In this document: positions 1 to 64,000 of the stretch, in pieces | Numbering within the stretch: position 1 is the stretch's first letter | Layout of the letters: every line of letters starts with the position of its first letter | From: Patescibacteria group bacterium | Lineage (GTDB): Bacteria; Patescibacteriota; Patescibacteriia; UM-FILTER-42-10 | Assembly (NCBI GenBank): GCA_041666845.1 | Contig: JBAYGC010000006.1 | Location: 6 to 64,005 of the forward strand | Reading direction: 5' to 3' | Length of the DNA: 64,000 nt | Notes under the pieces: generated by a model | The model's database searches: none | Seen by the model: the letters and a program-made list of their open reading frames with translations, nothing else | Told to the model about the DNA's origin: nothing | Translations under genes and position numbers: made by a program

Positions 1-55
1 CGAGTATAGTATATCATTTTTTGGCTATTTTTGCAACAAATTACTCAAAAGGGCA

Positions 56-84
56 TTGACAAAATGCTGTTTTAGGTATATACT
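56..84 (+). promoter_or_regulatory. sigma70-like promoter (TTGACA - 17 bp - TATACT) in front of the GC-rich lipoprotein gene
   Basis: TTGACA at 56-61, 17-nt spacer, TATACT at 79-84. An SD (GGAGGAG) lies 7 nt before the ATG at 171. Confidence 0.55.
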
Positions 85-170
85 AGCATGTTTCACAATG
101 GCTGATTCTGCAAGAATCCGCCCAAACCTCACTCGGCAACGAGTGGAAACTGCAACCGGAGGAGAATCCG

Positions 171-743
171 ATGAAACGCACACTGCTCATTTACATCCTG
201 GCCATTCTGGCCATCGCCACCCTTACCACCCTCTCCGGCTGCGGTGCTCCCTACATCAACACGTGGACGGCCCCCAACGGGACCTACCACGCCGACATGG
301 GAACGTATCGCCAGTCGCGCAACGCCAAGCTCCTCGTCCACTACGACGGTGCGATCTGGCACAACATCGCCAGGAAGGACTGCGCGGACAACAAGAAGCC
401 GTACATCCTCCGCAAGACCGACACCGAATTCATGGTGGAGGTCGGACACCCGAAGAAGTTCGTCGGTACTGTGATCTCGGTGGAGGTCTGGCTCGATGAC
501 ATCGGCCCGATCCAGGCGCAGGGACGATCGGACGGGAAGTACTACTTCACCGTCAGCACCCGCGATTCGCGAGTGAGTGGCCTCTGGGCTCGTTTCGACG
601 GCCTGTCGCCCGGCTATCACGTCATCACCGCCAGGATTGCCTGGCAGCACACGCGCGGGCCCTACTACGATGGTCCGGCGAGCGAAGATTTCGTGCAGAT
701 CGTCGAAGGTTGGGTCGAATTCGACCCGTGGCACATTCGTTGA
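171..743 (+). CDS. Lipoprotein of unknown function, encoded in a GC-rich island (signal peptide plus LSGC lipobox)
   Basis: 190-aa ORF. N-terminus MKRTLLIYILAILAIATLTTLSGC is a classic lipoprotein signal. Strong third-codon-position G/C bias in this frame, and strong SD. The gene is about 60-65% GC by eye, against an AT-rich background. Confidence 0.6.
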   Translation: MKRTLLIYILAILAIATLTTLSGCGAPYINTWTAPNGTYHADMGTYRQSRNAKLLVHYDGAIWHNIARKDCADNKKPYILRKTDTEFMVEVGHPKKFVGTVISVEVWLDDIGPIQAQGRSDGKYYFTVSTRDSRVSGLWARFDGLSPGYHVITARIAWQHTRGPYYDGPASEDFVQIVEGWVEFDPWHIR

Positions 744-768
744 TCGCTGAGAAGCGGTCGTGGATATC

Positions 769-812
769 GGGGGAGCTTGTAACATCCGTTGCAAGCTCCC
801 CCACCCCTTTCT
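769..812 (+). terminator. Hairpin terminator candidate downstream of the GC-island lipoprotein gene
   Basis: 11-bp perfect stem gggggagcttg (769-779) / caagctccccc (792-802), followed by a cccTTTcTT tract. Confidence 0.45.
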
Positions 813-925
813 TAAAATATTACTGACTTAAAATGAATGTCAGTTTTTTTGTATTCTAATTTGACTATTATCAAAAAATGAATGAACATTGAAGTAGTGA
901 TGGATCCTCGAGCAGGAGGAAACCC

Positions 926-1075
926 ATGTTAGTACCAATCATTCTAATCCTCGTGCTTGCCGCAATCCCCGCCAGGATTTTCTGGCGACACTTCAGCGAG
1001 TTGTCGCCGGAAGATCAACAAACCGTCCTTCGCGAAATCAGCGAAGACAATGCTACTCACAGCACATTCCTCTGA
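926..1075 (+). CDS. Small (49 aa) membrane protein candidate
   Basis: ATG at 926 is preceded by AGGAGGA with 6-nt spacing. N-terminal hydrophobic helix MLVPIILILVLAAIPA. A terminator hairpin follows immediately. Not in the ORF track because it is under 60 aa. Confidence 0.35.
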   Translation: MLVPIILILVLAAIPARIFWRHFSELSPEDQQTVLREISEDNATHSTFL

Positions 1076-1076
1076 A

Positions 1077-1110
1077 GGATGATCCGCAATCGTTTCATCC
1101 TTTTTTATTT
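1077..1110 (+). terminator. Intrinsic terminator
   Basis: Stem ggatga (1077-1082) / tcatcc (1095-1100), followed by tttttt at 1101-1106. Confidence 0.55.
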
Positions 1111-1115
1111 TCATC

Positions 1116-1144
1116 TTGCCAAAATTACAAAAGTGTGCTACAAT
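1116..1144 (+). promoter_or_regulatory. corA promoter (TTGCCA - 17 bp - TGcTACAAT, extended -10)
   Basis: TTGCCA at 1116-1121 and TACAAT at 1139-1144, preceded by TGc. Confidence 0.5.
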
Positions 1145-1173
1145 ATAATCATATTAAAATAAAAATCATATGA

Positions 1174-1254
1174 ATCCCGTTAGAAATCGAAGTCTTAGCG
1201 GGATGGTGGTTGAAATTAGTTTAACAAACATAAAAATTAATTTCTAACGGGATG
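1174..1254 (+). promoter_or_regulatory. 5'-UTR stem sequestering the corA translation start (candidate riboregulator)
   Basis: Perfect 14-nt inverted repeat atcccgttagaaat (1174-1187) / atttctaacgggat (1240-1253). The 3' arm covers the RBS region and the first two nucleotides of the ATG at 1252. Confidence 0.45.
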
Positions 1255-2181
1255 AATATCCACGAGATAAAAACAAAAAACCTCCGCTGGATTAATGTTG
1301 TTAATCCGGCCCAGGAAGAGATCGATTACCTGCGCGATCAGTTCGGTTTTCATCCGCTGGCATTGGAAGATTGTATTACACCGACCCATCGATCAAAGAT
1401 TGACGATTATGAGAAGTACTACTTCATGGTGCTTCTTTTTCCTTTATACGACAAAAAAGCGCGTCAAATCAGACCGGCAGAAGTCCACTTTTTTATCAGT
1501 AATGACTATATTGTCACAATTCACAACAATGAACTCCCTCCCCTAGTCGAATCTTTCCGGGTTTGTCAGACTAACCAGGAAACCAGAAAAAAGCATTTTG
1601 ATCAATCGGTGGAAATGTTACTTTACTATATTTTGGAAAAATTACTGCTGTCCATACATCCGATGCTTGACCATATCAGTCTGGATATTGATAACAGTGA
1701 AAAAGAGATATTTTCCGGCAATGAAAAAAAGATGGTGGAGGAAATATTGATTATCCGGCGCAGTATTACTGATTTCAGAAAAATCATGCAGGTCCACAAA
1801 AATACCCTGCAAAAACTGACCGCCTGGCTTCAGGCCAACGAAAGCTATGCCATAACCAAAAATGATGACATGCACTACAGTAATCTGATCGACCATACCA
1901 AGGAATTCTGGGATGCCCTGGGCGGATACAAAGAAGCGGTTGAAACATTGCAGGATACAAATGAATCCCTGATTTCGCACCGGATTAATGATATTATGAA
2001 AACACTGACTATTATTTCTCTGACGATTTTTCCTGTTGGCATAATAGCCGGTTTCTTCGGGATGAACATGAAAAATATTCCATTTGATCATAATCCATAT
2101 GGATTTTGGATCATGGTGGCAATCAGTATCGCAGTAATGGCTTCAGTCGCCCTGTACGTTAAAAAAAAGAAATGGCTTTAA
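1252..2181 (+). CDS. corA: Magnesium/cobalt transporter CorA
   Basis: 309 aa. The C-terminus has two TM helices and the GMN motif (FGMNMKNIPF). The N-terminal cytoplasmic domain is typical of CorA. Confidence 0.9.
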   Translation: MNIHEIKTKNLRWINVVNPAQEEIDYLRDQFGFHPLALEDCITPTHRSKIDDYEKYYFMVLLFPLYDKKARQIRPAEVHFFISNDYIVTIHNNELPPLVESFRVCQTNQETRKKHFDQSVEMLLYYILEKLLLSIHPMLDHISLDIDNSEKEIFSGNEKKMVEEILIIRRSITDFRKIMQVHKNTLQKLTAWLQANESYAITKNDDMHYSNLIDHTKEFWDALGGYKEAVETLQDTNESLISHRINDIMKTLTIISLTIFPVGIIAGFFGMNMKNIPFDHNPYGFWIMVAISIAVMASVALYVKKKKWL

Positions 2182-2394
2182 ATCTTTTATTAATTCAAAT
2201 TATTATTTAAATACTATGGTAAATACAAATCAAACACAAACCATAACCAAGCAAAAAACATCCGAGCAGCTTTCGATGAAAGTTGATCAGATCATTACTT
2301 TGCTGACTTTTACCGCTGTCGCCGCATCATTTTTTGCCGCGGCAATCATTCTGACTTCATATAACATAGCTAAGTAATTACAAAGATTTTTAAT

Positions 2395-3372
2395 ATGGCC
2401 TCAGATCCAATATATTTTTTCATTGCGATTATCATAATCGTCTCCATCGGTCTTTTCCTATGGTATGGCAGACAAAGAAGCCAGGAAAAGAACGGATCAA
2501 TTCTAGCAAAGTATTCGCGCGATCTCACTGCCCTAGCCGAGAACGGCAAGCTTGATCCGGTAATCGGCCGTTATCATGAGTTAAAACGCGTTATCCAAAT
2601 TCTATCCAGACGTACAAAAAACAATCCAGTATTGATTGGACCGTCCGGCGTGGGCAAGACCGCGATTGTGGAAGAATTAGCCAATGAAATAAGAAATAAC
2701 AATGTCCCCAGCTCACTGAAAAATAAGCGCGTTTTAGCTTTGGATCTGTCCGGATTGGTTGCTGGTACAAAATACCGCGGTGAATTTGAACAGCGCTTAA
2801 AAGGAATTGTCGACGAAATAAAAGACGCGGAACGCAACATTATTCTCTTTATAGACGAACTGCAGACGCTGGCAGAAGCCGGCGAAGCAACCGGCGCCAT
2901 CGACGCGTCTGATATCCTGAAACCGGCACTGGCACGGGGTGAACTGCAAGCGGTTGGTGCAACTACCGAAGAAGAGTACATAAAATATATTAAAACAGAC
3001 CCAACATTAGAAAGACGCTTCCAGCCGGTGATGGTCAATGAACCAAGCATCAATGACACACTGATGATACTGAAGGGAATCAGAGGTAACTATGAAACGC
3101 ATCACAATGTAAAAATTACGGACGAAGCAGTCGAAGCGGCTGTAGATCTGGCGGATGAATACCTGAAAGACCGGTTCTTCCCGGATAAAGCGATTGATAT
3201 TATGGACGAGGCGGCCGCTAAAGTGCGCCTGTCAGCAATAACTAATCCGATCGAAGGTGAAAAATTGCCGGAAGTGACCGCGGAAGATGTCAAGGAAGTG
3301 ATTAATGAATGGACCAACGAACTGATTACCTATAAAGCGAACGGGAGTAATTCTGAACAATCAAAAAAATGA
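2395..3372 (+). CDS. Membrane-anchored AAA+ ATPase with only a ClpB/ClpA D1-type nucleotide-binding domain
   Basis: An N-terminal TM helix, then [15 protein letters not shown] (Walker A), ILFIDELQT (Walker B) and [11 protein letters not shown]. The sequence aligns with ClpB NBD1 from memory. It ends after the D1 small domain, so there is no M-domain and no D2. The stop codon overlaps the cysS start. Confidence 0.75.
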
Positions 3373-4760
3373 AGCTAAGGCTTTTTAATACACTTTCCAG
3401 AAAAAAAGAAACCTTCAAACCTCTGAAAGATTCAGAGGTCGGTTTATATACCTGCGGTCCGACGGTATATAATTATGCACATATCGGAAACCTAAGAACT
3501 TATGTGTTTGAAGATATTCTGCGAAGAACGCTGGAGTATAACAGGTTTAAGGTAAAGCATGTCATGAATATCACCGACGTCGGACACCTGGTTTCGGATG
3601 CGGACACTGGAGAGGATAAAATGGAAAAACGGGCGAAGCTGGAAAAAAAGACCGTCTGGGAAATAGCAGAGCATTACACCACGGCATTTAAAAGCAACAT
3701 GTCAGATCTGAACATTACAGAACCCGTAATCTGGTGCAAGGCCACTGACCATATTAAAGAACAGATTGATCTGATAAAAAAACTGGAAGAAAAGGAATTT
3801 ACCTATACTATTGACGACGGGGTCTATTTTGATACAAGCAAATTTGATAGTTACGGACAAATGGCCCGGCTCGATATTAAAGCACAAAAGGCCGGTGCCA
3901 GAGTGGCAGTCGCGGAAGGCAAAAAAAGCCCGAACGATTTTGCCTTATGGAAATTTTCACCGGACCCTGCCAAAGGCGAGCCGAAACGCCAGATGGAATG
4001 GGAATCACCATGGGGAATTGGTTTCCCCGGCTGGCATCTGGAATGCTCCGCAATGGCCGTAAAATATCTGGGACAGCCTTTTGATATTCATTGCGGGGGC
4101 GTGGATCATATCCCTGTTCACCATACCAATGAAATTGCACAAAGCGAAGCGGCAAATGAAAGAAAACTGGCCAATTACTGGCTGCATGGCGAATTTCTGA
4201 TTCTGAAGGACGAAAAAATGGCCAAGTCAAAAGGTAATTTTATTACTTTAGAAACTTTGAAAGAAAAAGGAATCAATCCCCTGTCCTTACGCTATTTACT
4301 ACTAACCACCCATTACCGTTCCAAACTTATTTTCAACTGGACAAACCTGGAAGGTGCCAACACCGCGCTTGATTCTATTTACCGGCAAATGGCAGAACTG
4401 AACGGTTCCAGCCCAGTAGTCAATGAGGGTTTTAAAGAGCAATTTGAAGATGCAATTAATGATGATCTGAACATGCCAAAAGCACTGGCACTGGTCTGGA
4501 AAATTTTTAAAGGAAGCCTCCCGGCAGGTGCAAAAAAGGGGACGTTACTGGAATTTGATAAAGTACTTGGGTTAGGTCTTGATAAACTAGACCAAATTGA
4601 AGAGACGCCAAAGCTCGTCAAAAATCTGGCAACTAAAAGGGAGCACGCACGTATAGCCAAAGATTTTACGGAAGCGGATAAATTAAGAGCGGAAATTGAA
4701 GCTGCAGGATATATTGTCACTGACACGGCTTTGGGGCCAAAGATTTCTAAAAAGAACTAA
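3369..4760 (+). CDS. cysS: Cysteinyl-tRNA synthetase
   Basis: HIGN-type motif ([16 protein letters not shown]), KMAKSKGN (KMSKS) and Zn-binding Cys/His residues. 463 aa. Confidence 0.95.
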
Positions 4761-5320
4761 TGCTATTACTCGATCTGGATCAGCTAATTTTCGAAAAGAT
4801 TTATCAGGCTATTCCTCATAACCTGTTTTTTGATTGGTTTTTTCTGTTACTTACCACAATTGCCCATCCGAAAATAATCTGGTTTCCTTTAATCATCCTG
4901 TTTCTAATATTTTATAAACAACATAAAGGCTGGATGTTCTTTGAATCCGCGATCGCCATCGGTATCGGTGTCGTAGTGAATGAATATATTATTAAAAATA
5001 TTTTTGCACGCTTAAGACCTTTTGAATTCTACGACTGGGTCACCACCATCGACCACACTGCCACCGGATATTCCTTTCCGTCGAGCCACGCACTGGTCGC
5101 GTTCAGTTTTGCAGTTGTGGTAATTCTGAACACAAAGCAAAAATGGCTGCATAATTTATTGATTGTTATTGCCGTTTTGGTTTGCCTTTCCCGTATCTAT
5201 TTGGGAGTACATTTCCCCGGTGATGTAATTGCTGGAGCCATAATCGGTACTCTACTGGGCTGGTTGTCCTCAACATTTCTGCCACGCTTTTATAAAGCTT
5301 TATTCCACAAACAAATATAA
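4760..5320 (+). CDS. PAP2-family phosphatase (undecaprenyl-diphosphatase-like), integral membrane
   Basis: PAP2 signature motifs SFPSSHA and RIYLGVHFPGDV. Multiple TM segments. Confidence 0.8.
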   Translation: MLLLDLDQLIFEKIYQAIPHNLFFDWFFLLLTTIAHPKIIWFPLIILFLIFYKQHKGWMFFESAIAIGIGVVVNEYIIKNIFARLRPFEFYDWVTTIDHTATGYSFPSSHALVAFSFAVVVILNTKQKWLHNLLIVIAVLVCLSRIYLGVHFPGDVIAGAIIGTLLGWLSSTFLPRFYKALFHKQI

Positions 5321-5369
5321 TCCTGTCAAACAAAAAACCCGCACTAATCAAGCCGGATTTTTTTATATT

Positions 5370-5939
5370 CTAAATATCGTATTTATATCTTTTCTTCGCA
5401 GCCGCTCCGCCTTTGATCATGATCATCAGCAGTATCGGCGCCAAGACCCAGATAAACTGACTGATTTCCAAAGTAAATAATGTCTTAGTCAACGGAGCTA
5501 ATCCATCTAGTGCCGATTTCGGCAGGAATGACAGGGTGATACTGATCAAAAGTCCGACGTGCATAATACTGAAAACAATTACTTGCCACCATTTTCCCCG
5601 TTCATCTGAACTGGCGACGGTAGAGATTAATGCAGACCGGGAAAGCATAAAAAATAATGCAACAAAAACAGCTACAAAGGCTGTTATTTTAACCACAAAG
5701 AATTGATTCACACCGATCTCGCCGGTAGTATCCCCCAAAAACGGGGCGGTATTGATTACGGCCATGGCCATATAGATACTGATCAGGATTACGATGATCC
5801 GATCACGACCCAGTGACATGCCATACAGCAGAGCAGCGATGACAAAAAACAGGATAATAAAGAGGTCCCAGGTTGGTTCTGACCAGTCAAAATTCGCTAC
5901 CCATGAACCGGTGTCTGCTACAACTGTTGCGAAAAACAT
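5370..5939 (-). CDS. Integral membrane protein, unknown function
   Basis: 189 aa with 5-6 hydrophobic helices and no recognisable motif. Confidence 0.55.
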   Translation of the reverse strand: MFFATVVADTGSWVANFDWSEPTWDLFIILFFVIAALLYGMSLGRDRIIVILISIYMAMAVINTAPFLGDTTGEIGVNQFFVVKITAFVAVFVALFFMLSRSALISTVASSDERGKWWQVIVFSIMHVGLLISITLSFLPKSALDGLAPLTKTLFTLEISQFIWVLAPILLMIMIKGGAAAKKRYKYDI

Positions 5940-6045
5940 TGTATTACTCCCCCTTTTGTTTTATTTTAGCTGATTACTTTGTAAGTATAACACAAAAACA
6001 ATAAATAGGCAATCGCGATACCTATATTACTGTGGATAAACTGAA

Positions 6046-7131
6046 TTAATCCAGTTTTTGCAGATTTTCCAGCAATTCACGCTGTTTTCGGGACAATTTT
6101 TCCGGTGTTTTAACAATTACTTCAACCAGTTGGTCGCCTCTACCACGGGCATTTAAGTGCGGGATTCCCTTATCTTTAATTTTGAAAACTTTGCCGGATT
6201 GCGTTCCTGCCGGAATTTTTAATTGGCCTTCACCGTCCAATGTATTTACGGCAATTTTATCCCCCAATGCCGCCTGCGCAAAACTGATTTCCGACACGGA
6301 AAAAACATTGTCGCCGTCCCGCTGAAATTCATGATGTGGCATTACCCGGATAGCAACATATAAATCCCCCGCCTGGTTTCCGCGCTGACCTGCTTCCCCT
6401 TCGCCAGAAAGGCGGATGGACTGCCCGTTATTTATTCCTGCAGGTATTTTTATCTTAATGCGTTTACTAGCACGTTCTACGCCAGTGCCTCTGCAGTTTG
6501 TACATTTGTCTTTAATGGTTTTTCCTTCGCCTTTGCATTCCGGACACACACCGCGGGTTCGGATCTGGCCTAATATAGTTCTCTGCAACTGATCCACCTG
6601 ACCGGAACCTTTGCACATCGGACATTCCACAATCCCGCTGGAGCTTTCCGCTCCGGAACCGCTGCATTTTTCACAAGATATAGTTTTATATAGCTCCACG
6701 GTTTTTTCCGCACCGAACGCCGCTTCTTCAAAAGATACCTGCATTTCTGTTTCAATATCCATGCCTCGCTGCTGGCGCGCGCTGGCTCTGGAACGGCCTC
6801 CGCCGAAGAAGTCGCCGAAGATATCGCCCAGATCGCCAAAGTCAAAATTAATCCCGTCCGCTCCGCCGAACCCCGCCTGCCGGGGATCAAATCCGGCGCC
6901 ACCACCAAATCCGCCTTGTTGGTCAAAGGCAGATCCAAATTGGTCGTACTGTTTACGCTTATCTTCCTTGGACAGCACTTGGTAAGCCTGGTTTAATTCC
7001 TTAAACTTAGCTTCATCACCGGTATTTTTGTCCGGATGATACTGGTGCGCTTTTTTCCGGAATGCTTTTTTTATTTCATCCTGTGAAGCGTCTTTCGCTA
7101 CGCCTAAAATCTCATAGTAATCTGTTGCCAT
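6046..7131 (-). CDS. dnaJ: Chaperone DnaJ
   Basis: J-domain (YYEILGV...HPDKN), a G/F-rich region and four CxxCxGxG zinc-finger repeats. Confidence 0.95.
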
Positions 7132-7143
7132 AATCCTTTCTTC

Positions 7144-8286
7144 CTATTCTCCCATTATTAAAACATCAACATCTTTCTTTTCCTGCGTGACCCGCACGAA
7201 TTTGACTGCAAATAGAATCATGAAAATCAAGGATGTAAACGAATTGATTAAAGTCAGAAAAACAAATCCAAATAAATTTAAGGCAAAAAACAAGCTTAAT
7301 GCCAGAAGCGGCGTGATAAAATCCTCATATGGCCCCAGAAACTGGAACGCATATTTACGGATGATCTTGGCCATCACTTCCGACAACTTATCAGAACCTT
7401 CCGCCTCAATACCGATGCTTTTGATGAACTCATCGCGAGCCCCGGTAATCTGTTCCTGAAATATACTTTGGACAAATGCAGATGATACTAAAGTATCCGC
7501 AGATAATGTTTCACTATACAGATTGTCACGTATTTCCGGCGGTAGGGCGTTAATATCCACTTCACCGCTCTGAACCTTGTTCCGCAGGTCGTCAATTAGC
7601 GCCTGTCCTTCCTCAACCTTCGGGTTGTTAAACGAATCTTCCAGCTCCTCATTCAGCTGACCGCTGATATCCTCCACTACGCCGGCGCTGATTTCAAAGA
7701 TAAACTGATCCAGCGTTTTATCCGGATCATAACCCTTGATTTGGGTGGGAATAATTTCGTTGGATATATTGGTAGTGCTTATAATCAGGGAATCTATTGC
7801 TTGCCGTCCGTTATCCCGATCCTGGGTCGTAGTCACGAAATAGTAAAGCATGGAAATAGATAGTGCCATTGCCAGCACCACCCCACCGATTCCCCAGTGC
7901 ATAATCTTGTACAAAGAAAACTTGATTCTTCCTTTCACCTCGTTGTGCGTCCGGTGCGCGTAATACACGAAGATTATTATCTGCAAAAGGGAAATAATCA
8001 GGAGCCATGGTGAAAAAGGGAAAAAGAAGAGCATCGGCATGCTGGAGAGAATCCAGATCGGCAGTTGGATTACTTCTTTCTTCACTACAATCGCGGTTGT
8101 ACTTACCAAAGCCAGATAAAAACAAAAAGCAATTACTGGGAAAATCAGCCGAAGCAACATCTGCCAGATGGAGAGGTTCTGTCCGGACCATTCCAGATTG
8201 AAAACCGTCGACAAAGCATACCAAGCCAGCACGCTGGCCAGTACGGTCAGCACGCCTAAAATAGCTATTTTAGTATTCTTGGTCAT
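7144..8286 (-). CDS. Polytopic membrane protein, unknown function
   Basis: 380 aa. Hydrophobic N- and C-terminal blocks flank an acidic soluble middle region. It sits directly upstream of dnaJ. Confidence 0.55.
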   Translation of the reverse strand: MTKNTKIAILGVLTVLASVLAWYALSTVFNLEWSGQNLSIWQMLLRLIFPVIAFCFYLALVSTTAIVVKKEVIQLPIWILSSMPMLFFFPFSPWLLIISLLQIIIFVYYAHRTHNEVKGRIKFSLYKIMHWGIGGVVLAMALSISMLYYFVTTTQDRDNGRQAIDSLIISTTNISNEIIPTQIKGYDPDKTLDQFIFEISAGVVEDISGQLNEELEDSFNNPKVEEGQALIDDLRNKVQSGEVDINALPPEIRDNLYSETLSADTLVSSAFVQSIFQEQITGARDEFIKSIGIEAEGSDKLSEVMAKIIRKYAFQFLGPYEDFITPLLALSLFFALNLFGFVFLTLINSFTSLIFMILFAVKFVRVTQEKKDVDVLIMGE

Positions 8287-8303
8287 GGTTTTGTTTTATT
8301 TAA

Positions 8304-8624
8304 TTATGCTTTGAAACCAACTTCATCCGCCGGAGCATCCGTAACATCTATTGTACCAAAATTTGTCTCATAACGCTTGACATTATCCTGCAGTGCCAAA
8401 AGAACGCGCTTCATGTGGCCCGGTGAGGTTTTTACCCGGTTGGTAACCACGCCCACGCCTTCCGCCTGGTGGATGTTGATAAAATCAATCGTAAACTCGT
8501 CTTTGGTATGCATGACGCGCATGCTGTTCGCATAGTTCGATCCGGCTAAAATACTTTCCGGGATCTTAATCTGCATTTGTCGCTGTTGCCCTTGTGGGGG
8601 CTGTTGGCTTTGTTGTTGTGGCAT
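8304..8624 (-). CDS. DUF3467-like small protein
   Basis: 106 aa. Q-rich N-terminus. The motifs EFTIDFINI and HMKRVLLALQDNVKRYETNFG match my recollection of the DUF3467 family. Confidence 0.5.
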   Translation of the reverse strand: MPQQQSQQPPQGQQRQMQIKIPESILAGSNYANSMRVMHTKDEFTIDFINIHQAEGVGVVTNRVKTSPGHMKRVLLALQDNVKRYETNFGTIDVTDAPADEVGFKA

Positions 8625-8636
8625 ATTTATTATTAA

Positions 8637-9347
8637 TTAATTAAAAGTTTCTTTCTTTATTTGTTCTAATACATCTTCTCTATACTTTATATTTCGTTCG
8701 TACTCAGTCAATAATATCTCAGGATATGTTGCTGCTATCTTTATGAAATTTTTCTTGTTCGCTTCCATACAATTATCAAAATATTTACCTTTTTCATTAT
8801 CTCCCAATCCTTTTATCTCACTATTAATTCTACTTATATACTCAATATATCTCATTGACAACACATCTGAATTATCAACTAGCGATTCGGCACAAATGGG
8901 AATTAGGGTTGGAATAACCTTAAATTTTTCTTCTTTATTTACTACCTCTGAATAAAACATTAGTGACCTAGGAAGATGATAAAAGTTTGTCAGTAAACCC
9001 ACTTTTTTTCCTATTAAGTCTTTATAATATTCATTAAATACAGCAATGAAATTGTGGTGAGAACATGGTAAGGATAGACGCTTTATTATATTTATCTTCT
9101 CATTTCTATTCTTTAAAAAATTTGCCATATCATCAACCTTTTTTGATTGACTTGAATTTTGATCATATCCACCAACTAATATGAACTCCGTATTTTTGTT
9201 AACTTCTGAAAGTTTAAGTGCTGCTTCCATTCTCGTTTGCCCACCCAAATATTGCCCTTTCTCAAATTCAGTAAATTTGCAATCAGTGTCTACAACACTA
9301 GGATTTAGAACAATTATGAAATCATATTTATTCGGTTGATCTGACAT
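8637..9347 (-). CDS. DUF218 (YdcF/ElyC)-like protein
   Basis: DUF218 pattern IIVLN...RMEAALKL...FILVGGYD...VDDMANFL. The gene is very AT-rich (about 30% GC by eye), lower than its neighbours. Confidence 0.45.
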   Translation of the reverse strand: MSDQPNKYDFIIVLNPSVVDTDCKFTEFEKGQYLGGQTRMEAALKLSEVNKNTEFILVGGYDQNSSQSKKVDDMANFLKNRNEKINIIKRLSLPCSHHNFIAVFNEYYKDLIGKKVGLLTNFYHLPRSLMFYSEVVNKEEKFKVIPTLIPICAESLVDNSDVLSMRYIEYISRINSEIKGLGDNEKGKYFDNCMEANKKNFIKIAATYPEILLTEYERNIKYREDVLEQIKKETFN

Positions 9348-9380
9348 GAGTTTTGTAATAACTAGTTAATTATGACTTAC

Positions 9381-9460
9381 AGCAGAGCAAGCTCTGCACC
9401 TACATTTATTTTAGATCAAATATCGAAATATCTGGACGTAGGTGGCGAGCTTGCTCGCCT
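9381..9460. repeat. Long imperfect inverted repeat (23-nt arms, about 34-nt spacer); each arm is itself a perfect 7-bp hairpin
   Basis: agcagagcaagctctgcacctac (9381-9403) versus gtaggtggcgagcttgctcgcct (9438-9460), with 20 of 23 positions complementary. Confidence 0.6.
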
Positions 9461-9515
9461 GATTACTTTTTCTCAATCTCACCCATATCTATTCGCTCTT
9501 TCTCAGAATTGTTAA

Positions 9516-9950
9516 TTACATATTCACGAACTTCTTTGCATCTAAAACAGCTTGCTCTAATTCATTTGCAACTTGGTCAATTATTTGAGGGCATTTTGAA
9601 TCTAAGAATTCCTGATGATATTCTGGCAAAACTTCTTTTGTATAATCAAAGCTCCTTAATGCTTTAACACTATTTTCTACCAATTCAATATATTCTGATG
9701 CTGAAACGGAATCCTTTTTTAAGTGTAATTGGGAAAGCAATCGTTGTAGCTGCGGTTCGTGCCATTCAATTCCATCTACTTGAAAACCAACAGTTGCACC
9801 ATATCCTAACCATTTTACACCACTGCTAAACATGACGTATTCATACATTTTTGCGATACTACTATAAAGACAGCCTTTTATAGTATCTTCATTTGATGAT
9901 TCACTAGATTTCGGACCATCTTCTATTGACATAATATTACTTATCCGCAC
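9516..9950 (-). CDS. Hypothetical protein (144 aa), AT-rich gene
   Basis: ORF with no recognisable motif. It lies between the dnaK 3' structured region and the DUF218 gene. Confidence 0.45.
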
Positions 9951-9994
9951 TTGCGGAAATTAATTATTTTACTTGCAGCGTTAGGCGAAAATGC

Positions 9995-10120
9995 CCACCC
10001 ACACAGTCATTCCCGACCTGATCGGGAATCCATAAATCGTCTTGTTACAAGATACTGGATTCCCGTCTCCACGGGAATGACCGGTGATAGGAAGGTGCGA
10101 CGTCGACGTCGCACCTTCCT
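9995..10120. repeat. GC-rich cluster of three consecutive perfect hairpins (repeat family B) downstream of dnaK
   Basis: attcccga-cctga-tcgggaat (10011-10031), attcccg-tctcca-cgggaat (10061-10080) and the 32-nt perfect palindrome aggaaggtgcgacgtcgacgtcgcaccttcct (10089-10120). A related copy lies at 32359-32402. Confidence 0.6.
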
Positions 10121-10126
10121 GGTTAA

Positions 10127-12073
10127 TTACTTTTTGTCTTCCTTCTTCTCCTCCTGCGCTTTGGCTTCGGAGGACTTGTCTTCCGTAAATTCGCCTTCTA
10201 CCGGCTCTTTATCTCCCTCTTTTTTCTCACCGGCTTTGGCGGCATCAGCTTTCTTTGCCGCTTCTTCCTTCTGCTGTGCTTCATACATAGCCTGCCCGAT
10301 TTTCTGGGCAGCTGTTGATAGCTCTTCGGTGGCTTTTTTGATTGCCTCCACGTCGTCTTTATCTTTTACATCATTGACCGCTTTGACCCTTTCTTCCACG
10401 GATTTCTTGTCCTCTTCTTTAATCTTATCTCCGCCTTCTTTGATCGCTTTTTCGGAAGTGATCACCATGGTTTCCGCCATGTTGCGGGCTTCGATCAGAT
10501 TTTTCTTTTTCTTATCTTCTTCAGCGTGGATTTCCGCGTCTTTCTTCATCTTTTCCACTTCCTCATCAGACAATCCGGAAGAAGCTTCAATGCGGATGCT
10601 TTGTTCTTTGTTGGTTGCTTTGTCCTTCGCTTTCACGCTGAGGATTCCATTGGCATCAATATCAAATCCTACTTCTACCTGCGGGATTCCGCGTGGTGAC
10701 GGAGGGATGCCATCCAGAATAAATCTACCCAGTGACTTATTATCTGCCGCCATTTCTCTTTCTCCCTGCAAGACGTGAATCTCTACCGATGTCTGATTGT
10801 CAGCAGCAGTTGAGAATACTTGGCTTTTAGATGCTGGGATGGTGGTGTTCTTTTCAATTAATGGCGTGCGTACTCCGCCCAGTGTTTCAATACCTAGTGT
10901 TAGCGGGGTAACGTCCAAAAGTAGAACGTCTTTTACTTCGCCCTGAAGCACACCGGCTTGTACCGCGGCACCGATTGCCACTACTTCATCCGGGTTTACA
11001 GATGAGTTCGGTTTTTTACCGAAGAATTCTTCTACTTTCTTCTGTACTAAAGGCATTCTGGTTTGTCCGCCGACTAACACGATTTCATTCATGTCTTTGG
11101 CTTCCAAACCGGCATCTTTCAACGCTTTCCGGCAAGGCTCCAATGTCTTTTCCACAAAATCACCGACAATATCTTCCAGTTTGGCGCGGGTCAGTTTCAA
11201 TACCAGATGTTTCGGGCCGGATTCATCAGTTGTGATGAACGGCTGGTTGATTTCCGTTTCCTGCGTGGATGACAGTTCAATTTTGGCTTTTTCCGCGGCT
11301 TCTTTGATTCTCTGCAATGCCAGATTGTCCTTGGACAGGTCGATTCCCTGATCCTTTCTGAATTCGTCCAGTATCCAGTGCATGATGCGCTGGTCAAAGT
11401 CATCTCCGCCGAGGTGAGTGTCGCCGTTGGTCGCTTTCACTTCTACAGTGTCATCACCGATTTCCAAAATGGAAATATCAAATGTTCCACCACCCAGATC
11501 ATAGACTGCGATCTTTTCATCTTTTTTCTTGTTGAACCCGTAGGCAAGTGCCGCCGCGGTCGGTTCGTTGATAATACGTTTCACATCAAACCCGGCAATC
11601 TTTCCCGCGTCTTTGGTCGCCTGCCTTTGTGAGTCGTCAAAATATGCCGGCACGGTAATTACCGCTTCGGTTATTTTCTCACCCAGTTTGTCTTCGGCGT
11701 CGGCTTTCAGTTTCTGCAGAATCATTGCGGAAACTTCCTGCGGAGTGTGTTGTTTATCGCCCATTTTCACCGTCACACCGTCGTTGTTTTTTTCAATTTT
11801 ATAAGGCAGTGTTTTTGCGTCATTCTGCACTTCTTCTTCCTCCCACCTTCGTCCGATCAGACGTTTCACAGAAAACACCGTGTTTTCCGGATTGGTTACC
11901 GCCTGTCTTTTGGCCAGCTGGCCGACCAGACGTTCACCGCTTTTGGAGATTGCAACCACGGAAGGAGTGGTGCGGTTTCCCTCTTTATTTTCCAGCACTT
12001 TCGGCTCGCCTCCCTCGACGATTGCCATTGCTGAGTTGGTGGTACCGAGATCGATACCTAATATCTTTGCCAT
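10127..12073 (-). CDS. dnaK: Chaperone DnaK (Hsp70)
   Basis: [16 protein letters not shown] and a full-length Hsp70 (648 aa) with an acidic C-terminal tail. Confidence 0.97.
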
Positions 12074-12229
12074 TTTACTTAATTCCTTTCTTTAATGATT
12101 GATAATGTTTAATAAGTTGGTTCTTTTGAACCCGGGGAGCGAAATGTAAATAGATTCTTCGGCTTGACGAGTCCTCGTCTCGCTCAGAATGACATTTCGC
12201 TACCCGGAGCCAGAAGCTCCGAGTGATTC

Positions 12230-12661
12230 CTATTTGAAACCTTTTTTTAATACGTTAACCTTGATTGTTTTCGGCATTACCTGTTCCGCTTTAGGAATAG
12301 TAATTTTCAGAATTCCGTTTTCGAAGTCGGCATTGGCTTTATCGCCGTCTACGGCAATCGGCAATGCAACCGCGCGGTGAAATCCGCCGGTTCTGACCTC
12401 TTTGCGGTAATATTCCTTTTCATCTACTTCCGACTTCTTTTCCATAGAACCTTCGATGGTTAATACGTCGTTCTCGATGGAAATATTTACCTTTTCCGGA
12501 TCAACGCCGGCCAAAGGCGTTTCCACAATTACCGAATCCTTCGTCTGATAGACGTCAATCGCCGGAACAAAACCGTTGGACATGCCGGACATGTATTCTT
12601 CCATGAACTTGTCCATGTCATCCCAAGGCTGGATCATCGGTCGATATTTCATAATATGCAT
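12230..12661 (-). CDS. Small heat-shock protein, Hsp20/alpha-crystallin family
   Basis: Alpha-crystallin domain with the motif GILKITIPK. It sits between grpE and dnaK. Confidence 0.85.
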   Translation of the reverse strand: MHIMKYRPMIQPWDDMDKFMEEYMSGMSNGFVPAIDVYQTKDSVIVETPLAGVDPEKVNISIENDVLTIEGSMEKKSEVDEKEYYRKEVRTGGFHRAVALPIAVDGDKANADFENGILKITIPKAEQVMPKTIKVNVLKKGFK

Positions 12662-12686
12662 ATATTTATCTCCTTGTTGTTAATTA

Positions 12687-13196
12687 TTATTTTGCTACCT
12701 TGACTTTCGCCGGCTGGATTACCCGGCCGTTCATACGAAAGCCAGTTGTTAGTTCTTCCACGATTGTTCCTTTTTCCTGGTCCGATTCTACTTCTTCAAT
12801 CGCTTCGTGCATTTCCGGGTTGAACTGTTTTCCTTGTGTTTCGATTTCTTCAATTCCCAATCCTTTTAATATATTCTTTAGATTATTCTGGATATGTGTG
12901 ATTCCGATCAGCCAGTTGGAGCCTTCAATTTCTTTCGGCACGTGCTTCATGGCCTGTTTAAACTGGTCGACGAGCGGGAATATGTCGAGCAACATTCCGG
13001 CGTTGGCAAATTCAATCAGTTCTGTCTGTCTTTGCTCCTGTTCTCTTTTGAAATTGATGTAATCCGCCTTGGCGCGTTTCCATCCGTTTAGATACTCTTC
13101 TGCCTGGTTTTTCGCGGTTTCCAATTCTTTTTGAATGTCCGTATCCGGTTCCTTTTCCTGTTTCTCGTGTTTATCGTGCTTGTCGTGGTGAGTCAT
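12687..13196 (-). CDS. grpE: Nucleotide exchange factor GrpE
   Basis: Charged N-terminus followed by the GrpE core, in an hrcA-grpE-dnaK context. Confidence 0.88.
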   Translation of the reverse strand: MTHHDKHDKHEKQEKEPDTDIQKELETAKNQAEEYLNGWKRAKADYINFKREQEQRQTELIEFANAGMLLDIFPLVDQFKQAMKHVPKEIEGSNWLIGITHIQNNLKNILKGLGIEEIETQGKQFNPEMHEAIEEVESDQEKGTIVEELTTGFRMNGRVIQPAKVKVAK

Positions 13197-13205
13197 AAAT
13201 ATTAA

Positions 13206-13907
13206 TTACAAATTAGTTATAAGTTCCTGAGTGTATTTGATCAGCGCGCGGTTATGGGAATAATTCATCCGCATCGGGCCGAGGATTGCGATCAAACCTT
13301 CGCTATTCCCTCTTTGATATTTGGTTAAAATAGTACTGCACTGCTTACCAAACGGATTTTCTTTACCAAGTAGAATGTGTACATCATTGCTGATATCATT
13401 AAAAATTCCCGCCACCGCTTCATCCAGATGATCCACAACTTCGCTTAAGTTATAAATAACATCTAACTCTGCAAATTCCGGTTGACGGAACACGTTGGTC
13501 AGTCCGGTATAGTAAATATCTCTCGGTGAAAAACCCACAACCACCGCGCCATTAGAAAGCGCCGCGACTTCTTTCGCCACCTGTTTCACTGCAAATGAAT
13601 CTTCGTTTTCTGCATTTAACATCTGCTGGAGTTGCATTTTATGCTTTTCGCTCAAATCTTTTTCATCCAGATAATTATCAATAAAAAAGCGATATCCTTT
13701 TTCGGTTGGAATGCGTCCGGCTGAAGTATGCGGATGAGTGAGATAACCTTCTTTCTCCAGCTCCATCATTTCGTTGCGAATTGTCGCCGTGGACAGATCA
13801 AACCCGCCCTTGCCTACCAGAAGATTGGAACCCACCGGTATGGCGGTTTTAATATGCTGTTTGATAATTGCCGCAAGTAGGGCTTTTTTACGGTCATTTA
13901 GCTCCAT
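13206..13907 (-). CDS. hrcA: Heat-inducible transcription repressor HrcA (short form, 233 aa)
   Basis: N-terminal wHTH typical of HrcA (LLAAIIKQHIKTAIPVGSNLL). It is first in the operon and a CIRCE element lies immediately upstream. Confidence 0.75.
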   Translation of the reverse strand: MELNDRKKALLAAIIKQHIKTAIPVGSNLLVGKGGFDLSTATIRNEMMELEKEGYLTHPHTSAGRIPTEKGYRFFIDNYLDEKDLSEKHKMQLQQMLNAENEDSFAVKQVAKEVAALSNGAVVVGFSPRDIYYTGLTNVFRQPEFAELDVIYNLSEVVDHLDEAVAGIFNDISNDVHILLGKENPFGKQCSTILTKYQRGNSEGLIAILGPMRMNYSHNRALIKYTQELITNL

Positions 13908-13918
13908 ATTTGATACTT

Positions 13919-13945
13919 TTTAGCACTCCTTATGGTAGAGTGCTA
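13919..13945 (-). promoter_or_regulatory. CIRCE operator (TTAGCACTC-N9-GAGTGCTAA), the HrcA binding site
   Basis: Perfect consensus match: ttagcactc (13919-13927), cttatggta, gagtgctaa (13937-13945), 11 bp upstream of the hrcA start. Confidence 0.9.
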
Positions 13946-13961
13946 ATTTAGTATAGCATAT

Positions 13962-13985
13962 CAAAAAAAGGGGTCAAGTCCCCTA
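13962..13985 (-). terminator. Intrinsic terminator after the glycosyltransferase gene
   Basis: On the minus strand: aggggacttgacccct followed by ttttttt. Confidence 0.6.
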
Positions 13986-14035
13986 TTTTCGTTAGTTTAG
14001 TCATTAGCTACAATAATATAAAAGCATCACTTTCC

Positions 14036-15310
14036 TTACTTTTTCCTTTTCTTATTTTCCAAGGATTCCATGAAGTGTTCAATGATATCTACCGCACGGT
14101 TACCATTGCGATACGATCGGATTGTTTTTTTGAATTTCTCCGCGTTCTTCCGGTATTTATTATGCTTTAATATTTTTTCAATCGCAAACCGGATTTCCGA
14201 CGGTTTGACGTCCAGCGCATCCTTTAGTAAGGAATTCGGATTCACCCAAGTTGGTTTGATCGGGTTCAGGTTAATGCCGCATTTCAGACGTTCAATCCGC
14301 TTGGCGTTATACCACTGACCATAGTTATGCGGAATCACGATACATGGCTTTCCATACTTCAGCGCTTGCATCACCGTACCATGTCCGCCATGGTGGATAA
14401 CGATATCACTGATCTCACATGCTCTTTGGCCGGGCAAATATGTTTCCACCCATACGTTCTTTGGCAGTTTGCCTATTTTATTCTTATTAAAATTCGGCCC
14501 CAGACTGACAATCAACTGATAGTCAGAATCCGCGATTGCTTCAACTGTATTATTGAACATATCCTGGTTATAAATGGTTCCGCCGAGTGAGAGATAAATA
14601 ATCGGTTTGTTCTTATTCAGCTGTTTAAACCAGGACGGTTCTTTTTTTTCAAAGCCTTTCCAGAGTAACGGTCCGACAAAATACGCGTCATTCGGCAACG
14701 GGGAAAGTGAATTGTATTCCGGAACATCCGCTACCAGTTTCAGATCCGCATCGTACTGGGCATAAACAGACGCTTTGGCATACTGGTCGGATACTTTATG
14801 AAAAGGCACTTTCATTGCCTGCCGCGAAATAAAATTTACAAAAATCCAGCCGATAAAATAGTAGAACTGGTTTAATAGTTTCTTTTCTGAAAGGTCCAGA
14901 CCGTTCCCCTTCCAGAATTCTTTGAGGTATATGGAATTGGCAATCGTAATCCATGGAACTTTCTTGATTCTGGTGGAAATACAGGCCGTGGTCCGCTTGT
15001 CCGATATTACGACGTTCGGTTTGTATTTGTCGATAATCGACAAATCCTCTTGCACATAATTGGAAAGTAAATCCAGATATTCGTTTTTCTGGGCAAATTT
15101 ATATTCTTCCGCCACATCAAAACTGGTGGAAGGTGCCAGTGTGTAGGTTCCGTAACCGGCTTTTCTGACAAAATTCCGCTTATCCATACTGACCGCAAAA
15201 CGGATATGATATTTGGACTTCGGCAGTAAATCCGCGATCGCCAAACAACGGGTGATATGAGCCAGCCCGTCGGAATGCGGAAGAAACAGAATTTTTTTTC
15301 TTTTGATCAT
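14036..15310 (-). CDS. GT1-family (UDP-glycosyltransferase/MGT-like) glycosyltransferase
   Basis: GT-B fold with the C-terminal donor-binding motif HHGGHGTVMQALKYGKPCIVIPH. 424 aa. Confidence 0.8.
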   Translation of the reverse strand: MIKRKKILFLPHSDGLAHITRCLAIADLLPKSKYHIRFAVSMDKRNFVRKAGYGTYTLAPSTSFDVAEEYKFAQKNEYLDLLSNYVQEDLSIIDKYKPNVVISDKRTTACISTRIKKVPWITIANSIYLKEFWKGNGLDLSEKKLLNQFYYFIGWIFVNFISRQAMKVPFHKVSDQYAKASVYAQYDADLKLVADVPEYNSLSPLPNDAYFVGPLLWKGFEKKEPSWFKQLNKNKPIIYLSLGGTIYNQDMFNNTVEAIADSDYQLIVSLGPNFNKNKIGKLPKNVWVETYLPGQRACEISDIVIHHGGHGTVMQALKYGKPCIVIPHNYGQWYNAKRIERLKCGINLNPIKPTWVNPNSLLKDALDVKPSEIRFAIEKILKHNKYRKNAEKFKKTIRSYRNGNRAVDIIEHFMESLENKKRKK

Positions 15311-15312
15311 GA

Positions 15313-15930
15313 TTAATGCGGATATGATTTACCGGACAATTTAGCTATTTCCTGCATAACATCTCCGGTCGCGCTATCCAAAAGTTCCTTGGTAATTTCC
15401 TGATTATAATATTTATCCAGTGTAATCGGCATACCGACTTTAATCTTTGCTCTGCCGATTCCCCGGAAGAAATTTTTAAATGAATCTTTCACGGTCGACC
15501 CGTGCGGGCCGTCAATCCCAACCGGCACCACCGGCACTCTGTTGATGATGGCCAGTCTGGCTACACCGGTTTTCCCTTTGGCTAATTCTCTGTCAGGATT
15601 AGCTTTGCCTTCAGGAAATATACCAACAACCTCGCCTCTTTTCAATACCCCGTCTAATTTTTCCAAGGCACCGGCAGGATTCTTCGGATCAATCGGCACT
15701 GCGTCAAAAATCCGATAGTTGCCTGTTTTAGCGATAAAATTGATATGACGGTTGATTGTCTGGATTACCGGCGCCAGCAGAATATACTGGTCAAAATAAC
15801 TGACATGATTGACAGCAATAATAAACGCGCCGTTCTGCGGGAGGTTCTCACAACCCTCGGGCTTTTTGGTGAACAGATTGGTAATAGAATATATTGGTTT
15901 AACAATCCAGGAATTCAGTCGGATTTTCAT
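15313..15930 (-). CDS. plsC: 1-acyl-sn-glycerol-3-phosphate acyltransferase
   Basis: HxxxxD acyltransferase motif (VNHVSYFDQ) and FPEG. Confidence 0.8.
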   Translation of the reverse strand: MKIRLNSWIVKPIYSITNLFTKKPEGCENLPQNGAFIIAVNHVSYFDQYILLAPVIQTINRHINFIAKTGNYRIFDAVPIDPKNPAGALEKLDGVLKRGEVVGIFPEGKANPDRELAKGKTGVARLAIINRVPVVPVGIDGPHGSTVKDSFKNFFRGIGRAKIKVGMPITLDKYYNQEITKELLDSATGDVMQEIAKLSGKSYPH

Positions 15931-15932
15931 AT

Positions 15933-17051
15933 TTACAGTTTTAAGGATTTTCTGCGGATATATACGCTCTCAACAATCCCAATCGAAAGCAAGCTCATCA
16001 TCAGCGAACTTCCTCCGGCACTGATAAAAGGCAAGGGCAGGCCGGCAACCGGCGCCAAGCCCAGATTCATCCCAATATTAATAAACATCTGCACCACAAT
16101 CATTACCATAATCCCCCAAGCAACATATATACCAAAATCATCCTGCGCGACACGTATGATCTTAATAATCCGCCAAAACAAAAGCCCGAATATGGAAATT
16201 ACGAAAAAAACACCGATGAATCCCAGTTCCTCCGCGATTACGGCAAAAACAAAATCCGTTTCTTTTGCCGGCAAAAAATTCAAACGGCTCTGCGGACCCA
16301 AAGAAAGGCCTCTCCCCCAAAACTGGCCGGAACCGATGGAAATAATTGACTGACTGACATTGTATCCCTGTTTCAGCGGGTCGCGCGTCGGCTGGACGAA
16401 ATTGAGCACCCGTTCTTTCTGATAATCCGCCAGGAAAAACCAGCTGACAAACATTACCAGAAGCATTGTGCCCAGGATAATTAAGATGTGCGATTTTTTG
16501 ATCCTGGTCAGCCAGGTCATTCCCGCCCAGATCGAAATAAAAATAATCGCGGATCCCAAATCCGGTTGCATCAGTACCAGTAAAACCGGCAAAGCAATGA
16601 ATGACGCGCTGATCACAACGTTTTTAAAGGTAAATGGCTCTGATGCTTTATGTGCCAGGTATCTGGCCAGAAAGATAATCATCAGTATCTTTACAACTTC
16701 AACCGGCTGGAAAACCTGGCCAAAAAAAGAATACCATCCCTTCGTGCCACGAACGGTAATACCGAAAAACAATACTCCCAACAGAAGCGATACTCCCACC
16801 CAATAAATAATATTGGCGTAGCCCCTCAAAAACCGATAATCAAAAAAAGCCAGGCTGAATAAGAAAATTATTCCCAGGCCAAAGGCCACTGACTGCGTGA
16901 TCAACAGACCGAACGATCCGCCTTCTTGATTTACTGAAATACTGTAAATAGCCAGTAACCCAAATATTACCAGGACAGATACAATAATAAACAGAATCCA
17001 GTCAAACTTTTTAAATTGAGCTAAGTATTTATCAAATATCATACCAATCAA
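15933..17051 (-). CDS. SEDS-family peptidoglycan glycosyltransferase (FtsW/RodA)
   Basis: 372 aa with 10 TM helices and the typical FtsW/RodA/SpoVE architecture. Confidence 0.85.
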   Translation of the reverse strand: MIGMIFDKYLAQFKKFDWILFIIVSVLVIFGLLAIYSISVNQEGGSFGLLITQSVAFGLGIIFLFSLAFFDYRFLRGYANIIYWVGVSLLLGVLFFGITVRGTKGWYSFFGQVFQPVEVVKILMIIFLARYLAHKASEPFTFKNVVISASFIALPVLLVLMQPDLGSAIIFISIWAGMTWLTRIKKSHILIILGTMLLVMFVSWFFLADYQKERVLNFVQPTRDPLKQGYNVSQSIISIGSGQFWGRGLSLGPQSRLNFLPAKETDFVFAVIAEELGFIGVFFVISIFGLLFWRIIKIIRVAQDDFGIYVAWGIMVMIVVQMFINIGMNLGLAPVAGLPLPFISAGGSSLMMSLLSIGIVESVYIRRKSLKL

Positions 17052-17068
17052 AAGAAATAAATCAAACT

Positions 17069-17965
17069 CTAGAATTCATCCGGTGAATACAGCATTTCCG
17101 GATCATAAGCGTTTACTTCCGGCACAATCTTCACATTGGTAATTGATCGGTATTCATCACTCCAGGAAATCCCCAGCTCTTTGGAAGCAAGTGCGCCGAA
17201 CCGGTCAAATTTTATTTCATTGATTGCAACCGGCCGGTCACCACTGAACAGAACTACCTGAAAATTAACCTGCCAGAAATTATATACCGTATTATTTTTA
17301 ATGTTTGCACTGACCCTGGTGGAAAACGAAGTGTAAGTACCACGCTCCCCCTGAATCGGCAGATAATCGACTTTGGCGTCATTAATTTCAAAATTAAGCG
17401 CGGGTTTTTCCAGCGGGAATTCGATTCTCTTCCAACCCGGATTGTCGATGACCAATTGAGCGGTCGGCTTTTGCGACGTGCTCTTGACCGAATATTTAAA
17501 AATGAAGCGCTCTTCCTGCGGCAGTAAAAAGGTATCACCAGTATCCAGATCAACTCCATCCAAGACAAAATGATATTGCAAATTGCCTGCCATCCATTTT
17601 GCATTGGGATTTTTCACATCCGCTACCAAATGGTACGTTTGCGTTTGCCCGGGAACCGGCACCATTACCGTACTGACCACTTGAATATTTTGCGGTGCAT
17701 TTGCCTGTTGATAGGCCGTAAAGTTTATATACGACTGGCTGATTTGACTTGGAATGGCAACATACTTATTCCATGTATAGAGCAGAACAATTGAAGCAAA
17801 TAAGATATATAAAAAAACTAGCAGATCCGCCACGGCCAACACAATCACCCACCACTTTTTCAGCTGGTAACGGTGGGTAACCCACCAAATGCTTATTTTG
17901 AGTTGTTTATCGCTGTATTCCGGCATTAGATTATTCGTTGATATAAAAATACCATAAACGAGCAA
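17069..17965 (-). CDS. Membrane-anchored hypothetical protein
   Basis: 298 aa. One N-terminal TM helix; the extracytoplasmic remainder has no recognised domain. Confidence 0.5.
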   Translation of the reverse strand: MLVYGIFISTNNLMPEYSDKQLKISIWWVTHRYQLKKWWVIVLAVADLLVFLYILFASIVLLYTWNKYVAIPSQISQSYINFTAYQQANAPQNIQVVSTVMVPVPGQTQTYHLVADVKNPNAKWMAGNLQYHFVLDGVDLDTGDTFLLPQEERFIFKYSVKSTSQKPTAQLVIDNPGWKRIEFPLEKPALNFEINDAKVDYLPIQGERGTYTSFSTRVSANIKNNTVYNFWQVNFQVVLFSGDRPVAINEIKFDRFGALASKELGISWSDEYRSITNVKIVPEVNAYDPEMLYSPDEF

Positions 17966-18041
17966 AAAAATGAAGCTTATTCAAGTCTTGTGGAAGATAT
18001 GATATACTTACGTTACAAATCTAATTCTTCAATTCATACAT

Positions 18042-18383
18042 ATGTTTGACACCAGTAAAGATATATTATTTCTCGTGATTGCGCTCTGTGTGTTTGTGGT
18101 CACAGTATTTTCCGTCTGGATTTTATATTACATTGCACAAATATTGAAATCTTCAAAGGAGATGGTCGTAGAAATAAAAAATAAGGTGGAAGAATTCGGC
18201 AATGTATTGAATCTGCTGAAAGATAAAATTACCCACTCCACAACCATGCTGACAACAGTGGTCAAAGGGGTAACTGATTTACTGAACATGTTTAAAGGCA
18301 GGGGTTTTAGAAAAAAAGATAGCGAGGAAGATGAATTCGAAGAAGAGGAAGTTCCAGAAAAACCACGTCGCAAAAAGAAATAA
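18042..18383 (+). CDS. Small membrane protein with a charged C-terminal tail
   Basis: 113 aa. N-terminal TM helix and a KKDSEEDEFEEEE...RRKKK tail. A terminator follows. Confidence 0.5.
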   Translation: MFDTSKDILFLVIALCVFVVTVFSVWILYYIAQILKSSKEMVVEIKNKVEEFGNVLNLLKDKITHSTTMLTTVVKGVTDLLNMFKGRGFRKKDSEEDEFEEEEVPEKPRRKKK

Positions 18384-18399
18384 CGTAATTTAAAATATT

Positions 18400-18428
18400 A
18401 AGCCCTTGAAAATTTAAGGGCTTTTTTG
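18400..18428 (+). terminator. Intrinsic terminator
   Basis: aagccctt-gaaaattt-aagggctt followed by tttttt. Confidence 0.7.
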
Positions 18429-18433
18429 GTGCA

Positions 18434-18463
18434 TTGATTAGGTTGGGAAAAAAGTGTTATAAT
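18434..18463 (+). promoter_or_regulatory. dnaE promoter (TTGATT - 17 bp - TGtTATAAT)
   Basis: TTGATT at 18434-18439 and an extended -10 TGtTATAAT at 18455-18463. Confidence 0.5.
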
Positions 18464-18491
18464 TTACAACTGAATTAACAAAACATCCAGC

Positions 18492-21400
18492 ATGAGTTTC
18501 GTCCACCTCCATACGCACAGCCACTACAGTTTGCTCGACGGTCTGCCAAAAATCGGTGATTTGGTTGCAAGGGCAAAAAAGCTGAATATGAACGCCCTGG
18601 CTTTAACCGACCACGGTGTTCTGTATGGCGCGATTGAGTTTTTTCAAAAAGCAACCGAGGCCGGAATCAAACCGATTATCGGTGTGGAAGCCTATGTTGC
18701 AAAAAACGGAATGCACAATAAAAGATCCCGGGTTGATGACCGGCCGTATCATTTGATTCTGCTGGCAAAGAACCAGACCGGCTATCAGAATCTGCTCTCT
18801 TTGGTAACCAAGGCGCATCTGGAAGGATTTTATTACAAACCGCGCATCGACTGGGAGTTACTGCAACAACATTCCAAAGGATTGATTGCCATGACCGCCT
18901 GTTTGCAGGGAGAGATACCGTCCGCCATCAGAAACAGCGACTTGAAACATGCCGAGGAATTGATTAAAAACTATGCCGAGCTCTTTGGCGAAGGAAATTT
19001 TTACCTGGAACTGCAGCACCATCCCAGCATTGAACAGCAACACCGGGTGAATGAAGCACTGATTGATCTTGGTAAAAAATTGAAGATCCCGTTGGTCGCG
19101 ACCAATGACGTGCATTACCTGGAACCGGCAGATGCTTATCCGCAGGACGTGCTTTTGTGTATCCAGATGAAAAGAAAACAGGAAGAGACAGACCGGATTT
19201 CCTACGTTGGTGAAGATTTTTCCCTGAAGACGCCGGAACAAATGGCCAGGGATTTCAGCCATGTCCCGGAAGCACTGGAAAATACAGTTAAAATTGCCGA
19301 AAAATGCAATTTGGATATCGAATTCGGTAAAATAATGCTCCCCCATTTTGAAACACCGAAAGAAACAAACCCGGACGACTTTTTAAGGGAGCTCTGCTAT
19401 GAGGGCATTAAAAAGAGATTTGGCATCGATATTCCTTCGGATCCGACAAAGCAGAATATTACGGATGAAAAAACAAGAACGATCATTGACCGGCTGGAGT
19501 ATGAACTGAAAGTGATCCATAAGACCGGTTTTGCTTCATATTTTTTGATTGTGCAGGATTTTGTTAACTGGGCAAAAAACAGTAAGATCGTAGTCGGCCC
19601 GGGCAGAGGTTCGGCGGCCGGAAGTATTGTTTCTTATGTTTTAAATATTACCAACCTCGATCCCCTGCACTATGAACTGATGTTTGAGCGATTTCTAAAC
19701 CCCGAGAGAATCTCCATGCCGGATATTGATATTGATTTTGCCGATTCCCGCCGGAATGAAGTGATCACCTACGTGGAAGAAAAATACGGCAAAGACCATG
19801 TGGCACAGATTATTACTTTCGGAACCATGGCCGCGAGAGCTGCTATTCGGGATGTTGGCAGAGTGCAGGGTTTGCCTTACAATTTTTGTGATCAGGTCGC
19901 TAAGATGATCCCGATGTTCATGACGCTGGATGACGCACTGAAAGCCGTACCGGAACTTAAAAGTTTATACACCACCGATACAGAAGCAAAAAAGCTTATT
20001 GATACCGCAAAGAAATTAGAAGGTGTAGCCCGCCATACTTCCACCCATGCCTGCGGAATAGTCATTGCCCCTAATCCACTGGAACAGCACGTCCCGACCC
20101 AATATGCCAGCCAGGATGACAAAACAATCATTACCCAGTATTCGCTGAATCCGATTGAGGATTTGGGTCTTTTAAAGATGGACTTTCTCGGATTGAAGAA
20201 TCTGACAATTCTTGAAAATGCCCTGGATATTATTTTTAAAACAACCGGGGAAGAAGTTGATATCGATAAAATTCCGCTGGACGATAAAAACGCATTCAAA
20301 CTTTTTCAGAAGGGCGACACAATCGGAGTATTTCAGCTGGAAAGCTCCGGCATGACCCGCTACCTGAAAGAATTGAAGCCGACGGACCTCGAAGATATCA
20401 TCGCGATGGTTTCCCTGTACCGCCCGGGACCGATGGAACTGATCCCCGATTACATTGCCGGCAAGCGCGGTAAGAAAAAAATATCCTATCTCCATCCGAA
20501 ACTGGAACCGATTTTGAAAAAAACCTACGGCATTGCCGTTTATCAGGAACAGATTCTACAGATTGCCCGTGATTTGTGCGGTTTCACCCTCGGCGAGGCC
20601 GATATCCTGCGTAAAGCAATCGGTAAAAAGATCAGATCGCTTTTAATGGAGCAACGGGAAAAATTCGTTCAAGGCGCAATTAATAACGGTATACAAAAGC
20701 GCATTGCGGAAAAGCTATTTGATTTCGTCGAGCCGTTCGCCGAGTATGGCTTCAACCGGTCGCATGCAGCTTGTTACGCATTAATTGCCTACCAAACCGC
20801 CTATCTGAAAGCCAATTGGCCGGCACAATTTTTGGCCGCTCTCCTGACCGCTGATTACGGCAATACCGACCGGATCGCCGTGGAGGTGGCGGAAACAAAA
20901 AAACACGGCATTGAAGTCGTTCCACCGGACGTCAATGAAAGCTTTTCAACTTTTACCGTAGTTAAAGAAAGCTTGGGTACCGACCAGCCCCGTATCCGCT
21001 TCGGTTTAATGGCTATTAAAAATATCGGCACCAACATTGTCCGTACGATTATTGACGAAAGAAAAAAGGACGGCAAATACAAAAACCTGGAAGATTTCCT
21101 TAGGCGCGTACAGACCAAAGACCTGAACAAAAAATCGCTCGAAAGTTTGATTAAGTGCGGGGCGATGGATGATTTCGGTAATCGCCAAACTCTTTTAGAT
21201 AATTTGGAGTCAATCTTAATTTACGCGAAAAACAGTCAGAAAGAAAGACTTAATGGTCAGACCAACCTTTTTGGGATGCTCCCCGCCGAGCACAGTCCGA
21301 AGTTACGCCTGACCGAATCAGAACCGGTTGATAAGAAGACCAGGCTGGGCTGGGAGAAACAACTGCTCGGTATGTATATCTCCGAACATCCGCTGGATGA

Positions 21401-21962
21401 TTATCGGGAGCAGCTAGCAAAGCTGACCAGTCCGATCAACACACTTAGTAAAGGTCTGAAAAGAAATATTACTGTTGGCGGAATTATAACGTCAATCAAA
21501 AAAATAATTACGAAGACCAACGAGCAGATGCTTTTTGTCACTCTGGAAGATCTGACCGGAGCGGTGGAGATAATCGTTTTTCCTTCCACACTGAAGGAAA
21601 ATTCGGAAATCTGGGCGGAAGACAAGATGCTGTTGGTCACCGGCAAAGTGAATACCAAAGAAGGCATTCCGAAATTAATCTGCGAAAAAGTAAAAGAGTT
21701 TGCCGGACAATCAAATTCCGATAAGCCGGAAACAGCTGAAAAGAAAATTTCTATTGAAATCGCCAATTTGGAAAAAGAAACATTGGACAAGCTAAAAGTA
21801 ATTTTTGAAAAGAATCCGGGTGAATATAAAGTTTTTCTGGTTTGGAGAAATGGCGGCAGTCCGAAAATTATTTCCACTAAAACTGCGATCAGGATCAGCG
21901 ATGATGTAGTGAATGAAATTGAGACTATCGTCGGTAGCGGAGCGGTCAAAGTATCAGATTAG
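18492..21962 (+). CDS. dnaE: DNA polymerase III alpha subunit
   Basis: N-terminal PHP domain (VHLHTHSHYSLLDG), the polymerase core (GSAAGS, PDIDIDF) and a C-terminal OB fold. 1156 aa. Confidence 0.95.
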   Translation: MSFVHLHTHSHYSLLDGLPKIGDLVARAKKLNMNALALTDHGVLYGAIEFFQKATEAGIKPIIGVEAYVAKNGMHNKRSRVDDRPYHLILLAKNQTGYQNLLSLVTKAHLEGFYYKPRIDWELLQQHSKGLIAMTACLQGEIPSAIRNSDLKHAEELIKNYAELFGEGNFYLELQHHPSIEQQHRVNEALIDLGKKLKIPLVATNDVHYLEPADAYPQDVLLCIQMKRKQEETDRISYVGEDFSLKTPEQMARDFSHVPEALENTVKIAEKCNLDIEFGKIMLPHFETPKETNPDDFLRELCYEGIKKRFGIDIPSDPTKQNITDEKTRTIIDRLEYELKVIHKTGFASYFLIVQDFVNWAKNSKIVVGPGRGSAAGSIVSYVLNITNLDPLHYELMFERFLNPERISMPDIDIDFADSRRNEVITYVEEKYGKDHVAQIITFGTMAARAAIRDVGRVQGLPYNFCDQVAKMIPMFMTLDDALKAVPELKSLYTTDTEAKKLIDTAKKLEGVARHTSTHACGIVIAPNPLEQHVPTQYASQDDKTIITQYSLNPIEDLGLLKMDFLGLKNLTILENALDIIFKTTGEEVDIDKIPLDDKNAFKLFQKGDTIGVFQLESSGMTRYLKELKPTDLEDIIAMVSLYRPGPMELIPDYIAGKRGKKKISYLHPKLEPILKKTYGIAVYQEQILQIARDLCGFTLGEADILRKAIGKKIRSLLMEQREKFVQGAINNGIQKRIAEKLFDFVEPFAEYGFNRSHAACYALIAYQTAYLKANWPAQFLAALLTADYGNTDRIAVEVAETKKHGIEVVPPDVNESFSTFTVVKESLGTDQPRIRFGLMAIKNIGTNIVRTIIDERKKDGKYKNLEDFLRRVQTKDLNKKSLESLIKCGAMDDFGNRQTLLDNLESILIYAKNSQKERLNGQTNLFGMLPAEHSPKLRLTESEPVDKKTRLGWEKQLLGMYISEHPLDDYREQLAKLTSPINTLSKGLKRNITVGGIITSIKKIITKTNEQMLFVTLEDLTGAVEIIVFPSTLKENSEIWAEDKMLLVTGKVNTKEGIPKLICEKVKEFAGQSNSDKPETAEKKISIEIANLEKETLDKLKVIFEKNPGEYKVFLVWRNGGSPKIISTKTAIRISDDVVNEIETIVGSGAVKVSD

Positions 21963-22032
21963 CACTACTCTTCCGATAAACTCATAATTTTGGTATGATA
22001 AGGATGGAAAATAACCATTCTTTTTAAGTTTA

Positions 22033-23190
22033 ATGCCGACAATCAAAAAAGCAAAAATAGGAAAACGATATTCGAAAATGGCAGTAATCTTTCTCGGCGT
22101 GGCTTTGGTTGCGGTCGTCGCCATTGTCTATGTATCGCTGGCCAAAACAGTAATTACAATCACCCCAAGCCCGGAAGCGGTCAGCATTTCTTTTGATTTA
22201 CCCATAACTACGGGAACAAATGAAACTGAAAATCCGTCATATTCCTTGACAGGACGGCTGGTGGAGAAGCAGACCAAGGAAACCAAAACATTTACCAATG
22301 TAACCAGCCAGAGTAAAGTTCAGGGCAAAGCGGAAGGAGCGGTTACAATTTATAATAATTATGGAAGCAATCAACCGTTAGTCGCGTCCACGCGTCTGCT
22401 TTCGGAAGACGATGTTCTGTTCCGAACCAAAGAAACAGTTACGGTTCCGGCGGGAGGACAAGTTGAAGTTGCTGTGGAAGCGGATCAGGCAGGTGAGGCG
22501 GGCAATATCGGACCTTCCCGTTTTACGATTGTCGCACTATGGAAAGGACTGCAGGATAAAATTTATGCTGAAAGCACAGAAGCAATGTCCAATGGACTGC
22601 GTGACGTAACTGTCGCTACACTGGAAAATATCAATGATGCTAAGGAACAATTTGCTGTTGAATTGAAAGAAAAAGCAACGGAAGAACTGTCTCGAGAAGT
22701 GGCAAAAGAAAATTCAACAGAAAGAATCCTGCCTCAGGCAGTCGCCTATCAGATACTGGAGGAAGACGCGGATATTGAACCGGATACCGAAGTTAATTCC
22801 TTTGAGGTAACCAGTAAAATAAATGTCATCGCCGCTGTTTTTGATGAGACCGAACTATTCAACCACGCCAAACAACTGCTCGCAGAAAGAGTACCGGCGA
22901 ACAAGGAGCTAATTGGAACAGAAATCAGTTTACTGCAGTACAAACTAAAATCCTACGATCTGGAAAATCAGACAGCTGTTTTGAGTGTTACCTTGGACGG
23001 AACTACTTATGTAAAGCTGGCCAGCCCGATTTTTGACCGTGACAATCTTCTCAACCGTGATAAGCAGGAAATTAAAACATATTTTCTAGACTTTCCGGAA
23101 ATTCAGAATGTCGATGTGAAATTTTCCCCGTTTTGGGTATTCCGCTCCCCTTCTTTGAAAGATCATATTGAAATAGTGATTCAGAAATGA
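22033..23190 (+). CDS. Signal-anchored hypothetical protein
   Basis: 385 aa. N-terminal TM helix. No recognised motif. Translationally coupled to the next gene. Confidence 0.55.
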   Translation: MPTIKKAKIGKRYSKMAVIFLGVALVAVVAIVYVSLAKTVITITPSPEAVSISFDLPITTGTNETENPSYSLTGRLVEKQTKETKTFTNVTSQSKVQGKAEGAVTIYNNYGSNQPLVASTRLLSEDDVLFRTKETVTVPAGGQVEVAVEADQAGEAGNIGPSRFTIVALWKGLQDKIYAESTEAMSNGLRDVTVATLENINDAKEQFAVELKEKATEELSREVAKENSTERILPQAVAYQILEEDADIEPDTEVNSFEVTSKINVIAAVFDETELFNHAKQLLAERVPANKELIGTEISLLQYKLKSYDLENQTAVLSVTLDGTTYVKLASPIFDRDNLLNRDKQEIKTYFLDFPEIQNVDVKFSPFWVFRSPSLKDHIEIVIQK

Positions 23191-24242
23191 TGTTCAATAT
23201 CGAAAATAAAAATAATCAAGCGGAGTCTTTCGAAGATAATTTGAACGACAGTGTTCCAGATAAGAAAATACTCAAACAGGAACCACAGACAGAAAATAAC
23301 CCCACAATGATTATGGGGTTATTGAAAAACATCCGGGATAAATTCCGTAGAGCGTTTGTATTTGCACCAGCATCGAATAATGAGTTAAAAAATAGAATGG
23401 ACGAAGAACTAACTGCCGTAGAGTATGCGGCAACAAAAGAAGGAGTAGATTTTTCGCGTTGTCAGATGGAGAAAGTTGTTGAAGCCTATCAGAAAGGACG
23501 GAAAGTTGAATTTGAATCATTCAGTCCTTACCTTTCCGATTATGATTTATCGACCGGCAAAATCTGGGATGATAAACTGACCGCAACAGATAATGCGGGA
23601 ATAGTCATCGGCAAAGTACTCAGAGCAGAATTTCCAAAAGCAAGATTAATATCCCTCTATGACGAGTACAATACTGAGCTACCTGACACCTCCAACCCAA
23701 GGGGAATACCTGAACCAGGAGCACAAATAACCCTCCCAGATGAAACAAAGCGTACGTTTTATGAAAATATTAAGCAGTTGTTAAAGAATAATGGTTTGAT
23801 TAGTCCTGATGCAAAAGAAGGTGGGGAGTATCTGTTAATTTCAGAAAGTTTAAAAGTAAAAGATGCGGAAATCCTTATTAATAAATTGGAACTGAATGGA
23901 AATATTGAACGCGATGGCGAATCTATATATTTTATTAATCCGGAATCAGAAAACCCCGCATATAGGCGAATTCAGCTTAGAACCAAAGCCGGACGTTGGT
24001 TGTGTGAAGCTTTAGATGCATCATCTTATATTAAACCTGAAAATTTAGAAATAACTCATCTGGTAGTACTGCCTAACCATTTCAAGGAACAACAGGATAA
24101 AGTTTGGGAAATACTGCGTGTACTTGGAATCATGCCAACAAATTATCACAATATATTCTTTGATGAGAATAATGATCCGGAAATCATGGCAAAAGTAATT
24201 CAAGCAGAAATCAATTCATTCAGAATCAAACAAGGCAGATAA
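23187..24242 (+). CDS. Hypothetical protein
   Basis: 351 aa with no recognised domain. A hairpin aggcc-tgtttt-ggcct lies after the stop. Confidence 0.5.
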   Translation: MMFNIENKNNQAESFEDNLNDSVPDKKILKQEPQTENNPTMIMGLLKNIRDKFRRAFVFAPASNNELKNRMDEELTAVEYAATKEGVDFSRCQMEKVVEAYQKGRKVEFESFSPYLSDYDLSTGKIWDDKLTATDNAGIVIGKVLRAEFPKARLISLYDEYNTELPDTSNPRGIPEPGAQITLPDETKRTFYENIKQLLKNNGLISPDAKEGGEYLLISESLKVKDAEILINKLELNGNIERDGESIYFINPESENPAYRRIQLRTKAGRWLCEALDASSYIKPENLEITHLVVLPNHFKEQQDKVWEILRVLGIMPTNYHNIFFDENNDPEIMAKVIQAEINSFRIKQGR

Positions 24243-24243
24243 T

Positions 24244-24464
24244 TTGACAAAAGGCCTGTTTTGGCCTATCTTTAAACTACTTTTAAACGATTGAGAAAGC
24301 TACCAACTTTCTTCCCTAAACGATAATGGGACGGGCAACCGCTAAGTTTATCAGTCAATTCAAACAAAAGCGCCTAATCCTGGCTTTGTCTATAGACTTA
24401 GGAAATTGGGTGGAACCGTCCCCTATCATTGGGACCCCAAACACTGTTAGTTGTTTGGTTTTTT
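24244..24464 (+). ncRNA. T-box-like leader (candidate Thr-specific T-box riboswitch) upstream of nudix-thrS
   Basis: aaattGGGTGGaACCGtc at 24404-24420 resembles the T-box consensus AATTAGGGTGGTACCGCG. A stem-loop gaaag-ctACCaa-ctttc exposes ACC (a Thr codon) followed by A. Terminator ccaaaca-ctgttagt-tgtttgg plus tttttt at 24437-24464. Confidence 0.4.
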
Positions 24465-24478
24465 AATTTAATAATATT

Positions 24479-24967
24479 ATGCAAGAATCACAACACTATT
24501 GCGTGACGGATATATTTCTGGAGAATGAGGATGGCGAAATCCTGATGATCAAACGCAGCAAGAATAAAGAAATCCTGCCGAATGTTTATAATGGTCTGGG
24601 CGGAAAGATTCACACTGGTGAAACACCGCTCGAATCGGTCTTACGTGAAGCAAATGAAGAAGGTGGAATTGTAAACGCATCGGGCGTTAAATTGCGCGCG
24701 AACCTTACAGTTAAAGATAAATTCGGCTTCTGGCAAATTTATATATTTTACGGACATATCGCCAAAGACAGTGTAGTAATCAGAGAAATCGATGAGGGCA
24801 CGCTCGAGTGGGTTCCTAAAGACGAGTTGACGAAATATTACCTGGTACCGGATCTTATGCATTGGTTTCCCAAAATGATTACGGAACCGGATACATTCCA
24901 GTTTGTTAACGTAGAATACGACGATCAATATAAAATAATTAATATAAAAATTGAATCACTAAACTAA
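24479..24967 (+). CDS. Nudix hydrolase
   Basis: Nudix box GGKIHTGETPLESVLREANEEGGI. Confidence 0.8.
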   Translation: MQESQHYCVTDIFLENEDGEILMIKRSKNKEILPNVYNGLGGKIHTGETPLESVLREANEEGGIVNASGVKLRANLTVKDKFGFWQIYIFYGHIAKDSVVIREIDEGTLEWVPKDELTKYYLVPDLMHWFPKMITEPDTFQFVNVEYDDQYKIINIKIESLN

Positions 24968-24971
24968 ATAC

Positions 24972-26771
24972 ATGAAAAAAGAAATTCCAATCGAACTAAA
25001 GAGACATTCCCTGGCCCACGTCATGGCCGCAGCGGTCGCCAACTTGTATCCGGGCGCCAAATTCGGTGTCGGGCCGATTATCGACAACGGGTTTTATTAT
25101 GATATCGACTTGCCCGCCCAACTGGTGCCGGATGATCTGAAAAAAATAGAAAAAGAAATGATCCGGCTAATCAACCAGAAACAGGCTTTTATCCTGGAAG
25201 AGTTACCAATCAAAAAAGCAATCGAGTTTTTTAAAGGAATGAATCAGGATTACAAAATTGAACTGCTAAATGACCTGCAAGAAAAAGGTACCACCCGAAT
25301 CTCGGATGAAGAAGCGCAGGATCTCGATCCGAAAAAGAAAGACAAAGTAACGATTTACAAAACCGGCGATTTCACCGACCTCTGCCGGGGTCCGCATGTG
25401 GATACCACGGAGCAACTGCAAAACTGCGCATTCTCGCTGGACCGCATCGCCGGCGCTTATTGGCGTGGGGACGAGAAAAATAAACAGCTGACCAGAATCT
25501 ACGGCTTGGCTTTTAACAGTAAGAAAGAACTATCGGAGTACAAACATAACCTGGAACTAGCCAAAGAAAGAGATCACCGCAAAATCGGTAAAGAACTAGG
25601 ACTGTTTCATATCTCACCGGAGGTCGGTGCAGGACTGCCGCTCTGGACACCAAAAGGCACGACCATCCGCAGAGAACTGGAAAAATTTTTGACGGAACTG
25701 CAGGAAAAGGACGGATATGACCAGGTGATTACCCCGCATATCGGCAAGATTGATTTGTATAAGACTTCAGGGCATTGGCAGAACTACCGAGAAAATATTT
25801 ACGCTCCGATGAATATCGACGGCGAAGAATTTGTTTTGAAACCGATGAACTGCCCCCACCATATTCACATCTTTTCGTCTCAAATGCGCAGCTATCGTGA
25901 TTTGCCAATTCGCCTTTCGGAGTTCGGTACTGTTTACCGCTATGAACAATCCGGTGAGCTGACCGGATTGGTCCGGGCACGCGGATTTACGATTGATGAC
26001 GCTCATATTTTTTGCCGAACCGACCAGATTAAAGAAGAATTCTCCAACGTAATCGAGCTGATTAAAACTGTCTTTTCCACCCTGAAGTTTAAAGATTTCG
26101 AAGCGCGCATCGGCCTTCGAGATCCGAAATCCAGCAAATATGTGGGATCGGATGAGCTGTGGGAAAGAGCGGAAAAGGAAATCGAAGAAGTTGTTAAATC
26201 GAAGAAAGTTAAATACATCAAACAGGAAGGTGAAGCCGCTTTCTACGGGCCGAAGCTTGATTTCGTGGTCAGAGATGTGATTAACAGAGAGTGGCAACTG
26301 GGTACGATCCAGGTGGATTATAACCTGCCTGAGCGGTTTAAACTGGCATACAAAGGTGCAGATGACAAGGACCACCGGCCGGTGATGATTCACCGTGCAC
26401 CGTTCGGTTCCATGGAGCGCTTTGTCGGAATCATGATTGAACATTTCGGTGGCGCTTTCCCGACTTGGTTATCACCTACCCAGGTTTATGTAATTCCGGT
26501 CGGTAAAGACCATTTCAAATTTTCTGAGGAACTGGGTAAATCGCTGAAAGCACAAGGGATCCGTACGGAAGTTGATTTGAACCGGGAAACAGTCGGTTAT
26601 AAAATCCGTAAAGCGGAAAAACTGAAGGTTTCCTACATGCTGGTGATCGGCGACAAGGAAGTGAAGGACAAAGAACTGACTGTCCGCGCCAGAGGTTCCA
26701 AAGATGTAAAGAATATGTCACAAGCGGAATTTGTGGAGAAAATCCAAAAAGAAATTAAAGAAAGGAAATAA
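24972..26771 (+). CDS. thrS: Threonyl-tRNA synthetase (short form, lacking the N-terminal TGS region)
   Basis: Class II aaRS motifs, HRDLPIRLSEFG, and a C-terminal anticodon-binding domain. Confidence 0.93.
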   Translation: MKKEIPIELKRHSLAHVMAAAVANLYPGAKFGVGPIIDNGFYYDIDLPAQLVPDDLKKIEKEMIRLINQKQAFILEELPIKKAIEFFKGMNQDYKIELLNDLQEKGTTRISDEEAQDLDPKKKDKVTIYKTGDFTDLCRGPHVDTTEQLQNCAFSLDRIAGAYWRGDEKNKQLTRIYGLAFNSKKELSEYKHNLELAKERDHRKIGKELGLFHISPEVGAGLPLWTPKGTTIRRELEKFLTELQEKDGYDQVITPHIGKIDLYKTSGHWQNYRENIYAPMNIDGEEFVLKPMNCPHHIHIFSSQMRSYRDLPIRLSEFGTVYRYEQSGELTGLVRARGFTIDDAHIFCRTDQIKEEFSNVIELIKTVFSTLKFKDFEARIGLRDPKSSKYVGSDELWERAEKEIEEVVKSKKVKYIKQEGEAAFYGPKLDFVVRDVINREWQLGTIQVDYNLPERFKLAYKGADDKDHRPVMIHRAPFGSMERFVGIMIEHFGGAFPTWLSPTQVYVIPVGKDHFKFSEELGKSLKAQGIRTEVDLNRETVGYKIRKAEKLKVSYMLVIGDKEVKDKELTVRARGSKDVKNMSQAEFVEKIQKEIKERK

Positions 26772-26774
26772 CCC

Positions 26775-27836
26775 ATGACTGTAGAATTTCCTCCAACCAC
26801 AACCCCACCCTCTGATAATGAGGAGGGTGAAAATGAAATCGTCGAGACTGAATCAAGATGGAAAAATCCGGTTGATCTGCAGTTAGAATTGCCGGCACTA
26901 TTTGATTTGGAAAACATATCAAGAATAATCGGTAAGCCGATCGATCGCATCGAAGTTGTAAATTCAGCTAGAAAGAATGACGGGACTTTGGAAAAATTCT
27001 TGGTTAAATACTATGCGGAAGGCAGAGTGTATTATGCAACATCAAACACAAACTACCAGATGAAACCGGCCTATGAAAATCACAAAGCACTCCATGCTCA
27101 AATGCCAAATCAGACCGTACCACAACCGGTAGGATTCATTGATGAAATAAATGCGGTTATTTATGAAGAACTGGTAGGAGATAATTTTGTTGAGCATATG
27201 CGAAGTACTTCAGATGAAAATAAGTTAGAACTATTTCGAAAAGCCGGCGAGGTATTAAATCAATTGCACCAAGTAGATCCTGATTCTGTAGATTCTGGCG
27301 CAAACACATCCAACGCCAGTCTGGAAAATATAATGTCATCAATCAACTCAGATACATTCACTGAAATTGAAGTACGAGATCCGGAATTCACTGCTCGACT
27401 CAGGGAATTATATGAGAAGCTTGTTGCGTATGAAACAAAATTATTAGCTGATTCTAAATTAGTAGTTGCACATGGTGATTTTCATCCTAAAAATCTTTTA
27501 GTTACCGATGGCGAAAGTATCGGTATTGTTGATTTTACCGATGTGTCGGTTACTGCACGCGCGCGTGATATCGGCGGGTTTTTGGAACAAACGTATGCAA
27601 TAATCAGAGACCAGGAAGGCTTAGAAACTGACGAACAAATGAGTCAATATCGAGAAGCCTTCATTACTGGTTATGGTGATGGCATAAAACAAGATGACGG
27701 TGATGTTAAATTCTATCAAGCTTGGCAAGCATGGCGAAATTCAATGTATTATGCAGGCAAAGTAGTACCTGATTTCATTAGAGCGGAAAATTATCTACAG
27801 AGAGCAAATAGCCATTTTGCTGACATTAGCCAATAA
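26775..27836 (+). CDS. APH/choline-kinase-family phosphotransferase
   Basis: Catalytic motif HGDFHPKN and IVDFTDV (a DFG-like motif). The substrate is unknown. Confidence 0.7.
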   Translation: MTVEFPPTTTPPSDNEEGENEIVETESRWKNPVDLQLELPALFDLENISRIIGKPIDRIEVVNSARKNDGTLEKFLVKYYAEGRVYYATSNTNYQMKPAYENHKALHAQMPNQTVPQPVGFIDEINAVIYEELVGDNFVEHMRSTSDENKLELFRKAGEVLNQLHQVDPDSVDSGANTSNASLENIMSSINSDTFTEIEVRDPEFTARLRELYEKLVAYETKLLADSKLVVAHGDFHPKNLLVTDGESIGIVDFTDVSVTARARDIGGFLEQTYAIIRDQEGLETDEQMSQYREAFITGYGDGIKQDDGDVKFYQAWQAWRNSMYYAGKVVPDFIRAENYLQRANSHFADISQ

Positions 27837-27839
27837 ATA

Positions 27840-29126
27840 ATGCCGAAGTATTACAACCACATTCTGGGGTGCCAGATGAACAAGCTGGACGCGGAGAAAA
27901 TGGACGCCCTGCTCGAACAAATGGGGTTTACCGAAACTAAAAAAGAATCAGAAGCAGATCTGATCAATGTTCTGGCGTGTTCCGTCCGGCAGTCCGCGAT
28001 TAACCGGATTGACGGTAAATTAAAGACCTGGAACAAACTGCGGAAGGATAAACCGCTCACTACCCTCCTGACCGGCTGTGTCCTACTGAAGGATAAAAAA
28101 GGAATCGGCAAACAGTTTGATATTCTTTTGGATATGTCACAAATGCACACGCTCCCGCAGGTTCTGAAAAAGCGTATGCAGGATATTGAAGACATCTTTC
28201 CGGACAGCGACTATTTCAAACTGCCGACCAAACACAAATCCCCGTTTCAGGCGTTTGTAACAATCCAGAACGGGTGTAATAAATTCTGCCGTTACTGCGC
28301 AGTCCCCTACACCAGAGGTCGCGAGATATCCCGTTCTTCAGATCAGATTATTTCAGAAGTGCGTGATTTGGTAAACAAAGGATATAAAGAAATCACCCTG
28401 CTTGGCCAGACCGTCAATTCCTACATCAATCCGGAAAAAGGAACAGTTAAATCGTTCGCTGATCTGTTAAAAGCAATCGGGAAGATTAAGGGCGACTTCT
28501 GGATCCGCTTCATCTCACCTTACCCCACCGACTTTTCCGATGAATTAATTGACGTTATTGCCAGCGACAAAAAAATCTGTCCGCACATGCACATCCCCGT
28601 TCAGGCCGGCAGTAACGACATGCTGAAAAAAATGCTTCGTAAATACACAAGGGAAGAATATCTGGCACTGATTGAAAAAATCCGCGCCAAAATGCCGGAT
28701 ATTGCTATCACCACGGACATCATTGTCGGTTTCTGCGATGAGACAGAAGAAAACTTCCAAGACACACTGGATCTTTATGAAAAAGTAAAATTTGACATGG
28801 CCTATCTGGCGCAGTATTCCAAACGGCCCGGCACGCAGGCGACCAAACTTTTTAAGGATAATATTCCCCAAAGAGTAAAGAAGCAACGGGAAGTTGCGCT
28901 CAATGAAGTGGTAAAAAAATATGCGCTTTTGAACAATGAAAAATTACTAGATAAAACCGTAACCGTTTTGCCGGAGAGTATCAGAAAAGGAATGCTGTAT
29001 GGAAAAACAGACACCAATAAATCGATCCAGATAAAAAACGGGACAAAAGATCAGATCGGAAAGTTTATCCAAGTCAAAGTAACAAAAGTTAATCCCTGGA
29101 GTCTGGAAGGAACTTTAAAAAAATAA
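27840..29126 (+). CDS. miaB: tRNA-i6A37 methylthiotransferase MiaB (radical SAM)
   Basis: N-terminal MTTase Cys residues (GCQMN), radical-SAM motif CNKFCRYCAVP and a C-terminal TRAM domain. Confidence 0.85.
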   Translation: MPKYYNHILGCQMNKLDAEKMDALLEQMGFTETKKESEADLINVLACSVRQSAINRIDGKLKTWNKLRKDKPLTTLLTGCVLLKDKKGIGKQFDILLDMSQMHTLPQVLKKRMQDIEDIFPDSDYFKLPTKHKSPFQAFVTIQNGCNKFCRYCAVPYTRGREISRSSDQIISEVRDLVNKGYKEITLLGQTVNSYINPEKGTVKSFADLLKAIGKIKGDFWIRFISPYPTDFSDELIDVIASDKKICPHMHIPVQAGSNDMLKKMLRKYTREEYLALIEKIRAKMPDIAITTDIIVGFCDETEENFQDTLDLYEKVKFDMAYLAQYSKRPGTQATKLFKDNIPQRVKKQREVALNEVVKKYALLNNEKLLDKTVTVLPESIRKGMLYGKTDTNKSIQIKNGTKDQIGKFIQVKVTKVNPWSLEGTLKK

Positions 29127-29158
29127 GCCTTGTCAAAACGGAGACAAAGCTCAAGGAT

Positions 29159-29671
29159 CTAGAACAGAACGAACAGGCGGTACGAAGCGATAGCTGAGGT
29201 CAGAACACCGACCATGTTCCCTGTGAAAATGAGCAGGAACGCGCGCGGCAGTTTTAAGAGGCGCGCAGTGATGATGGAAACCGTGACCGCATACGGCAGG
29301 AGCGGGATTGCGACCAGGAAGAAGATCACGGCGCTGGGGTACCGGCTGTTCACGATATAGCTCGTCAGCATATCGCGAAAACGTTGCAGACCGGCGTTGA
29401 TTGCGAAAAGCCTGCGCTCCATCTGTTGTGAACGGCCATTGGCACCGTTCTGCCGTAGGACACGCTTCGTGAGCACAATCGTTTGCTCGCCCAACCAGAG
29501 GAGCATCTCGGGACAGTAGAACAGCAGAGTCATCCCGATGCTCGAGCCGATGAGCAGTGCGAAGAACCCCTTCCAGAAGCCGTAACCGGCCAGAAACACG
29601 GCGAAGGCCGTTACCTCTTCCTGCCAGATGGCTGACCAGACAAAGAAGAGCTCGTCCAGCAAGAAAACCAC
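29159..29671 (-). CDS. GC-rich island gene: small polytopic membrane protein (possibly DedA/TVP38-like)
   Basis: 170 aa with 4 hydrophobic helices. GTG start, preceded by GGAGGT with 6-nt spacing. The gene is GC-rich against AT-rich flanks. The overlapping ORF 29151..29720 is a frame artefact. Confidence 0.5.
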   Translation of the reverse strand: MVFLLDELFFVWSAIWQEEVTAFAVFLAGYGFWKGFFALLIGSSIGMTLLFYCPEMLLWLGEQTIVLTKRVLRQNGANGRSQQMERRLFAINAGLQRFRDMLTSYIVNSRYPSAVIFFLVAIPLLPYAVTVSIITARLLKLPRAFLLIFTGNMVGVLTSAIASYRLFVLF

Positions 29672-29762
29672 GTAATGACCTCCTGTCAGAGTGAATCCAA
29701 AGGCACGGTCGAAGTATCATAATTTATCATAACCTATCCTGCAGGTCAATATATAAAACAGC

Positions 29763-29907
29763 AACCATTGCGATCACATTTTTGTGTGTCATTTCGAGCG
29801 TAGTTGCGCAAAGCGCGACGGAGCCGAGAAATCTATAGACTTCCCCGCCTCGACTCGCTTCTACTCGTCGACGCGAGGCGGGTCCACTACGGTCGAAGTG
29901 ACAATTG
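29763..29907. repeat. Family-A GC-rich palindromic MITE/REP-like element (inverted, partial copy)
   Basis: Reverse-complement match to 37277-37419. Shares the aaccattgcga TIR, the gtcatttcgagcg...cgctcgaaatgac arms and the core cgcctcgactcgcttctactcgtcgacgcg. Confidence 0.7.
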
Positions 29908-29965
29908 ATGGCACTTGGGGGGGGCATCCCGCTCCCGTTTAAATAATCGTATCGATAACAAACAA

Positions 29966-30871
29966 ATGAAAAAAATCGTCGTAATCCTAGGACCAACCGC
30001 CGCCGGTAAAACCGGCATGTCTTTAACCTTGGCCAAAAAATTTAACGGCTATATCATTTCCGCTGACTCCCGCCAGGTGTACCGTGGGATGGATATCGGC
30101 ACGGGAAAATTGACCAAAGACAAATGGCAAGGGATCAATCACCGGATGATTGACATTATGGACCCGGACCAGGAATTCAGCCTGGCACAGTTTCAGAAAA
30201 CAGTCTTCGCCATCATCAACGAAGAAAAGGAAAAACTGCCTTTCCTGGTCGGCGGTACCGGCCTTTACATCCAGTCTATCGTGGACAATCTGGATATTCC
30301 CAAAGGCGGAATGGATAAAAATCTGCGCAAAGAGCTGGACGAAAAAACTGCTGAGGAACTTTTCAAAATACTGATTCAGCTGGACTATAAATCGGCACAG
30401 GAAATAGATATCAATAATAAACGCCGGCTGATCCGGGCCATCGAAGTTTTCAAAATATCCGGCGAAAAGTATTCGGAACAAAAAGGGAAAAACTCTCCCC
30501 TCGTTCAGACACTCCAAATCGGTATCAAATTATCCCGGGAAGAAATGTATGACCGCATCGACCGGCGAGTGGATGAGATGATCAAAGAAGGTTTGGTGGA
30601 TGAAGTGAAGGCGCTCGGCGACAAATACGGCTGGGACATCCCTGCCATGTCCGCGATCGGCTACAAACAGCTATCCGCGTATTTTAGAAATGAAATATCG
30701 CAAGCTGAAGCGATCGCTCAAATCAAAAACGACTCCCATCATTACGCCAAACGGCAAATGACGTGGTTCAAGCGCGACAGTCGGATAAAATGGGTTACAT
30801 CCGTGGCAGAAGCGGAAGAGCTGGTAAATAATTTCCTGACCAATAAATTCAGTTTTCACGGAATAATATGA
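29966..30871 (+). CDS. miaA: tRNA dimethylallyltransferase
   Basis: GPTAAGKTGMSL P-loop and ADSRQVYRGMDIGTGK. The start was chosen at MKKIVVILGP, downstream of the ORF-track start. Confidence 0.9.
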   Translation: MKKIVVILGPTAAGKTGMSLTLAKKFNGYIISADSRQVYRGMDIGTGKLTKDKWQGINHRMIDIMDPDQEFSLAQFQKTVFAIINEEKEKLPFLVGGTGLYIQSIVDNLDIPKGGMDKNLRKELDEKTAEELFKILIQLDYKSAQEIDINNKRRLIRAIEVFKISGEKYSEQKGKNSPLVQTLQIGIKLSREEMYDRIDRRVDEMIKEGLVDEVKALGDKYGWDIPAMSAIGYKQLSAYFRNEISQAEAIAQIKNDSHHYAKRQMTWFKRDSRIKWVTSVAEAEELVNNFLTNKFSFHGII

Positions 30872-31758
30872 GTAAAGACTTAATATTTGTATTCTTTGGC
30901 GGTACTATGTCCGGTACATTTGGTGCGGGTGTTTCAACAGCACTGCAGAGTCTTAATGTAAATGAAAGGATTGACAGCATCTACGCTACTTCTGCCGGAG
31001 CGCATAATGCTGCCTATTTGATTTCAGAAGAAACGAATATCGGATCAAGTATTTATTATGAAAATCTAATAAATAATGAATTCTTAGAATTAAACAAATC
31101 TAAGTTAATCTATAAAATGCTGGCGAGCTTGTTCACCAGCAATAATAAGCTAAAAAAGATAATTAATATTGATTATCTCATTGACATTGAGAAAAATGCC
31201 AAGAAGCTTGATACTGAAAAGATAGCTAATTCCAATATTAATTTTTTTATTAGGGTGTTCAATGTAAATGAGCGGAAAGAACAATATCTCGACGGTAAGA
31301 GTGAAACACTAATTAAATTAAACGCCACGACTGCAATTGTCCCCTTTTATCCCAGGCAGATCATGATCAATGGTGTTCGATCCTGTAATGGTGATACTTT
31401 ATCAGTAATTATTGATCCTGAATTGGAAAAAATGATTAACGCCAACCCCGACAAAAAGATATATTTCGTATTCAACAACAAGGATAAAGAAAGAAACTCA
31501 TTTGCATATCTAATGAGGGAGTTTATCTGGACATTATTTCTAATGAAATATTTCAAAAGTACGTTTGCATTAAGAAAATTGAAAGTTAAATCCGAGAATG
31601 CAAAATTAAATAAATATCTTAAATATCCGAATATAAAGATAATTGAACCGGATTTCAGCACATCTGTTTTCTGCACAGACAAAAATAAGTTATTAAAAGC
31701 ATATGAAAATGGTTTAGAGAAAACAATGAATATGTTTAGCAAAAACAATGGGGATTAA
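30868..31758 (+). CDS. Patatin-like phospholipase
   Basis: Oxyanion/Gly-rich motif FGGTMSGTFGAG and a nucleophile-elbow-like ATSAG (GxSxG). The gene is very AT-rich, and its start overlaps the miaA stop (ATGA). Confidence 0.7.
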   Translation: MSKDLIFVFFGGTMSGTFGAGVSTALQSLNVNERIDSIYATSAGAHNAAYLISEETNIGSSIYYENLINNEFLELNKSKLIYKMLASLFTSNNKLKKIINIDYLIDIEKNAKKLDTEKIANSNINFFIRVFNVNERKEQYLDGKSETLIKLNATTAIVPFYPRQIMINGVRSCNGDTLSVIIDPELEKMINANPDKKIYFVFNNKDKERNSFAYLMREFIWTLFLMKYFKSTFALRKLKVKSENAKLNKYLKYPNIKIIEPDFSTSVFCTDKNKLLKAYENGLEKTMNMFSKNNGD

Positions 31759-31882
31759 TCTCAAGCAGAATTGTGGTAAAATGCACTATATGCGATATAT
31801 CGCTACTGACTTAGACAAATATTTTTCCGTGAACAGTATGGCGATAATTTACTAATTACTAAATCAATATAATATTACCACT

Positions 31883-32173
31883 ATGAATTTTGACGAGCCA
31901 CCAAAACCGGAAGGATTTAGCGAATATCAACTGGAAATAATGTCCATGATCGAGCGTGGCCGGGCTTCAAGTGAAGAAGAGGCGGTCAAAATTGTGGAAC
32001 TGGCCATGTTTGAGCAACGGATAGAACAATTTTCCGAAGACGATTTAAAACGCGATGCGGACGGCACTTGGCGCACCTTCGAAAATAAGATCAGATCAGT
32101 ATTCCCCGAACTGCCGGAAGACCGACGGAGAGCGATGAAAGCGGCCGTCTCCATGCATTTGTGCGGTATGTGA
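31883..32173 (+). CDS. Small acidic hypothetical protein
   Basis: 96-aa ORF downstream of the patatin gene with no recognised motif. Confidence 0.4.
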   Translation: MNFDEPPKPEGFSEYQLEIMSMIERGRASSEEEAVKIVELAMFEQRIEQFSEDDLKRDADGTWRTFENKIRSVFPELPEDRRRAMKAAVSMHLCGM

Positions 32174-32281
32174 TTTAGTGGTTGTTACAAATCAAAATGG
32201 TGTAATCTGTGGGACTGCCGTCAATAATCCTTGGATTTACCACCCGTCCGGAACATGATTTTAAATAGTAACAATAATCAG

Positions 32282-32307
32282 CTCCCCTCCTTGATAAGGA
32301 GGGGAAG
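32282..32307. terminator. Hairpin ctcccctcc-ttgataa-ggaggggaag
   Basis: 9-bp GC-rich stem between convergent genes. Confidence 0.4.
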
Positions 32308-32358
32308 GACATGCCGGGTTCTTAGATTGAGAAATAATTTCCGGGGGAGGTTTTTAAT

Positions 32359-32402
32359 GTCATTCTCGGACGCCGACATTGGAGGCGATCCGGGAATCCA
32401 TT
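32359..32402. repeat. Family-B structured element copy (gtcattctcgg...gatccgggaatccat)
   Basis: Shares the termini gtcattcycg... and ...gatcgggaatccat with 10006-10033. Confidence 0.45.
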
Positions 32403-32527
32403 ACTTTTTATGGATCTCCGGGTCAAGCCCGAAGATGACAGTTTCTTTATATATAAGTTGCTCAAAATCCATAACAAAAAACAAGCCCTGAAACTCCAGA
32501 GCCTGTTTTGTTATCTAGATTATTATC

Positions 32528-33463
32528 CTATTTCCCCATGAGCCACAAAATGATGGCTTTTTGAATATGCATCCTGTTTTCCGCCTGATCAAAGATTATG
32601 GAGTTGGGATGATCAATAGCGTCACGTGATATCTCATAGCCGACATGACACGGCATACAGTGCATAATTTTGGCCTTGGGGCTGTATTTATCCACGATTC
32701 CGGCATTGAGCTGGAACGGCTTGAATTGTTCAATTCTCTGGTCATATTCCGCTTGGTATTCCGGTTTCACTTTGCCGTCCTCAAAGAATTCCATATCCAT
32801 CCAGGTGTCGGTGTGCACGTAATCCGTATCTTTCATTGCTTCTTCCATATCCACAGTTTTGTGTACCTTCCCTGTTGCTTCCGCCATTCGGTTCAGTTCT
32901 TCATCAACGCTGATTTCGTGTACTCTCGGTGCGGCGAGGTATATATCGATCCCCAGTTTTGCGCAGACCAGTTTCAGGGTATTGCTGACATTGTTTTCAA
33001 TGCCGAGCCAGGTTACTTTTTTGATATTTTCAATTCCCCCGCTGTGTTCCACCATGGTCAGAAGATCGCCGAGTGACTGGCACGGGTGGTATTTTTCTGA
33101 ACAAGCGTCGATGACCGGAATTTTATCAAGTGATGCTGCGACATTTACATCGTTAAAAGACTTGGCGCGGAACATCAGTACATCACCGAAACGCATGACT
33201 GCTTGGATCTCGTCTTTGTAATCGGTTAAGGCGAACTGGGAAGTCCGGCTGTCTAAGAATATCGCGTGTCCACCGAGCTGGGTCATACCGGCTTCAAAGG
33301 AAAGACGGGTGCGGGTGGAAGTCTTCTGGAACAGCATGATCAATGTTTTGTTTTTCAAAACATCCCCGTATCTTTCCGGATTCGCTTTGATCTCCTGCGC
33401 TTTGCGGATTATTTCCAGAATATCCTCTTTAGAATAGTCCTTTAGTGTAAGACAGTGTTTCAT
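32528..33463 (-). CDS. Carbamoyltransferase of the ATCase/OTCase superfamily (ornithine/putrescine carbamoyltransferase-like)
   Basis: STRTRLSFE carbamoyl-phosphate-binding motif and HCMP (compare HCLP). It is distinct from pyrB at 38808. Confidence 0.75.
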   Translation of the reverse strand: MKHCLTLKDYSKEDILEIIRKAQEIKANPERYGDVLKNKTLIMLFQKTSTRTRLSFEAGMTQLGGHAIFLDSRTSQFALTDYKDEIQAVMRFGDVLMFRAKSFNDVNVAASLDKIPVIDACSEKYHPCQSLGDLLTMVEHSGGIENIKKVTWLGIENNVSNTLKLVCAKLGIDIYLAAPRVHEISVDEELNRMAEATGKVHKTVDMEEAMKDTDYVHTDTWMDMEFFEDGKVKPEYQAEYDQRIEQFKPFQLNAGIVDKYSPKAKIMHCMPCHVGYEISRDAIDHPNSIIFDQAENRMHIQKAIILWLMGK

Positions 33464-33523
33464 AGATTTGATTTAAGATTTAAGTTTTAAGTTTTTAGAT
33501 TTTTAAAAATGGATGATAGTATT

Positions 33524-33563
33524 ACCATTGCGACCCGGGCATTTACGAAGTAAATGCATCGGG
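33524..33563. repeat. Family-A element fragment (TIR plus first hairpin only)
   Basis: accattgcgacccgggcatttacgaagtaaatgcatcggg matches 37223-37262. Confidence 0.6.
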
Positions 33564-33570
33564 CTAGTTT

Positions 33571-34380
33571 CTATCCAATTCTTTTTAAATATGCGTCCCA
33601 CGCGACTTGTCTGTACTCCTTCGCTTCCGCTACCGGATCATCCGCGCCGTAAATCCCCCGTCCAACAATAATAATGTCCGAACCGGCGGTGATCACATCG
33701 GACGGTGTGGTGTATTGCTGTTTCAGCGCATCATCCCCGCCACCCAGTTTAACGCCCGGAGTCATTATAATAAACTCTTCGGCATTTAGTCCAGTCAGTT
33801 TACTAAGTTCCTTCACATCTCCGCCATTGCCGATAAATCCGATAACAAAATCAGCATATTCTCGCGCTAATACTACCGCTTTTTCGGTATATTCATCGGT
33901 TGCCAGGTTTCCTTTGGAACTCATCTGCGCAAGTAAGATTAATGCCCGCTCTTTCCCGCTTTCCCTTGCTACCTCCTGCAGTCCCTCGATTATTCCGGGA
34001 CCCGGGACAATATGCGCATTTACCATATCCGACCATTCCACTATTTTATAAATCCCCCCGCCATACTGCATTTTGACTGTGTTGCCGATATCGGCGAATT
34101 TACGGTCCTCAAAGATTAAAAAATTGTGCTTTTTAGCGAGGTTTGATAATTCTGTGATAAATCCATCGTTAAACCCCTCAATGATATCTATATGCGTTTT
34201 TAATATGCAAAGTTCCGGTCCGATCGTGTCCGCCAATTTTAATACTAAATCGGCCTCCGGCTCATCAATAGCCAGTGCGAGGTTGGTTTGTTTCTGTTCC
34301 ATTAACCGCAGTAATTTTACGGCCACCGGGTTTTTCGCATTTTCTGCTCTTTGAAGATATGTTTGATATTGTTTATTCAT
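33571..34380 (-). CDS. pyrF: Orotidine-5'-phosphate decarboxylase, eukaryotic (URA3)-type
   Basis: Collinear, high similarity to S. cerevisiae URA3 as I remember it: KQTNL, LCILKTHIDII, FLIFEDRKFADIGNTVKMQY, IMTPGV, GSDIIIVGRG, WDAYLKR. Confidence 0.85.
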   Translation of the reverse strand: MNKQYQTYLQRAENAKNPVAVKLLRLMEQKQTNLALAIDEPEADLVLKLADTIGPELCILKTHIDIIEGFNDGFITELSNLAKKHNFLIFEDRKFADIGNTVKMQYGGGIYKIVEWSDMVNAHIVPGPGIIEGLQEVARESGKERALILLAQMSSKGNLATDEYTEKAVVLAREYADFVIGFIGNGGDVKELSKLTGLNAEEFIIMTPGVKLGGGDDALKQQYTTPSDVITAGSDIIIVGRGIYGADDPVAEAKEYRQVAWDAYLKRIG

Positions 34381-34409
34381 AATTATCTATAATTTAACTC
34401 AGCGCAACT

Positions 34410-35084
34410 TTACTGGGAAACACCGTACCTGACAAGATATTCTTCCATTCTATCTTTAGTGTCGTCATCCAGATATATTTGACCGTCGATTTTCTGGTTG
34501 TGCAGAACTTCAATCACTTCCCGTACTGTGACAATCGCCTTAACCGGAATGCCTTGTGACTTTTCAAACTCGAGCAATGCATCATTTCCATTGCTATCCT
34601 GTTCCTGACGGTTAAAGGCAATCACCAACCCGGCAAAACTGACATTTTCAAATCTTGCTTTTATCATATTAACCGCATCCTCTTTGGTTTTTCCGGTGGT
34701 CATCACATCATCAATCAAAAGTATTTTCTGGCCTGGTGCCGGCTCATAACCGACAAAAGCACTTTTATCGCCGTAATCTTTGGCTTCCTTACGGTCAAAA
34801 AGATATCCTTTATCCATGCCGAAATCTTTCGCCAGTGCCAGCGAGGCGGCTACCGCCAAAGGAATCCCTTTGTAAGCCGGTCCGAAGATCACATCAAAAT
34901 CCACTACTTCTTCACGAATCAGTGCGGCGTAGAAATATCCCAATTTATAAATCGATGCTCCAGTATTAAAATTACCCGTGCTAAAAAAATATGGTGAAAT
35001 GCGCCCGCTTTTTAATGTAAACTGTCCGAACTTCAAAGCTTCCGATCTAACCAAGAATTCAATAAAATCTTTTTTATAACTCAT
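34410..35084 (-). CDS. pyrE: Orotate phosphoribosyltransferase
   Basis: FTLKSGRISPYFF, DVIFGPAYKGIPLA and the PRPP motif LLIDDVMTTGKT. Confidence 0.9.
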   Translation of the reverse strand: MSYKKDFIEFLVRSEALKFGQFTLKSGRISPYFFSTGNFNTGASIYKLGYFYAALIREEVVDFDVIFGPAYKGIPLAVAASLALAKDFGMDKGYLFDRKEAKDYGDKSAFVGYEPAPGQKILLIDDVMTTGKTKEDAVNMIKARFENVSFAGLVIAFNRQEQDSNGNDALLEFEKSQGIPVKAIVTVREVIEVLHNQKIDGQIYLDDDTKDRMEEYLVRYGVSQ

Positions 35085-36360
35085 ATTTTATCTCCTTACC
35101 TTTAAATTGTTCATTAATTTCGAGCGAATTGTAAACAATATTGCCGCCGATGATCGTGGCGGTTGGCCAGCCGGTCAGCATTTTTCCGGCAAACGGCGTC
35201 CAGGCGCATTTAGATTCCATTTCCTCATTGATCACTTCTTTTTCCATTTGCATATCAAGCAGAACCAGATCCGCATCATAACCCTCATCGATTTTTCCTT
35301 TATGCTTGATTTTAAATATACGGGCGGGATTTTCACAGACGAGTTCGACAACTTTCTTCAAATCAATTCTGCCTTTACTCACCTCGTTCAATAGTAATGG
35401 TAACATAGTTTCCACCCCCGGAACACCGGCCGGCGCCTGCCAATAGGGCTGCATCTTTTCATCCCTGGTGTGCGGGGCATGGTCCGTAGCGATGGTATCA
35501 ACCGTGCCATCCGCAATCCCGCGCCACAGTGCCAATCGATCCGACTCGGGTCTGAGCGGCGGGTTCATCTTAACCCAGTTACCCTGTTTGCCATATTCAC
35601 TGCTGTTCAAGAATAAATGGTGCGGTGCGACTTCGCAGGTAACCGGCAGACCTTTGGCTTTGGCTGATTTGATCAGTTTCAATTCGCCGGCAGTGCTGAC
35701 ATGGCAAAAATGCACGCGCGCTTTGGTTCGCTCGACAATAGCTAAAATATTTTTAACGGCTAATATCGCAGCTTCGGGCGCTCTTACTATAGTATGAATT
35801 ATCGGGTCATCCGTCCCGCTGTATTCTTTACTCTTTTCCTGAATAAAAGCTTCATCTTCAGCATGAACGAGAAACAGTCTTTTTGCTCCATTAAATATTT
35901 TTTTGATATCATCGATTCTATCCACCAAAAGATTTCCTGTTGATGAACCAAAATATATTTTTATTCCGGCAATGTTTTGAGCTGAATTTAGAAAGCTCAG
36001 GTTATCAGTTGTTGCTCCAATATGAAATCCATAATTAACTACGCTTTTTTTCGCCAATTCCCGTTTCAAATTCAAAGACGCTTCGTCGATAATCGGCGGG
36101 TTGTTGTTCGGCATATCTAGAACTGTGGTGACGCCCCCTTTGACCGCCGCGCGCGATCCGGTCAGCCAATCCTCTTTATGCTCCGCACCGGGTTCTCGGA
36201 AATGCACATGCCCGTCAATTATTCCTGGCATTAAAATAAGCCCAGTACAGTCGATAATTTCTTTTTCTAAATCTTTGCCAATTTTGTTGATTACTCCGCC
36301 TGAAATATGAACATCTACCTCCCTTGATTCCAGGATGCAATTTTTCAGCGTGATATCCAT
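35074..36360 (-). CDS. pyrC: Dihydroorotase (long type)
   Basis: Amidohydrolase metal ligands GIIDGHVHFREPG and DHAPH. It sits in a pyr operon context. Confidence 0.85.
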   Translation of the reverse strand: MDITLKNCILESREVDVHISGGVINKIGKDLEKEIIDCTGLILMPGIIDGHVHFREPGAEHKEDWLTGSRAAVKGGVTTVLDMPNNNPPIIDEASLNLKRELAKKSVVNYGFHIGATTDNLSFLNSAQNIAGIKIYFGSSTGNLLVDRIDDIKKIFNGAKRLFLVHAEDEAFIQEKSKEYSGTDDPIIHTIVRAPEAAILAVKNILAIVERTKARVHFCHVSTAGELKLIKSAKAKGLPVTCEVAPHHLFLNSSEYGKQGNWVKMNPPLRPESDRLALWRGIADGTVDTIATDHAPHTRDEKMQPYWQAPAGVPGVETMLPLLLNEVSKGRIDLKKVVELVCENPARIFKIKHKGKIDEGYDADLVLLDMQMEKEVINEEMESKCAWTPFAGKMLTGWPTATIIGGNIVYNSLEINEQFKGKEIKYEL

Positions 36361-36362
36361 AA

Positions 36363-37199
36363 TTAAAAATCCTTTTTCACTCCGGAGCCGGATCGGTGAA
36401 ATTTCCCAAATTCAGAAATTAACCTCGCTCTTTCAGAATCAACCACCGGCCCTTTGACGCACATCGGTTCACCCGTACCGTCCACGGAACAGGCACCGCA
36501 AACACCCATACCGCATTTCATATAGCGTTCAATGCTGATCTGACAATTAATACTGGCAGTTTCACATAAATCAAATACCGCTTTTTCCATCATTTCCGGA
36601 CCGCAGGTATAAACTAAATCAATTTTTTCTTTATTTAATATTTCCTGCAAGGGACCTGTAACCATACCTTCAATTCCGAATGATCCGTCGTTGGTGGTTG
36701 TGTATATTTTTGTCTTTAAATTATTTATTCTGTTTTGAAATAGCAAATACTCTTTTGACCGCGCTCCGTTGATAAAATGAATCTCCACCCCGTCTTTGGC
36801 TAATTGCTCCGCCATGTTTAATAATGGCGCTACACCGTATCCGCCACCGACCATCACCACTTTTTTTGCATCTTTATCTTTCCAAAATCCATGACCATAC
36901 GGCCCACGGATTCCTACCCGGTCCCCGACTTTCAGTTTAAAAAGCTCTTCGGTAAACGGACCGACTTTCGCGATTGCCAAGCCCAGTTCATTTCCGGTAT
37001 CGTACGCAATGCTGAAAGGCTTCTCATCCAGTCCGGGAATCCAAAGCATGACAAACTGACCGGCTTGTGAATTCAAAGTATGCTGAAAATAAAATGTGTC
37101 TACATTCTCATTTTCTTTTTCCCGCCGGACAATCGGCATCATTAACGGTTTATCCAATTTATTGATCCAATGATTCATAAATAATCCCCTGATTACCAA
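36363..37199 (-). CDS. pyrK: Dihydroorotate dehydrogenase electron-transfer subunit
   Basis: FAD/NAD-binding fold plus a C-terminal 2Fe-2S Cys cluster (CGMGVCGACSVD). The true start may be an internal Met. Confidence 0.8.
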   Translation of the reverse strand: MVIRGLFMNHWINKLDKPLMMPIVRREKENENVDTFYFQHTLNSQAGQFVMLWIPGLDEKPFSIAYDTGNELGLAIAKVGPFTEELFKLKVGDRVGIRGPYGHGFWKDKDAKKVVMVGGGYGVAPLLNMAEQLAKDGVEIHFINGARSKEYLLFQNRINNLKTKIYTTTNDGSFGIEGMVTGPLQEILNKEKIDLVYTCGPEMMEKAVFDLCETASINCQISIERYMKCGMGVCGACSVDGTGEPMCVKGPVVDSERARLISEFGKFHRSGSGVKKDF

Positions 37200-37222
37200 T
37201 TACTTTTTATGATAGAAACCAG

Positions 37223-37419
37223 CACCATTGCGACCCGTGCGTTTACGAAGTAAATGCATCGGGGACACAATCCCGCTACTAATTGTCACTTCGACCGTAG
37301 TGGACCCGCCTCGACTCGCTTCTACTCGTCGACGCGGGGAAGTCTATAGATTTCTCGACTTCGTCGCGCTTAGCGCGGCTACGCTCGAAATGACACATAA
37401 AAACGTGCTCGCAATGGTT
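37223..37419. repeat. Family-A MITE-like element, most complete copy (10-bp TIRs accattgcga / tcgcaatggt), inserted between pyrK and pyrD
   Basis: TIRs at 37223-37232 and 37410-37419. Internal perfect hairpins: gcgtttac-gaag-taaatgc, gtcacttcgaccg...cgctcgaaatgac, and the core cgcctcgactcgcttctactcgtcgacgcg. Confidence 0.75.
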
Positions 37420-37433
37420 ACATCTATTACCAA

Positions 37434-38351
37434 TTACTTCTTATGTGCTAGCCCGATTATTTCATTAATTGATTCAAAACCCTCCGCTTGCATGTATTCC
37501 TTAATCTCATCACAAATCAGTGTGAATACTTCCGCTCCGCGGTAATACACCGCCGTTCCTACCTGAACCGCGGATGCACCCAACATCATCATTTCAATCG
37601 CATCTCTACCTGTGGTGACTCCGCCGATGCCGATTACCGGAATTTTTACGGACTGATAAATATCGGAAACACACCGCGCAGCAATCGGCCGGAGTGCCGG
37701 TCCAGTTACTCCGCCCATACCGAAATGCAGGATCGGTTTTTTAGCATAGATATCGAGATGAATCCCGGGTCCCATGGAGTTAACTGCAGAGATCGCATCC
37801 GCACCGCCCGCTTCCGCTGCCTTCGCAACTTCGCCGATCGGTTGGCTTTCCGGGGAAACTTTGATAAATAATGGCAGTTTGGTTTTTTCCCTGATTCTAC
37901 GCGTTATCTCTTCGGTTGCTTTCGGCGTTCCCTGCCCGGCCATTGTTCCGTACCCCGGAGTATGCGGGCAGGATAAAACCGCTTCCACCGCGGAAAATTC
38001 ATCATTCAGAAAATTCTCCGCCATATAGGCAAACTCATCCGCATCTTTGCCGATAATGCTGGCAATAATCGGCGCTTTTAATTCTTTCAGATTAGTAAAC
38101 TCCGCTTTCGCTTTGTAGAGGCCCGGATTGGAATATCCGACCGCATTCATAAAACCGCCCTCGATCGCGTGCATATTCGGTGCGTCATGCCCTTTGCGTT
38201 CTTCCCGGCTGATGGATTTGATCACACAACCACCGGCGCCGTTTTGGATCACGTATTTCAAAGAATCCCTGGTGACACCAAGAATCCCCGACGCTAAGAT
38301 GGTCGGATTACTGAATTTTATCCCCGCTAGATTAATTGATAAACCTTTCAT
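37434..38351 (-). CDS. pyrD: Dihydroorotate dehydrogenase catalytic subunit (class 1B)
   Basis: TIM-barrel DHODH motifs (GGV, SCPHTPG). PyrK is the partner. Confidence 0.9.
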   Translation of the reverse strand: MKGLSINLAGIKFSNPTILASGILGVTRDSLKYVIQNGAGGCVIKSISREERKGHDAPNMHAIEGGFMNAVGYSNPGLYKAKAEFTNLKELKAPIIASIIGKDADEFAYMAENFLNDEFSAVEAVLSCPHTPGYGTMAGQGTPKATEEITRRIREKTKLPLFIKVSPESQPIGEVAKAAEAGGADAISAVNSMGPGIHLDIYAKKPILHFGMGGVTGPALRPIAARCVSDIYQSVKIPVIGIGGVTTGRDAIEMMMLGASAVQVGTAVYYRGAEVFTLICDEIKEYMQAEGFESINEIIGLAHKK

Positions 38352-38354
38352 ATA

Positions 38355-38804
38355 TCAGGCAAGAGTAACTTCGTCCAATCCAAATGTCCGCTCGCAGAAG
38401 AAGCAGTACAATTCAATCGGTTTTTCTTTAACCAAACTGAACTTCGTGACCACCGGTTCATGATTGGTAACACAGTTCGGATTGCCGCATTTGATAATCC
38501 CGTCTATTTCCTTAGGAATTTTGACCGGAATTTTTTTTGCTACTTCGAAATTCCGGATGATGTTGATCGTGGCATTGGTTGCGACGATCGCGAGTCTACT
38601 GACCTCCTCCGGTGTGAGTTCCCGGTTTTCGATCTTGACCACATCTTTTTTCTTACTTCTTTTGCTGACAAAATGCATCCCCAAGGTGACAATATCCTGA
38701 TCGTTGGCGATACCTAAAAGATTTATCACATCCATTCCTTTACCGGATGGAATATGGTCAATCACCGTGCCGTCTTTGATTGCGTAAACTTTGTAAGCGC
38801 GCAT
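38355..38804 (-). CDS. pyrI: Aspartate carbamoyltransferase regulatory subunit
   Basis: N-terminal allosteric domain and a C-terminal Zn domain (CGNPNC...CFFCE). Confidence 0.85.
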   Translation of the reverse strand: MRAYKVYAIKDGTVIDHIPSGKGMDVINLLGIANDQDIVTLGMHFVSKRSKKKDVVKIENRELTPEEVSRLAIVATNATINIIRNFEVAKKIPVKIPKEIDGIIKCGNPNCVTNHEPVVTKFSLVKEKPIELYCFFCERTFGLDEVTLA

Positions 38805-38807
38805 AGT

Positions 38808-39728
38808 TTATTTTCCTAAGGTTAAGGCTAAAAGCGCTTCGCGTACCCAGAGGCCGTTAGAAGCTTGCTGAAAGTAATAAGCGTATGGGGTGTCATCCAC
38901 CTCATAATTAATCTCGTTTACCCTCGGTAGCGGATGCAAGATACGGAAATTCTTTTTTACATTCTTCAGCAGTTCGTTATTGATAATATAGACGTCTTTT
39001 ACTTTTTCATACTCCATAGCATCGGCAAACCGCTCCTTCTGAATGCGAGTTGCATAAAAGATATCCATCTTCGACATCAGGGATTCCGGACGGGAATGTT
39101 CGGAATATTTTACTTTGTTTGCCTTGATTTCGTTTAAGACGTGCTTCGGCATTTTCAATTCGTCCGGTGAGATAAAGTACAGCCGGCAGTTAAAAAGTGA
39201 CAGGGCATAGGCCAGTGAATGCACCGTGCGTCCGTATTTCAAATCTCCGACCATCGCCACATTCAGGCCGTTCAGTTTTTTCTGTGTTTCCAGTATGGAA
39301 AATAAATCCAGGAAAGTCTGGGTCGGATGCTGGTTGGCACCGTCACCGCCGTTTAAGATCGGGTTATTGGAAACTTCCGCTGCCAATCGTGCCGCACCCT
39401 CCAGTGAATGGCGCATAACGATAACGTCACAATATTTTTCCACAATGCGGATAGAGTCGGACAGCGACTCGCCTTTGGCCGAAGAGCTGGTTTTCGCATC
39501 GGCAAGCGTAATTACCGAACCGCCCAATCTCTGCATTGCTGATTCAAAAGAGAAGCGGGTTCTGGTGGAAGGTTCGAAAAAAAGACTCGCCATGATTTTA
39601 CCCTTCAGTAAATCGGGCTTTGGCGCACTTTTAAATTCTTTCGCTTTTTTGAGCACGTGTAAAATCTCCTGTTTGGAGAAATCGCGGATTGAGATAACAT
39701 CTCTGTTTTTGAAGTTGATATTATTCAT
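38808..39728 (-). CDS. pyrB: Aspartate carbamoyltransferase catalytic subunit
   Basis: STRTRFSFE, the motif GDLKYGRTVHSL, and HPLPR. Confidence 0.9.
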   Translation of the reverse strand: MNNINFKNRDVISIRDFSKQEILHVLKKAKEFKSAPKPDLLKGKIMASLFFEPSTRTRFSFESAMQRLGGSVITLADAKTSSSAKGESLSDSIRIVEKYCDVIVMRHSLEGAARLAAEVSNNPILNGGDGANQHPTQTFLDLFSILETQKKLNGLNVAMVGDLKYGRTVHSLAYALSLFNCRLYFISPDELKMPKHVLNEIKANKVKYSEHSRPESLMSKMDIFYATRIQKERFADAMEYEKVKDVYIINNELLKNVKKNFRILHPLPRVNEINYEVDDTPYAYYFQQASNGLWVREALLALTLGK

Positions 39729-39740
39729 ATTTTGTCCTTA

Positions 39741-39768
39741 GGATAAAAAAAATCCCTTTTTCAGGGAA
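39741..39768 (-). terminator. Candidate leader attenuator: short hairpin plus U8 about 20 nt upstream of the pyrB start
   Basis: Minus-strand tccct-gaaaa-aggga followed by tttttttt. A 16-codon mini-ORF (MINNHTDNLFRKYIAR) ends 5 nt before the hairpin. Confidence 0.35.
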
Positions 39769-39907
39769 TAAATCACCGCGCAATGTATTTTCGAAACAAA
39801 TTGTCGGTGTGGTTGTTAATCATTTCAATCGCTAGTGTAGCAGTTATCAAAAAGGCTGTAAACCCCCTATAAAATCGAGTTTTCCACAGCAACTAGCCAA
39901 ATATAAG

Positions 39908-41398
39908 CTACCCGATGATTTCCTTCAGCATGGTGGTTGCTACCTTCGGATTGACCTTCCCTTTGGTTTCCTTCATCACTTGTCCGACCAAAAACTGCAG
40001 CACATTTACATTTCCCGATCTGAAATCAGCAACTGCCTTTTCATTATCCGCAACAATCTTTTTCACGATCAGTTCAATCTCCGATGAATCGTTCATCTGC
40101 TTCAGATTTTTTTCTTCCACCACCTGTGAAGGATCGGAACCTTTTTCAAACATCACGCGCATCACCAGTTGTGCCGCACTGCTGTTGATCTCTCCCAGAT
40201 AAACCATCTTCACAAGTTCCGCCATATTTTCCGGACTGATTTTAATTTTTTCCGGCTCTATCTGACTTTCCTTTATCAGTTTAAAAAGCTCGGTGGTAAT
40301 CCAGTTCACCGCCATTTGCACTAATTTCTTTTCTGTTTTTTCGTCTAATACCGATTTATCTTCCTGACTTTGTACCCAGGCGATAAGTTCGGTTATCGTA
40401 TCTTCAAAAAAATCGGCGATTTTCTGAGAATAAGTTAAAACTACCGCTTGTGAATATGAGACTCCCAGCTCTTCATGGAATCTTTTTCTTTTTTCGTCCG
40501 GCAGTTCCGGTAGTTTCGCTTCGATACTTCTGACATAATCGTCCGTAAAATGCAGTGGCGCCAAATCCGGTTCAGGAAAATACCGGTAATCATGCTGTTC
40601 TTCTTTACTGCGCTCTTCTTTGGTAATCCCCTGGTCATCCAGCCAGCGCCTAGTAATCAAACGGTCTGGCGGTGTCCCCGCTTCCCAAAGTTTAGTCTGG
40701 CGTTCAATCTCATAGGTCAGCGCCCGTTCCACCCCGCGGAAGGAATTCATGTTTTTTATTTCCGTTTTCGTATAAAACTTCCTTTCCCCTTCCGGCCTGA
40801 GTGAAATATTCGCGTCACAACGCAAGTTACCTTTTTCCATATCAGCATCCGAGATTTCCAGGTATTCCAAGAGCAGTTTCAGATCCGTCAAAAAGATCCT
40901 GGCTTCCGCCGGTGTCCTGATCTCGGGCTCGGTAACAATCTCGATCAAGGGTGATCCCGCACGGTTAAAATCGACCAAACTGTAATCCTCACCAGTAGGA
41001 TGCATCAATTTCGCCGCATCCTCTTCCATATGCAGCCGGGTAATCCCGATGCGTTTTCTTTCATCTCCGATGGTAATAATCAAACGACCTTCCTTGCCGA
41101 CCGGATGGTCAAGCTGAGAAATCTGGTAACCTTTCGGCAGATCCGGATAAAAATAGTTCTTCCGGTCAAATTTGGAGTAATCATTAATCTCACAGTGCAA
41201 AGCCAGCGCCGCAGTTAACGCGCTGTCTACCGCCTGCTGGTTGGTTACCGGCAGTGTCCCGGGATGACCCATGCAGATCGGGCAGATATTGGTATTCGGT
41301 TTGGCGTTATCGCTATTATTGGAACATGCGCAAAACATCTTGCTCTTGGTATTGAGCTGAACGTGAATTTCCAGACCGATGATTGTTTCCAGTTTCAT
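39908..41398 (-). CDS. gatB: Asp/Glu-tRNA amidotransferase subunit B
   Basis: Typical GatB N-terminus (ETIIGLEIHVQL) and a C-terminal YqeY-like domain. Confidence 0.95.
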   Translation of the reverse strand: MKLETIIGLEIHVQLNTKSKMFCACSNNSDNAKPNTNICPICMGHPGTLPVTNQQAVDSALTAALALHCEINDYSKFDRKNYFYPDLPKGYQISQLDHPVGKEGRLIITIGDERKRIGITRLHMEEDAAKLMHPTGEDYSLVDFNRAGSPLIEIVTEPEIRTPAEARIFLTDLKLLLEYLEISDADMEKGNLRCDANISLRPEGERKFYTKTEIKNMNSFRGVERALTYEIERQTKLWEAGTPPDRLITRRWLDDQGITKEERSKEEQHDYRYFPEPDLAPLHFTDDYVRSIEAKLPELPDEKRKRFHEELGVSYSQAVVLTYSQKIADFFEDTITELIAWVQSQEDKSVLDEKTEKKLVQMAVNWITTELFKLIKESQIEPEKIKISPENMAELVKMVYLGEINSSAAQLVMRVMFEKGSDPSQVVEEKNLKQMNDSSEIELIVKKIVADNEKAVADFRSGNVNVLQFLVGQVMKETKGKVNPKVATTMLKEIIG

Positions 41399-41410
41399 GA
41401 GGTAATTGTA

Positions 41411-42091
41411 TCATGCATTAATTATTGGTAAAACAACCTCCCACACCTTTTCGTGGATCGCCTCGCGGGAAAGCAGTTCGCCGTTTTCCACGCATTTCAC
41501 AATCTGAAAACCGTATTTTTTCGCCGCTTCCAGATAAGTTCTTTCCGCGTTTTCCAGGTGATTCAGATCCTCCTCGTGGATATCGTGCGTTTTACCCTTC
41601 AAATATTCCCGTGCTTCTTTTTTCCCTACCAACTCCTGTGCGATTTTGGCCGGAACATATAGCAATATTGTGGCATTGGGCCTCGGAATTCCCAGCTGGT
41701 TGTATTCCATGTTATCAAGCCATTCAAAATATTTTGATCTGTCTTCGGCATCTTTAATCTTGCCCCCCTGATGACCCATATTGGATGAAACATACCGGTT
41801 GGCAACAACTACCTTTCCTTCATTCAAACTTCTGCGCAAATCCTTGCTCGCGGAATAGCGGTCCATCGCGTAGAAAAGTGATGCGGTATAGGGATTCACC
41901 TCATCTGCCTTGCCAAATTCGCCATTCAAATAATCTTCCACCATCGCGGCGGAACGTTTGCCGTATCTGGGGAAGTCAGCATATTCTTTTGCGTAACCTT
42001 CTTTTGCCAAACGTGCCAACAGCAAATCCGTCTGGGTCTTTTTACCGGACCCGTCCGTTCCATCCAGAACAATCAGCTTGCCTTTTGACAT
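41411..42091 (-). CDS. tmk: Thymidylate kinase
   Basis: P-loop LIVLDGTDGSGKKTQ and the lid region. Confidence 0.9.
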   Translation of the reverse strand: MSKGKLIVLDGTDGSGKKTQTDLLLARLAKEGYAKEYADFPRYGKRSAAMVEDYLNGEFGKADEVNPYTASLFYAMDRYSASKDLRRSLNEGKVVVANRYVSSNMGHQGGKIKDAEDRSKYFEWLDNMEYNQLGIPRPNATILLYVPAKIAQELVGKKEAREYLKGKTHDIHEEDLNHLENAERTYLEAAKKYGFQIVKCVENGELLSREAIHEKVWEVVLPIINA

Positions 42092-42576
42092 TATTTTTCC
42101 AGTTCTAAAAATGTAAATTGAAGATTCTCATGCCGACCGTTGCCTTTCACTGTAACTTTTTCAAAAGCGGAATAATCCGGAAAGAAAGTATCAGCATCAA
42201 AATCTCCTTTAACAATAGTCAGATACAGTTTATCAGCCAGCGGAAGCGCTTGTTTATAAATCTCCCCGCCACCAATAATAAAGATTTCCTCTCCGCCTTC
42301 CTGTTTTTTTGCAAATTCTATCGCATTTTCGAGTGACGAAGATACAAACCCGCCTTTGGTCGCTTTCAGGTTACGCGATACAATAATATTGGTTCTGTTT
42401 GGTAATGGCCTCCCGATCGACTCGTGAGTTTTTCGGCCCATAATCACCGGGTGACCGGTGGTAATCTGTTTGAACCTCTGTAGATCTTCCGGAATGTTCC
42501 ATAAAAGTTTTCCGTTGCGACCGATAGCGTGATTTTCGGATAGTGCGCAGATGATATTGATATGAGACTTGGACAT
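42091..42576 (-). CDS. folA: Dihydrofolate reductase
   Basis: IICALSENHAIGRNGKLLW, PVIMGRKT. The stop codon overlaps the tmk start (TAATG). The start was chosen at MSKSHINI. Confidence 0.85.
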   Translation of the reverse strand: MSKSHINIICALSENHAIGRNGKLLWNIPEDLQRFKQITTGHPVIMGRKTHESIGRPLPNRTNIIVSRNLKATKGGFVSSSLENAIEFAKKQEGGEEIFIIGGGEIYKQALPLADKLYLTIVKGDFDADTFFPDYSAFEKVTVKGNGRHENLQFTFLELEK

Positions 42577-42693
42577 GTTTTTTATATAAAGATTCAGATA
42601 TTTTTCTCTTCCCATCATCCTGAACTCGATTCCCCGTCCGCCTGCTAGCGCAGTCAGCGGGGCGGGCAGGATCCCATTACGATTATATACTAG

Positions 42694-42714
42694 ATTCTGA
42701 AACTAGTTCAGAAT
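42694..42714. promoter_or_regulatory. Perfect 8-bp inverted repeat attctgaa-actag-ttcagaat between thyA and folA
   Basis: Palindrome centred between the thyA stop and the folA start. Either a terminator-like hairpin or an operator. Confidence 0.4.
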
Positions 42715-42722
42715 GGTAAACC

Positions 42723-43622
42723 CTAAACTGCTATCTGGGCGACAATCCTCGGGTGCGGATCATAACCCTCTAAATTAAAATCTTCAAACTTAAATTGAAA
42801 TACATCCTTAACATCCGGATTTATTTTCATCACCGGCAGTTTCTTCGGGGTGCGGGAAAGCTGAAGCTTTACCTGATCCATGTGATTATTGTAAATATGT
42901 ACATCACCAAATGTATGGATATAATCGCCCAGTTCAAGTCCGGTCACCTGCGCCATCATCAAAGTTAGAAGCGAATATGAGGCAATATTAAACGGCACGC
43001 CCAAAAATACATCGGCACTGCGCTGATACAGCTGACAGGACAATCTGCCGTTCACCACGTAGAACTGGAAAACAGTGTGACACAGTGGCGGAGCGGATTT
43101 CTTACCTTGAACTAAACTTTGAATATCCGCCACATTCCACCCGCTGACCAGAATCCTTCTGGAGTCCGGATTAGATTTAATCATATCCACTGCATTCTGA
43201 ATCTGATTTATTTTAGTACCATCCGGCGCTTCCCAGCGGATCCATTGCTTGCCGTAAACCGGCCCGAGATCTCCCCATTTTTCGGCAAATCCTTTTTCTG
43301 ATTTAATTTTTTCCACGAATTCATCCAATGTTTCATTCTGATATTCTGGACTTGCTTTATATGTCTCAAACGGCCATTCATTCCAGATTTTTACCCCCCG
43401 ATCCACCAGATATTTGATATTCGTATCACCGGTCAAAAACCATAGTAACTCGTGAATTATCCCTTTCACGAACATTTTTTTGGTAGTCAACAGCGGGAAT
43501 CCATCCTGCAGATTTACCCGCATTTGGTAACCAAAATAACTACGCGTGCCTGTGCCGGTGCGGTCTGATTTGTCGACACCTTTGTCAACAATCGTTTGCA
43601 GTAAATCGAGATATTGTTTCAT
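42723..43622 (-). CDS. thyA: Thymidylate synthase (ThyA)
   Basis: MKQYLDLL, the active-site region and a C-terminal AQIAV ending. Confidence 0.95.
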
Positions 43623-44167
43623 TTCTTTTTACTATTTGATTTCATCATCATTTCATCATAGAAAATTCCGATAATGAAATCATTTTCTAAAACTCCAATT
43701 TTTTTATAAAATTCTTTGATGGCAATAAGAGCTTTTTTTGAATCAGTGTTCATCATCTCAACTTCCATGAATTCGCCAAGTCCCCGCACTTTATCCAGGA
43801 CTATATTTAGTTTACCATATGTATATAATTCTCTTACTTTATCAACAACTACACATTTTACAAAACGTAATTCTTTCAACATTTGCTGAATCAGTTTGAT
43901 ATCAGTGACAGGAAGTTCATACTCCACAGTTTCAAAATGATTTAATGGTTTATGGACTTCTAATGAACCTTTATTTGATCTGCCATCATGTCTTATCCGG
44001 AATTTTAATCTGCTATTTTTTCCGTAAAACTTTTCTCCTCTCGCCGGCGTGTAGTAAATATCTACAATTCTTTTACTTCCTTTTTTTCTTGCCCCTATTC
44101 TTATCAGCTCTTTCTTTATTTTTAAAAGAGAAGCGATTCTTGCTTTAATTTCAACTTCTGTCTGCAT
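43619..44167 (-). CDS. CYTH-domain protein (CyaB/class IV adenylate cyclase-like triphosphate tunnel enzyme)
   Basis: EVEIKARI (ExExK motif) and beta-strand-rich periodic charges. It overlaps thyA by 4 bp. Confidence 0.6.
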
Positions 44168-44289
44168 TATATTAATACTTACTATTTGTAATAATCTCCA
44201 CTTTGACTATAGAGCGAGTAAACGTTCGACTGAGACTCACACCGACTATTCGCCACCTAATTCCTAACAACTAATCCCTAGACCCTAAC

Positions 44290-44712
44290 CTACTTACCGG
44301 TGCTGCCGAACCCACCTTCACCCCTGGGTGATTCAGAGAGCTCATCTACTTCCTCAATCTCCGCTGTTTCAATTTTCTGGATCAGGAGCTGTGCTATTTT
44401 ATCGCCTTTATCAATATGAAAATCTTCATCGCCGGCATTATATAAGACTACTCCGTATTCTCCGCGGTATGTATATTCAATCACCCCGCCAAAACCGGTG
44501 ATTCCGAACTTTGAAGCCAATCCACTTTTATCCCAGATCAGCGCCACATATCCTTCCGGCAATTCCAGGGCAAATCCGGTTTTAAAATGGTATCTTTGAC
44601 CCGGTTTTAATATAACATCTTCCAAGGAATAAATATCCAGACCGGCATCACCCGGGTGGGCATACTTAGGGATCTGTAAATCCGGATGCAATCGCTTAAT
44701 TTTTATCTTCAT
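44290..44712 (-). CDS. dut: dUTP diphosphatase
   Basis: dUTPase motifs AHPGDAGLD and RGEGGFGSTG. Confidence 0.9.
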   Translation of the reverse strand: MKIKIKRLHPDLQIPKYAHPGDAGLDIYSLEDVILKPGQRYHFKTGFALELPEGYVALIWDKSGLASKFGITGFGGVIEYTYRGEYGVVLYNAGDEDFHIDKGDKIAQLLIQKIETAEIEEVDELSESPRGEGGFGSTGK

Positions 44713-45251
44713 TCGACCAGTTTATCTAACTGTTTATAAAAATCTTCTTTTGTTCCGTCGTTGTCAATAACCACATCCGCCTTTTCAATCATATCCTGTA
44801 TGTGAACCTCTGCTTCCGCAGCACTGTCTTTTTGGAATTCGTCCCAGGTTTTCTCCTCATCTCCCGGATTTTCCGCCCTCTTTACCAGTCGCTCAAAGCG
44901 CGTTCTGGCATCAACCTGTAGACTGACTAATTTAAATCCTGGGATCGCCTTTAGATGTTCAATGTCCGTCCAGCGTCGGACACCGTCAATCACAATTACA
45001 TCGCCTTCAGCTTTTTTGACATCTTCCGCAATGGCTTTTGATAAAATATCCTGCGAAAAATTTTCCCTCAGTACCTGGGAAATATTCTGCAGATTTTCCC
45101 TGGTCTGTGGCAGATACACGCGATCCGCAACATCCCGCAGAATAGTCGAAAAACGGAAACTTTCGGCTCCGTATTTTTCGCTCAGATATTTGCAGGCAGT
45201 ACCTTTACCGCTTGCGATCAACCCTGTAAATCCAAGAACTTTCTTACTCAT
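44709..45251 (-). CDS. P-loop nucleotide/nucleoside kinase (CoaE/dNMP-kinase-like)
   Basis: GFTGLIASGKGT Walker A. 180 aa. Embedded in a dNTP-metabolism operon. Confidence 0.55.
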   Translation of the reverse strand: MSKKVLGFTGLIASGKGTACKYLSEKYGAESFRFSTILRDVADRVYLPQTRENLQNISQVLRENFSQDILSKAIAEDVKKAEGDVIVIDGVRRWTDIEHLKAIPGFKLVSLQVDARTRFERLVKRAENPGDEEKTWDEFQKDSAAEAEVHIQDMIEKADVVIDNDGTKEDFYKQLDKLVE

Positions 45252-45264
45252 TAACGTTATGTAT

Positions 45265-45807
45265 TTATTTGCTTGTCTTCATCTCCACATCCCCTTCGTC
45301 CGGTTTCATCACTTCTATTTCTTCCGCAAATATTTCCTGTAATTGCTTCTGCCATTCGATATTCTCCTGATAAACTTCCACCTCTATCCCCGCCTCTTTC
45401 AGAAAATCCACGACTTTAGAATTACGGTATACTTTTCCCATAACCACTTTTTTAATACCGGCCGCAATAATATATTTGGTGCAATGAATACAAGGGCTGT
45501 ATTTCATATACAGTATCGATCCTTGAGTATTTGTTCCTGAGATTGTAGCAGCCTGCAAGATAGCATTGTGTTCGCCATGAATAGTTCTCACGCAGTGACC
45601 CTCTTCCATCAGATGCCCTATATCATCGCAGTGCGGTAATCCGGGAGGCGAACCGTTATAGCCGGTGGAAATAATTCTCCGGTCTTTAACCAAAACAGCG
45701 CCTTGATAAAGACGATCGCAAGTACTGCGGGTTCCGATAATTTTTGCAATCGCCATGAAATAATCATCCCATGACGGGCGAACATGCTTTTTGGTTTCTT
45801 TTTCCAT
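45265..45807 (-). CDS. dCMP deaminase (CMP/dCMP deaminase zinc-binding family)
   Basis: HGEHNAIL (H-x-E) and SPCIHCTKYI (PCxxC). Confidence 0.85.
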   Translation of the reverse strand: MEKETKKHVRPSWDDYFMAIAKIIGTRSTCDRLYQGAVLVKDRRIISTGYNGSPPGLPHCDDIGHLMEEGHCVRTIHGEHNAILQAATISGTNTQGSILYMKYSPCIHCTKYIIAAGIKKVVMGKVYRNSKVVDFLKEAGIEVEVYQENIEWQKQLQEIFAEEIEVMKPDEGDVEMKTSK

Positions 45808-45831
45808 ATTCTTCTCCCTAAAGTTTATGGC

Positions 45832-46515
45832 TTAGGCAACGACTTTAACGCTCGGCCCCATAGAACTGGCCAGATGGACCTGCTTGATGTATGTGCCTTT
45901 CAGTGATTCCGGTTTAGCTTTCTTAATCGCATCCATCAATACCGCGTAGTTCTCTTTCAATTTTTCGTCATCAAAGGAAACTTTCCCGATCATCTGGTGA
46001 ATGTTGCCGGAATCATCCGAACGGTACATCGCTTTGCCGGAAACTAATTCGGAAATAGTTTTTTTCACATCTTTAGTTATGGTATCTGTCTTTGGATTCG
46101 GCATTAAACCTTTCTGTCCCAGAATTTTGGCGATACTGCCCAGATTTTTCATGATCTGCGGTTCAGCAATAGCAATGTCAAAATCGCATTTTTTGGTGGA
46201 TTTTATCTCCTTAATCACTGATTCATCGCCGATAATATCCGCACCCGCCTCTTTCGCCTCTTTTTCTTTTTCCGGAGAAACGAAAGCAGCAATCCGGAGC
46301 TTCTTACCCAGACCGTGAGGAATCAAAAACGTACCTCTGATCATTTGATCCGCTTTTTTGGTATCAATCCCCAGACTGATATGCACTTCTACCGATGAAT
46401 CAAACTTGGTGGTAGATGTTTCTCTGATAATTTTAATCGCTTCCGCAATCGGATACACTTTAGTTTTGTCGATTTTCTTGCTTGCCTCGATGTAACGCTT
46501 GCTCTTTTTGGTCAT
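45832..46515 (-). CDS. rplA: 50S ribosomal protein L1
   Basis: 227 aa with typical L1 sequence. Confidence 0.95.
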   Translation of the reverse strand: MTKKSKRYIEASKKIDKTKVYPIAEAIKIIRETSTTKFDSSVEVHISLGIDTKKADQMIRGTFLIPHGLGKKLRIAAFVSPEKEKEAKEAGADIIGDESVIKEIKSTKKCDFDIAIAEPQIMKNLGSIAKILGQKGLMPNPKTDTITKDVKKTISELVSGKAMYRSDDSGNIHQMIGKVSFDDEKLKENYAVLMDAIKKAKPESLKGTYIKQVHLASSMGPSVKVVA

Positions 46516-46576
46516 TGTATTTTCCTTCGTGGTACAAACCCCCGGTTCTACCGAGGTCCCACAAGTTAATTATTAT

Positions 46577-47458
46577 TTATTCTTCTAATTTTTTATGAGT
46601 TTCCTGTTCTTTGCGCACTGTCCGCCAGTGGTACCAGAATAATGGAATCCCTAGCAGGATAAACGGCAGATTACGTGCAGCTTCGGTTTGCGTGTTATCA
46701 AATGATGTTTGGGATAGTTTCTGCCAGTTATCATAATCAACAATCCAATCCTTAGCGGTGGTTACAGTTGCTGCGTCTAACTGACATTTATCCGCGCAAT
46801 CAATAATACTCTGAACAGAATTCTTTTCCAGTACCAAGGATGTTTGCTGATCAACTACCTTCTGGTTTAATCTGTCAGCCTCTGATGCAGCGGGAAAAAT
46901 CCATGTTTTAAGTACAAGATTAATCATAATACCACCGGCAATAACAAACATCAGTAAAGCCCCCAGAGAAACGAGGTAGAAATAAATCGGGCGGATTACA
47001 GTAGCTGCACCTTCTTTTTTAGCATCTTTCTGGACAGAACGGAAATGAATGATAAATATCGGCAACGCGATAATCAGGAAAGAGAGTGCCGCCACCGCTG
47101 CTTGTGAATTTTGATAGTTCGGATTATTCGCTGTTTTCTGCCATGCTGTATAACTTTCTTCCCACGAACTGATCATCGTCTTATCTTCATCTGTAATTTT
47201 GCATTCATCTGTACAATCGATATTATCGACAGTTACTCCTACTTTCGGGTCTAACTCATTGAAATAGAGAGTTGGCGGCGGACCAGTACGGTATGGGTCA
47301 TTATTGGCATCAGTTAAAACCCATGTTTTCAAGCCCAGATTAATCAAGGCGATCAAAGAACCGACGACCAGTGCTAGAGTAATAAAAGACGCTAGATAAA
47401 AATATATGTGTCTGATTATATTACCCTTTTTTTGTTTATTCGATTGTTGTTCTTCCAT
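46577..47458 (-). CDS. Tandem-duplicated membrane protein (DUF5671-like) inserted between rplK and rplA
   Basis: Two internal repeats, each of the form IRxIYFYL...INLxLKTW - Cxx(D/A)xC - W..W - TM helix (IPxFxxHxR). Confidence 0.6.
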   Translation of the reverse strand: MEEQQSNKQKKGNIIRHIYFYLASFITLALVVGSLIALINLGLKTWVLTDANNDPYRTGPPPTLYFNELDPKVGVTVDNIDCTDECKITDEDKTMISSWEESYTAWQKTANNPNYQNSQAAVAALSFLIIALPIFIIHFRSVQKDAKKEGAATVIRPIYFYLVSLGALLMFVIAGGIMINLVLKTWIFPAASEADRLNQKVVDQQTSLVLEKNSVQSIIDCADKCQLDAATVTTAKDWIVDYDNWQKLSQTSFDNTQTEAARNLPFILLGIPLFWYHWRTVRKEQETHKKLEE

Positions 47459-47480
47459 GGGTTTATTTTCGAATAATTAA

Positions 47481-47903
47481 TTATTCAATAGTTATACCCA
47501 TTTGACGGGCGGTGCCTTCAATAATTTTCATTGCACCTTCGATGTCATTAGCGTTCAGATCCGGCATTTTCTTTTCTGCAATTTCTTTGATCTGGGCTTT
47601 GGTTACTTTGCCGACTTTGGTGATTAGCGGATTACCGGATCCTTTTTGGATTCCTGCGGCTTTCTTTAATAACTCGGCAGCTGGTGGAGTTTTTAGGATA
47701 AATGAATATGTCCGATCTTCATAAACGGTTATTTCAACCGGGGTAATATCTCCACCAAGATCCTTGGTTTCATTATTAAACTTGGTGCAGAATTCCTGGA
47801 TATTTAAGCCGTGCTGACCTAAAGCCGGTCCGACCGGAGGCGCTGGATTTGCTTTGCCTGCCGGAATTTGTAATTTGATGACTGTTTTAATTTTCTTAGC
47901 CAT
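47481..47903 (-). CDS. rplK: 50S ribosomal protein L11
   Basis: [19 protein letters not shown]. Confidence 0.95.
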
Positions 47904-47995
47904 TGTTAGATAGATTTATGTTATAAGATTTAAGGTTGAGTTAACAGGTCAAATACATCTAGAAGCAATGCATGATCTGAAAACCTTTAATACTA

Positions 47996-48541
47996 CTAAA
48001 GCTTCTTAATCTGTAGTGAATCCAGCTCGGTAGGCGTTTCCCGGCCGAACATGGAAACCAGTACTTTGACTTTTCCGCGGGCATCATCAACTTCCGAAAC
48101 TTTTCCTTCCATTTCTTTGAAAGGACCATCGGTAATGCGCACTGGATCACCAACCGCCACATCAATCTTGTATTTCGGCTCTTCAATTCCCATTCTCTTC
48201 TGCAGATTCTTCACTTCGTCCTCTGAAATTGGCGTCGGAGTTGTACCGGTTCCCACAAATCCTGTTACGTTCGGCGTATTTCGCACGACATACCATGATT
48301 CATCGGTAACGATCATTTCCACCAACACATAACCCGGGAATATTTTTTCGGTTACTATTTTACGCTTTCCATTTTTTATTTTTATTTTCTTTTCGGTAGG
48401 AATTAAAACGTTGAAAATTTTATCCTCCATATCCATCGATTCGATTCTTTGTCGAAGATTTCGGGAAACATTTTCTTCATATCCCGAATAAGTATGTAGA
48501 ACATACCAGCGTTTTCCATGTTTTGCAGTTTGTTTTGGCAT
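47996..48541 (-). CDS. nusG: Transcription antitermination factor NusG
   Basis: NGN domain (WYVLHTYSGYE) and a KOW domain. Confidence 0.9.
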   Translation of the reverse strand: MPKQTAKHGKRWYVLHTYSGYEENVSRNLRQRIESMDMEDKIFNVLIPTEKKIKIKNGKRKIVTEKIFPGYVLVEMIVTDESWYVVRNTPNVTGFVGTGTTPTPISEDEVKNLQKRMGIEEPKYKIDVAVGDPVRITDGPFKEMEGKVSEVDDARGKVKVLVSMFGRETPTELDSLQIKKL

Positions 48542-48544
48542 AGC

Positions 48545-48739
48545 TTATTTAATTAGTTGCTCAAGCCCTAAATTCAATAGATAATCGGCCAGTCCCAAAA
48601 ACACGGCCACTGATATACTGACCCCGATCACAATCAAAGTATGTTTGATCGCCTCTTTGCGGCTGGGCCAGGTAACTTTCCTTAGTTCGTCTTTCGATTC
48701 CTTAAAGTATCGAAATATCTTATTGTTGGTTACTGTCAT
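48545..48739 (-). CDS. secE: Preprotein translocase subunit SecE
   Basis: Single C-terminal TM helix and the motif KVTWPS. Start taken at the internal Met (MTVTNN...). Confidence 0.7.
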   Translation of the reverse strand: MTVTNNKIFRYFKESKDELRKVTWPSRKEAIKHTLIVIGVSISVAVFLGLADYLLNLGLEQLIK

Positions 48740-48846
48740 TTTTTGGTCTTTAAAAAGCCCTTGTCGGGCTCTGATTTTTCTCAAATAAATCATACCCGAA
48801 ATCGAAATAATTTGCAAGTGCTTCGTTTGAAATTTGTGAAATTACG

Positions 48847-50943
<2,097 letters not shown>

Positions 50944-50960
50944 CTACCTTTCTTCAAGTA

Positions 50961-53348
50961 TTATTGTGCTCGAATTTGAGCGTTAAATTTTTGTTCTAAT
51001 GATTTAATTATCTGATTATGAAATTTTTGCGCCTCCACCAGCGAAAGTGTCCGGTCATTCGCGCGGTAATCCAAATGAAGCGCCATACTTTTCTTGCCTT
51101 CACCGATCTGTTTGCCGATGTATACATCAAACAGCTCCACCCGGGTGAGTAATGCTCCGCCGGATTGCCAAACAACTTGCTCAATTTCTTTATATAATAC
51201 AGTCTGGTCAATAACAAACGCTACATCCAGCATTACGCTGGGATATTTTGGCAACACATTAAATATTTTTAGATTTGTCAGGTAGTCCAGAAACACCACC
51301 AGAAAATAAATCGGCCGGTCCAGATCAAAATTTTTCGCGACTGCAGATGATAGCTGTGACAGTGTCGCCAGCACTTTACCGTTATGGGTAAATTTTAATG
51401 ATTTCCGGGTGCTGTACGCATCCCAATATGGGCAATCACTTGCACCAGCTTTTTCCAACAGGTCACTCTCATATTGCACATTCTGTTCTTCAAAAAGTTG
51501 TTCCAAAACCCCCTTCAGTTCAAAAAATTCCCTGCCGTCTTCTGACCCTCCGGTGATTACTGCACTTAATAACGGCGCCTCGTGAGTTTTACCGCCCGCC
51601 TTTAGAGAATACACGTTGGACAGTTCAAACAATTTCAGATTTTCTGTTTGCTTCAGATTTTCGTGAATATTATTCAGAAGACCTGACAGCAGTTCGCTTC
51701 GCATATACTGCTGATTTGAGGCAAGCGGGTTGGCGATTTCAACATGATCTGCGGTTTTCAAACCCAGTTTCTTAATATTTTCACCGCTGGTAAAGGAATA
51801 ATTATAGGCTTCAGTAAATCCCCTTCCTTTAAAGTAGGTCTTTATCTGTCTGGTTCTAGATAGATATTTCGGCTCGACCGGCGGTTCTAAATTACCGTTT
51901 GGCACAGATTCGCCCAGTTTATTGTAGCCGTAAATTCTAGAAACCTCTTCAATAATATCTTCCGGTATTTTCAAATCAGGTCGGTATGTCGGCACCAATA
52001 CTTCCAGCGAATTTTTCCCTCGCTTGGAAACCTCAGCACCCAGTGAGTTCAATATAGAAATAATTTCTTTGACCGGAATTTTAATTCCAAGAATATTCTC
52101 AATCCGGTCGGTACTGACTGTAATTTTGGCAGGTTCAATCTGCCATTTACCGATATCAACTATTTGTTCCAATATAGCGTCCGGCAACATTTCTTTCAAC
52201 AGGAAATATGTATATGTTAAATTTGCCAATGTTTGATTGGGATCAACTGTCTTTTCGTAACGGCCGACCGCGTCTGTTCTGTGCCCCAGCTTGCGTGAAG
52301 TACGGCGGATTGTAATTGGATCAAAGGTTGCTGCCTGCAAAACAATTGTCGTAGTTTTATCGCCGATTTCGCTGTTCGCACCGCCCATGATTCCGGCCAG
52401 GTCGATTATCCTTTCCGCATCTTCAATAATCAGCATACCTGATTCAAGATTCCAATTTTTTCCGTCCAGTGTTGTCACTTTTTCACCGTTTTTTGCCGGA
52501 CGGACTGTCATTGTTTTCCCTTGAATTTTATCATAGTCAAAAGCGTGTAAAGGCTGACCGCGATCCAGCATAATGTAGTTTGTCAGATCCACAATATTAT
52601 TAATTGACCGTACACCGACTGATTCCAAACGTTTCTGCATCCATTCCGGGGAAGGTCCGATTTTGATTCCGCTAATCACCAGCGCTGAATAACGCGGGCA
52701 CAATTTTACATCCTCAACTGCCACATTAACAACCTGATTCTTTTTCGCTGTCTCTTTAATATCGTAAAATTCCTTTTTGAGTTTCAATCCCGTAATCGCT
52801 GCAATCTCCCGGGCAACACCAAAGTGCCCCATTAGATCCGGCCGGTTAGCCAGTACATCCAAATCAAGCACCACGTCATCCAATCCTAACTCCCTAACAA
52901 CATCCGTCCCAATTTTCGCCTTGTTGTCCAGAAACAATATTTCATGATCACCTTTTTTCGGCAAACCAAGTTCTTCCGCCGAGCAGATCATCCCGCAGGA
53001 TTCCACGCCTCGGATATTCGCTTTTTTCAGTTCCATACCGTTCGGCAGTTTCGCTCCCACCATCGCGAATGGAACTTTCCTACCAAGAGATTCCGGCTTG
53101 ATATTAACTCCCCCACAAACAACTTCAAATTTTTCTTTACCATTATTAACCGTTACCAGATTCAGTTTGTCGGCATTGGGATGTTTTTTGATACCTAAAA
53201 TTTCCGCGACCACCACTTTAGAAATATTACCGCCGGCTTTTTCAATTGTGTTCACTTCAACTGAACGGATCGTCAAATCATCTGCCAGTTTTTCTGGAGT
53301 TGTCTGGATCGCAACATATTCTTTTAACCAATTAAGTGAAACTTTCAT
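50961..53348 (-). CDS. pheT: Phenylalanyl-tRNA synthetase beta subunit
   Basis: 795 aa with the typical N-terminus MKVSLNWLKEYV, B3/4, B5 and FDX-ACB domains. Confidence 0.95.
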   Translation of the reverse strand: MKVSLNWLKEYVAIQTTPEKLADDLTIRSVEVNTIEKAGGNISKVVVAEILGIKKHPNADKLNLVTVNNGKEKFEVVCGGVNIKPESLGRKVPFAMVGAKLPNGMELKKANIRGVESCGMICSAEELGLPKKGDHEILFLDNKAKIGTDVVRELGLDDVVLDLDVLANRPDLMGHFGVAREIAAITGLKLKKEFYDIKETAKKNQVVNVAVEDVKLCPRYSALVISGIKIGPSPEWMQKRLESVGVRSINNIVDLTNYIMLDRGQPLHAFDYDKIQGKTMTVRPAKNGEKVTTLDGKNWNLESGMLIIEDAERIIDLAGIMGGANSEIGDKTTTIVLQAATFDPITIRRTSRKLGHRTDAVGRYEKTVDPNQTLANLTYTYFLLKEMLPDAILEQIVDIGKWQIEPAKITVSTDRIENILGIKIPVKEIISILNSLGAEVSKRGKNSLEVLVPTYRPDLKIPEDIIEEVSRIYGYNKLGESVPNGNLEPPVEPKYLSRTRQIKTYFKGRGFTEAYNYSFTSGENIKKLGLKTADHVEIANPLASNQQYMRSELLSGLLNNIHENLKQTENLKLFELSNVYSLKAGGKTHEAPLLSAVITGGSEDGREFFELKGVLEQLFEEQNVQYESDLLEKAGASDCPYWDAYSTRKSLKFTHNGKVLATLSQLSSAVAKNFDLDRPIYFLVVFLDYLTNLKIFNVLPKYPSVMLDVAFVIDQTVLYKEIEQVVWQSGGALLTRVELFDVYIGKQIGEGKKSMALHLDYRANDRTLSLVEAQKFHNQIIKSLEQKFNAQIRAQ

Positions 53349-53359
53349 TTTTTTGTGAT

Positions 53360-53413
53360 GTCACTTCGAGCGAAGCCGAGAAGTCTAGATTTCTCCACTA
53401 CGGTCGAAATGAC
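53360..53413. repeat. Family-A element, minimal copy (gtcacttcgagcg...ggtcgaaatgac hairpin) between pheT and pheS
   Basis: Arms 53360-53369 and 53404-53413, with the aagtctagatttctc core shared with 37340-37356. Confidence 0.6.
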
Positions 53414-53420
53414 CTGCTTG

Positions 53421-54461
53421 TTAAAATTGTTTTAAAAATCTTATATCGTTCTCAAACAAAGCGCGGATGTCAGCTATCTTATGTTTAATCATCAAGGGTC
53501 TTTCAATGCCGAATCCGAACGCGAAACCCTGATATTTTTTCGGATCGTAATTGGCAGCTTTCAAAACATTCGGGTGGATCATGCCGCAGCCGCCCATTTC
53601 GAGCCAGCCGGTATTTTTACAGGTCGGACATCCCTTGCCGTCACAAATCGTGCAGGAAATATCAAACTCCGCTCCCGGTTCCACAAACGGAAAATACGAA
53701 ATACGAAAACGAACCTTAATATCTTTTTCCAAAATCTCCCTCATAGCATAATGCAGTGTCCCTTTCAGGTCGGAAAATGTAATGTCGGTATCAACAGCGA
53801 CGCCGTCGAATTGGTGGAACATCGGTGTGTGGGAAATATCTTCATCACGGCGGTAGCATTTGCCGGTGGCGATCACCCGCAACGGTGGTTTTCTTTTTTC
53901 CATTGTTCTGACCTGCGATGCGGAGGAGGTATGCGTTCTCAGCAGTAATTCGCCGTATTTACCGACCGATGCATTTTTTTCCTTTTTAATATAAAAAGTG
54001 TCCTGCATATCACGCGCCGGATGGTCTGCTGGCACATTCAAAGCCTGGAAGTTGTAATAATCATTTTCAATTTCCGGCCCGTCCACAATATCAAAATTCA
54101 TGGAGCGGAATACATCCCATATTTTTTCCAGCATCTGAGTGATCGGATGGAGATGACCTTCTTGTGTCCTGACACCCGGCAGCGTGGGGTCGAAAAAGTC
54201 AGCATCTTCTTCTATCTTACCGGAGAATTTTGATTCCGCTGTTTTCAACGCGCCGGCCAGCTCATTTTTAATTTCATTGGCCAGTTTTCCAATTACCGGT
54301 TTCATTTCGTCAGAGATATCCTTGATTTCTCTCAATACTTTTGTAATCTTACCTTTTCTGCCTAAATATTCGATTTCCAGATTTTTCAATTCTTCAGAAT
54401 CGTTAACTTTCTGGATTTCTTCCAGCGCTTTTTGTTTCAGTTGTTCTAAGGTTTTTTTCAT
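53421..54461 (-). CDS. pheS: Phenylalanyl-tRNA synthetase alpha subunit
   Basis: Class II core motifs in the C-terminal half and a coiled-coil N-terminus. Confidence 0.95.
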   Translation of the reverse strand: MKKTLEQLKQKALEEIQKVNDSEELKNLEIEYLGRKGKITKVLREIKDISDEMKPVIGKLANEIKNELAGALKTAESKFSGKIEEDADFFDPTLPGVRTQEGHLHPITQMLEKIWDVFRSMNFDIVDGPEIENDYYNFQALNVPADHPARDMQDTFYIKKEKNASVGKYGELLLRTHTSSASQVRTMEKRKPPLRVIATGKCYRRDEDISHTPMFHQFDGVAVDTDITFSDLKGTLHYAMREILEKDIKVRFRISYFPFVEPGAEFDISCTICDGKGCPTCKNTGWLEMGGCGMIHPNVLKAANYDPKKYQGFAFGFGIERPLMIKHKIADIRALFENDIRFLKQF

Positions 54462-54467
54462 AGAATA

Positions 54468-54875
54468 TTATTCTTGATGCTGTTCATGTTGTTGTACACC
54501 TGGATTTTCCCTGCCCAGAAAAAAGAATTCCAGCAGTCCCAAACCCAAGATAAGCAGAATAGCGTTCCACCAAGTAAAAAGGTTGTTGGCTTGCAGCATT
54601 AAAGAAACCATGATCAGGGAAGAGAATAAGACCGACTGGCGCAATGAAACCCCGATATGCCTGAATAATACTGACCTTTTTACAAATATGGCACGCACAA
54701 AGAAGCCAAATAAGGCAAATGTACCCATAAGCGCCAAAAATAGCATAACATAAAAGGAAAAAAGGCCGACAAAACCGGAACTGAACGGGTCGATATTCAG
54801 AATCACCAACACAAAAGCCCCCCACGAAATGAGGGTCCCGAATCCCATAATTAACAGGTATCTTCTTAACGGCAT
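54468..54875 (-). CDS. Small integral membrane protein
   Basis: 135 aa with 4 TM helices. Confidence 0.45.
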   Translation of the reverse strand: MPLRRYLLIMGFGTLISWGAFVLVILNIDPFSSGFVGLFSFYVMLFLALMGTFALFGFFVRAIFVKRSVLFRHIGVSLRQSVLFSSLIMVSLMLQANNLFTWWNAILLILGLGLLEFFFLGRENPGVQQHEQHQE

Positions 54876-55065
54876 ATAACACTAAAGAATCTTATCTCAA
54901 CGTAGTTTTTTGAAGAGATTTCCACCTAGATTGTAACAGATTTTAACAGTTTCCGCAAACGATTTTTGGGGACAAAAAACGCCATTTTTCCAAAGAAAAA
55001 AGGCTCCGAACATTCGTGGGATGTGAATGGGAACCTTTCGTGAACGATGTTTGTACAAAGAGCAA

Positions 55066-55551
55066 CTACTTGTCGCCGGCGGGGAGTGTGGCGAGGAGGT
55101 CGCGGGGCTCAGGGTCCGGGCGCAAATGCTGCGGGCGAAGCTGCAGAACACGAGTCCTGCTTCCTTCGCTGACCACGGTAGTTACCGTGGCAGTCGCCGG
55201 CCGAGTTGAGTCCGCAGGGTAGATCTCCACCAACTGTTTGGCCACCACGAGCATGGCTTTGCCGCAGTAGCTCGACAGGTTGTCGGAGCTGATCATGACA
55301 ATGTACGCAGCATTCGCGTACTTGTTCTTGAGGAGGTTGACCGTCACGAAGGATTCCAACCGGTACTCCTCGCCCTCGACGAGGTCGGACAGCGTGACCA
55401 CCGGGATGCTGAACGCACGCAGATTCTTGATCTGCTGGCGGTAGACGAGACTGCTCCCGATCCCGAGGAGGATCGCGAAGAAGGCGAGGACAGCCCAGAA
55501 ACGGGTGGCGGTGTACCAGTGGTACCGCTTGGCGAGCTGCAAGCTAGGCAT
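55066..55551 (-). CDS. GC-rich island gene: membrane-anchored protein with a Pro/Thr/Ala-rich tail
   Basis: 161 aa. One N-terminal TM helix, a roughly 70-aa folded region, and a low-complexity PT-rich C-terminus typical of high-GC donors. Confidence 0.5.
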   Translation of the reverse strand: MPSLQLAKRYHWYTATRFWAVLAFFAILLGIGSSLVYRQQIKNLRAFSIPVVTLSDLVEGEEYRLESFVTVNLLKNKYANAAYIVMISSDNLSSYCGKAMLVVAKQLVEIYPADSTRPATATVTTVVSEGSRTRVLQLRPQHLRPDPEPRDLLATLPAGDK

Positions 55552-55665
55552 GATCTACACCTTTCACTTCCGTGTGTGGAAACACCCTCACGCGTAAGGG
55601 CATTTCAGAGAAGAACCTGATCCACGCGTGACCGAGCATGTTATCATACTTTGGCCAATTTGTCA

Positions 55666-55695
55666 ACCCTGTTAGAGAGTTTTCTCTAACAGGGT
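55666..55695. promoter_or_regulatory. Perfect 12-bp inverted repeat ACCCTGTTAGAG-N6-CTCTAACAGGGT abutting the TTGACA of the island-gene promoter (operator-like)
   Basis: Arms 55666-55677 and 55684-55695. On the minus strand the palindrome is immediately followed by TTGACA. Confidence 0.45.
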
Positions 55696-55736
55696 CAATC
55701 CCGCATACGATTAACCTTCAAGGGGGAAAAATCACA

Positions 55737-55758
55737 GGCGAGGATGCGCATCCTCGCC
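55737..55758 (-). terminator. Hairpin terminator after the vWA gene
   Basis: ggcgaggatgc-gcatcctcgcc perfect palindrome. Confidence 0.5.
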
Positions 55759-55785
55759 TGTAAGATTACTCAAATAAATATTAAA

Positions 55786-56826
55786 TTATTCCTCTATCCA
55801 GCCGTTTTGGTTGATATTATAGGAAAGAATAGTATTGGCAATTTGATTATAAATACCCTCCAGATCGGAGGCGGACGGTGCGTAGAAATACATGGTCGGA
55901 TCGGTGGCGATATCGTCTCTTAAAAAGTTTTCATTAACACCACTACCCAGACCGATCACGAAAATCAGTACACCGGCGTTGTCCGCTTCATCCGCTTTTG
56001 TTCTGGCATACAGCTCGGCAGTGCTTATTGGTGACGGCACATTCGCCACACCGTCGGTTAACAGAATCTCCACCTTAACATCCCCTACCGGCGCATTTGT
56101 TTGGATACTAGTTGTAGCCAATCTGATCGCGTCGCCGATATTGGTACTGCCGGTCGGCGTAGGAATTATATTAATCGCTGTTTGCGCGGCAGTAAAATCA
56201 TTTGATGCAGTGAAATTTAGTTGCGCGGATTGGTTGTATGATACAATCCCGATTTTATCATAAACTGGATCCATTTCATTGATAAAAGACTTAGCCGCTT
56301 CTTTAGCAAAGATCATTGGCCTCGGCCCCCATGCTCCGCTGTTGTTCTCGCAATCAATTTGATTGAGATAGGCGGGAATTGTGCATCCGGTGCCGTCATA
56401 CCCCATACTGCCGGAACGATCTATGATGTGATAAATTGTAGTGTCATTTCTCGTGGCAGAGGCACCAGCATCGGCGTAGTAACTGGCAACAGTACGCACA
56501 CTATTGGAAAATGTTCCGGTTCCGACCAGTTTGCCGGAAGCCACGCCGGCATTATGCTGTGCCATAACTTCACATTCTACACCATCAACACTAATTGTTG
56601 TCCCAACATAATTCTCATCGGTGCGCAACTGCAGATATCCTTCTTCAATGCAGGTTTGTGCAGAATAAAAGGCTTTTTCCGTGGCGATTTCATTTCGAGC
56701 AATAATCTTTTCCCTGGTTGCGGTAACATTATTGGAAAAGACAAAAAGAAACATAATAATCATTGTAAAAAAGACCATTAATATAGTGATACTGCCTTCC
56801 TGATTTTTTATGCTGGTGTTTTTCAT
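55786..56826 (-). CDS. von Willebrand factor A domain protein, pilus-associated (TadG/PilY1-like)
   Basis: N-terminal TM/pilin-like helix and a MIDAS motif (IIDRSGSM ... TDG). Last gene of the type IV pilus operon. Confidence 0.7.
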   Translation of the reverse strand: MKNTSIKNQEGSITILMVFFTMIIMFLFVFSNNVTATREKIIARNEIATEKAFYSAQTCIEEGYLQLRTDENYVGTTISVDGVECEVMAQHNAGVASGKLVGTGTFSNSVRTVASYYADAGASATRNDTTIYHIIDRSGSMGYDGTGCTIPAYLNQIDCENNSGAWGPRPMIFAKEAAKSFINEMDPVYDKIGIVSYNQSAQLNFTASNDFTAAQTAINIIPTPTGSTNIGDAIRLATTSIQTNAPVGDVKVEILLTDGVANVPSPISTAELYARTKADEADNAGVLIFVIGLGSGVNENFLRDDIATDPTMYFYAPSASDLEGIYNQIANTILSYNINQNGWIEE

Positions 56827-56827
56827 T

Positions 56828-57340
56828 TTACTGCTGTCTGAAAGATATCGTCGAACTGACTGACGACTCCCCTGTTCCTTTTTCTACATTTACATTAATT
56901 CTTAGCGAGGAGGAAATTTTTTTGAACGAAACCACAGTTACATCAACATCTTCATCCGTTAAGAGTTTCATACTGGAATGATCCGGAATGGAATTAATAT
57001 TCTGGCCATAATACATTTTACCGCCGTCCAGTTCATAAACTGTAATCAGATTATCCGGATTAGCCGGGTCAACATAATAATAGGAATAAATTATTGCTCT
57101 GGTACCGCCCGCTTCAATTGTGACATCATAAGCATTCCGCAATGAATAAGTCATTTTTTCGATCACCTGTCTGGCGTTATGCTGAGCCATTTGCTGGTTG
57201 TTAGTCATTACTCTCTGTTCCGTACTTTGAGCCAGAAACATTGTTAGTGAAAGAGTAACAACACTGGAGATACCCAAATACACCATTAGCTCCATTAGAG
57301 TCGTTCCGAGCTGATTTATTTTGACCTGTTCTGATTTCAT
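56828..57340 (-). CDS. Type IV pseudopilin (minor pilin)
   Basis: Prepilin leader ...NQLG/TTLMELMV, with Glu at +5. Confidence 0.7.
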   Translation of the reverse strand: MKSEQVKINQLGTTLMELMVYLGISSVVTLSLTMFLAQSTEQRVMTNNQQMAQHNARQVIEKMTYSLRNAYDVTIEAGGTRAIIYSYYYVDPANPDNLITVYELDGGKMYYGQNINSIPDHSSMKLLTDEDVDVTVVSFKKISSSLRINVNVEKGTGESSVSSTISFRQQ

Positions 57341-57828
57341 TGTCCTAACCAGTTAGTAATATAGCTGGCAAATGAGATATCCCTCATATTACCGCGTTCC
57401 TGCCAGGAAACTTTGACATCCAGGCGTCTGGCTTGATTATCTTCAGTACCAGATTCACTCAAATTTCCGGAAACATCCCGATAAGCTTTACCAATATGAA
57501 CAGTACGATAATACTTGCCGTTCAGTTCCTGTTCCGGATGCACAGGATCGCTTGGCGCGACTATTTGAAATACACTGCCATTTTCTTCAATCTGGTAATA
57601 ACCTTCAGCTAAACCACCGATGGTATTCCAATCTGTCTGCTTGATGGCAAAAAGCTGTTCCATTGATTCTTTGGCATAAGCGGTCGCTTCCACTTCCTGC
57701 TTTGCCGCAATCACCAGCTGATGATTTGATCCAATCAGATTGCCGATTGCTAACGAAAAAACCGCTGCTAGGCTGATGCTTAACAGTACTTCAATCAGCA
57801 AACTTCCTTTCTGGTTTTTCCAGTTCAT
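57337..57828 (-). CDS. Type IV pseudopilin (minor pilin)
   Basis: Leader MNWKNQKG/SLLIEVLLSISL. Confidence 0.7.
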   Translation of the reverse strand: MNWKNQKGSLLIEVLLSISLAAVFSLAIGNLIGSNHQLVIAAKQEVEATAYAKESMEQLFAIKQTDWNTIGGLAEGYYQIEENGSVFQIVAPSDPVHPEQELNGKYYRTVHIGKAYRDVSGNLSESGTEDNQARRLDVKVSWQERGNMRDISFASYITNWLGQ

Positions 57829-58265
57829 AAAGATGTGATTTTAACCGTGCCGGGGATTCGCACTTCAATGCGATAGTTATTTGCCCCTTCATATAAAGTA
57901 TATAAATCCAAATCCTGTTCTGGGATGCCGGTAAGTTTTTCGAAGACTATATCGTCGGTGGCGGAACAAGTAAATCTAATCGGCAAAGTATAAGTTTCCA
58001 ATATCACATCCGGATTGATTGATAGCAAATCAATGGTGCCACCATTACAGCGAACCGCCCACGCTTTACCGGATTCCGCGGTTTCCGATCTGCTTTGAGC
58101 TTCACGAATAATTTGAGCGACTTTCTCTGACTCAGTATAACTCTGGGTTCCTGTTTTTCCTTTGGCCATTGATATAGCCGCAACACCGGCAATCAGGCTT
58201 ATTGCCGTGATCACAATCAAAACTTCAATTATGGTAAAACCGGGTTGTTTATTTAACTTGTTCAT
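57825..58265 (-). CDS. Type IV pilin (major pilin candidate)
   Basis: MNKLNKQPG/FTIIEVLIVITAISLIAG, the classic class-III signal. Start set at the Met that overlaps the pilC stop (ATGA). Confidence 0.8.
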   Translation of the reverse strand: MNKLNKQPGFTIIEVLIVITAISLIAGVAAISMAKGKTGTQSYTESEKVAQIIREAQSRSETAESGKAWAVRCNGGTIDLLSINPDVILETYTLPIRFTCSATDDIVFEKLTGIPEQDLDLYTLYEGANNYRIEVRIPGTVKITSL

Positions 58266-59470
58266 AATACGTTTGCAAAATTCCATAATGGATACATGAC
58301 TGCCAAAGCCAGGCCACCGACTAGTACACCGGTAATCAAAAGTAATATTGGTTCAATTAGCGTTGACAAATTATCACTCCAATTCTGAATGTCATCATCA
58401 TAATATTTTGCCGAATGATGCAGCATGTCATCTAAATATCCGCTTTTTTCACCGGTGGAAACCATTTTCTGAAAAAGTGGCAGGAAAATTTCCGGATTAC
58501 CTTTAAAGATATCAGAAAGTGTTACTCCGCGTCTCACGAATACTTCACCGGACCGGATCGCGTCCCGATAAACAACATTACTTGCCGCATTACTGGCCAA
58601 AATAAGACTTTGGTCAATTGAAACACCGGACTTGGTCAGCATGTGCAGAGATCTGGAAATCATGGCTAAGTTCAATTTCTTGACAACCATCCCAATCATC
58701 GGTAGACGAAGTATCATGCGGTGAATAATTTTTTTAAATTTTTCGGAATACCTGATGCTGAGCCGGAAAGCTAGTACGATTAAAGCAATTCCGATTCCAA
58801 GATACAGACCGTAATTAACCATAAAATTGCTTATGGCGATTAGAACACGGGTGAACACGGGCAACTGAGCGGACACATCGTCATAAATTGCCGCTATTCT
58901 CGGGATGACCACGACCATCATTACGGCCACAATTACAATCATTGTCACAAAAATCAGAGTCGGGTAAACCAAAGCGTTTCTGATTTTTCTGATCAGTTTA
59001 TAATCGCTTTCCTGTTGATTGGTTAAAAATTCCAGCACCTCAATCAGTTTTCCTCCGTGTTCACCAATCCTAATCATTGCTATCGATACCGGCGAAAATA
59101 CATTTTTATGTTTCTCTAATGCAGACGAAAGTGTTCGCCCCGAAACTACGGCCTTTTCCAAATCCGCAATGATAATCTTCATATTAGGATTTGCATTTTG
59201 CTCCCGGGATGACGCTAAAGCGTCCGGCAGATTCAGCCCCGCTTTCATCATAGTCATCAGACTGCGCATGAAAACAATCCGGTCGATTCTGGAAATATAC
59301 CGGAACATACTCTGCCAGAGGGCATTTCGATTTTTAATTTTAGTCAAAGTGACCACCGAATTTCCTTCACTGGACAGCTGTTTGGCAACTTTCTTTTTTG
59401 TCCAACCCTTGGCCAATCCGCGGTGTATAGTATTTTCAACGTCAATTAATGTATATTCAAAATTGATCAT
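58262..59470 (-). CDS. pilC: Type IV pilus inner-membrane platform protein PilC (GspF family)
   Basis: Two GspF repeats and 3 TM segments. 402 aa. Confidence 0.9.
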   Translation of the reverse strand: MINFEYTLIDVENTIHRGLAKGWTKKKVAKQLSSEGNSVVTLTKIKNRNALWQSMFRYISRIDRIVFMRSLMTMMKAGLNLPDALASSREQNANPNMKIIIADLEKAVVSGRTLSSALEKHKNVFSPVSIAMIRIGEHGGKLIEVLEFLTNQQESDYKLIRKIRNALVYPTLIFVTMIVIVAVMMVVVIPRIAAIYDDVSAQLPVFTRVLIAISNFMVNYGLYLGIGIALIVLAFRLSIRYSEKFKKIIHRMILRLPMIGMVVKKLNLAMISRSLHMLTKSGVSIDQSLILASNAASNVVYRDAIRSGEVFVRRGVTLSDIFKGNPEIFLPLFQKMVSTGEKSGYLDDMLHHSAKYYDDDIQNWSDNLSTLIEPILLLITGVLVGGLALAVMYPLWNFANVL

Positions 59471-59478
59471 GTTCGTGG

Positions 59479-61152
59479 TTATTTAGTTACCCTGATTACC
59501 TCTTCCAAGGTTGTTTGTTTATTAAGTACTTTAATTATTCCGTCTTCATACATTGTCCTCATATTCTTGGCTTGCGCTGATTTTTCTATTGCCGAAGTAT
59601 GCGCCCGGTTGATAATTAAATCATGAATGTCTTCATCCATTTTCAATACTTCAAAGATTCCGGTTCTTCCGGAATAACCGGTATTGAGACACTCCGGACA
59701 ACCTTTGCCTTTCGCAACAATTGACTGTTCTGTATTAGAATTAGAGTATTTTTGTATTGATTCATTAGAAATTGAATCGAGGGCATATTCCGTTTTACAG
59801 GAATCGCAAATATTCCGTACTAACCGCTGGCCAATAATTGCTTTCAGGGTGGATGCGATCAAATACGGCTCCACTCCCATATCCAGCAGTCTCGGAATTG
59901 CGGCGGCGGCGCTGTTAGTATGTAAAGAAGTTAAAACTAAATGACCGGTCATTGCCGCGTTAATTGCGATGGTTGCTGTTTCTTTATCCCGAATTTCTCC
60001 GATCATAATAATATCCGGATCCTGACGCAATATTGAACGTAAGCCATTGGCAAAATTTAAGTCCACATGCGGATTTACCTGTATCTGATTCGCACCGGTC
60101 AAATGGTATTCGATCGGATCTTCGATTGTGGAAATATTCACTTGTTGGTTATTAATCTCTTTCACAAGAGAATATAAAGTCGTTGTCTTACCTGAACCGG
60201 TCGGTCCGGTAATTAAAATCATTCCGTTGGAAAATCCCAGTATTTTTTTCAAATCTTCACGGTTGTTTTTTTCCAAACCCAAAGTATCCAGTGAAAGTTT
60301 TTCATTATCCGTATCCAGAAATCTTAATGAAGCTTTTTGGCCGTGCAATGTCGGAATAATAGATAAACGCACCGCAACTTTATATCCCGATTCATTAAAA
60401 CTAAACCGGCCGTCCTGCGGACGCATGTGCTCGTCAATACGAATTTGAGACAGTATTTTAGTACGCGCGATTACCGGTGCCAGCAGTTCTTTCGGCAAAG
60501 TAAAAAATTCGTGAAGCATTCCGTCCATCCGAAAACGAACTGAAACTGAATCCTCACGGGGTTCAATATGCATATCGCTTGCCTCACTTTTTATGCCGAA
60601 AATTATCATTTGGTTCAGCAGTGAAATGATCGGCGCTTCCTGTCCCATTGTTTCCGGAGTGTTGTTAATCCGGCAAGCTCTGACAATCAGTTCATCAATT
60701 GCTTTTTTGCTGGATTCCGCGGAATTATTGAAAGTTTCCTCCAAATATTGTTTGATATCCCTCTGATTGGCCAGATACACCGCTACATCCTTATTCAGTG
60801 ATCTTTTTACATAGGCAATCAGTTCCGTATTTTCCGGTCTGGCCATTGCCACATAAACATATGCTTCGTCTTCCTGAAAAGGCAATACTAAATGTTCAAG
60901 ACAAATAGAAGACGGGAGTTTTTTGACTACATCTGAATATATTTTTACCTGGTTCAGATCAACCACCTGTAGTGAATGTGAGTCCTGCAGTAATGAAATC
61001 AGCTTGGATGATGGAACTATCCCCTGTTCAATACAAAAATCCAAAACATTGCCCATCTGGAGTTTTTCGTACTCTTTGAGCTTATTGGATGTTTCTTTGG
61101 ATAAGATACCCTCTTTTCTTAGGGCATCAGTTACTTGTTTGGTTGCAATCAT
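59479..61152 (-). CDS. pilB: Type IV pilus assembly ATPase PilB (GspE family)
   Basis: Walker A GPTGSGKTT, Asp/His boxes and a C-terminal tetracysteine motif (CDSC...CPEC). Confidence 0.9.
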   Translation of the reverse strand: MIATKQVTDALRKEGILSKETSNKLKEYEKLQMGNVLDFCIEQGIVPSSKLISLLQDSHSLQVVDLNQVKIYSDVVKKLPSSICLEHLVLPFQEDEAYVYVAMARPENTELIAYVKRSLNKDVAVYLANQRDIKQYLEETFNNSAESSKKAIDELIVRACRINNTPETMGQEAPIISLLNQMIIFGIKSEASDMHIEPREDSVSVRFRMDGMLHEFFTLPKELLAPVIARTKILSQIRIDEHMRPQDGRFSFNESGYKVAVRLSIIPTLHGQKASLRFLDTDNEKLSLDTLGLEKNNREDLKKILGFSNGMILITGPTGSGKTTTLYSLVKEINNQQVNISTIEDPIEYHLTGANQIQVNPHVDLNFANGLRSILRQDPDIIMIGEIRDKETATIAINAAMTGHLVLTSLHTNSAAAAIPRLLDMGVEPYLIASTLKAIIGQRLVRNICDSCKTEYALDSISNESIQKYSNSNTEQSIVAKGKGCPECLNTGYSGRTGIFEVLKMDEDIHDLIINRAHTSAIEKSAQAKNMRTMYEDGIIKVLNKQTTLEEVIRVTK

Positions 61153-61256
61153 CTTTTTGCCAGATAGAATTTGCTAAGGTAAGCACATTTTTTTACCATC
61201 AAATGCTTTACTTTATTATTACTACTAAAACATGCCATCTTATACCGAATTCGATA

Positions 61257-61268
61257 TTATGTCAACCC
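61257..61268. repeat. 12-bp direct repeat TTATGTCAACCC (left copy), which is the pilB promoter -35 region on the minus strand
   Basis: Identical 12-mer at 61902-61913. The two copies bracket a roughly 630-bp GC-rich insert. Confidence 0.7.
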
Positions 61269-61377
61269 CTAAACGATGATCCTTTATTCTAAAGAAAAAA
61301 TAGGCAAATATTATAATAAAAAATCCCGCAGATACCAAGGGGTATTACGGGCGGCCGGTTACGGCCAAAAGAGCTGT

Positions 61378-61809
61378 TTACAGGTTGACAACAAGCGTTT
61401 CCGCCTGAATGAAGTGGATCGGACCGAAGTCCCGGCGCATGCGTGCCAGCTCCTTTTCGGACCAATCCGGCTCCACCGTTTTGCCGAAACCATCCACGGT
61501 GTCAGCCAGATGTTCTTCGGTGAGTAGTTCGAATGCTTCGGGAGTAGTCTGGCACAATTTGCCGGTCACGACCACTTCGAATTCATCGCGGACGTTCTCC
61601 GCGATGACGGCATTCAGTGTCCTGAAATCGATTGCGTCTCCGGCAAAGAAGAACTTCGTCCCGTTCTGGCAGCAGATATATACGCCACCTTCCGGGACTG
61701 ATGCATCCTGCCGGATTGACATGAAAACATTCCCCATGTCATCACAGCGCTCCACCCAGAGGCGGAGATTCTCAACGCGATCGATGGAGGCACCTGCCTG
61801 CTTACGCAT
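61378..61809 (-). CDS. GC-rich island gene: hypothetical cytoplasmic protein (143 aa)
   Basis: High-GC ORF with G/C-biased third codon positions. Upstream on the minus strand: TTGACA - 16 bp - TAGTAT. Bracketed by the 12-bp direct repeats. Confidence 0.5.
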   Translation of the reverse strand: MRKQAGASIDRVENLRLWVERCDDMGNVFMSIRQDASVPEGGVYICCQNGTKFFFAGDAIDFRTLNAVIAENVRDEFEVVVTGKLCQTTPEAFELLTEEHLADTVDGFGKTVEPDWSEKELARMRRDFGPIHFIQAETLVVNL

Positions 61810-61901
61810 GTACTAGTCCCTTTCAACGCTTTGGTTCACATCCATGTGGCGAACTGACGTCCACCTGCGGTAGTAATTGCCAATACTACCAGAATAAGAT
61901 T

Positions 61902-61913
61902 TTATGTCAACCC
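61902..61913. repeat. 12-bp direct repeat TTATGTCAACCC (right copy)
   Basis: See 61257-61268. It is followed by GC-rich hairpins gcatttgc-tt-gcaaatgc and ccccTgcaccc-agtgt-gggtgcgggg. Confidence 0.7.
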
Positions 61914-61987
61914 GCGGCATTTGCTTGCAAATGCACGGGTCAACCCCTGCACCCAGTGTGGGTGCGGGGGTCAAGACAGATGGACAA

Positions 61988-62019
61988 TACAAAAAAGACT
62001 TGCGGAATTGGTAAGTCTT
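61988..62019 (-). terminator. Intrinsic terminator after the ABC transporter operon
   Basis: aagactt-gcggaattggt-aagtctt, with a T-run on the minus strand. Confidence 0.6.
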
Positions 62020-62038
62020 TAATCAAACCTTATTAATT

Positions 62039-63253
62039 TTATTTTTGCTTTTGTAAGAGGAATTTAAAGGATATTTTTTTATTCACCTCCAGCGATCCGA
62101 CTTCAAACAATTTAAAGGCAAAATAGAATCCGATCATCACATATAATGCCACGACTACGACTCCTGCTACTGACTCCCAGATAGTTAATGCACCGATGGA
62201 ACTGCGGAAAATCAGAATCAGCGGAGCGGTAAACGGAGTAAAACTTACTATTCTGGATAATGTTCCCGAAGGTTCTGCTAACAAAAATGATGCAAAATAG
62301 ACCGGAATAATTGAAAGAATAATAAAGACTGAGGAAAACTGTTGGGCATCACGGTATTTCGGCATTGCCGCGCCAACTCCCACCATGATACTGGAAAGAA
62401 ACAGAAACCCGCCGATTGTATAAAATATGGATAGCAGTATTTGACCGACCGTTACATCAACGGCCGACCAGTCAATTGTGATTGGAAAAATATTGGTCGA
62501 AACTACTACAATTCCGGTCATCAGAGCTCCCAACGCGAACAGTGAAGTCAACGACACGCCAGTAAGCCCGACTAATTTCCCCCAAATCAGTTGGCGCGGT
62601 TTCACAATGGACAATATTGTTTCAATCATTCGGTTCTCCTTTTCTTCCGAGACACTGGATAACATAAATCCGGATGAAAACATAACCATCACAAAATAAA
62701 CCAATATAGAAATTATCGGAATAATAAATACTTCAAAACGCTGATCTACTATTGCTCCGTTTTTATATAACGTTTTTTCTAGCTTAAGATCACTGGAAAA
62801 TAAAGCTATTCTTGCCGGATCTTTGATCTCCAGCAGGATATTTTGCTTCAGCATTTCCTTTGCCACCGTATTAAACCGGTCACGCGAAATAAGGCTTGTA
62901 TCAATAGCATATATATCAATTACTTTGTCATTCAGTATGTTCGCCGGATAGAAAAAAGCTGCATCCGCTTTTCCTGCTCTTACCTGCTCTTTAGCCACCT
63001 CAATATCGGTGGCAATAAAATAAGGAGGAACGATTGTATTACTATTAATTATCCCTGACTGATCAATGATTAATATATTATCAATATTTTTTACTTCTTC
63101 TGCTATCTTCTTTTCTACCTGGGTTGCTGACGTTCCTGAAACTGCGACTAAGCCCAAATAGATAATCGGAACAATTACAATCATAATCCAAAAAGACGGT
63201 TTCTGAACTATCTTCAAATATTCTTTTTTCGCTACTTTTAGGATTGTATTCAT
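62039..63253 (-). CDS. ABC-2 family transporter permease
   Basis: An N-terminal TM helix, a large periplasmic loop and 5 C-terminal TM helices, i.e. the ABC-2/NatB-like architecture. Overlaps the ATPase gene by 4 bp. Confidence 0.75.
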   Translation of the reverse strand: MNTILKVAKKEYLKIVQKPSFWIMIVIVPIIYLGLVAVSGTSATQVEKKIAEEVKNIDNILIIDQSGIINSNTIVPPYFIATDIEVAKEQVRAGKADAAFFYPANILNDKVIDIYAIDTSLISRDRFNTVAKEMLKQNILLEIKDPARIALFSSDLKLEKTLYKNGAIVDQRFEVFIIPIISILVYFVMVMFSSGFMLSSVSEEKENRMIETILSIVKPRQLIWGKLVGLTGVSLTSLFALGALMTGIVVVSTNIFPITIDWSAVDVTVGQILLSIFYTIGGFLFLSSIMVGVGAAMPKYRDAQQFSSVFIILSIIPVYFASFLLAEPSGTLSRIVSFTPFTAPLILIFRSSIGALTIWESVAGVVVVALYVMIGFYFAFKLFEVGSLEVNKKISFKFLLQKQK

Positions 63254-64000
63254 TGTTGTTTTGATACCATTACAAATATCTCTTCTAAAGAAGGCGCCGC
63301 TACTTCAAATTTTGTGATTTTCAATTCAGTATTTGCCAAATATGACAGTGTTTCCTTCGGTGTGATTCCTTCTTTTAGAATCAGGGAGGCGGAATTAGTA
63401 GTGTCGTTGTCAATTGAATACAATTGGTCATTCTTCGGCAGAACGCCCCGGAACTGTACGTGAATCCGGTCTTCACCGAATTGGGCTTTTACTTCATCCA
63501 CTGCCCCGTATAAAATCCGTTTGCCGTCCTGGATCATAATCAGGCGGTTGGCGATTTTTTCCACTTCTTCCATCTGGTGGGTAATAAAAATTATCGTGCT
63601 TCCTTTCTCCTTCATTTCCAAAAGCATATCCATCAACAGAGTCCTGTTTACCGGATCAAGTCCTTTGGTCGGTTCATCCAGAATCAATAAATCCGGCTGA
63701 TTGATAATCGTAATCCCCAGCTGAATTTTTTGCTGTTGGCCGGAGGATAATTTTTTTACTTTTAATCTCGCCTTGTCGTGCAGTCCGACTTTTTCCAAAT
63801 ATCCATAGGACCATTTTTTTGCATCGTTTGCCGACATCCCTTTCAGTTCGCCGAAATAGACCATGGTATCAATCACTCTCTCGGATGTATACAATCCCCT
63901 TTCTTCAGGCAAATAGCCGACATGAGCCGACATAGATTGGTCATATTTTTTTCCGTCGATAAGAAGCGTTCCGCTGTCCGGCTGGAGAATATTCAAAAGA
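63250..64000 (-). CDS. ABC transporter ATP-binding protein (N-terminus, including Walker A, lies beyond the window end)
   Basis: LSGGQQQK signature, Walker B ILDEPT, and the H-loop. Truncated at the window edge. Confidence 0.8.
   Translation of the reverse strand, partial: LLNILQPDSGTLLIDGKKYDQSMSAHVGYLPEERGLYTSERVIDTMVYFGELKGMSANDAKKWSYGYLEKVGLHDKARLKVKKLSSGQQQKIQLGITIINQPDLLILDEPTKGLDPVNRTLLMDMLLEMKEKGSTIIFITHQMEEVEKIANRLIMIQDGKRILYGAVDEVKAQFGEDRIHVQFRGVLPKNDQLYSIDNDTTNSASLILKEGITPKETLSYLANTELKITKFEVAAPSLEEIFVMVSKQQ

Follow-up and report, generated by a model that had tools for sequence, protein, structure and literature searches.

Members of a superfamily of CGTC-tagged REPs have been described by Di Nocera, De Gregorio and Rocco (2013, BMC Genomics 14:522; PMC3733652) and include dRS3 of Neisseria and RPE-4/6 of Rickettsia. 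Their monomers have a CGTC tag (variants TGTC and CCTC), a stem of 8-9 perfect base pairs starting A-T, T-A, a loop of 4-5 nt, and a short unpaired tail with the consensus CCA. They are mostly found as head-to-head dimers in intergenic regions where the adjacent ORFs are chiefly unidirectional or convergent (PMC3733652). NTS/SRM repeats are bound by SsnA, a 94-aa GIY-YIG ssDNA nuclease of the Ssn clade (cd10448) (Chenal et al. 2025, Nat Commun 16:2388; PMC11893778). The GTC upstream of the palindrome and the C after it are critical in these repeats, ssnA has been described in a motif-gene-motif layout, and a role in natural transformation has been shown for Neisseria (PMC11893778).

We found that repeats in a 64,000-nt stretch of DNA from a Patescibacteria (CPR) genome (the window) combine two related families of hairpin repeats, B units and C units, into a mosaic. 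CPR genomes are ~1 Mb and are usually called streamlined. We think it likely that the repeats are a BIME-like mosaic of selfish REP-type hairpin repeats, probably mobilised by a GIY-YIG enzyme. The elements probably belong to the known REP/BIME-like, CGTC-tagged class and are not a new system.

Hairpin-repeat modules in the window

B units are TGTC-A(C/T)TTC...GAA(G/A)T-CTA monomers paired as head-to-head dimers, and C units read AACC-ATTGC...GCAAT-CCC. A monomer is ~29-50 nt long and opens with an unpaired tag of 3-4 nt (TGTC/xGTC, or AACC in the ATTGC class). The tag is followed by a 5-bp stem starting AT (AC in two B monomers), a tandem G.A mismatch, and a C-G or G-C pair (1-2 bp in the B and C stems). 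At the apex is a C(GNA)G mini-hairpin, with its GNA triloop, or a variable nested GC hairpin; then come the closing strand and a C. Two monomers with their tags outward form a REPIN-like head-to-head dimer. The modules are as follows, with the copies at 37.2, 29.8, 33.5 and 53.4 kb denoted c37, c29, c33 and c53.

10005-10082: near-canonical CGTC-class, NTS-like head-to-head dimer, downstream of dnaK
12151-12194, minus strand: lone B-like monomer TGTC-ATTCT..AGAAT-CTA with a nested hairpin, in a short palindrome upstream of dnaK
29763-29937, plus strand: c29, C-type monomer AACC-ATTGC-GAT with a small hairpin at 29775-29788
29844-29882, plus strand: hpC copy in c29, 4 nt longer than the hpC of c37, with perfect 9-bp outer arms
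33524-33563, plus strand: c33, C-type remnant with ACCATTGCGA and hairpin A, at the junction of pyrF and an OTCase-like gene
36363-37178, minus strand: pyrK, electron-transfer subunit, the downstream gene (ATG at 37178, AGGGGA ribosome-binding site)
37192-37211: copy 1 of the direct repeat that brackets c37, ATTACCAATTACTTTTTATG, immediately upstream of the ribosome-binding site of pyrK
37223-37274, plus strand: complete C-type monomer (tag CACC; stem ATTGC, 37227-37231; closing strand ACAAT, 37267-37271; tail CCC)
37224-37419: c37, the full mosaic between pyrD and pyrK, a C-type head-to-head dimer, one half of which has a composite B dimer
37234-37263: hairpin A, CCCGTGCGTTTAC-GAA-GTAAATGCATCGGG, inside the complete C-type monomer of c37
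37284-37395: composite B head-to-head dimer of c37, tags outward
37305-37339, plus strand: hpC, GC-rich hairpin in the left B monomer of c37, direct relative to the copy at 29844-29882
37365-37377: perfect hairpin CGCGC-TTA-GCGCG, apical loop of the right B monomer of c37
37394-37419, minus strand: truncated C-type monomer of c37 (tag AACC, ATTGC-GAG, small hairpin CACGUUUUUAUGUG)
37426-37445: copy 2 of the direct repeat that brackets c37, ATTACCAATTACTTCTTATG, which matches copy 1 at 19/20 positions and overlaps the pyrD stop codon
37434-38351, minus strand: pyrD, dihydroorotate dehydrogenase catalytic subunit, the upstream gene
53359-53414: c53, bare B head-to-head dimer of 56 nt, between pheS and pheT

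The TGTC tag is present on 4/4 B monomers of c37 and c29 and on one c53 monomer; the second c53 monomer has GGTC. C-type monomers have AACC, CACC or TACC, and so not CGTC or TGTC. Tails are CCA at the 10-kb dimer, CTA in B units and CCC in C units. The head-to-head arrangement was found for c53, the B dimers of c37 and c29, and the 10-kb dimer. Five of the six element sites lie between co-directional genes, and c29 lies between divergent genes. The GC content of the elements is 0.50-0.54 versus 0.43 for the window, in which ACCATTGCGA occurs 5 times (0.16 expected) and the B arm GTCAYTTCGASCG 6 times (0.29 expected).

The copies at 37.2 and 29.8 kb, paired in a first-pass annotation of this DNA, are related far beyond chance, with 90-100% identity in their shared blocks. 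Positions 29763-29854 are 90% complementary to 37328-37419 over 92 nt, and 29869-29906 matches 37281-37318 in inverted orientation (38 nt, 95%). The copies had been called inverted, which holds for the elements overall but not for the GC-rich hairpin hpC. Such hairpins are housed in the loops of monomers, and the two hpC copies (35-39 nt; 97% identical in the repeat comparison and 34/39 in a further one) are in direct orientation although their surroundings are inverted. That is, hpC is flipped relative to its host element. In c37, a C-type dimer encloses a B-type dimer that encloses two small GC hairpins. The B monomers read TGTC-ACTTC..GAAGT-CTA on the plus strand and TGTC-ATTTC..GAAAT-CTA on the minus strand, and the B dimer stands in place of the inner arm of the truncated C-type monomer. 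The loop of c29 also contains a composite B dimer (29787-29903); its closing strand is imperfect (GCAT-CCCG, 29924-29937) and the second C monomer is absent.

All four sites had been assigned to one family of copies. Although the 33.5- and 53.4-kb fragments do exist, the four sites do not hold copies of a single element. The 33.5-kb fragment is only a C-type end plus hairpin A (95% identical to 37224-37263), with a conserved flank, GATAGAAACTAG, and the 53.4-kb fragment is only the bare B dimer, whose two 29-nt monomers share the overlap TCTAGA. Of three internal hairpins described as perfect, only one is so (CGCGC-TTA-GCGCG); the others have a G.T pair or a bulge.

Two related elements lie beyond those previously annotated, at 10005-10082 and 12151-12194. 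The former reads AGTC-ATTCCCGA-CCTGA-TCGGGAAT-CCA ... TGG-ATTCCCGT-CTCCA-CGGGAAT-GACC, and its ATTCCCGA/TCGGGAAT stem has 8 bp, a 5-nt loop, and a CCA tail.

The part of the source genome that we examined is ~82 kb, and the composite 197-bp element had no second copy in the collections searched. Independent support comes from an ENA contig (L168) that is identical to the window over 22528-43463. A Logan contig (L001) also has the 37.2-kb element, and the contig end falls within it.

Spread of the B arm and candidate mobilising enzymes

A 20-mer of the B arm matched more than 118 metagenome contigs with GC contents of 27-61%, and the arm was also found in 24 viral contigs. The tags of the metagenome relatives were CGTC (88/129) or TGTC (34/129). 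At the metagenome loci, 268 of 374 monomer starts had a perfect 5-nt closing strand, and C came next after the palindrome in 257 of these 268. Covariation within the local stem did not depend on the partner monomer (28/30 and 20/23), and the unselected pair 12-19 was CG in 22 sequences and GC in 8. C-like metagenome monomers read CGTC-ATTGC-GAG..GCAAT-CT. Judged by sequence, the features of the B arm appear to match those of the CGTC-tagged REP and Ssn-related motif class.

We screened 118 B-bearing loci for recurrent genes, in clusters common to at least 3 loci, and inspected the top clusters. These yielded the GIY-YIG family and no evident transposase. GIY-YIG genes were present at 7 of ~126 B-bearing loci and at 0/24 viral loci. 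PF01541 genes were located within B-type dimers, in a motif-gene-motif layout, at L066, L047, L002 and L008, and abutted one at L076. These dimer-borne genes are in other phyla, encode single-domain proteins of ~95-100 aa, and sit between two outward-facing B monomers. At L066, adjacent 85-nt "empty" dimers end exactly like the gene-bearing dimer. GIY-YIG genes within dimers whose empty neighbours share their ends fit an IS-like pair of CGTC-class repeats and Ssn-type nucleases, and the comparison adds support to the recent proposal of that pairing.

The source contig itself has an 86-aa single-domain GIY-YIG ORF (L130, 2175-1918), ~6.6 kb outside the window, that matched Pfam GIY-YIG at 1e-14 and no specific NCBIfam model. 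The gene sits at the 5' end of tRNA-Gln, with an ATTCCG..CGGAAT hairpin upstream and the tRNA downstream, and B or C units are absent from both flanks. The SRM motif HGTCWYN(0-2)YYVSBRHN(0-5)WNVSBRGN(0-2)RNCYNB had 0 matches in the window and matched the NTS control; both c53 B monomers, the metagenome B arm and a C-type monomer of a close relative (L133) all failed the single-monomer form of this test.

We suggest that the elements are selfish and non-autonomous and that they would reach intergenic junctions by being copied in the form of ssDNA hairpins. The best candidate for recognising or mobilising them would be an Ssn-type ssDNA nuclease, small and with GIY-YIG as its only domain; a different enzyme specific for hairpins might take that role instead. 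A bolder reading, which we regard as conceivable and doubtful, is that the mosaics record active, hairpin-loop-targeted ssDNA transposition in ultra-small CPR genomes with small GIY-YIG (Ssn-type) mobilising enzymes. Such nucleases may be the long-sought mobilising enzymes of CGTC-class REPs, and gene-bearing dimers (as at L066) may be autonomous, with the 55-90-nt dimers their miniature derivatives. New units would enter resident loops in either orientation, which would explain the flipped hpC and the nesting of B in C. If this were true, a hairpin-loop transposition system would be spreading across phyla, with identical 27-nt arms in contigs of 27-61% GC, and operon junctions would be remodelled in genomes in which mobile DNA is believed to be almost absent.

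Our results might also indicate REPIN/REP elements that move by means of a RAYT, a tyrosine transposase of the IS200/IS605 Y1 type, like the GTAG-tagged REPs of Proteobacteria, and not by a GIY-YIG nuclease. The architecture is shared: both have hairpin monomers that form inverted dimers and mosaics, lie between genes, and leave the target unduplicated (PMC3733652), and gain or loss at one site in close relatives would suit precise excision of ssDNA. However, the tag is xGTC/AACC and not GTAG, and the top clusters among those common to at least 3 of the 118 B-bearing loci were GIY-YIG with no evident transposase. Moreover, Di Nocera et al. did not find CGTC repeats in association with a Y1 transposase (PMC3733652), a Y1 transposase gene is absent from the annotated parts of the contig, and there is no transposase of any kind among its annotated genes. 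We consider mobilisation by a RAYT unlikely.

The pyrD-pyrK junction in close relatives

The first-pass annotation had the 37.2-kb element splitting two genes that normally abut, and comparison with close relatives bore this out. The gap between pyrD and pyrK is 255 nt in the window. In an 84% relative (L137) the genes overlap (TAATG); in a 93% relative (L133) a 195-nt gap contains another C-type dimer, of which the ends and flanks are the same as in the window; and in a 95% relative (L132) a 53-nt gap consists solely of heptamer repeats, arrays of which are found at this site in both L132 and L133. These differences show the site to be unstable and the 37.2-kb copy to be a true insertion, which splits a pair of genes that abutted ancestrally. 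PyrK is 271 aa, with an identical call in L168, and homologues of PyrD and PheS carry the names Patescibacteria/Kerfeldbacteria.

Other junctions vary as well. L133 has three C-type elements with ends ACCATTGCGA...TCGCAATGGT, and its C-type dimers are also at the dut-thyA and pyrF-OTCase junctions. The junction orthologous to c33 has a full C-type dimer in L133 and the same remnant in L132, and the gap between miaA and its neighbour (the c29 site) is an empty 36 nt in L137. The C-type monomer grammar is repeated in the L133 and L137 copies. Between close CPR relatives, hairpin repeats at operon junctions have been inserted, replaced or lost, which indicates activity of REP/BIME-type selfish DNA even in streamlined CPR genomes. 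In practice, the repeats break short-read assemblies and spawn spurious ORFs, which matters for the annotation of metagenome-assembled genomes.

We suggest that c37 inserted into a formerly overlapping pyrD/pyrK junction and would have exchanged translational coupling for an independent pyrK ribosome-binding site. The 234-nt spacer is strongly structured, as the stem-loop proposed for it implied, and folds in silico at -97 kcal/mol (z = -6.4). Prediction over 37100-37500 gave neither a terminator-like nor a promoter-like signal; with no terminator predicted, c37 is probably co-transcribed with the pyr operon. It would add a very stable RNA/DNA stem-loop that could shield upstream mRNA as a side effect, not a purpose.

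The stability of the transcribed-strand fold and its location within the operon might instead point to a dedicated cis-regulatory RNA (an attenuator, processing or stability element) selected for a role in pyr expression, and REPs in E. coli are known to stabilise upstream mRNA, an effect also discussed in PMC3733652. We consider this very unlikely, and the suggested dedicated attenuation was not borne out. The window had no Rfam match at gathering score, 37150-37480 gave only a chance hit (E = 5), and nothing terminator-like was found. The modules recur at miaA, pheST and dnaK, and the pyr operons of the 84% and 95% relatives are without the element. Modules shared with unrelated junctions and absent from close relatives suggest that any effect on mRNA would be a by-product. 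In addition, recognition of the SsnA type targets ssDNA, not RNA (PMC11893778).

A classical MITE, that is, an IS deletion derivative with 10-bp TIRs and a DDE transposase that creates a target-site duplication, would account for the exact TIR (ACCATTGCGA/TCGCAATGGT at 37224-37233 and 37409-37418, 100% complementary), which is conserved in other copies and relatives, such as the three L133 elements. It would also account for the 19/20 direct repeat on both sides of c37 (37192-37211 and 37426-37445). However, these ends, tag plus stem, are the outer arms of C-type monomers, which are built in the tag-stem-loop-stem-C order of CGTC-type REPs. At c33 and c29 this tag-plus-stem sequence is present by itself. 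Flanking duplications are absent at the 29.8- and 53.4-kb copies. The repeat around c37 is part of GTAATTN heptamer arrays (copy 1 is GTAATTG GTAAT on the minus strand), and L132 has arrays there without the element. We found no IS that ends in this way, and variation in one internal module is independent of the others. Of the original MITE/REP-like label, we retain the GC-enriched, palindromic, REP-like part; a classical TIR-plus-TSD MITE is highly improbable.

The ~145 nt of inverted homology (90-100%) between the 29.8- and 37.2-kb copies had suggested a recombination switch that flips the 7.3-kb miaA-pyrK segment, but this is hardly credible; rare inversions are conceivable. The gene order pyr -> OTCase ... 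<- miaA ... <- miaB does not differ between the window and L137, a relative without either copy. The sole independent assembly spanning both copies agrees with the window, and flipping would break the pyr operon.

Comparison with known systems

Like bacterial MITEs (Correia/NEMIS, RUP, Nezha), the elements are small, non-coding and multicopy, have inverted ends, and lie between genes or in operons. In contrast to the IS-derived ends and fixed target-site duplications of MITEs, they are modular hairpins without consistent duplications. They resemble the REP/BIME/REPIN elements of E. coli and Pseudomonas in their inverted pairs of hairpin monomers, mosaics, and intergenic location, often within operons. 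The E. coli and Pseudomonas elements can be transcribed as stable stem-loops able to protect upstream mRNA; the GTAG tag and Y1 transposases of those systems were not seen here.

With regard to NTS/Ssn, the published degenerate SRM pattern fits no monomer here, and the CPR GIY-YIG gene is without B or C flanks. The motif layout is shared, with a GTC upstream, a palindrome starting AT, and a C directly after it. Other phyla have a ~95-100-aa GIY-YIG gene between outward-facing B monomers, and the source contig has the 86-aa single-domain GIY-YIG.

The elements differ from the published CGTC-tagged REPs in the 5-bp stem, tandem G.A and GNA mini-hairpin or long nested hairpin of B monomers, in the AACC that replaces CGTC in C monomers, and in their host phylum, Patescibacteria, which is outside the five phyla listed (PMC3733652). 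They are like them in the unpaired CGTC/TGTC tag, the stem starting AT, and the short tail beginning with C. They are also alike in forming head-to-head dimers with tags outside, placed between unidirectional ORFs, in the nesting of units in other palindromes, and in having several families per genome. The dimer at 10005-10082 fits the description of CGTC-tagged REPs almost exactly.

Hairpin modules in the window

We found that the palindromic repeats reported at four sites by the first-pass annotation are present, with arm matches of 90-95%, exact terminal decamers and counts far above expectation. Part of the 29.8-kb copy beside miaA (c29; 29763-29854) was 90% complementary over 92 nt to part of the 37.2-kb copy between pyrD and pyrK (c37; 37328-37419), and a second pair of segments (29869-29906 and 37281-37318) was 95% complementary over 38 nt. 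The 33.5-kb fragment (c33; 33524-33563) was 95% identical to 37224-37263. The decamers ACCATTGCGA and TCGCAATGGT (37224-37233 and 37409-37418) were perfectly complementary. ACCATTGCGA occurred 5 times in the window (0.16 expected) and the arm GTCAYTTCGASCG 6 times (0.29 expected). GC content was 0.50-0.54 in the elements compared to 0.43 window-wide. For the 234-nt pyrD-pyrK spacer, the predicted folding energy of the transcribed-strand RNA was -97 kcal/mol (z = -6.4); the DNA value was -46 kcal/mol (z = -5.5). An Rfam search at gathering and E-value thresholds gave no match.

The elements are not assembly artefacts: window positions 22,528-43,463 recur without a difference in an ENA contig, and a short-read Logan contig (L001, from SRR18595301) carries the first 127 nt of c37 at 1761-1888. 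The Logan contig then breaks inside hpC, a GC-rich hairpin nested in one of the repeat units; the hairpin repeats break short-read assemblies of the source genome.

The four sites are combinations of modules and not four copies of one 197-bp element. The 53.4-kb site (c53), which occupies the 72-nt spacer between pheS and pheT, is a bare palindromic unit (B) of two 29-nt monomers. Both c37 and c29 contain the same B unit, with an additional GC-rich hairpin in each monomer. hpC is direct-oriented between the two copies amid inverted surroundings (34/39 direct versus 24/24 and 72/81 inverted identities); it was therefore inserted separately or else flipped within its own pair of inverted arms. 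The ends previously annotated as terminal inverted repeats are part of a second unit type, C, complete in a relative's contig (L133). c29 is a single C monomer with the B unit held in its loop, and c33 is the end of a C unit plus the hairpin nested in the C monomer (hairpin A). At the pyrF-OTCase junction there was a full C unit in L133 and the same remnant as c33 in a second relative (L132).

Modules and neighbouring genes (window coordinates unless stated)
39728-38808, minus strand: pyrB
38351-37434, minus strand: pyrD
37394-37419: outer arm of the partner C monomer in c37, with a composite B unit in place of the inner half
37305-37339 and 29844-29882: hpC, 35-39 nt, extra hairpin in the B unit
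37223-37274: complete C monomer; tag CACC, stem ATTGC, nested hairpin A, closing ACAAT, tail CCC
37178-36363, minus strand: pyrK; ATG with AGGGGA upstream
34380-33571, minus strand: pyrF
c37 and c29: CGCGC-TTW-GCGCG, extra hairpin in the B unit
c53, monomer 1: TGTC-ACTTC-GAGCGAAGCCGA-GAAGT-CTA
c53, monomer 2, opposite strand: GGTC-ATTTC-GACCGTAGTGGA-GAAAT-CTA
L133, complete C unit: ACCATTGCGAG-(small GC hairpin)-CGTG-GCAATCCCG-loop-CGGGATTGC-(small GC hairpin)-CTCGCAATGGT
10005-10082: near-canonical NTS/CGTC-type head-to-head REP dimer downstream of dnaK; AGTC-ATTCCCGA-CCTGA-TCGGGAAT-CCA plus inverted partner, ATTCCCG stems, CCA tails
12151-12194, minus strand: single B-like monomer upstream of dnaK

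The pyr operon reads, on the minus strand, pyrB, pyrI, pyrD, c37, pyrK, pyrC, pyrE, pyrF, c33 and an OTCase-like gene. c29 has miaA on one side and a divergent ORF of unknown function on the other. The last two elements in the list, absent from the first-pass annotation, were found in a grammar-based scan of the window. Beyond the dimer at 10005-10082 lies a 30-nt GC palindrome without mismatches, GGAAGGTGCGACGTCGACGTCGCACCTTCC (10089-10118). The monomer at 12151-12194 is nested within a short palindrome, GGGGAGCGAAATGT / ACATTTCGCTACCC (12134-12205).

Insertion and turnover in relatives

The host belongs to the Patescibacteria (CPR): its nearest named PyrD and PheS homologues are from "Patescibacteria group bacterium", and those of Candidatus Kerfeldbacteria are 73-75% identical. 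Contigs of three relatives were obtained through PyrD homologues.

The pyrD-pyrK junction in the window and in three relatives
L137: PyrD identity 84%; pyrD and pyrK overlap (TAATG)
L132: PyrD identity 95%; 53-nt gap made up of about eight GTAATTN heptamers and nothing else
L133: PyrD identity 93%; 195-nt gap, C unit
Window: PyrD query; 255-nt gap

The junction differs in each relative. pyrD and pyrK therefore lay tightly together in the ancestor; their junction was then colonised, with remodelling or loss since that time. As had been proposed, c37 splits an abutting gene pair, with the overlap in L137 replaced by the gap in the window. At this junction the ends and flanks of L133 and the window were exactly alike (AGATGTA-ACCATTGCGAG ... 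CTCGCAATGGT-TGCTAGCTTCTATCCTAAAAA) and the interior was different. In L133, C units were also present at two other junctions, dut-thyA and pyrF-OTCase. The gap between miaA and its neighbour was 36 nt in L137 versus 245 nt in the window, indicating that c29 is also an insertion. There was no detectable similarity between the 189-aa ORF beside c29 and the 183-aa ORF at the same L137 position, so only miaA, miaB and the pyr genes support synteny with L137.

Sequence comparison thus indicates that the elements are modular, ssDNA-type hairpin repeats inserted at intergenic junctions, and that they have been gained, replaced and lost among close relatives. Of the earlier interpretation, the REP-like character and the true insertion stand; the elements are not a classical MITE, and we found no evidence for regulation or for inversion.

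Other sequences also occupy these spacers. Tandem arrays of AT-rich heptamers (GATTTAA; GTAATTN / TAATTAC) fill the spaces between genes and border the C-type elements (window 33470-33502; L132 10919-10971; L133 4686-4716, 4860-4875 and 15670-15700), and resemble cyanobacterial short tandemly repeated heptamers. The pheS-pheT junction of the relatives holds other insertions (a bAvd-like gene, or AT-rich repeats), so that no empty site marks the boundaries of c53. In the 95% relative (L141 11124-11483), a 119-aa bAvd / 23S-rRNA-IVP-like gene lies in the pheS-pheT gap, the site of the window's B dimer. An RVT_1 reverse-transcriptase gene lies on the same contig (L132 17916-19232), and there may be a diversity-generating retroelement in the neighbourhood.

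Monomer grammar and GIY-YIG genes

The 20-nt arm GTCAYTTCGACCGTAGTGGA was found at at least 118 metagenome loci, on contigs of 27-61% GC, and a looser monomer pattern matched 24 viral contigs. Among the metagenome matches listed, the base 5' of GTC was C in 88/129 arms and T in 34/129. A perfectly complementary 5-nt closing strand lay 8-30 nt downstream of 268 of the 374 GTCA...CGA starts listed, with a C directly after it in 257/268 monomers. Stems of the listed monomers fell into covarying classes (ATTTC/GAAAT, ATCTC/GAGAT, ATTGC/GCAAT and ATTCC/GGAAT). In listed dimers with a left ATTTC/GAAAT stem, GAAAT in the right monomer was paired with ATTTC in 28/30 cases and GAGAT with ATCTC in 20/23. 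The right monomer retains its own complementary pair, which argues that the conserved structural unit is the monomer hairpin and not the long dimer stem. When 33 short monomers were aligned without gaps, the 100% pairing of the 5-bp stem was by construction, as the stem was a selection criterion; the pair flanking a tandem G.A (columns 12-19), which was not a criterion, was C-G in 22 and G-C in 8. The monomer apex is a C(GNA)G mini-hairpin, a structure of unusual stability in single-stranded DNA. Other genomes also commonly had variable hairpins nested after ATTGC-GAG, so nesting is a family trait.

The composite of ACCATTGCGA beside a B arm was absent from species-representative genomes, a collection without the source species; scanning for ACCATTGCGA...B arm gave 8 matches, of which about 3 fell in coding sequence by chance. 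C-like and B-like monomers were independently juxtaposed in Dialister, Anaerolineales and Acidobacteriota MAGs. There were no further B or C copies in ~18 kb of the source contig beyond the window. A full-text literature search with arm sequences returned only primers and other chance matches, and a protein search with the element's open frame, for spurious ORFs over other copies, gave no candidates. Dialister MAGs (Firmicute, Negativicutes) had long arrays of B/C-like monomers with a ~289-nt period around a GIY-YIG gene (L002 1600-7900; L008 2200-6700), showing the wide reach of the monomer family.

We found a recurrent GIY-YIG protein of ~95-100 aa (Pfam PF01541, E about 1e-14), besides ubiquitous families, in an unbiased screen for recurrent ORFs at 118 listed B-bearing loci. 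In one metagenome contig (L066 3887-4611), four B-type dimers lie in tandem with a 95-nt period, and a 99-aa GIY-YIG gene sits exactly in the central loop of the third, instead of the usual 6 nt. The 85-nt neighbouring dimers share left and right ends with the gene-bearing dimer, and the two look like an autonomous/miniature element pair. In L047, L002 and L008 the gene is bracketed by monomers with outward tags, 550-735 nt apart, and in L076 its stop codon adjoins a monomer. These arrangements reproduce the published motif-gene-motif architecture for the window's own repeat family. No GIY-YIG gene was found in the 24 viral loci with B monomers.

The source contig encodes an 86-aa single-domain GIY-YIG ORF 6.6 kb outside the window (L130 2175-1918; Pfam 1e-14). 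The ORF is inserted at the tRNA-Gln 5' end, where a ~24-nt target is duplicated, and a GTTC-ATTCCG-TAAAA-CGGAAT hairpin precedes it. It has no B or C units beside it, so the link in this genome is circumstantial. hpC looked similar to the hairpin preceding this GIY-YIG gene, but the match had no BLAST support and was rejected.

The surroundings of this tRNA-Gln (1852-1925, minus strand), at L130 1400-2300 and 6.5-7.3 kb upstream of the first window position, have the look of an integration hot spot. The tRNA 5' end and upstream sequence are duplicated at the GIY-YIG insert, and the 3' end with a ~110-nt downstream segment is duplicated around another insert. An identical 19-mer ending in a start codon, ATTAATTTCTAACGGGATG, lies upstream of two unrelated genes (corA-like and phosphoribosyltransferase; window 1236-1254 and L130 1290-1308), and could reflect a 5' leader or a ribosome-binding context that the two have in common.

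Proposed mobilisation and relation to known systems

We infer that the elements are selfish and non-autonomous, that an Ssn-type GIY-YIG nuclease most probably recognises them in hairpin form in single-stranded DNA, and that loops of resident units would be preferred landing sites for new ones. That GIY-YIG nucleases actively transpose such units as ssDNA into loops in CPR genomes, and that the mosaics are a record of this, seems to us rather unlikely. Mobilisation of the RAYT type seems unlikely; the sequence covered has no GTAG tag and no Y1 gene.

A classical, DDE-type MITE bounded by terminal inverted repeats is contradicted by the modular hairpin anatomy and by the lack of consistent flanking duplications. 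The repeat flanking c37 (19/20; 37192-37211 and 37426-37445) could be taken for a long target-site duplication, a reading we rejected: it consists of the same heptamers as the GTAATTN array, and we read it as a heptamer array and not as a transposase footprint. There was no flanking duplication at c29 or c53.

The stem-loop between pyrD and pyrK had been proposed to regulate the operon. A scan of 37100-37500 found no terminator-like or sigma-70-like site, and pyrK retains its own AGGGGA ribosome-binding site. The modules also occur at unrelated loci, and the element is absent from close relatives, which contradicts a dedicated pyr regulator. On the simplest reading, a large stem-loop would be transcribed by read-through, with translational coupling lost; the upstream mRNA may gain protection. 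The suggested inversion switch between c29 and c37 is likewise contradicted: the gene order pyr -> OTCase ... <- miaA ... <- miaB is conserved in L137, without either copy, and the one independent assembly spanning both copies agrees with the window.

The hairpin units resemble the CGTC-tagged REPs defined by Di Nocera et al. 2013 (PMC3733652). These have a CGTC (or TGTC/CCTC) tag, an AT-start stem with a short loop, and a 3-nt tail close to CCA; they are mostly head-to-head dimers with tags outside, are sited between unidirectional or convergent ORFs, have no dedicated transposase, and include Neisseria dRS3 and Rickettsia RPE-4/6 (PMC3733652). Extended dRS3 (NTS, CGTCATTCCCGCGMAVGCGGGAATCYRG) and related "SRM" motifs flank genes for SsnA, a 94-aa single-domain GIY-YIG protein whose binding is restricted to the ssDNA form of the motif and whose cut falls immediately upstream; both depend critically on the GTC and on the C that follows the palindrome, and the authors likened NTS-ssnA-NTS to an insertion sequence (Chenal et al. 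2025, PMC11893778).

The window monomers share the tail, dimer arrangement and location of the CGTC-tagged REPs, and most of their stems start with AT. The tag is shared by B and by the 10-kb dimer (10005-10082), and the latter also has the stem and loop lengths. In contrast, B and C monomers differ from these REPs in loop and in stem length, and C monomers are tagged AACC. The published SRM regular expression had 0 matches in the window, and no window monomer fits it. On structural grounds the elements evidently belong to the CGTC/SRM class. They extend this known kind of element to a new phylum (Patescibacteria), with a variant tag and heavy nesting.

Follow-up and report, generated by a model that had tools for sequence, protein, structure and literature searches.

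A 12-base direct repeat around a GC-rich gene upstream of pilB in a Patescibacteria genome: probable promoter consensus rather than recent promoter capture

In the 64-kb stretch of Patescibacteria DNA analysed here (referred to below as the window) a GC-rich gene of 143 codons, g143, lies directly upstream of the pilus operon and is flanked by two identical copies of a 12-base sequence. Such an arrangement might be thought to betray an insertion. A sequence-only reading of the window had indeed interpreted the repeat as the target-site duplication of a recent insertion, in the course of which the incoming gene captured a copy of the pilB promoter. Had this been so, an uncultivated ultrasmall bacterium would have offered a clean and datable case in which a newly arrived gene captured a promoter. 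The locus therefore raises the question whether the repeat is a scar of the insertion or a property of the promoters in which it lies.

The repeat and the gene between its copies

The sequence TTATGTCAACCC was found exactly twice in the window, at 61257-61268 and at 61902-61913 of the plus strand, and no third copy was detected in the 64 kb even when one mismatch was allowed. Both copies read gggTTGACAtaa on the minus strand. With imperfect matching the similarity can be followed over 22 nt, 19 of them identical (61247-61268 against 61892-61913). Seven exact direct repeats of at least 12 nt, with a distance of 50-1000 nt between the copies, were present in the window, compared with 4.5 ± 2.1 in shuffled sequences that keep the local composition; seven or more were reached in 18% of the shuffles. 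In other words, the bare 12-nt repeat is at chance level. The features of the locus are as follows.

59479-61152, minus strand: pilB, 557 aa, first gene of the pilus operon; Pfam PF00437 (T2SSE ATPase, 1.9e-126) and PF05157 (MshEN N-terminal)
61237-61265, minus strand: predicted pilB promoter, TTGACA, 17 nt, TAAGAT (consensus scan)
61257-61268, minus strand: first copy of the 12-mer (gggTTGACAtaa) in the pilB operon promoter, comprising the -35 box (61265-61260) and its flanks
61318-61351, minus strand: putative intrinsic terminator of g143, an 11-bp bulged stem (61351-61325) followed by A and six U
61378-61809, minus strand: g143, GC-rich orphan ORF of 143 aa, recognised by codon-position differences and in-frame indels
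61837-61869, minus strand: invariant core of the g143 5'UTR, CGCAGGTGGAC, 4-5 variable nt, GTTCGCCACA(T/G)GGATGTG
61883-61910, minus strand: predicted g143 promoter, TTGACA, 16 nt, TGgTAGTAT with an extended -10 (consensus scan)
61902-61913, minus strand: second copy of the 12-mer in the g143 promoter, comprising the -35 box (61910-61905) and its flanks
61911-61939, minus strand: hairpin C, CCCGUGCAUUUGC-AAGC-AAAUGCCGCGGG
61940-61974, minus strand: hairpin B, UUGACCCCCGCACCCA-CAC-UGGGUGCAGGGGUUGA, with TTGAC on both sides
61989-62020, minus strand: putative intrinsic terminator of the ABC-transporter operon, AAAGACUU...AAGUCUUUUUUGU, conserved in relatives
62039-63253, minus strand: ABC-2 permease, the upstream neighbour (PF12698 at 4.7e-29)

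All sequence statements of the sequence-only reading were correct, including the GC-rich hairpins at the right end and the GC-rich gene between the 12-mers. The G+C content of g143 is 0.55 and its GC3 0.65, compared with 0.40 and 0.385 for pilB; both flanking genes, pilB and the ABC-2 permease, have about 40% G+C and a GC3 of 0.38. We regard g143 as a real protein-coding gene because its differences from five orthologs are most frequent at third and least frequent at second codon positions, because every indel in the ortholog alignment is in frame, and because 51 columns of this alignment are invariant.

The 33-nt core of the 5'UTR was identical in seven lineages, even where the protein had only about 60% identity. 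In a scan of 241 million metagenome records its occurrences in AT-rich contigs were confined to positions before g143. Within the core there is a 7-bp hairpin (GGUGGAC/GUUCGCC) with a variable loop; the stem is invariant and hence offers no covariation. The 5'UTR as a whole was considered as a stable fold, but it was no more stable than shuffled sequences (z = 0.34). At gathering score no Rfam family was matched in the window, by the hairpins or by the 5'UTR, and with E values up to 10 no relevant family was found between 61100 and 62100 either.

At the other end of the gene, a GC-rich stem-loop with a U-run follows directly after the region of the stop codon, as is typical of intrinsic terminators. 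The 63 nt of 61318-61380 (minus strand) fold with -23.4 kcal/mol (z = -2.9), and the structure is conserved in relatives with a compensatory wobble change from C-G to U-G; it probably functions as a terminator. Since g143 has a promoter, a 5'UTR, an ORF and a conserved terminator of its own, it appears to be an independent transcription unit that is insulated from pilB. This unit would comprise an upstream palindrome, a promoter (TTGACA, 16 nt, TGnTAGTAT), a 5'UTR of about 70 nt with the 33-nt core, the Shine-Dalgarno sequence AAAGGGA, the ORF of 143 aa and the intrinsic terminator. The -35 box of pilB lies about 50 nt downstream of the terminator, so that transcription of g143 would end there and would be restarted a short distance further on by the pilB promoter.

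Two predicted promoters of one class

The 12-mers had been assigned to the -35 boxes of the pilB and g143 promoters, and this assignment holds for both. The promoter scan gave a score of 10/12 at both sites with correct spacing. ATTCTGGTAGTAT of the g143 promoter was unchanged in every lineage covering that stretch. The arrangement TTGACA, 17 nt, TAnnnT of the pilB promoter was kept in every ortholog, and its -35 was conserved in the orthologous promoters of lineages L001, L005, L006, L097, L110 and L089. Thus, as expected of sigma-70-type promoters, both sites have -35 and -10 hexamers at a distance of 16-18 nt which are conserved in orthologs and lie upstream of a gene on the same strand. 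Transcription of g143 and pilB would be expected to start 6-9 nt downstream of the respective -10.

Compared with sigma-70-type extended -10 promoters (TTGACA, 16-18 nt, TGnTATAAT), a perfect TTGACA is properly spaced from TAnnnT, the TG extension is present at the g143 promoter, and conserved 5'UTRs and ORFs follow on the same strand at both sites. The textbook sigma-70 consensus has no G-run upstream of the -35 box, whereas in this clade a G-run, which is often the 3' arm of a palindrome, is added directly 5' of it. The combination of G-run or palindrome, TTGACA and extended -10 gives a first view of promoter architecture in the present lineage of Patescibacteria.

How specific is the similarity of the two promoters? 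The cores of the g143 and pilB promoters align over 37 columns with a score of 19 (shuffles, 9.7 ± 1.6). An alignment of the pilB promoter with P171, which lies 61 kb away and serves an unrelated gene, is almost as good (score 17 over 44 columns). What the g143 and pilB promoters have in common is therefore characteristic of a class of promoters and not of this pair. The pattern of this class is roughly aGGG.TTGACAaAAT...TT.GGTAtA...GGCATGTTT. The window has three exact copies of GGGTTGACA, where 0.46 would be expected, and each is located at a minus-strand promoter. Further promoters with this sequence, always with a -10 at 15-18 nt, occur in L001 and L006 (two each), in L005 and at L108:8354. 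Copies away from g143 and pilB include those of the orphan gene g161 (55669-55661), of a cassette at L108:8354, which belongs to the same genome as the window, and of L001 at position 2977. From these alignments, GGGTTGACA with the following A-rich bases is the -35 region common to one promoter class (GGG-TTGACA-A-rich).

The clade-wide consensus sequences of the two 12-mers, GGGTTGACATAA for the g143 promoter and GGGTTGACAAAA for the pilB promoter, differ at only one position, and the 12/12 match in the window genome was created by a derived A-to-T change in the pilB promoter.

GGGTTGACA also occurs at promoters that cannot be scars of this insertion; the repeat is therefore not specific to the junction, which argues against a target-site duplication. 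As in the target-site duplications of insertion sequences and transposons, identical direct repeats (12/12) flank a compositionally foreign segment. Unlike these, the 633 bp between the copies (61269-61901) have no terminal inverted repeats pairing their ends and contain no gene for a transposase, integrase or recombinase, g143 being the sole ORF with a coding signal; in addition, the event is ancient (see below) and the motif is found at other promoters. With the repeat at chance level as well, a target-site duplication is not supported. Nor is the proposed capture of a pilB promoter copy by the incoming gene, the -35 motif being common to promoters unrelated to the insertion of g143. The repeat is probably promoter consensus and g143 is old; the locus is not an example of recent promoter capture.

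A related possibility is that promoters themselves are mobile. Putative mobile promoters have been defined as sequences of more than 50 nt with at least 80% identity upstream of non-homologous genes (Matus-Garcia et al. 2012; PMC3488235). The g143/pilB pair resembles them in that similar promoter sequences precede non-homologous genes of one genome. It differs in that the similarity covers only 37 columns at about 78%, and in that it is shared with further promoters as a consensus.

The copying of smaller units deserves separate consideration in view of the hairpins upstream of g143. Folded together, hairpins B and C have a free energy of -40.2 kcal/mol (z = -4.8). On both sides of hairpin C lies a copy of the 8-nt sequence GGGTTGAC, in direct orientation (61946-61939 and 61913-61906); the unit is absent from L001 and L006, being extra in the lineage of the window. 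Here, then, a short stretch with a -35 box, namely hairpin C with GGGTTGAC, has truly been duplicated, although on a much smaller scale than had been proposed for the 12-mers. Sequence related to hairpin B precedes a different cassette in L001 (2950-2985), and hairpin C has some similarity to the sequence that precedes P171 (p about 0.03 for a score of 14). The -35 box and the upstream palindrome might be a short unit which spreads among promoters, or is homogenised there, through small duplications, slippage or gene conversion, with the 12/12 identity as a by-product. The additional hairpin C unit and the two resemblances fit this idea, as does the derived A-to-T change that completed the match in the pilB promoter. 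We nevertheless consider it unlikely: the similarities are short and, at 37 columns with about 78% identity, remain below the definition of mobile promoters (PMC3488235), the palindromes differ in sequence between the sites, and a single point substitution accounts for the last matching base.

Distribution and age of g143

The g143 family is very small. Only six clusters were found in 5.8 billion proteins, all from metagenome-assembled genomes of Patescibacteria, and a profile search of 1.84 billion representatives gave no real homolog outside the clade. Two candidates, P0127 and P0128, were rejected as artefacts because they are long repeat proteins, which pile up weak scores.

Within the clade g143 was present at the same locus in five other lineages, and the g143-pilB junction was readable in four. 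L001/L002 (g143 92% identical), L005 (71%) and L006 (70%) have the order ABC ATPase, ABC-2 permease, g143, pilB, pilC and onwards. Two short contigs show parts of it, namely g143 followed by pilB in L097 (g143 58% identical) and the permease followed by g143 in L105. Third-position differences from the window for g143 and pilB were 0.22 and 0.32 in L001, 0.39 and 0.46 in L005, 0.37 and 0.36 in L006, and 0.52 and 0.52 in L097. Because the divergence of g143 tracks that of pilB, the two genes have co-diverged, and g143 is old and vertically inherited. The sequence-only reading had taken the insertion to be recent and had named the finding of the same gene in relatives as the mark of an ancient event; with five lineages sharing the locus and a divergence as deep as that of pilB, the claim of a recent insertion has to be given up.

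That g143 was inserted upstream of pilB is well supported. In L088/L089 the orthologous permease (67% identical) and pilB (66%) are separated by 281 nt without a gene. Apart from the pilB leader and a single promoter (ctcTTGACAaaaattagtttatGGTATAGGAT), this spacer contains a terminator and a small CCCCG...CGGGG hairpin. g143 is also absent from the more distant relatives L090 and L092, where the upstream neighbours differ. Since L088/L089 have the same neighbours but lack g143, the term "inserted" is right, and g143 was gained once at the junction of the ABC transporter and pilB. The locus thus provides a clear example of gene gain, the outgroup showing the empty site.

In one lineage the neighbourhood has been lost again. 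L094 lacks the whole pilus operon, and the ABC transporter has been deleted except for a fusion remnant of 45 aa; g143 is directly followed by an ortholog of g161 (47% identical). As L094 keeps g143 without the pilus operon, g143 is not obligately linked to pilB.

We think it probable that each 12-mer is the -35 region of an ordinary strong promoter and that g143 was gained once, long ago, and passed on vertically from then on. The pilus operon and g143 would then be served by separate sigma-70-type promoters belonging to one class. The spacer from the ABC-transporter terminator to the pilB promoter would have received the g143 unit on a single occasion, in the common ancestor of the clade in which pilB is at least 85% identical.

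An ancient target-site duplication would be compatible with this age. An insertion into the pilB promoter might have duplicated about 12 bp including the -35 box; the upstream copy, combined with a -10 brought by the insert, would have become the g143 promoter, and selection would have kept both copies alike. It is true that the copies sit exactly at the borders of the segment of foreign composition, that the clade-wide 12-mers differ at one position only, and that the empty site of the outgroup has a single TTGACA promoter, which lacks the GGG. Moreover, a CCCC...GGGG hairpin lies between the ABC terminator and the g143 -35 box in the window, L001 and L006 and likewise in the spacer of the empty site. 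On the other hand, the promoter of the empty site (ctcTTGACAaaa) matches the 12-mer at 8/12 positions only and the GGG is missing from it, this lineage being too diverged for the spacers to be aligned or breakpoints to be set. At least three further promoters that cannot have arisen as scars of the g143 insertion carry GGGTTGACA as well, terminal inverted repeats and a recombinase are lacking, and the insert would have had to bring a TG-extended -10 exactly 16 nt from its own end. With the 12-mer repeated at chance level nothing requires a duplication, and we judge this course of events quite improbable.

The preferred reading, an old gain followed by vertical inheritance, leaves the origin of the gene to be considered. 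Atypical composition (GC3 0.65 compared with 0.385) and patchy distribution (absence from L088/L089, L090 and L092) are what is expected of a horizontally acquired gene, and it is the composition that suggests a foreign origin. g143 resembles horizontally acquired ORFan islets in its atypical G+C content and GC3, its presence in one clade, the empty site in the outgroup and the lack of characterised homologs. It differs from them in that no tRNA, integrase, phage context or donor is associated with it, and in that its composition has not drifted to the genome value during a long vertical history. Neither a donor lineage nor a mobile-element context emerged from protein clusters, viral contigs or a tRNA scan. 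A tRNA or tmRNA integration site was dismissed, the window containing no tRNA gene, and a viral origin likewise, as no relative was found in the IMG/VR contigs.

The GC3 of g143 stays between 0.58 and 0.69 in five lineages although synonymous divergence reaches 0.52. A simple old horizontal transfer does not explain this absence of drift to the genome value at near-saturated synonymous divergence. It could be argued instead that g143 is ancestral to a wider group, was lost in L088/L089 and is kept GC-rich by selection, e.g. on mRNA structure or codon choice, without being foreign at all. The constant GC3 does point to selection on composition, and losses do happen at this locus, as the missing ABC transporter and pilus operon of L094 demonstrate. 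But g143 is also absent from the more distant L090 and L092, there is no homolog outside the clade, and the empty site contains no remnant of the gene, which makes an ancestral g143 very improbable.

The protein itself offers few clues. Profile searches for pilus accessory, immunity, toxin, defence and phage accessory functions, some of which had been considered for the 143-aa product, gave no significant curated match in Pfam, PHROGs, NCBIfam or PADLOC; in PHROGs and NCBIfam there was one sub-threshold match each (E 0.02 and E 0.086). The best sequence match in the PDB, ACC oxidase, is not credible (E = 0.013). A PilZ-like reading (RxxxxR, DxSxxxG) was rejected because D and S are not conserved and Pfam PilZ does not match. 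No signal peptide or membrane segment was apparent by eye. AlphaFold2 gave a beta-rich model of poor quality (mean pLDDT 53), whose best Foldseek matches are weak (E >= 0.012, TM <= 0.36). OB-fold proteins are frequent among these matches (SSB and the anticodon-binding domains of LysRS and AspRS), which hints at an OB-like resemblance of the predicted structure. Our best guess, a tentative one, is that g143 encodes a small cytoplasmic beta-rich protein with a regulatory or nucleic-acid-binding role and without a mechanistic tie to the pilus.

Other GC-rich orphan genes

g143 is not the only gene of its kind. The window genome contains several GC-rich, clade-restricted orphan genes without a Pfam match, each with a consensus promoter of its own.

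171-743: lipoprotein-like GC-rich orphan of 190 aa, GC3 0.82
29151-29720: GC-rich orphan
55066-55551, minus strand: g161, GC-rich orphan, GC3 0.83
55661-55698, minus strand: predicted g161 promoter with palindrome, TTGACCCTGTTAGAG-aaaa-CTCTCTAACAGGGTTGACA, containing the third GGGTTGACA of the window (-23.7 kcal/mol, z = -5.6)
L108:8330-8800, just outside the window in the same genome: Pro-rich orphan ORF of about 57 aa

Three of the orphan genes are preceded by one and the same module: TTGAC (TTAAC at L108), a palindrome of about 25-28 nt (CC...GG) and, directly adjoining, TTGACA. The palindromes vary in sequence both between sites and between orthologous sites, while the flanks are conserved. 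In L006 there is a second GC-rich unit, with an ORF of 124 aa, which has a copy of the g143 terminator hairpin on either side. Neither this ORF nor a 105-aa ORF of L092, which were considered as g143 paralogs, showed similarity to g143.

The cassettes invite comparison with two known systems. Like integron gene cassettes they are small single-gene units bounded by imperfect palindromes, as exemplified by the hairpin-bracketed 124-aa unit of L006. Integron cassettes are normally promoterless, however, whereas each orphan unit has its own promoter, and neither attC-like core sites nor an integrase gene were seen in the ORFs and flanks examined around the cassettes. With REP and other small palindromic elements they share GC-rich intergenic palindromes, here of 26-28 nt and bracketed by TTGAC. 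In contrast to REP elements, the cassette palindromes are tied to -35 boxes and differ in sequence from site to site, so that they do not constitute a repeat family with a single recognising enzyme.

The locus thus leads to a small group of GC-rich orphan genes that have the strongest promoters of the region and a composition that resisted drift to the genome value. For g143, g161, the Pro-rich ORF, the 190-aa orphan and the 124-aa ORF of L006 it is conceivable, if improbable, that the cassette borders (a variable CC..GG palindrome with TTGAC/TTGACA on the 5' side and a conserved terminator hairpin on the 3' side) are substrates of a novel mechanism of cassette insertion or exchange, of which the -35 repeats would be one trace. 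If the cassettes did share a mechanism of mobility or regulation, this would bear on how genes are gained in the reduced genomes of episymbionts.

Composition of the GC-rich orphan genes

The 143-aa GC-rich orphan gene upstream of the pilus gene pilB (g143) was accompanied by further GC-rich islands, in the window and, in the same genome, just beyond it (L108):

171-743, plus strand, GC-rich island
29151-29720, minus strand, GC-rich island
55066-55551, minus strand, GC-rich island, the second orphan ORF (g161)
L108:8330-8800, GC-rich island

The GC content of these islands reaches 0.64, against 43% for the window overall. In every island a small ORF is served by a TTGACA promoter of its own, with a long 5'UTR ahead of it and a terminator behind it. 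None of the ORFs had a match in Pfam. One of them is lipoprotein-like in appearance, and g161 has a membrane segment at its N-terminus. Homologs of g161 are restricted to the clade of g143.

In the window and in the orthologs at five related loci carrying g143 (L001, L005, L006, L097 and L094), GC3 was persistently high, at 0.58-0.69 for g143 and 0.77-0.83 for g161, while the core genes neighbouring them had values of 0.32-0.40. No drift of the orphan genes towards the genome value was seen in this set, and third codon positions had diverged by up to 52% among the lineages keeping the high GC3.

The start of g143 is called differently by databases (61378-61809, minus strand, in the window; L001:6001-6465). 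The NCBI record for the window's genome, P0002, begins at Met30 and gives 114 aa. The call in L001 gives 154 aa from an upstream GTG, a start that is blocked in the window by an in-frame TAG. The ATG of the 143-aa frame is favoured as the start by two conserved features, residues 11-24 and the Shine-Dalgarno sequence.

A palindrome-promoter module and the g143 5'UTR

Within the window, a recurrent module was found only ahead of GC-rich orphan genes. It comprises TTGAC (or TTAAC/TTCAC), a palindrome of about 25-28 nt and then the TTGACA of a consensus promoter, and its copies are:

55663-55698, minus strand, module copy
61940-61974, minus strand, module copy
L108:8330-8362, module copy
L001:2950-2985, module copy
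L001:5905-5940, module copy
L006:5865-5900, module copy

Hairpins of this type made up 2 of the 317 window hairpins with a stem of at least 10. The palindromes start with CC and end with GG, and their sequence varies from site to site. Read as RNA, the stem is lengthened by the TTGA flanks through G-U pairs.

Two further elements lie upstream of the g143 coding sequence:

61837-61869, minus strand, 33-nt 5'UTR core, unchanged in seven lineages
61905-61946, minus strand, hairpin C unit, a 25-nt palindrome CCGTGCATTTGCAAGCAAATGCCGC between two 8-nt direct repeats GGGTTGAC

The core is better conserved than the g143 protein encoded downstream of it. It holds a hairpin of 7 bp whose loop varies; because the stem is invariant, covariation is absent. 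The core had no match in Rfam. A protein might bind it on the RNA, or it might serve as an operator on the DNA.

The hairpin C unit is missing in its entirety at the orthologous site of L001 and L006, and it is therefore a small insertion or duplication specific to the window lineage. With it comes a second -35-like box, GGGTTGACC, which sits 33 nt ahead of the working -35.

Variants of the locus upstream of pilB

The pilB leader and the rearranged or differently occupied sites in relatives are:

61167-61186, minus strand, conserved pilB leader element GCTnAnnTTAGC with a 4-bp hairpin
L092:4400-5001, 105-aa ORF directly upstream of the pilB promoter, in the position of g143
L110:1-262 (GCA_018827645.1), sequence upstream of pilB
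L094:5600-7250, rearranged locus, also in L095, L096 and L106
L006:6430-7256, second GC-rich ORF, 124 aa, between g143 and pilB

The leader element lies about 20-30 nt ahead of the start codon. It was found too in the outgroup L089, an empty site where no g143 separates the ABC permease from pilB, and the pilB promoter and leader are thus orthologous between occupied and empty sites.

The 105-aa ORF of the more distant relative L092 (pilB 58% identical) did not resemble g143 and comes with a promoter and a terminator of its own. In L110 (pilB 85% identical) the g143 terminator was not found upstream of the pilB promoter. A divergently transcribed ORF begins there (MPKNILEERIRWVRMVDDGKVKL...), and synteny is interrupted; the contig ends 262 nt upstream of pilB.

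In the L094 lineage the entire pilus operon is missing at the g143 locus and the g161 ortholog directly follows g143. Of the ABC transporter only 45 aa remain, in which the N-terminus of the ATPase is fused to the C-terminus of the permease; the deletion junction falls roughly at the -35 of the promoter downstream. The 124-aa ORF of L006 is unrelated to g143 and carries a separate promoter (ATTGACGG...); it is flanked on both sides by copies of the g143 terminator hairpin that are about 80% identical.
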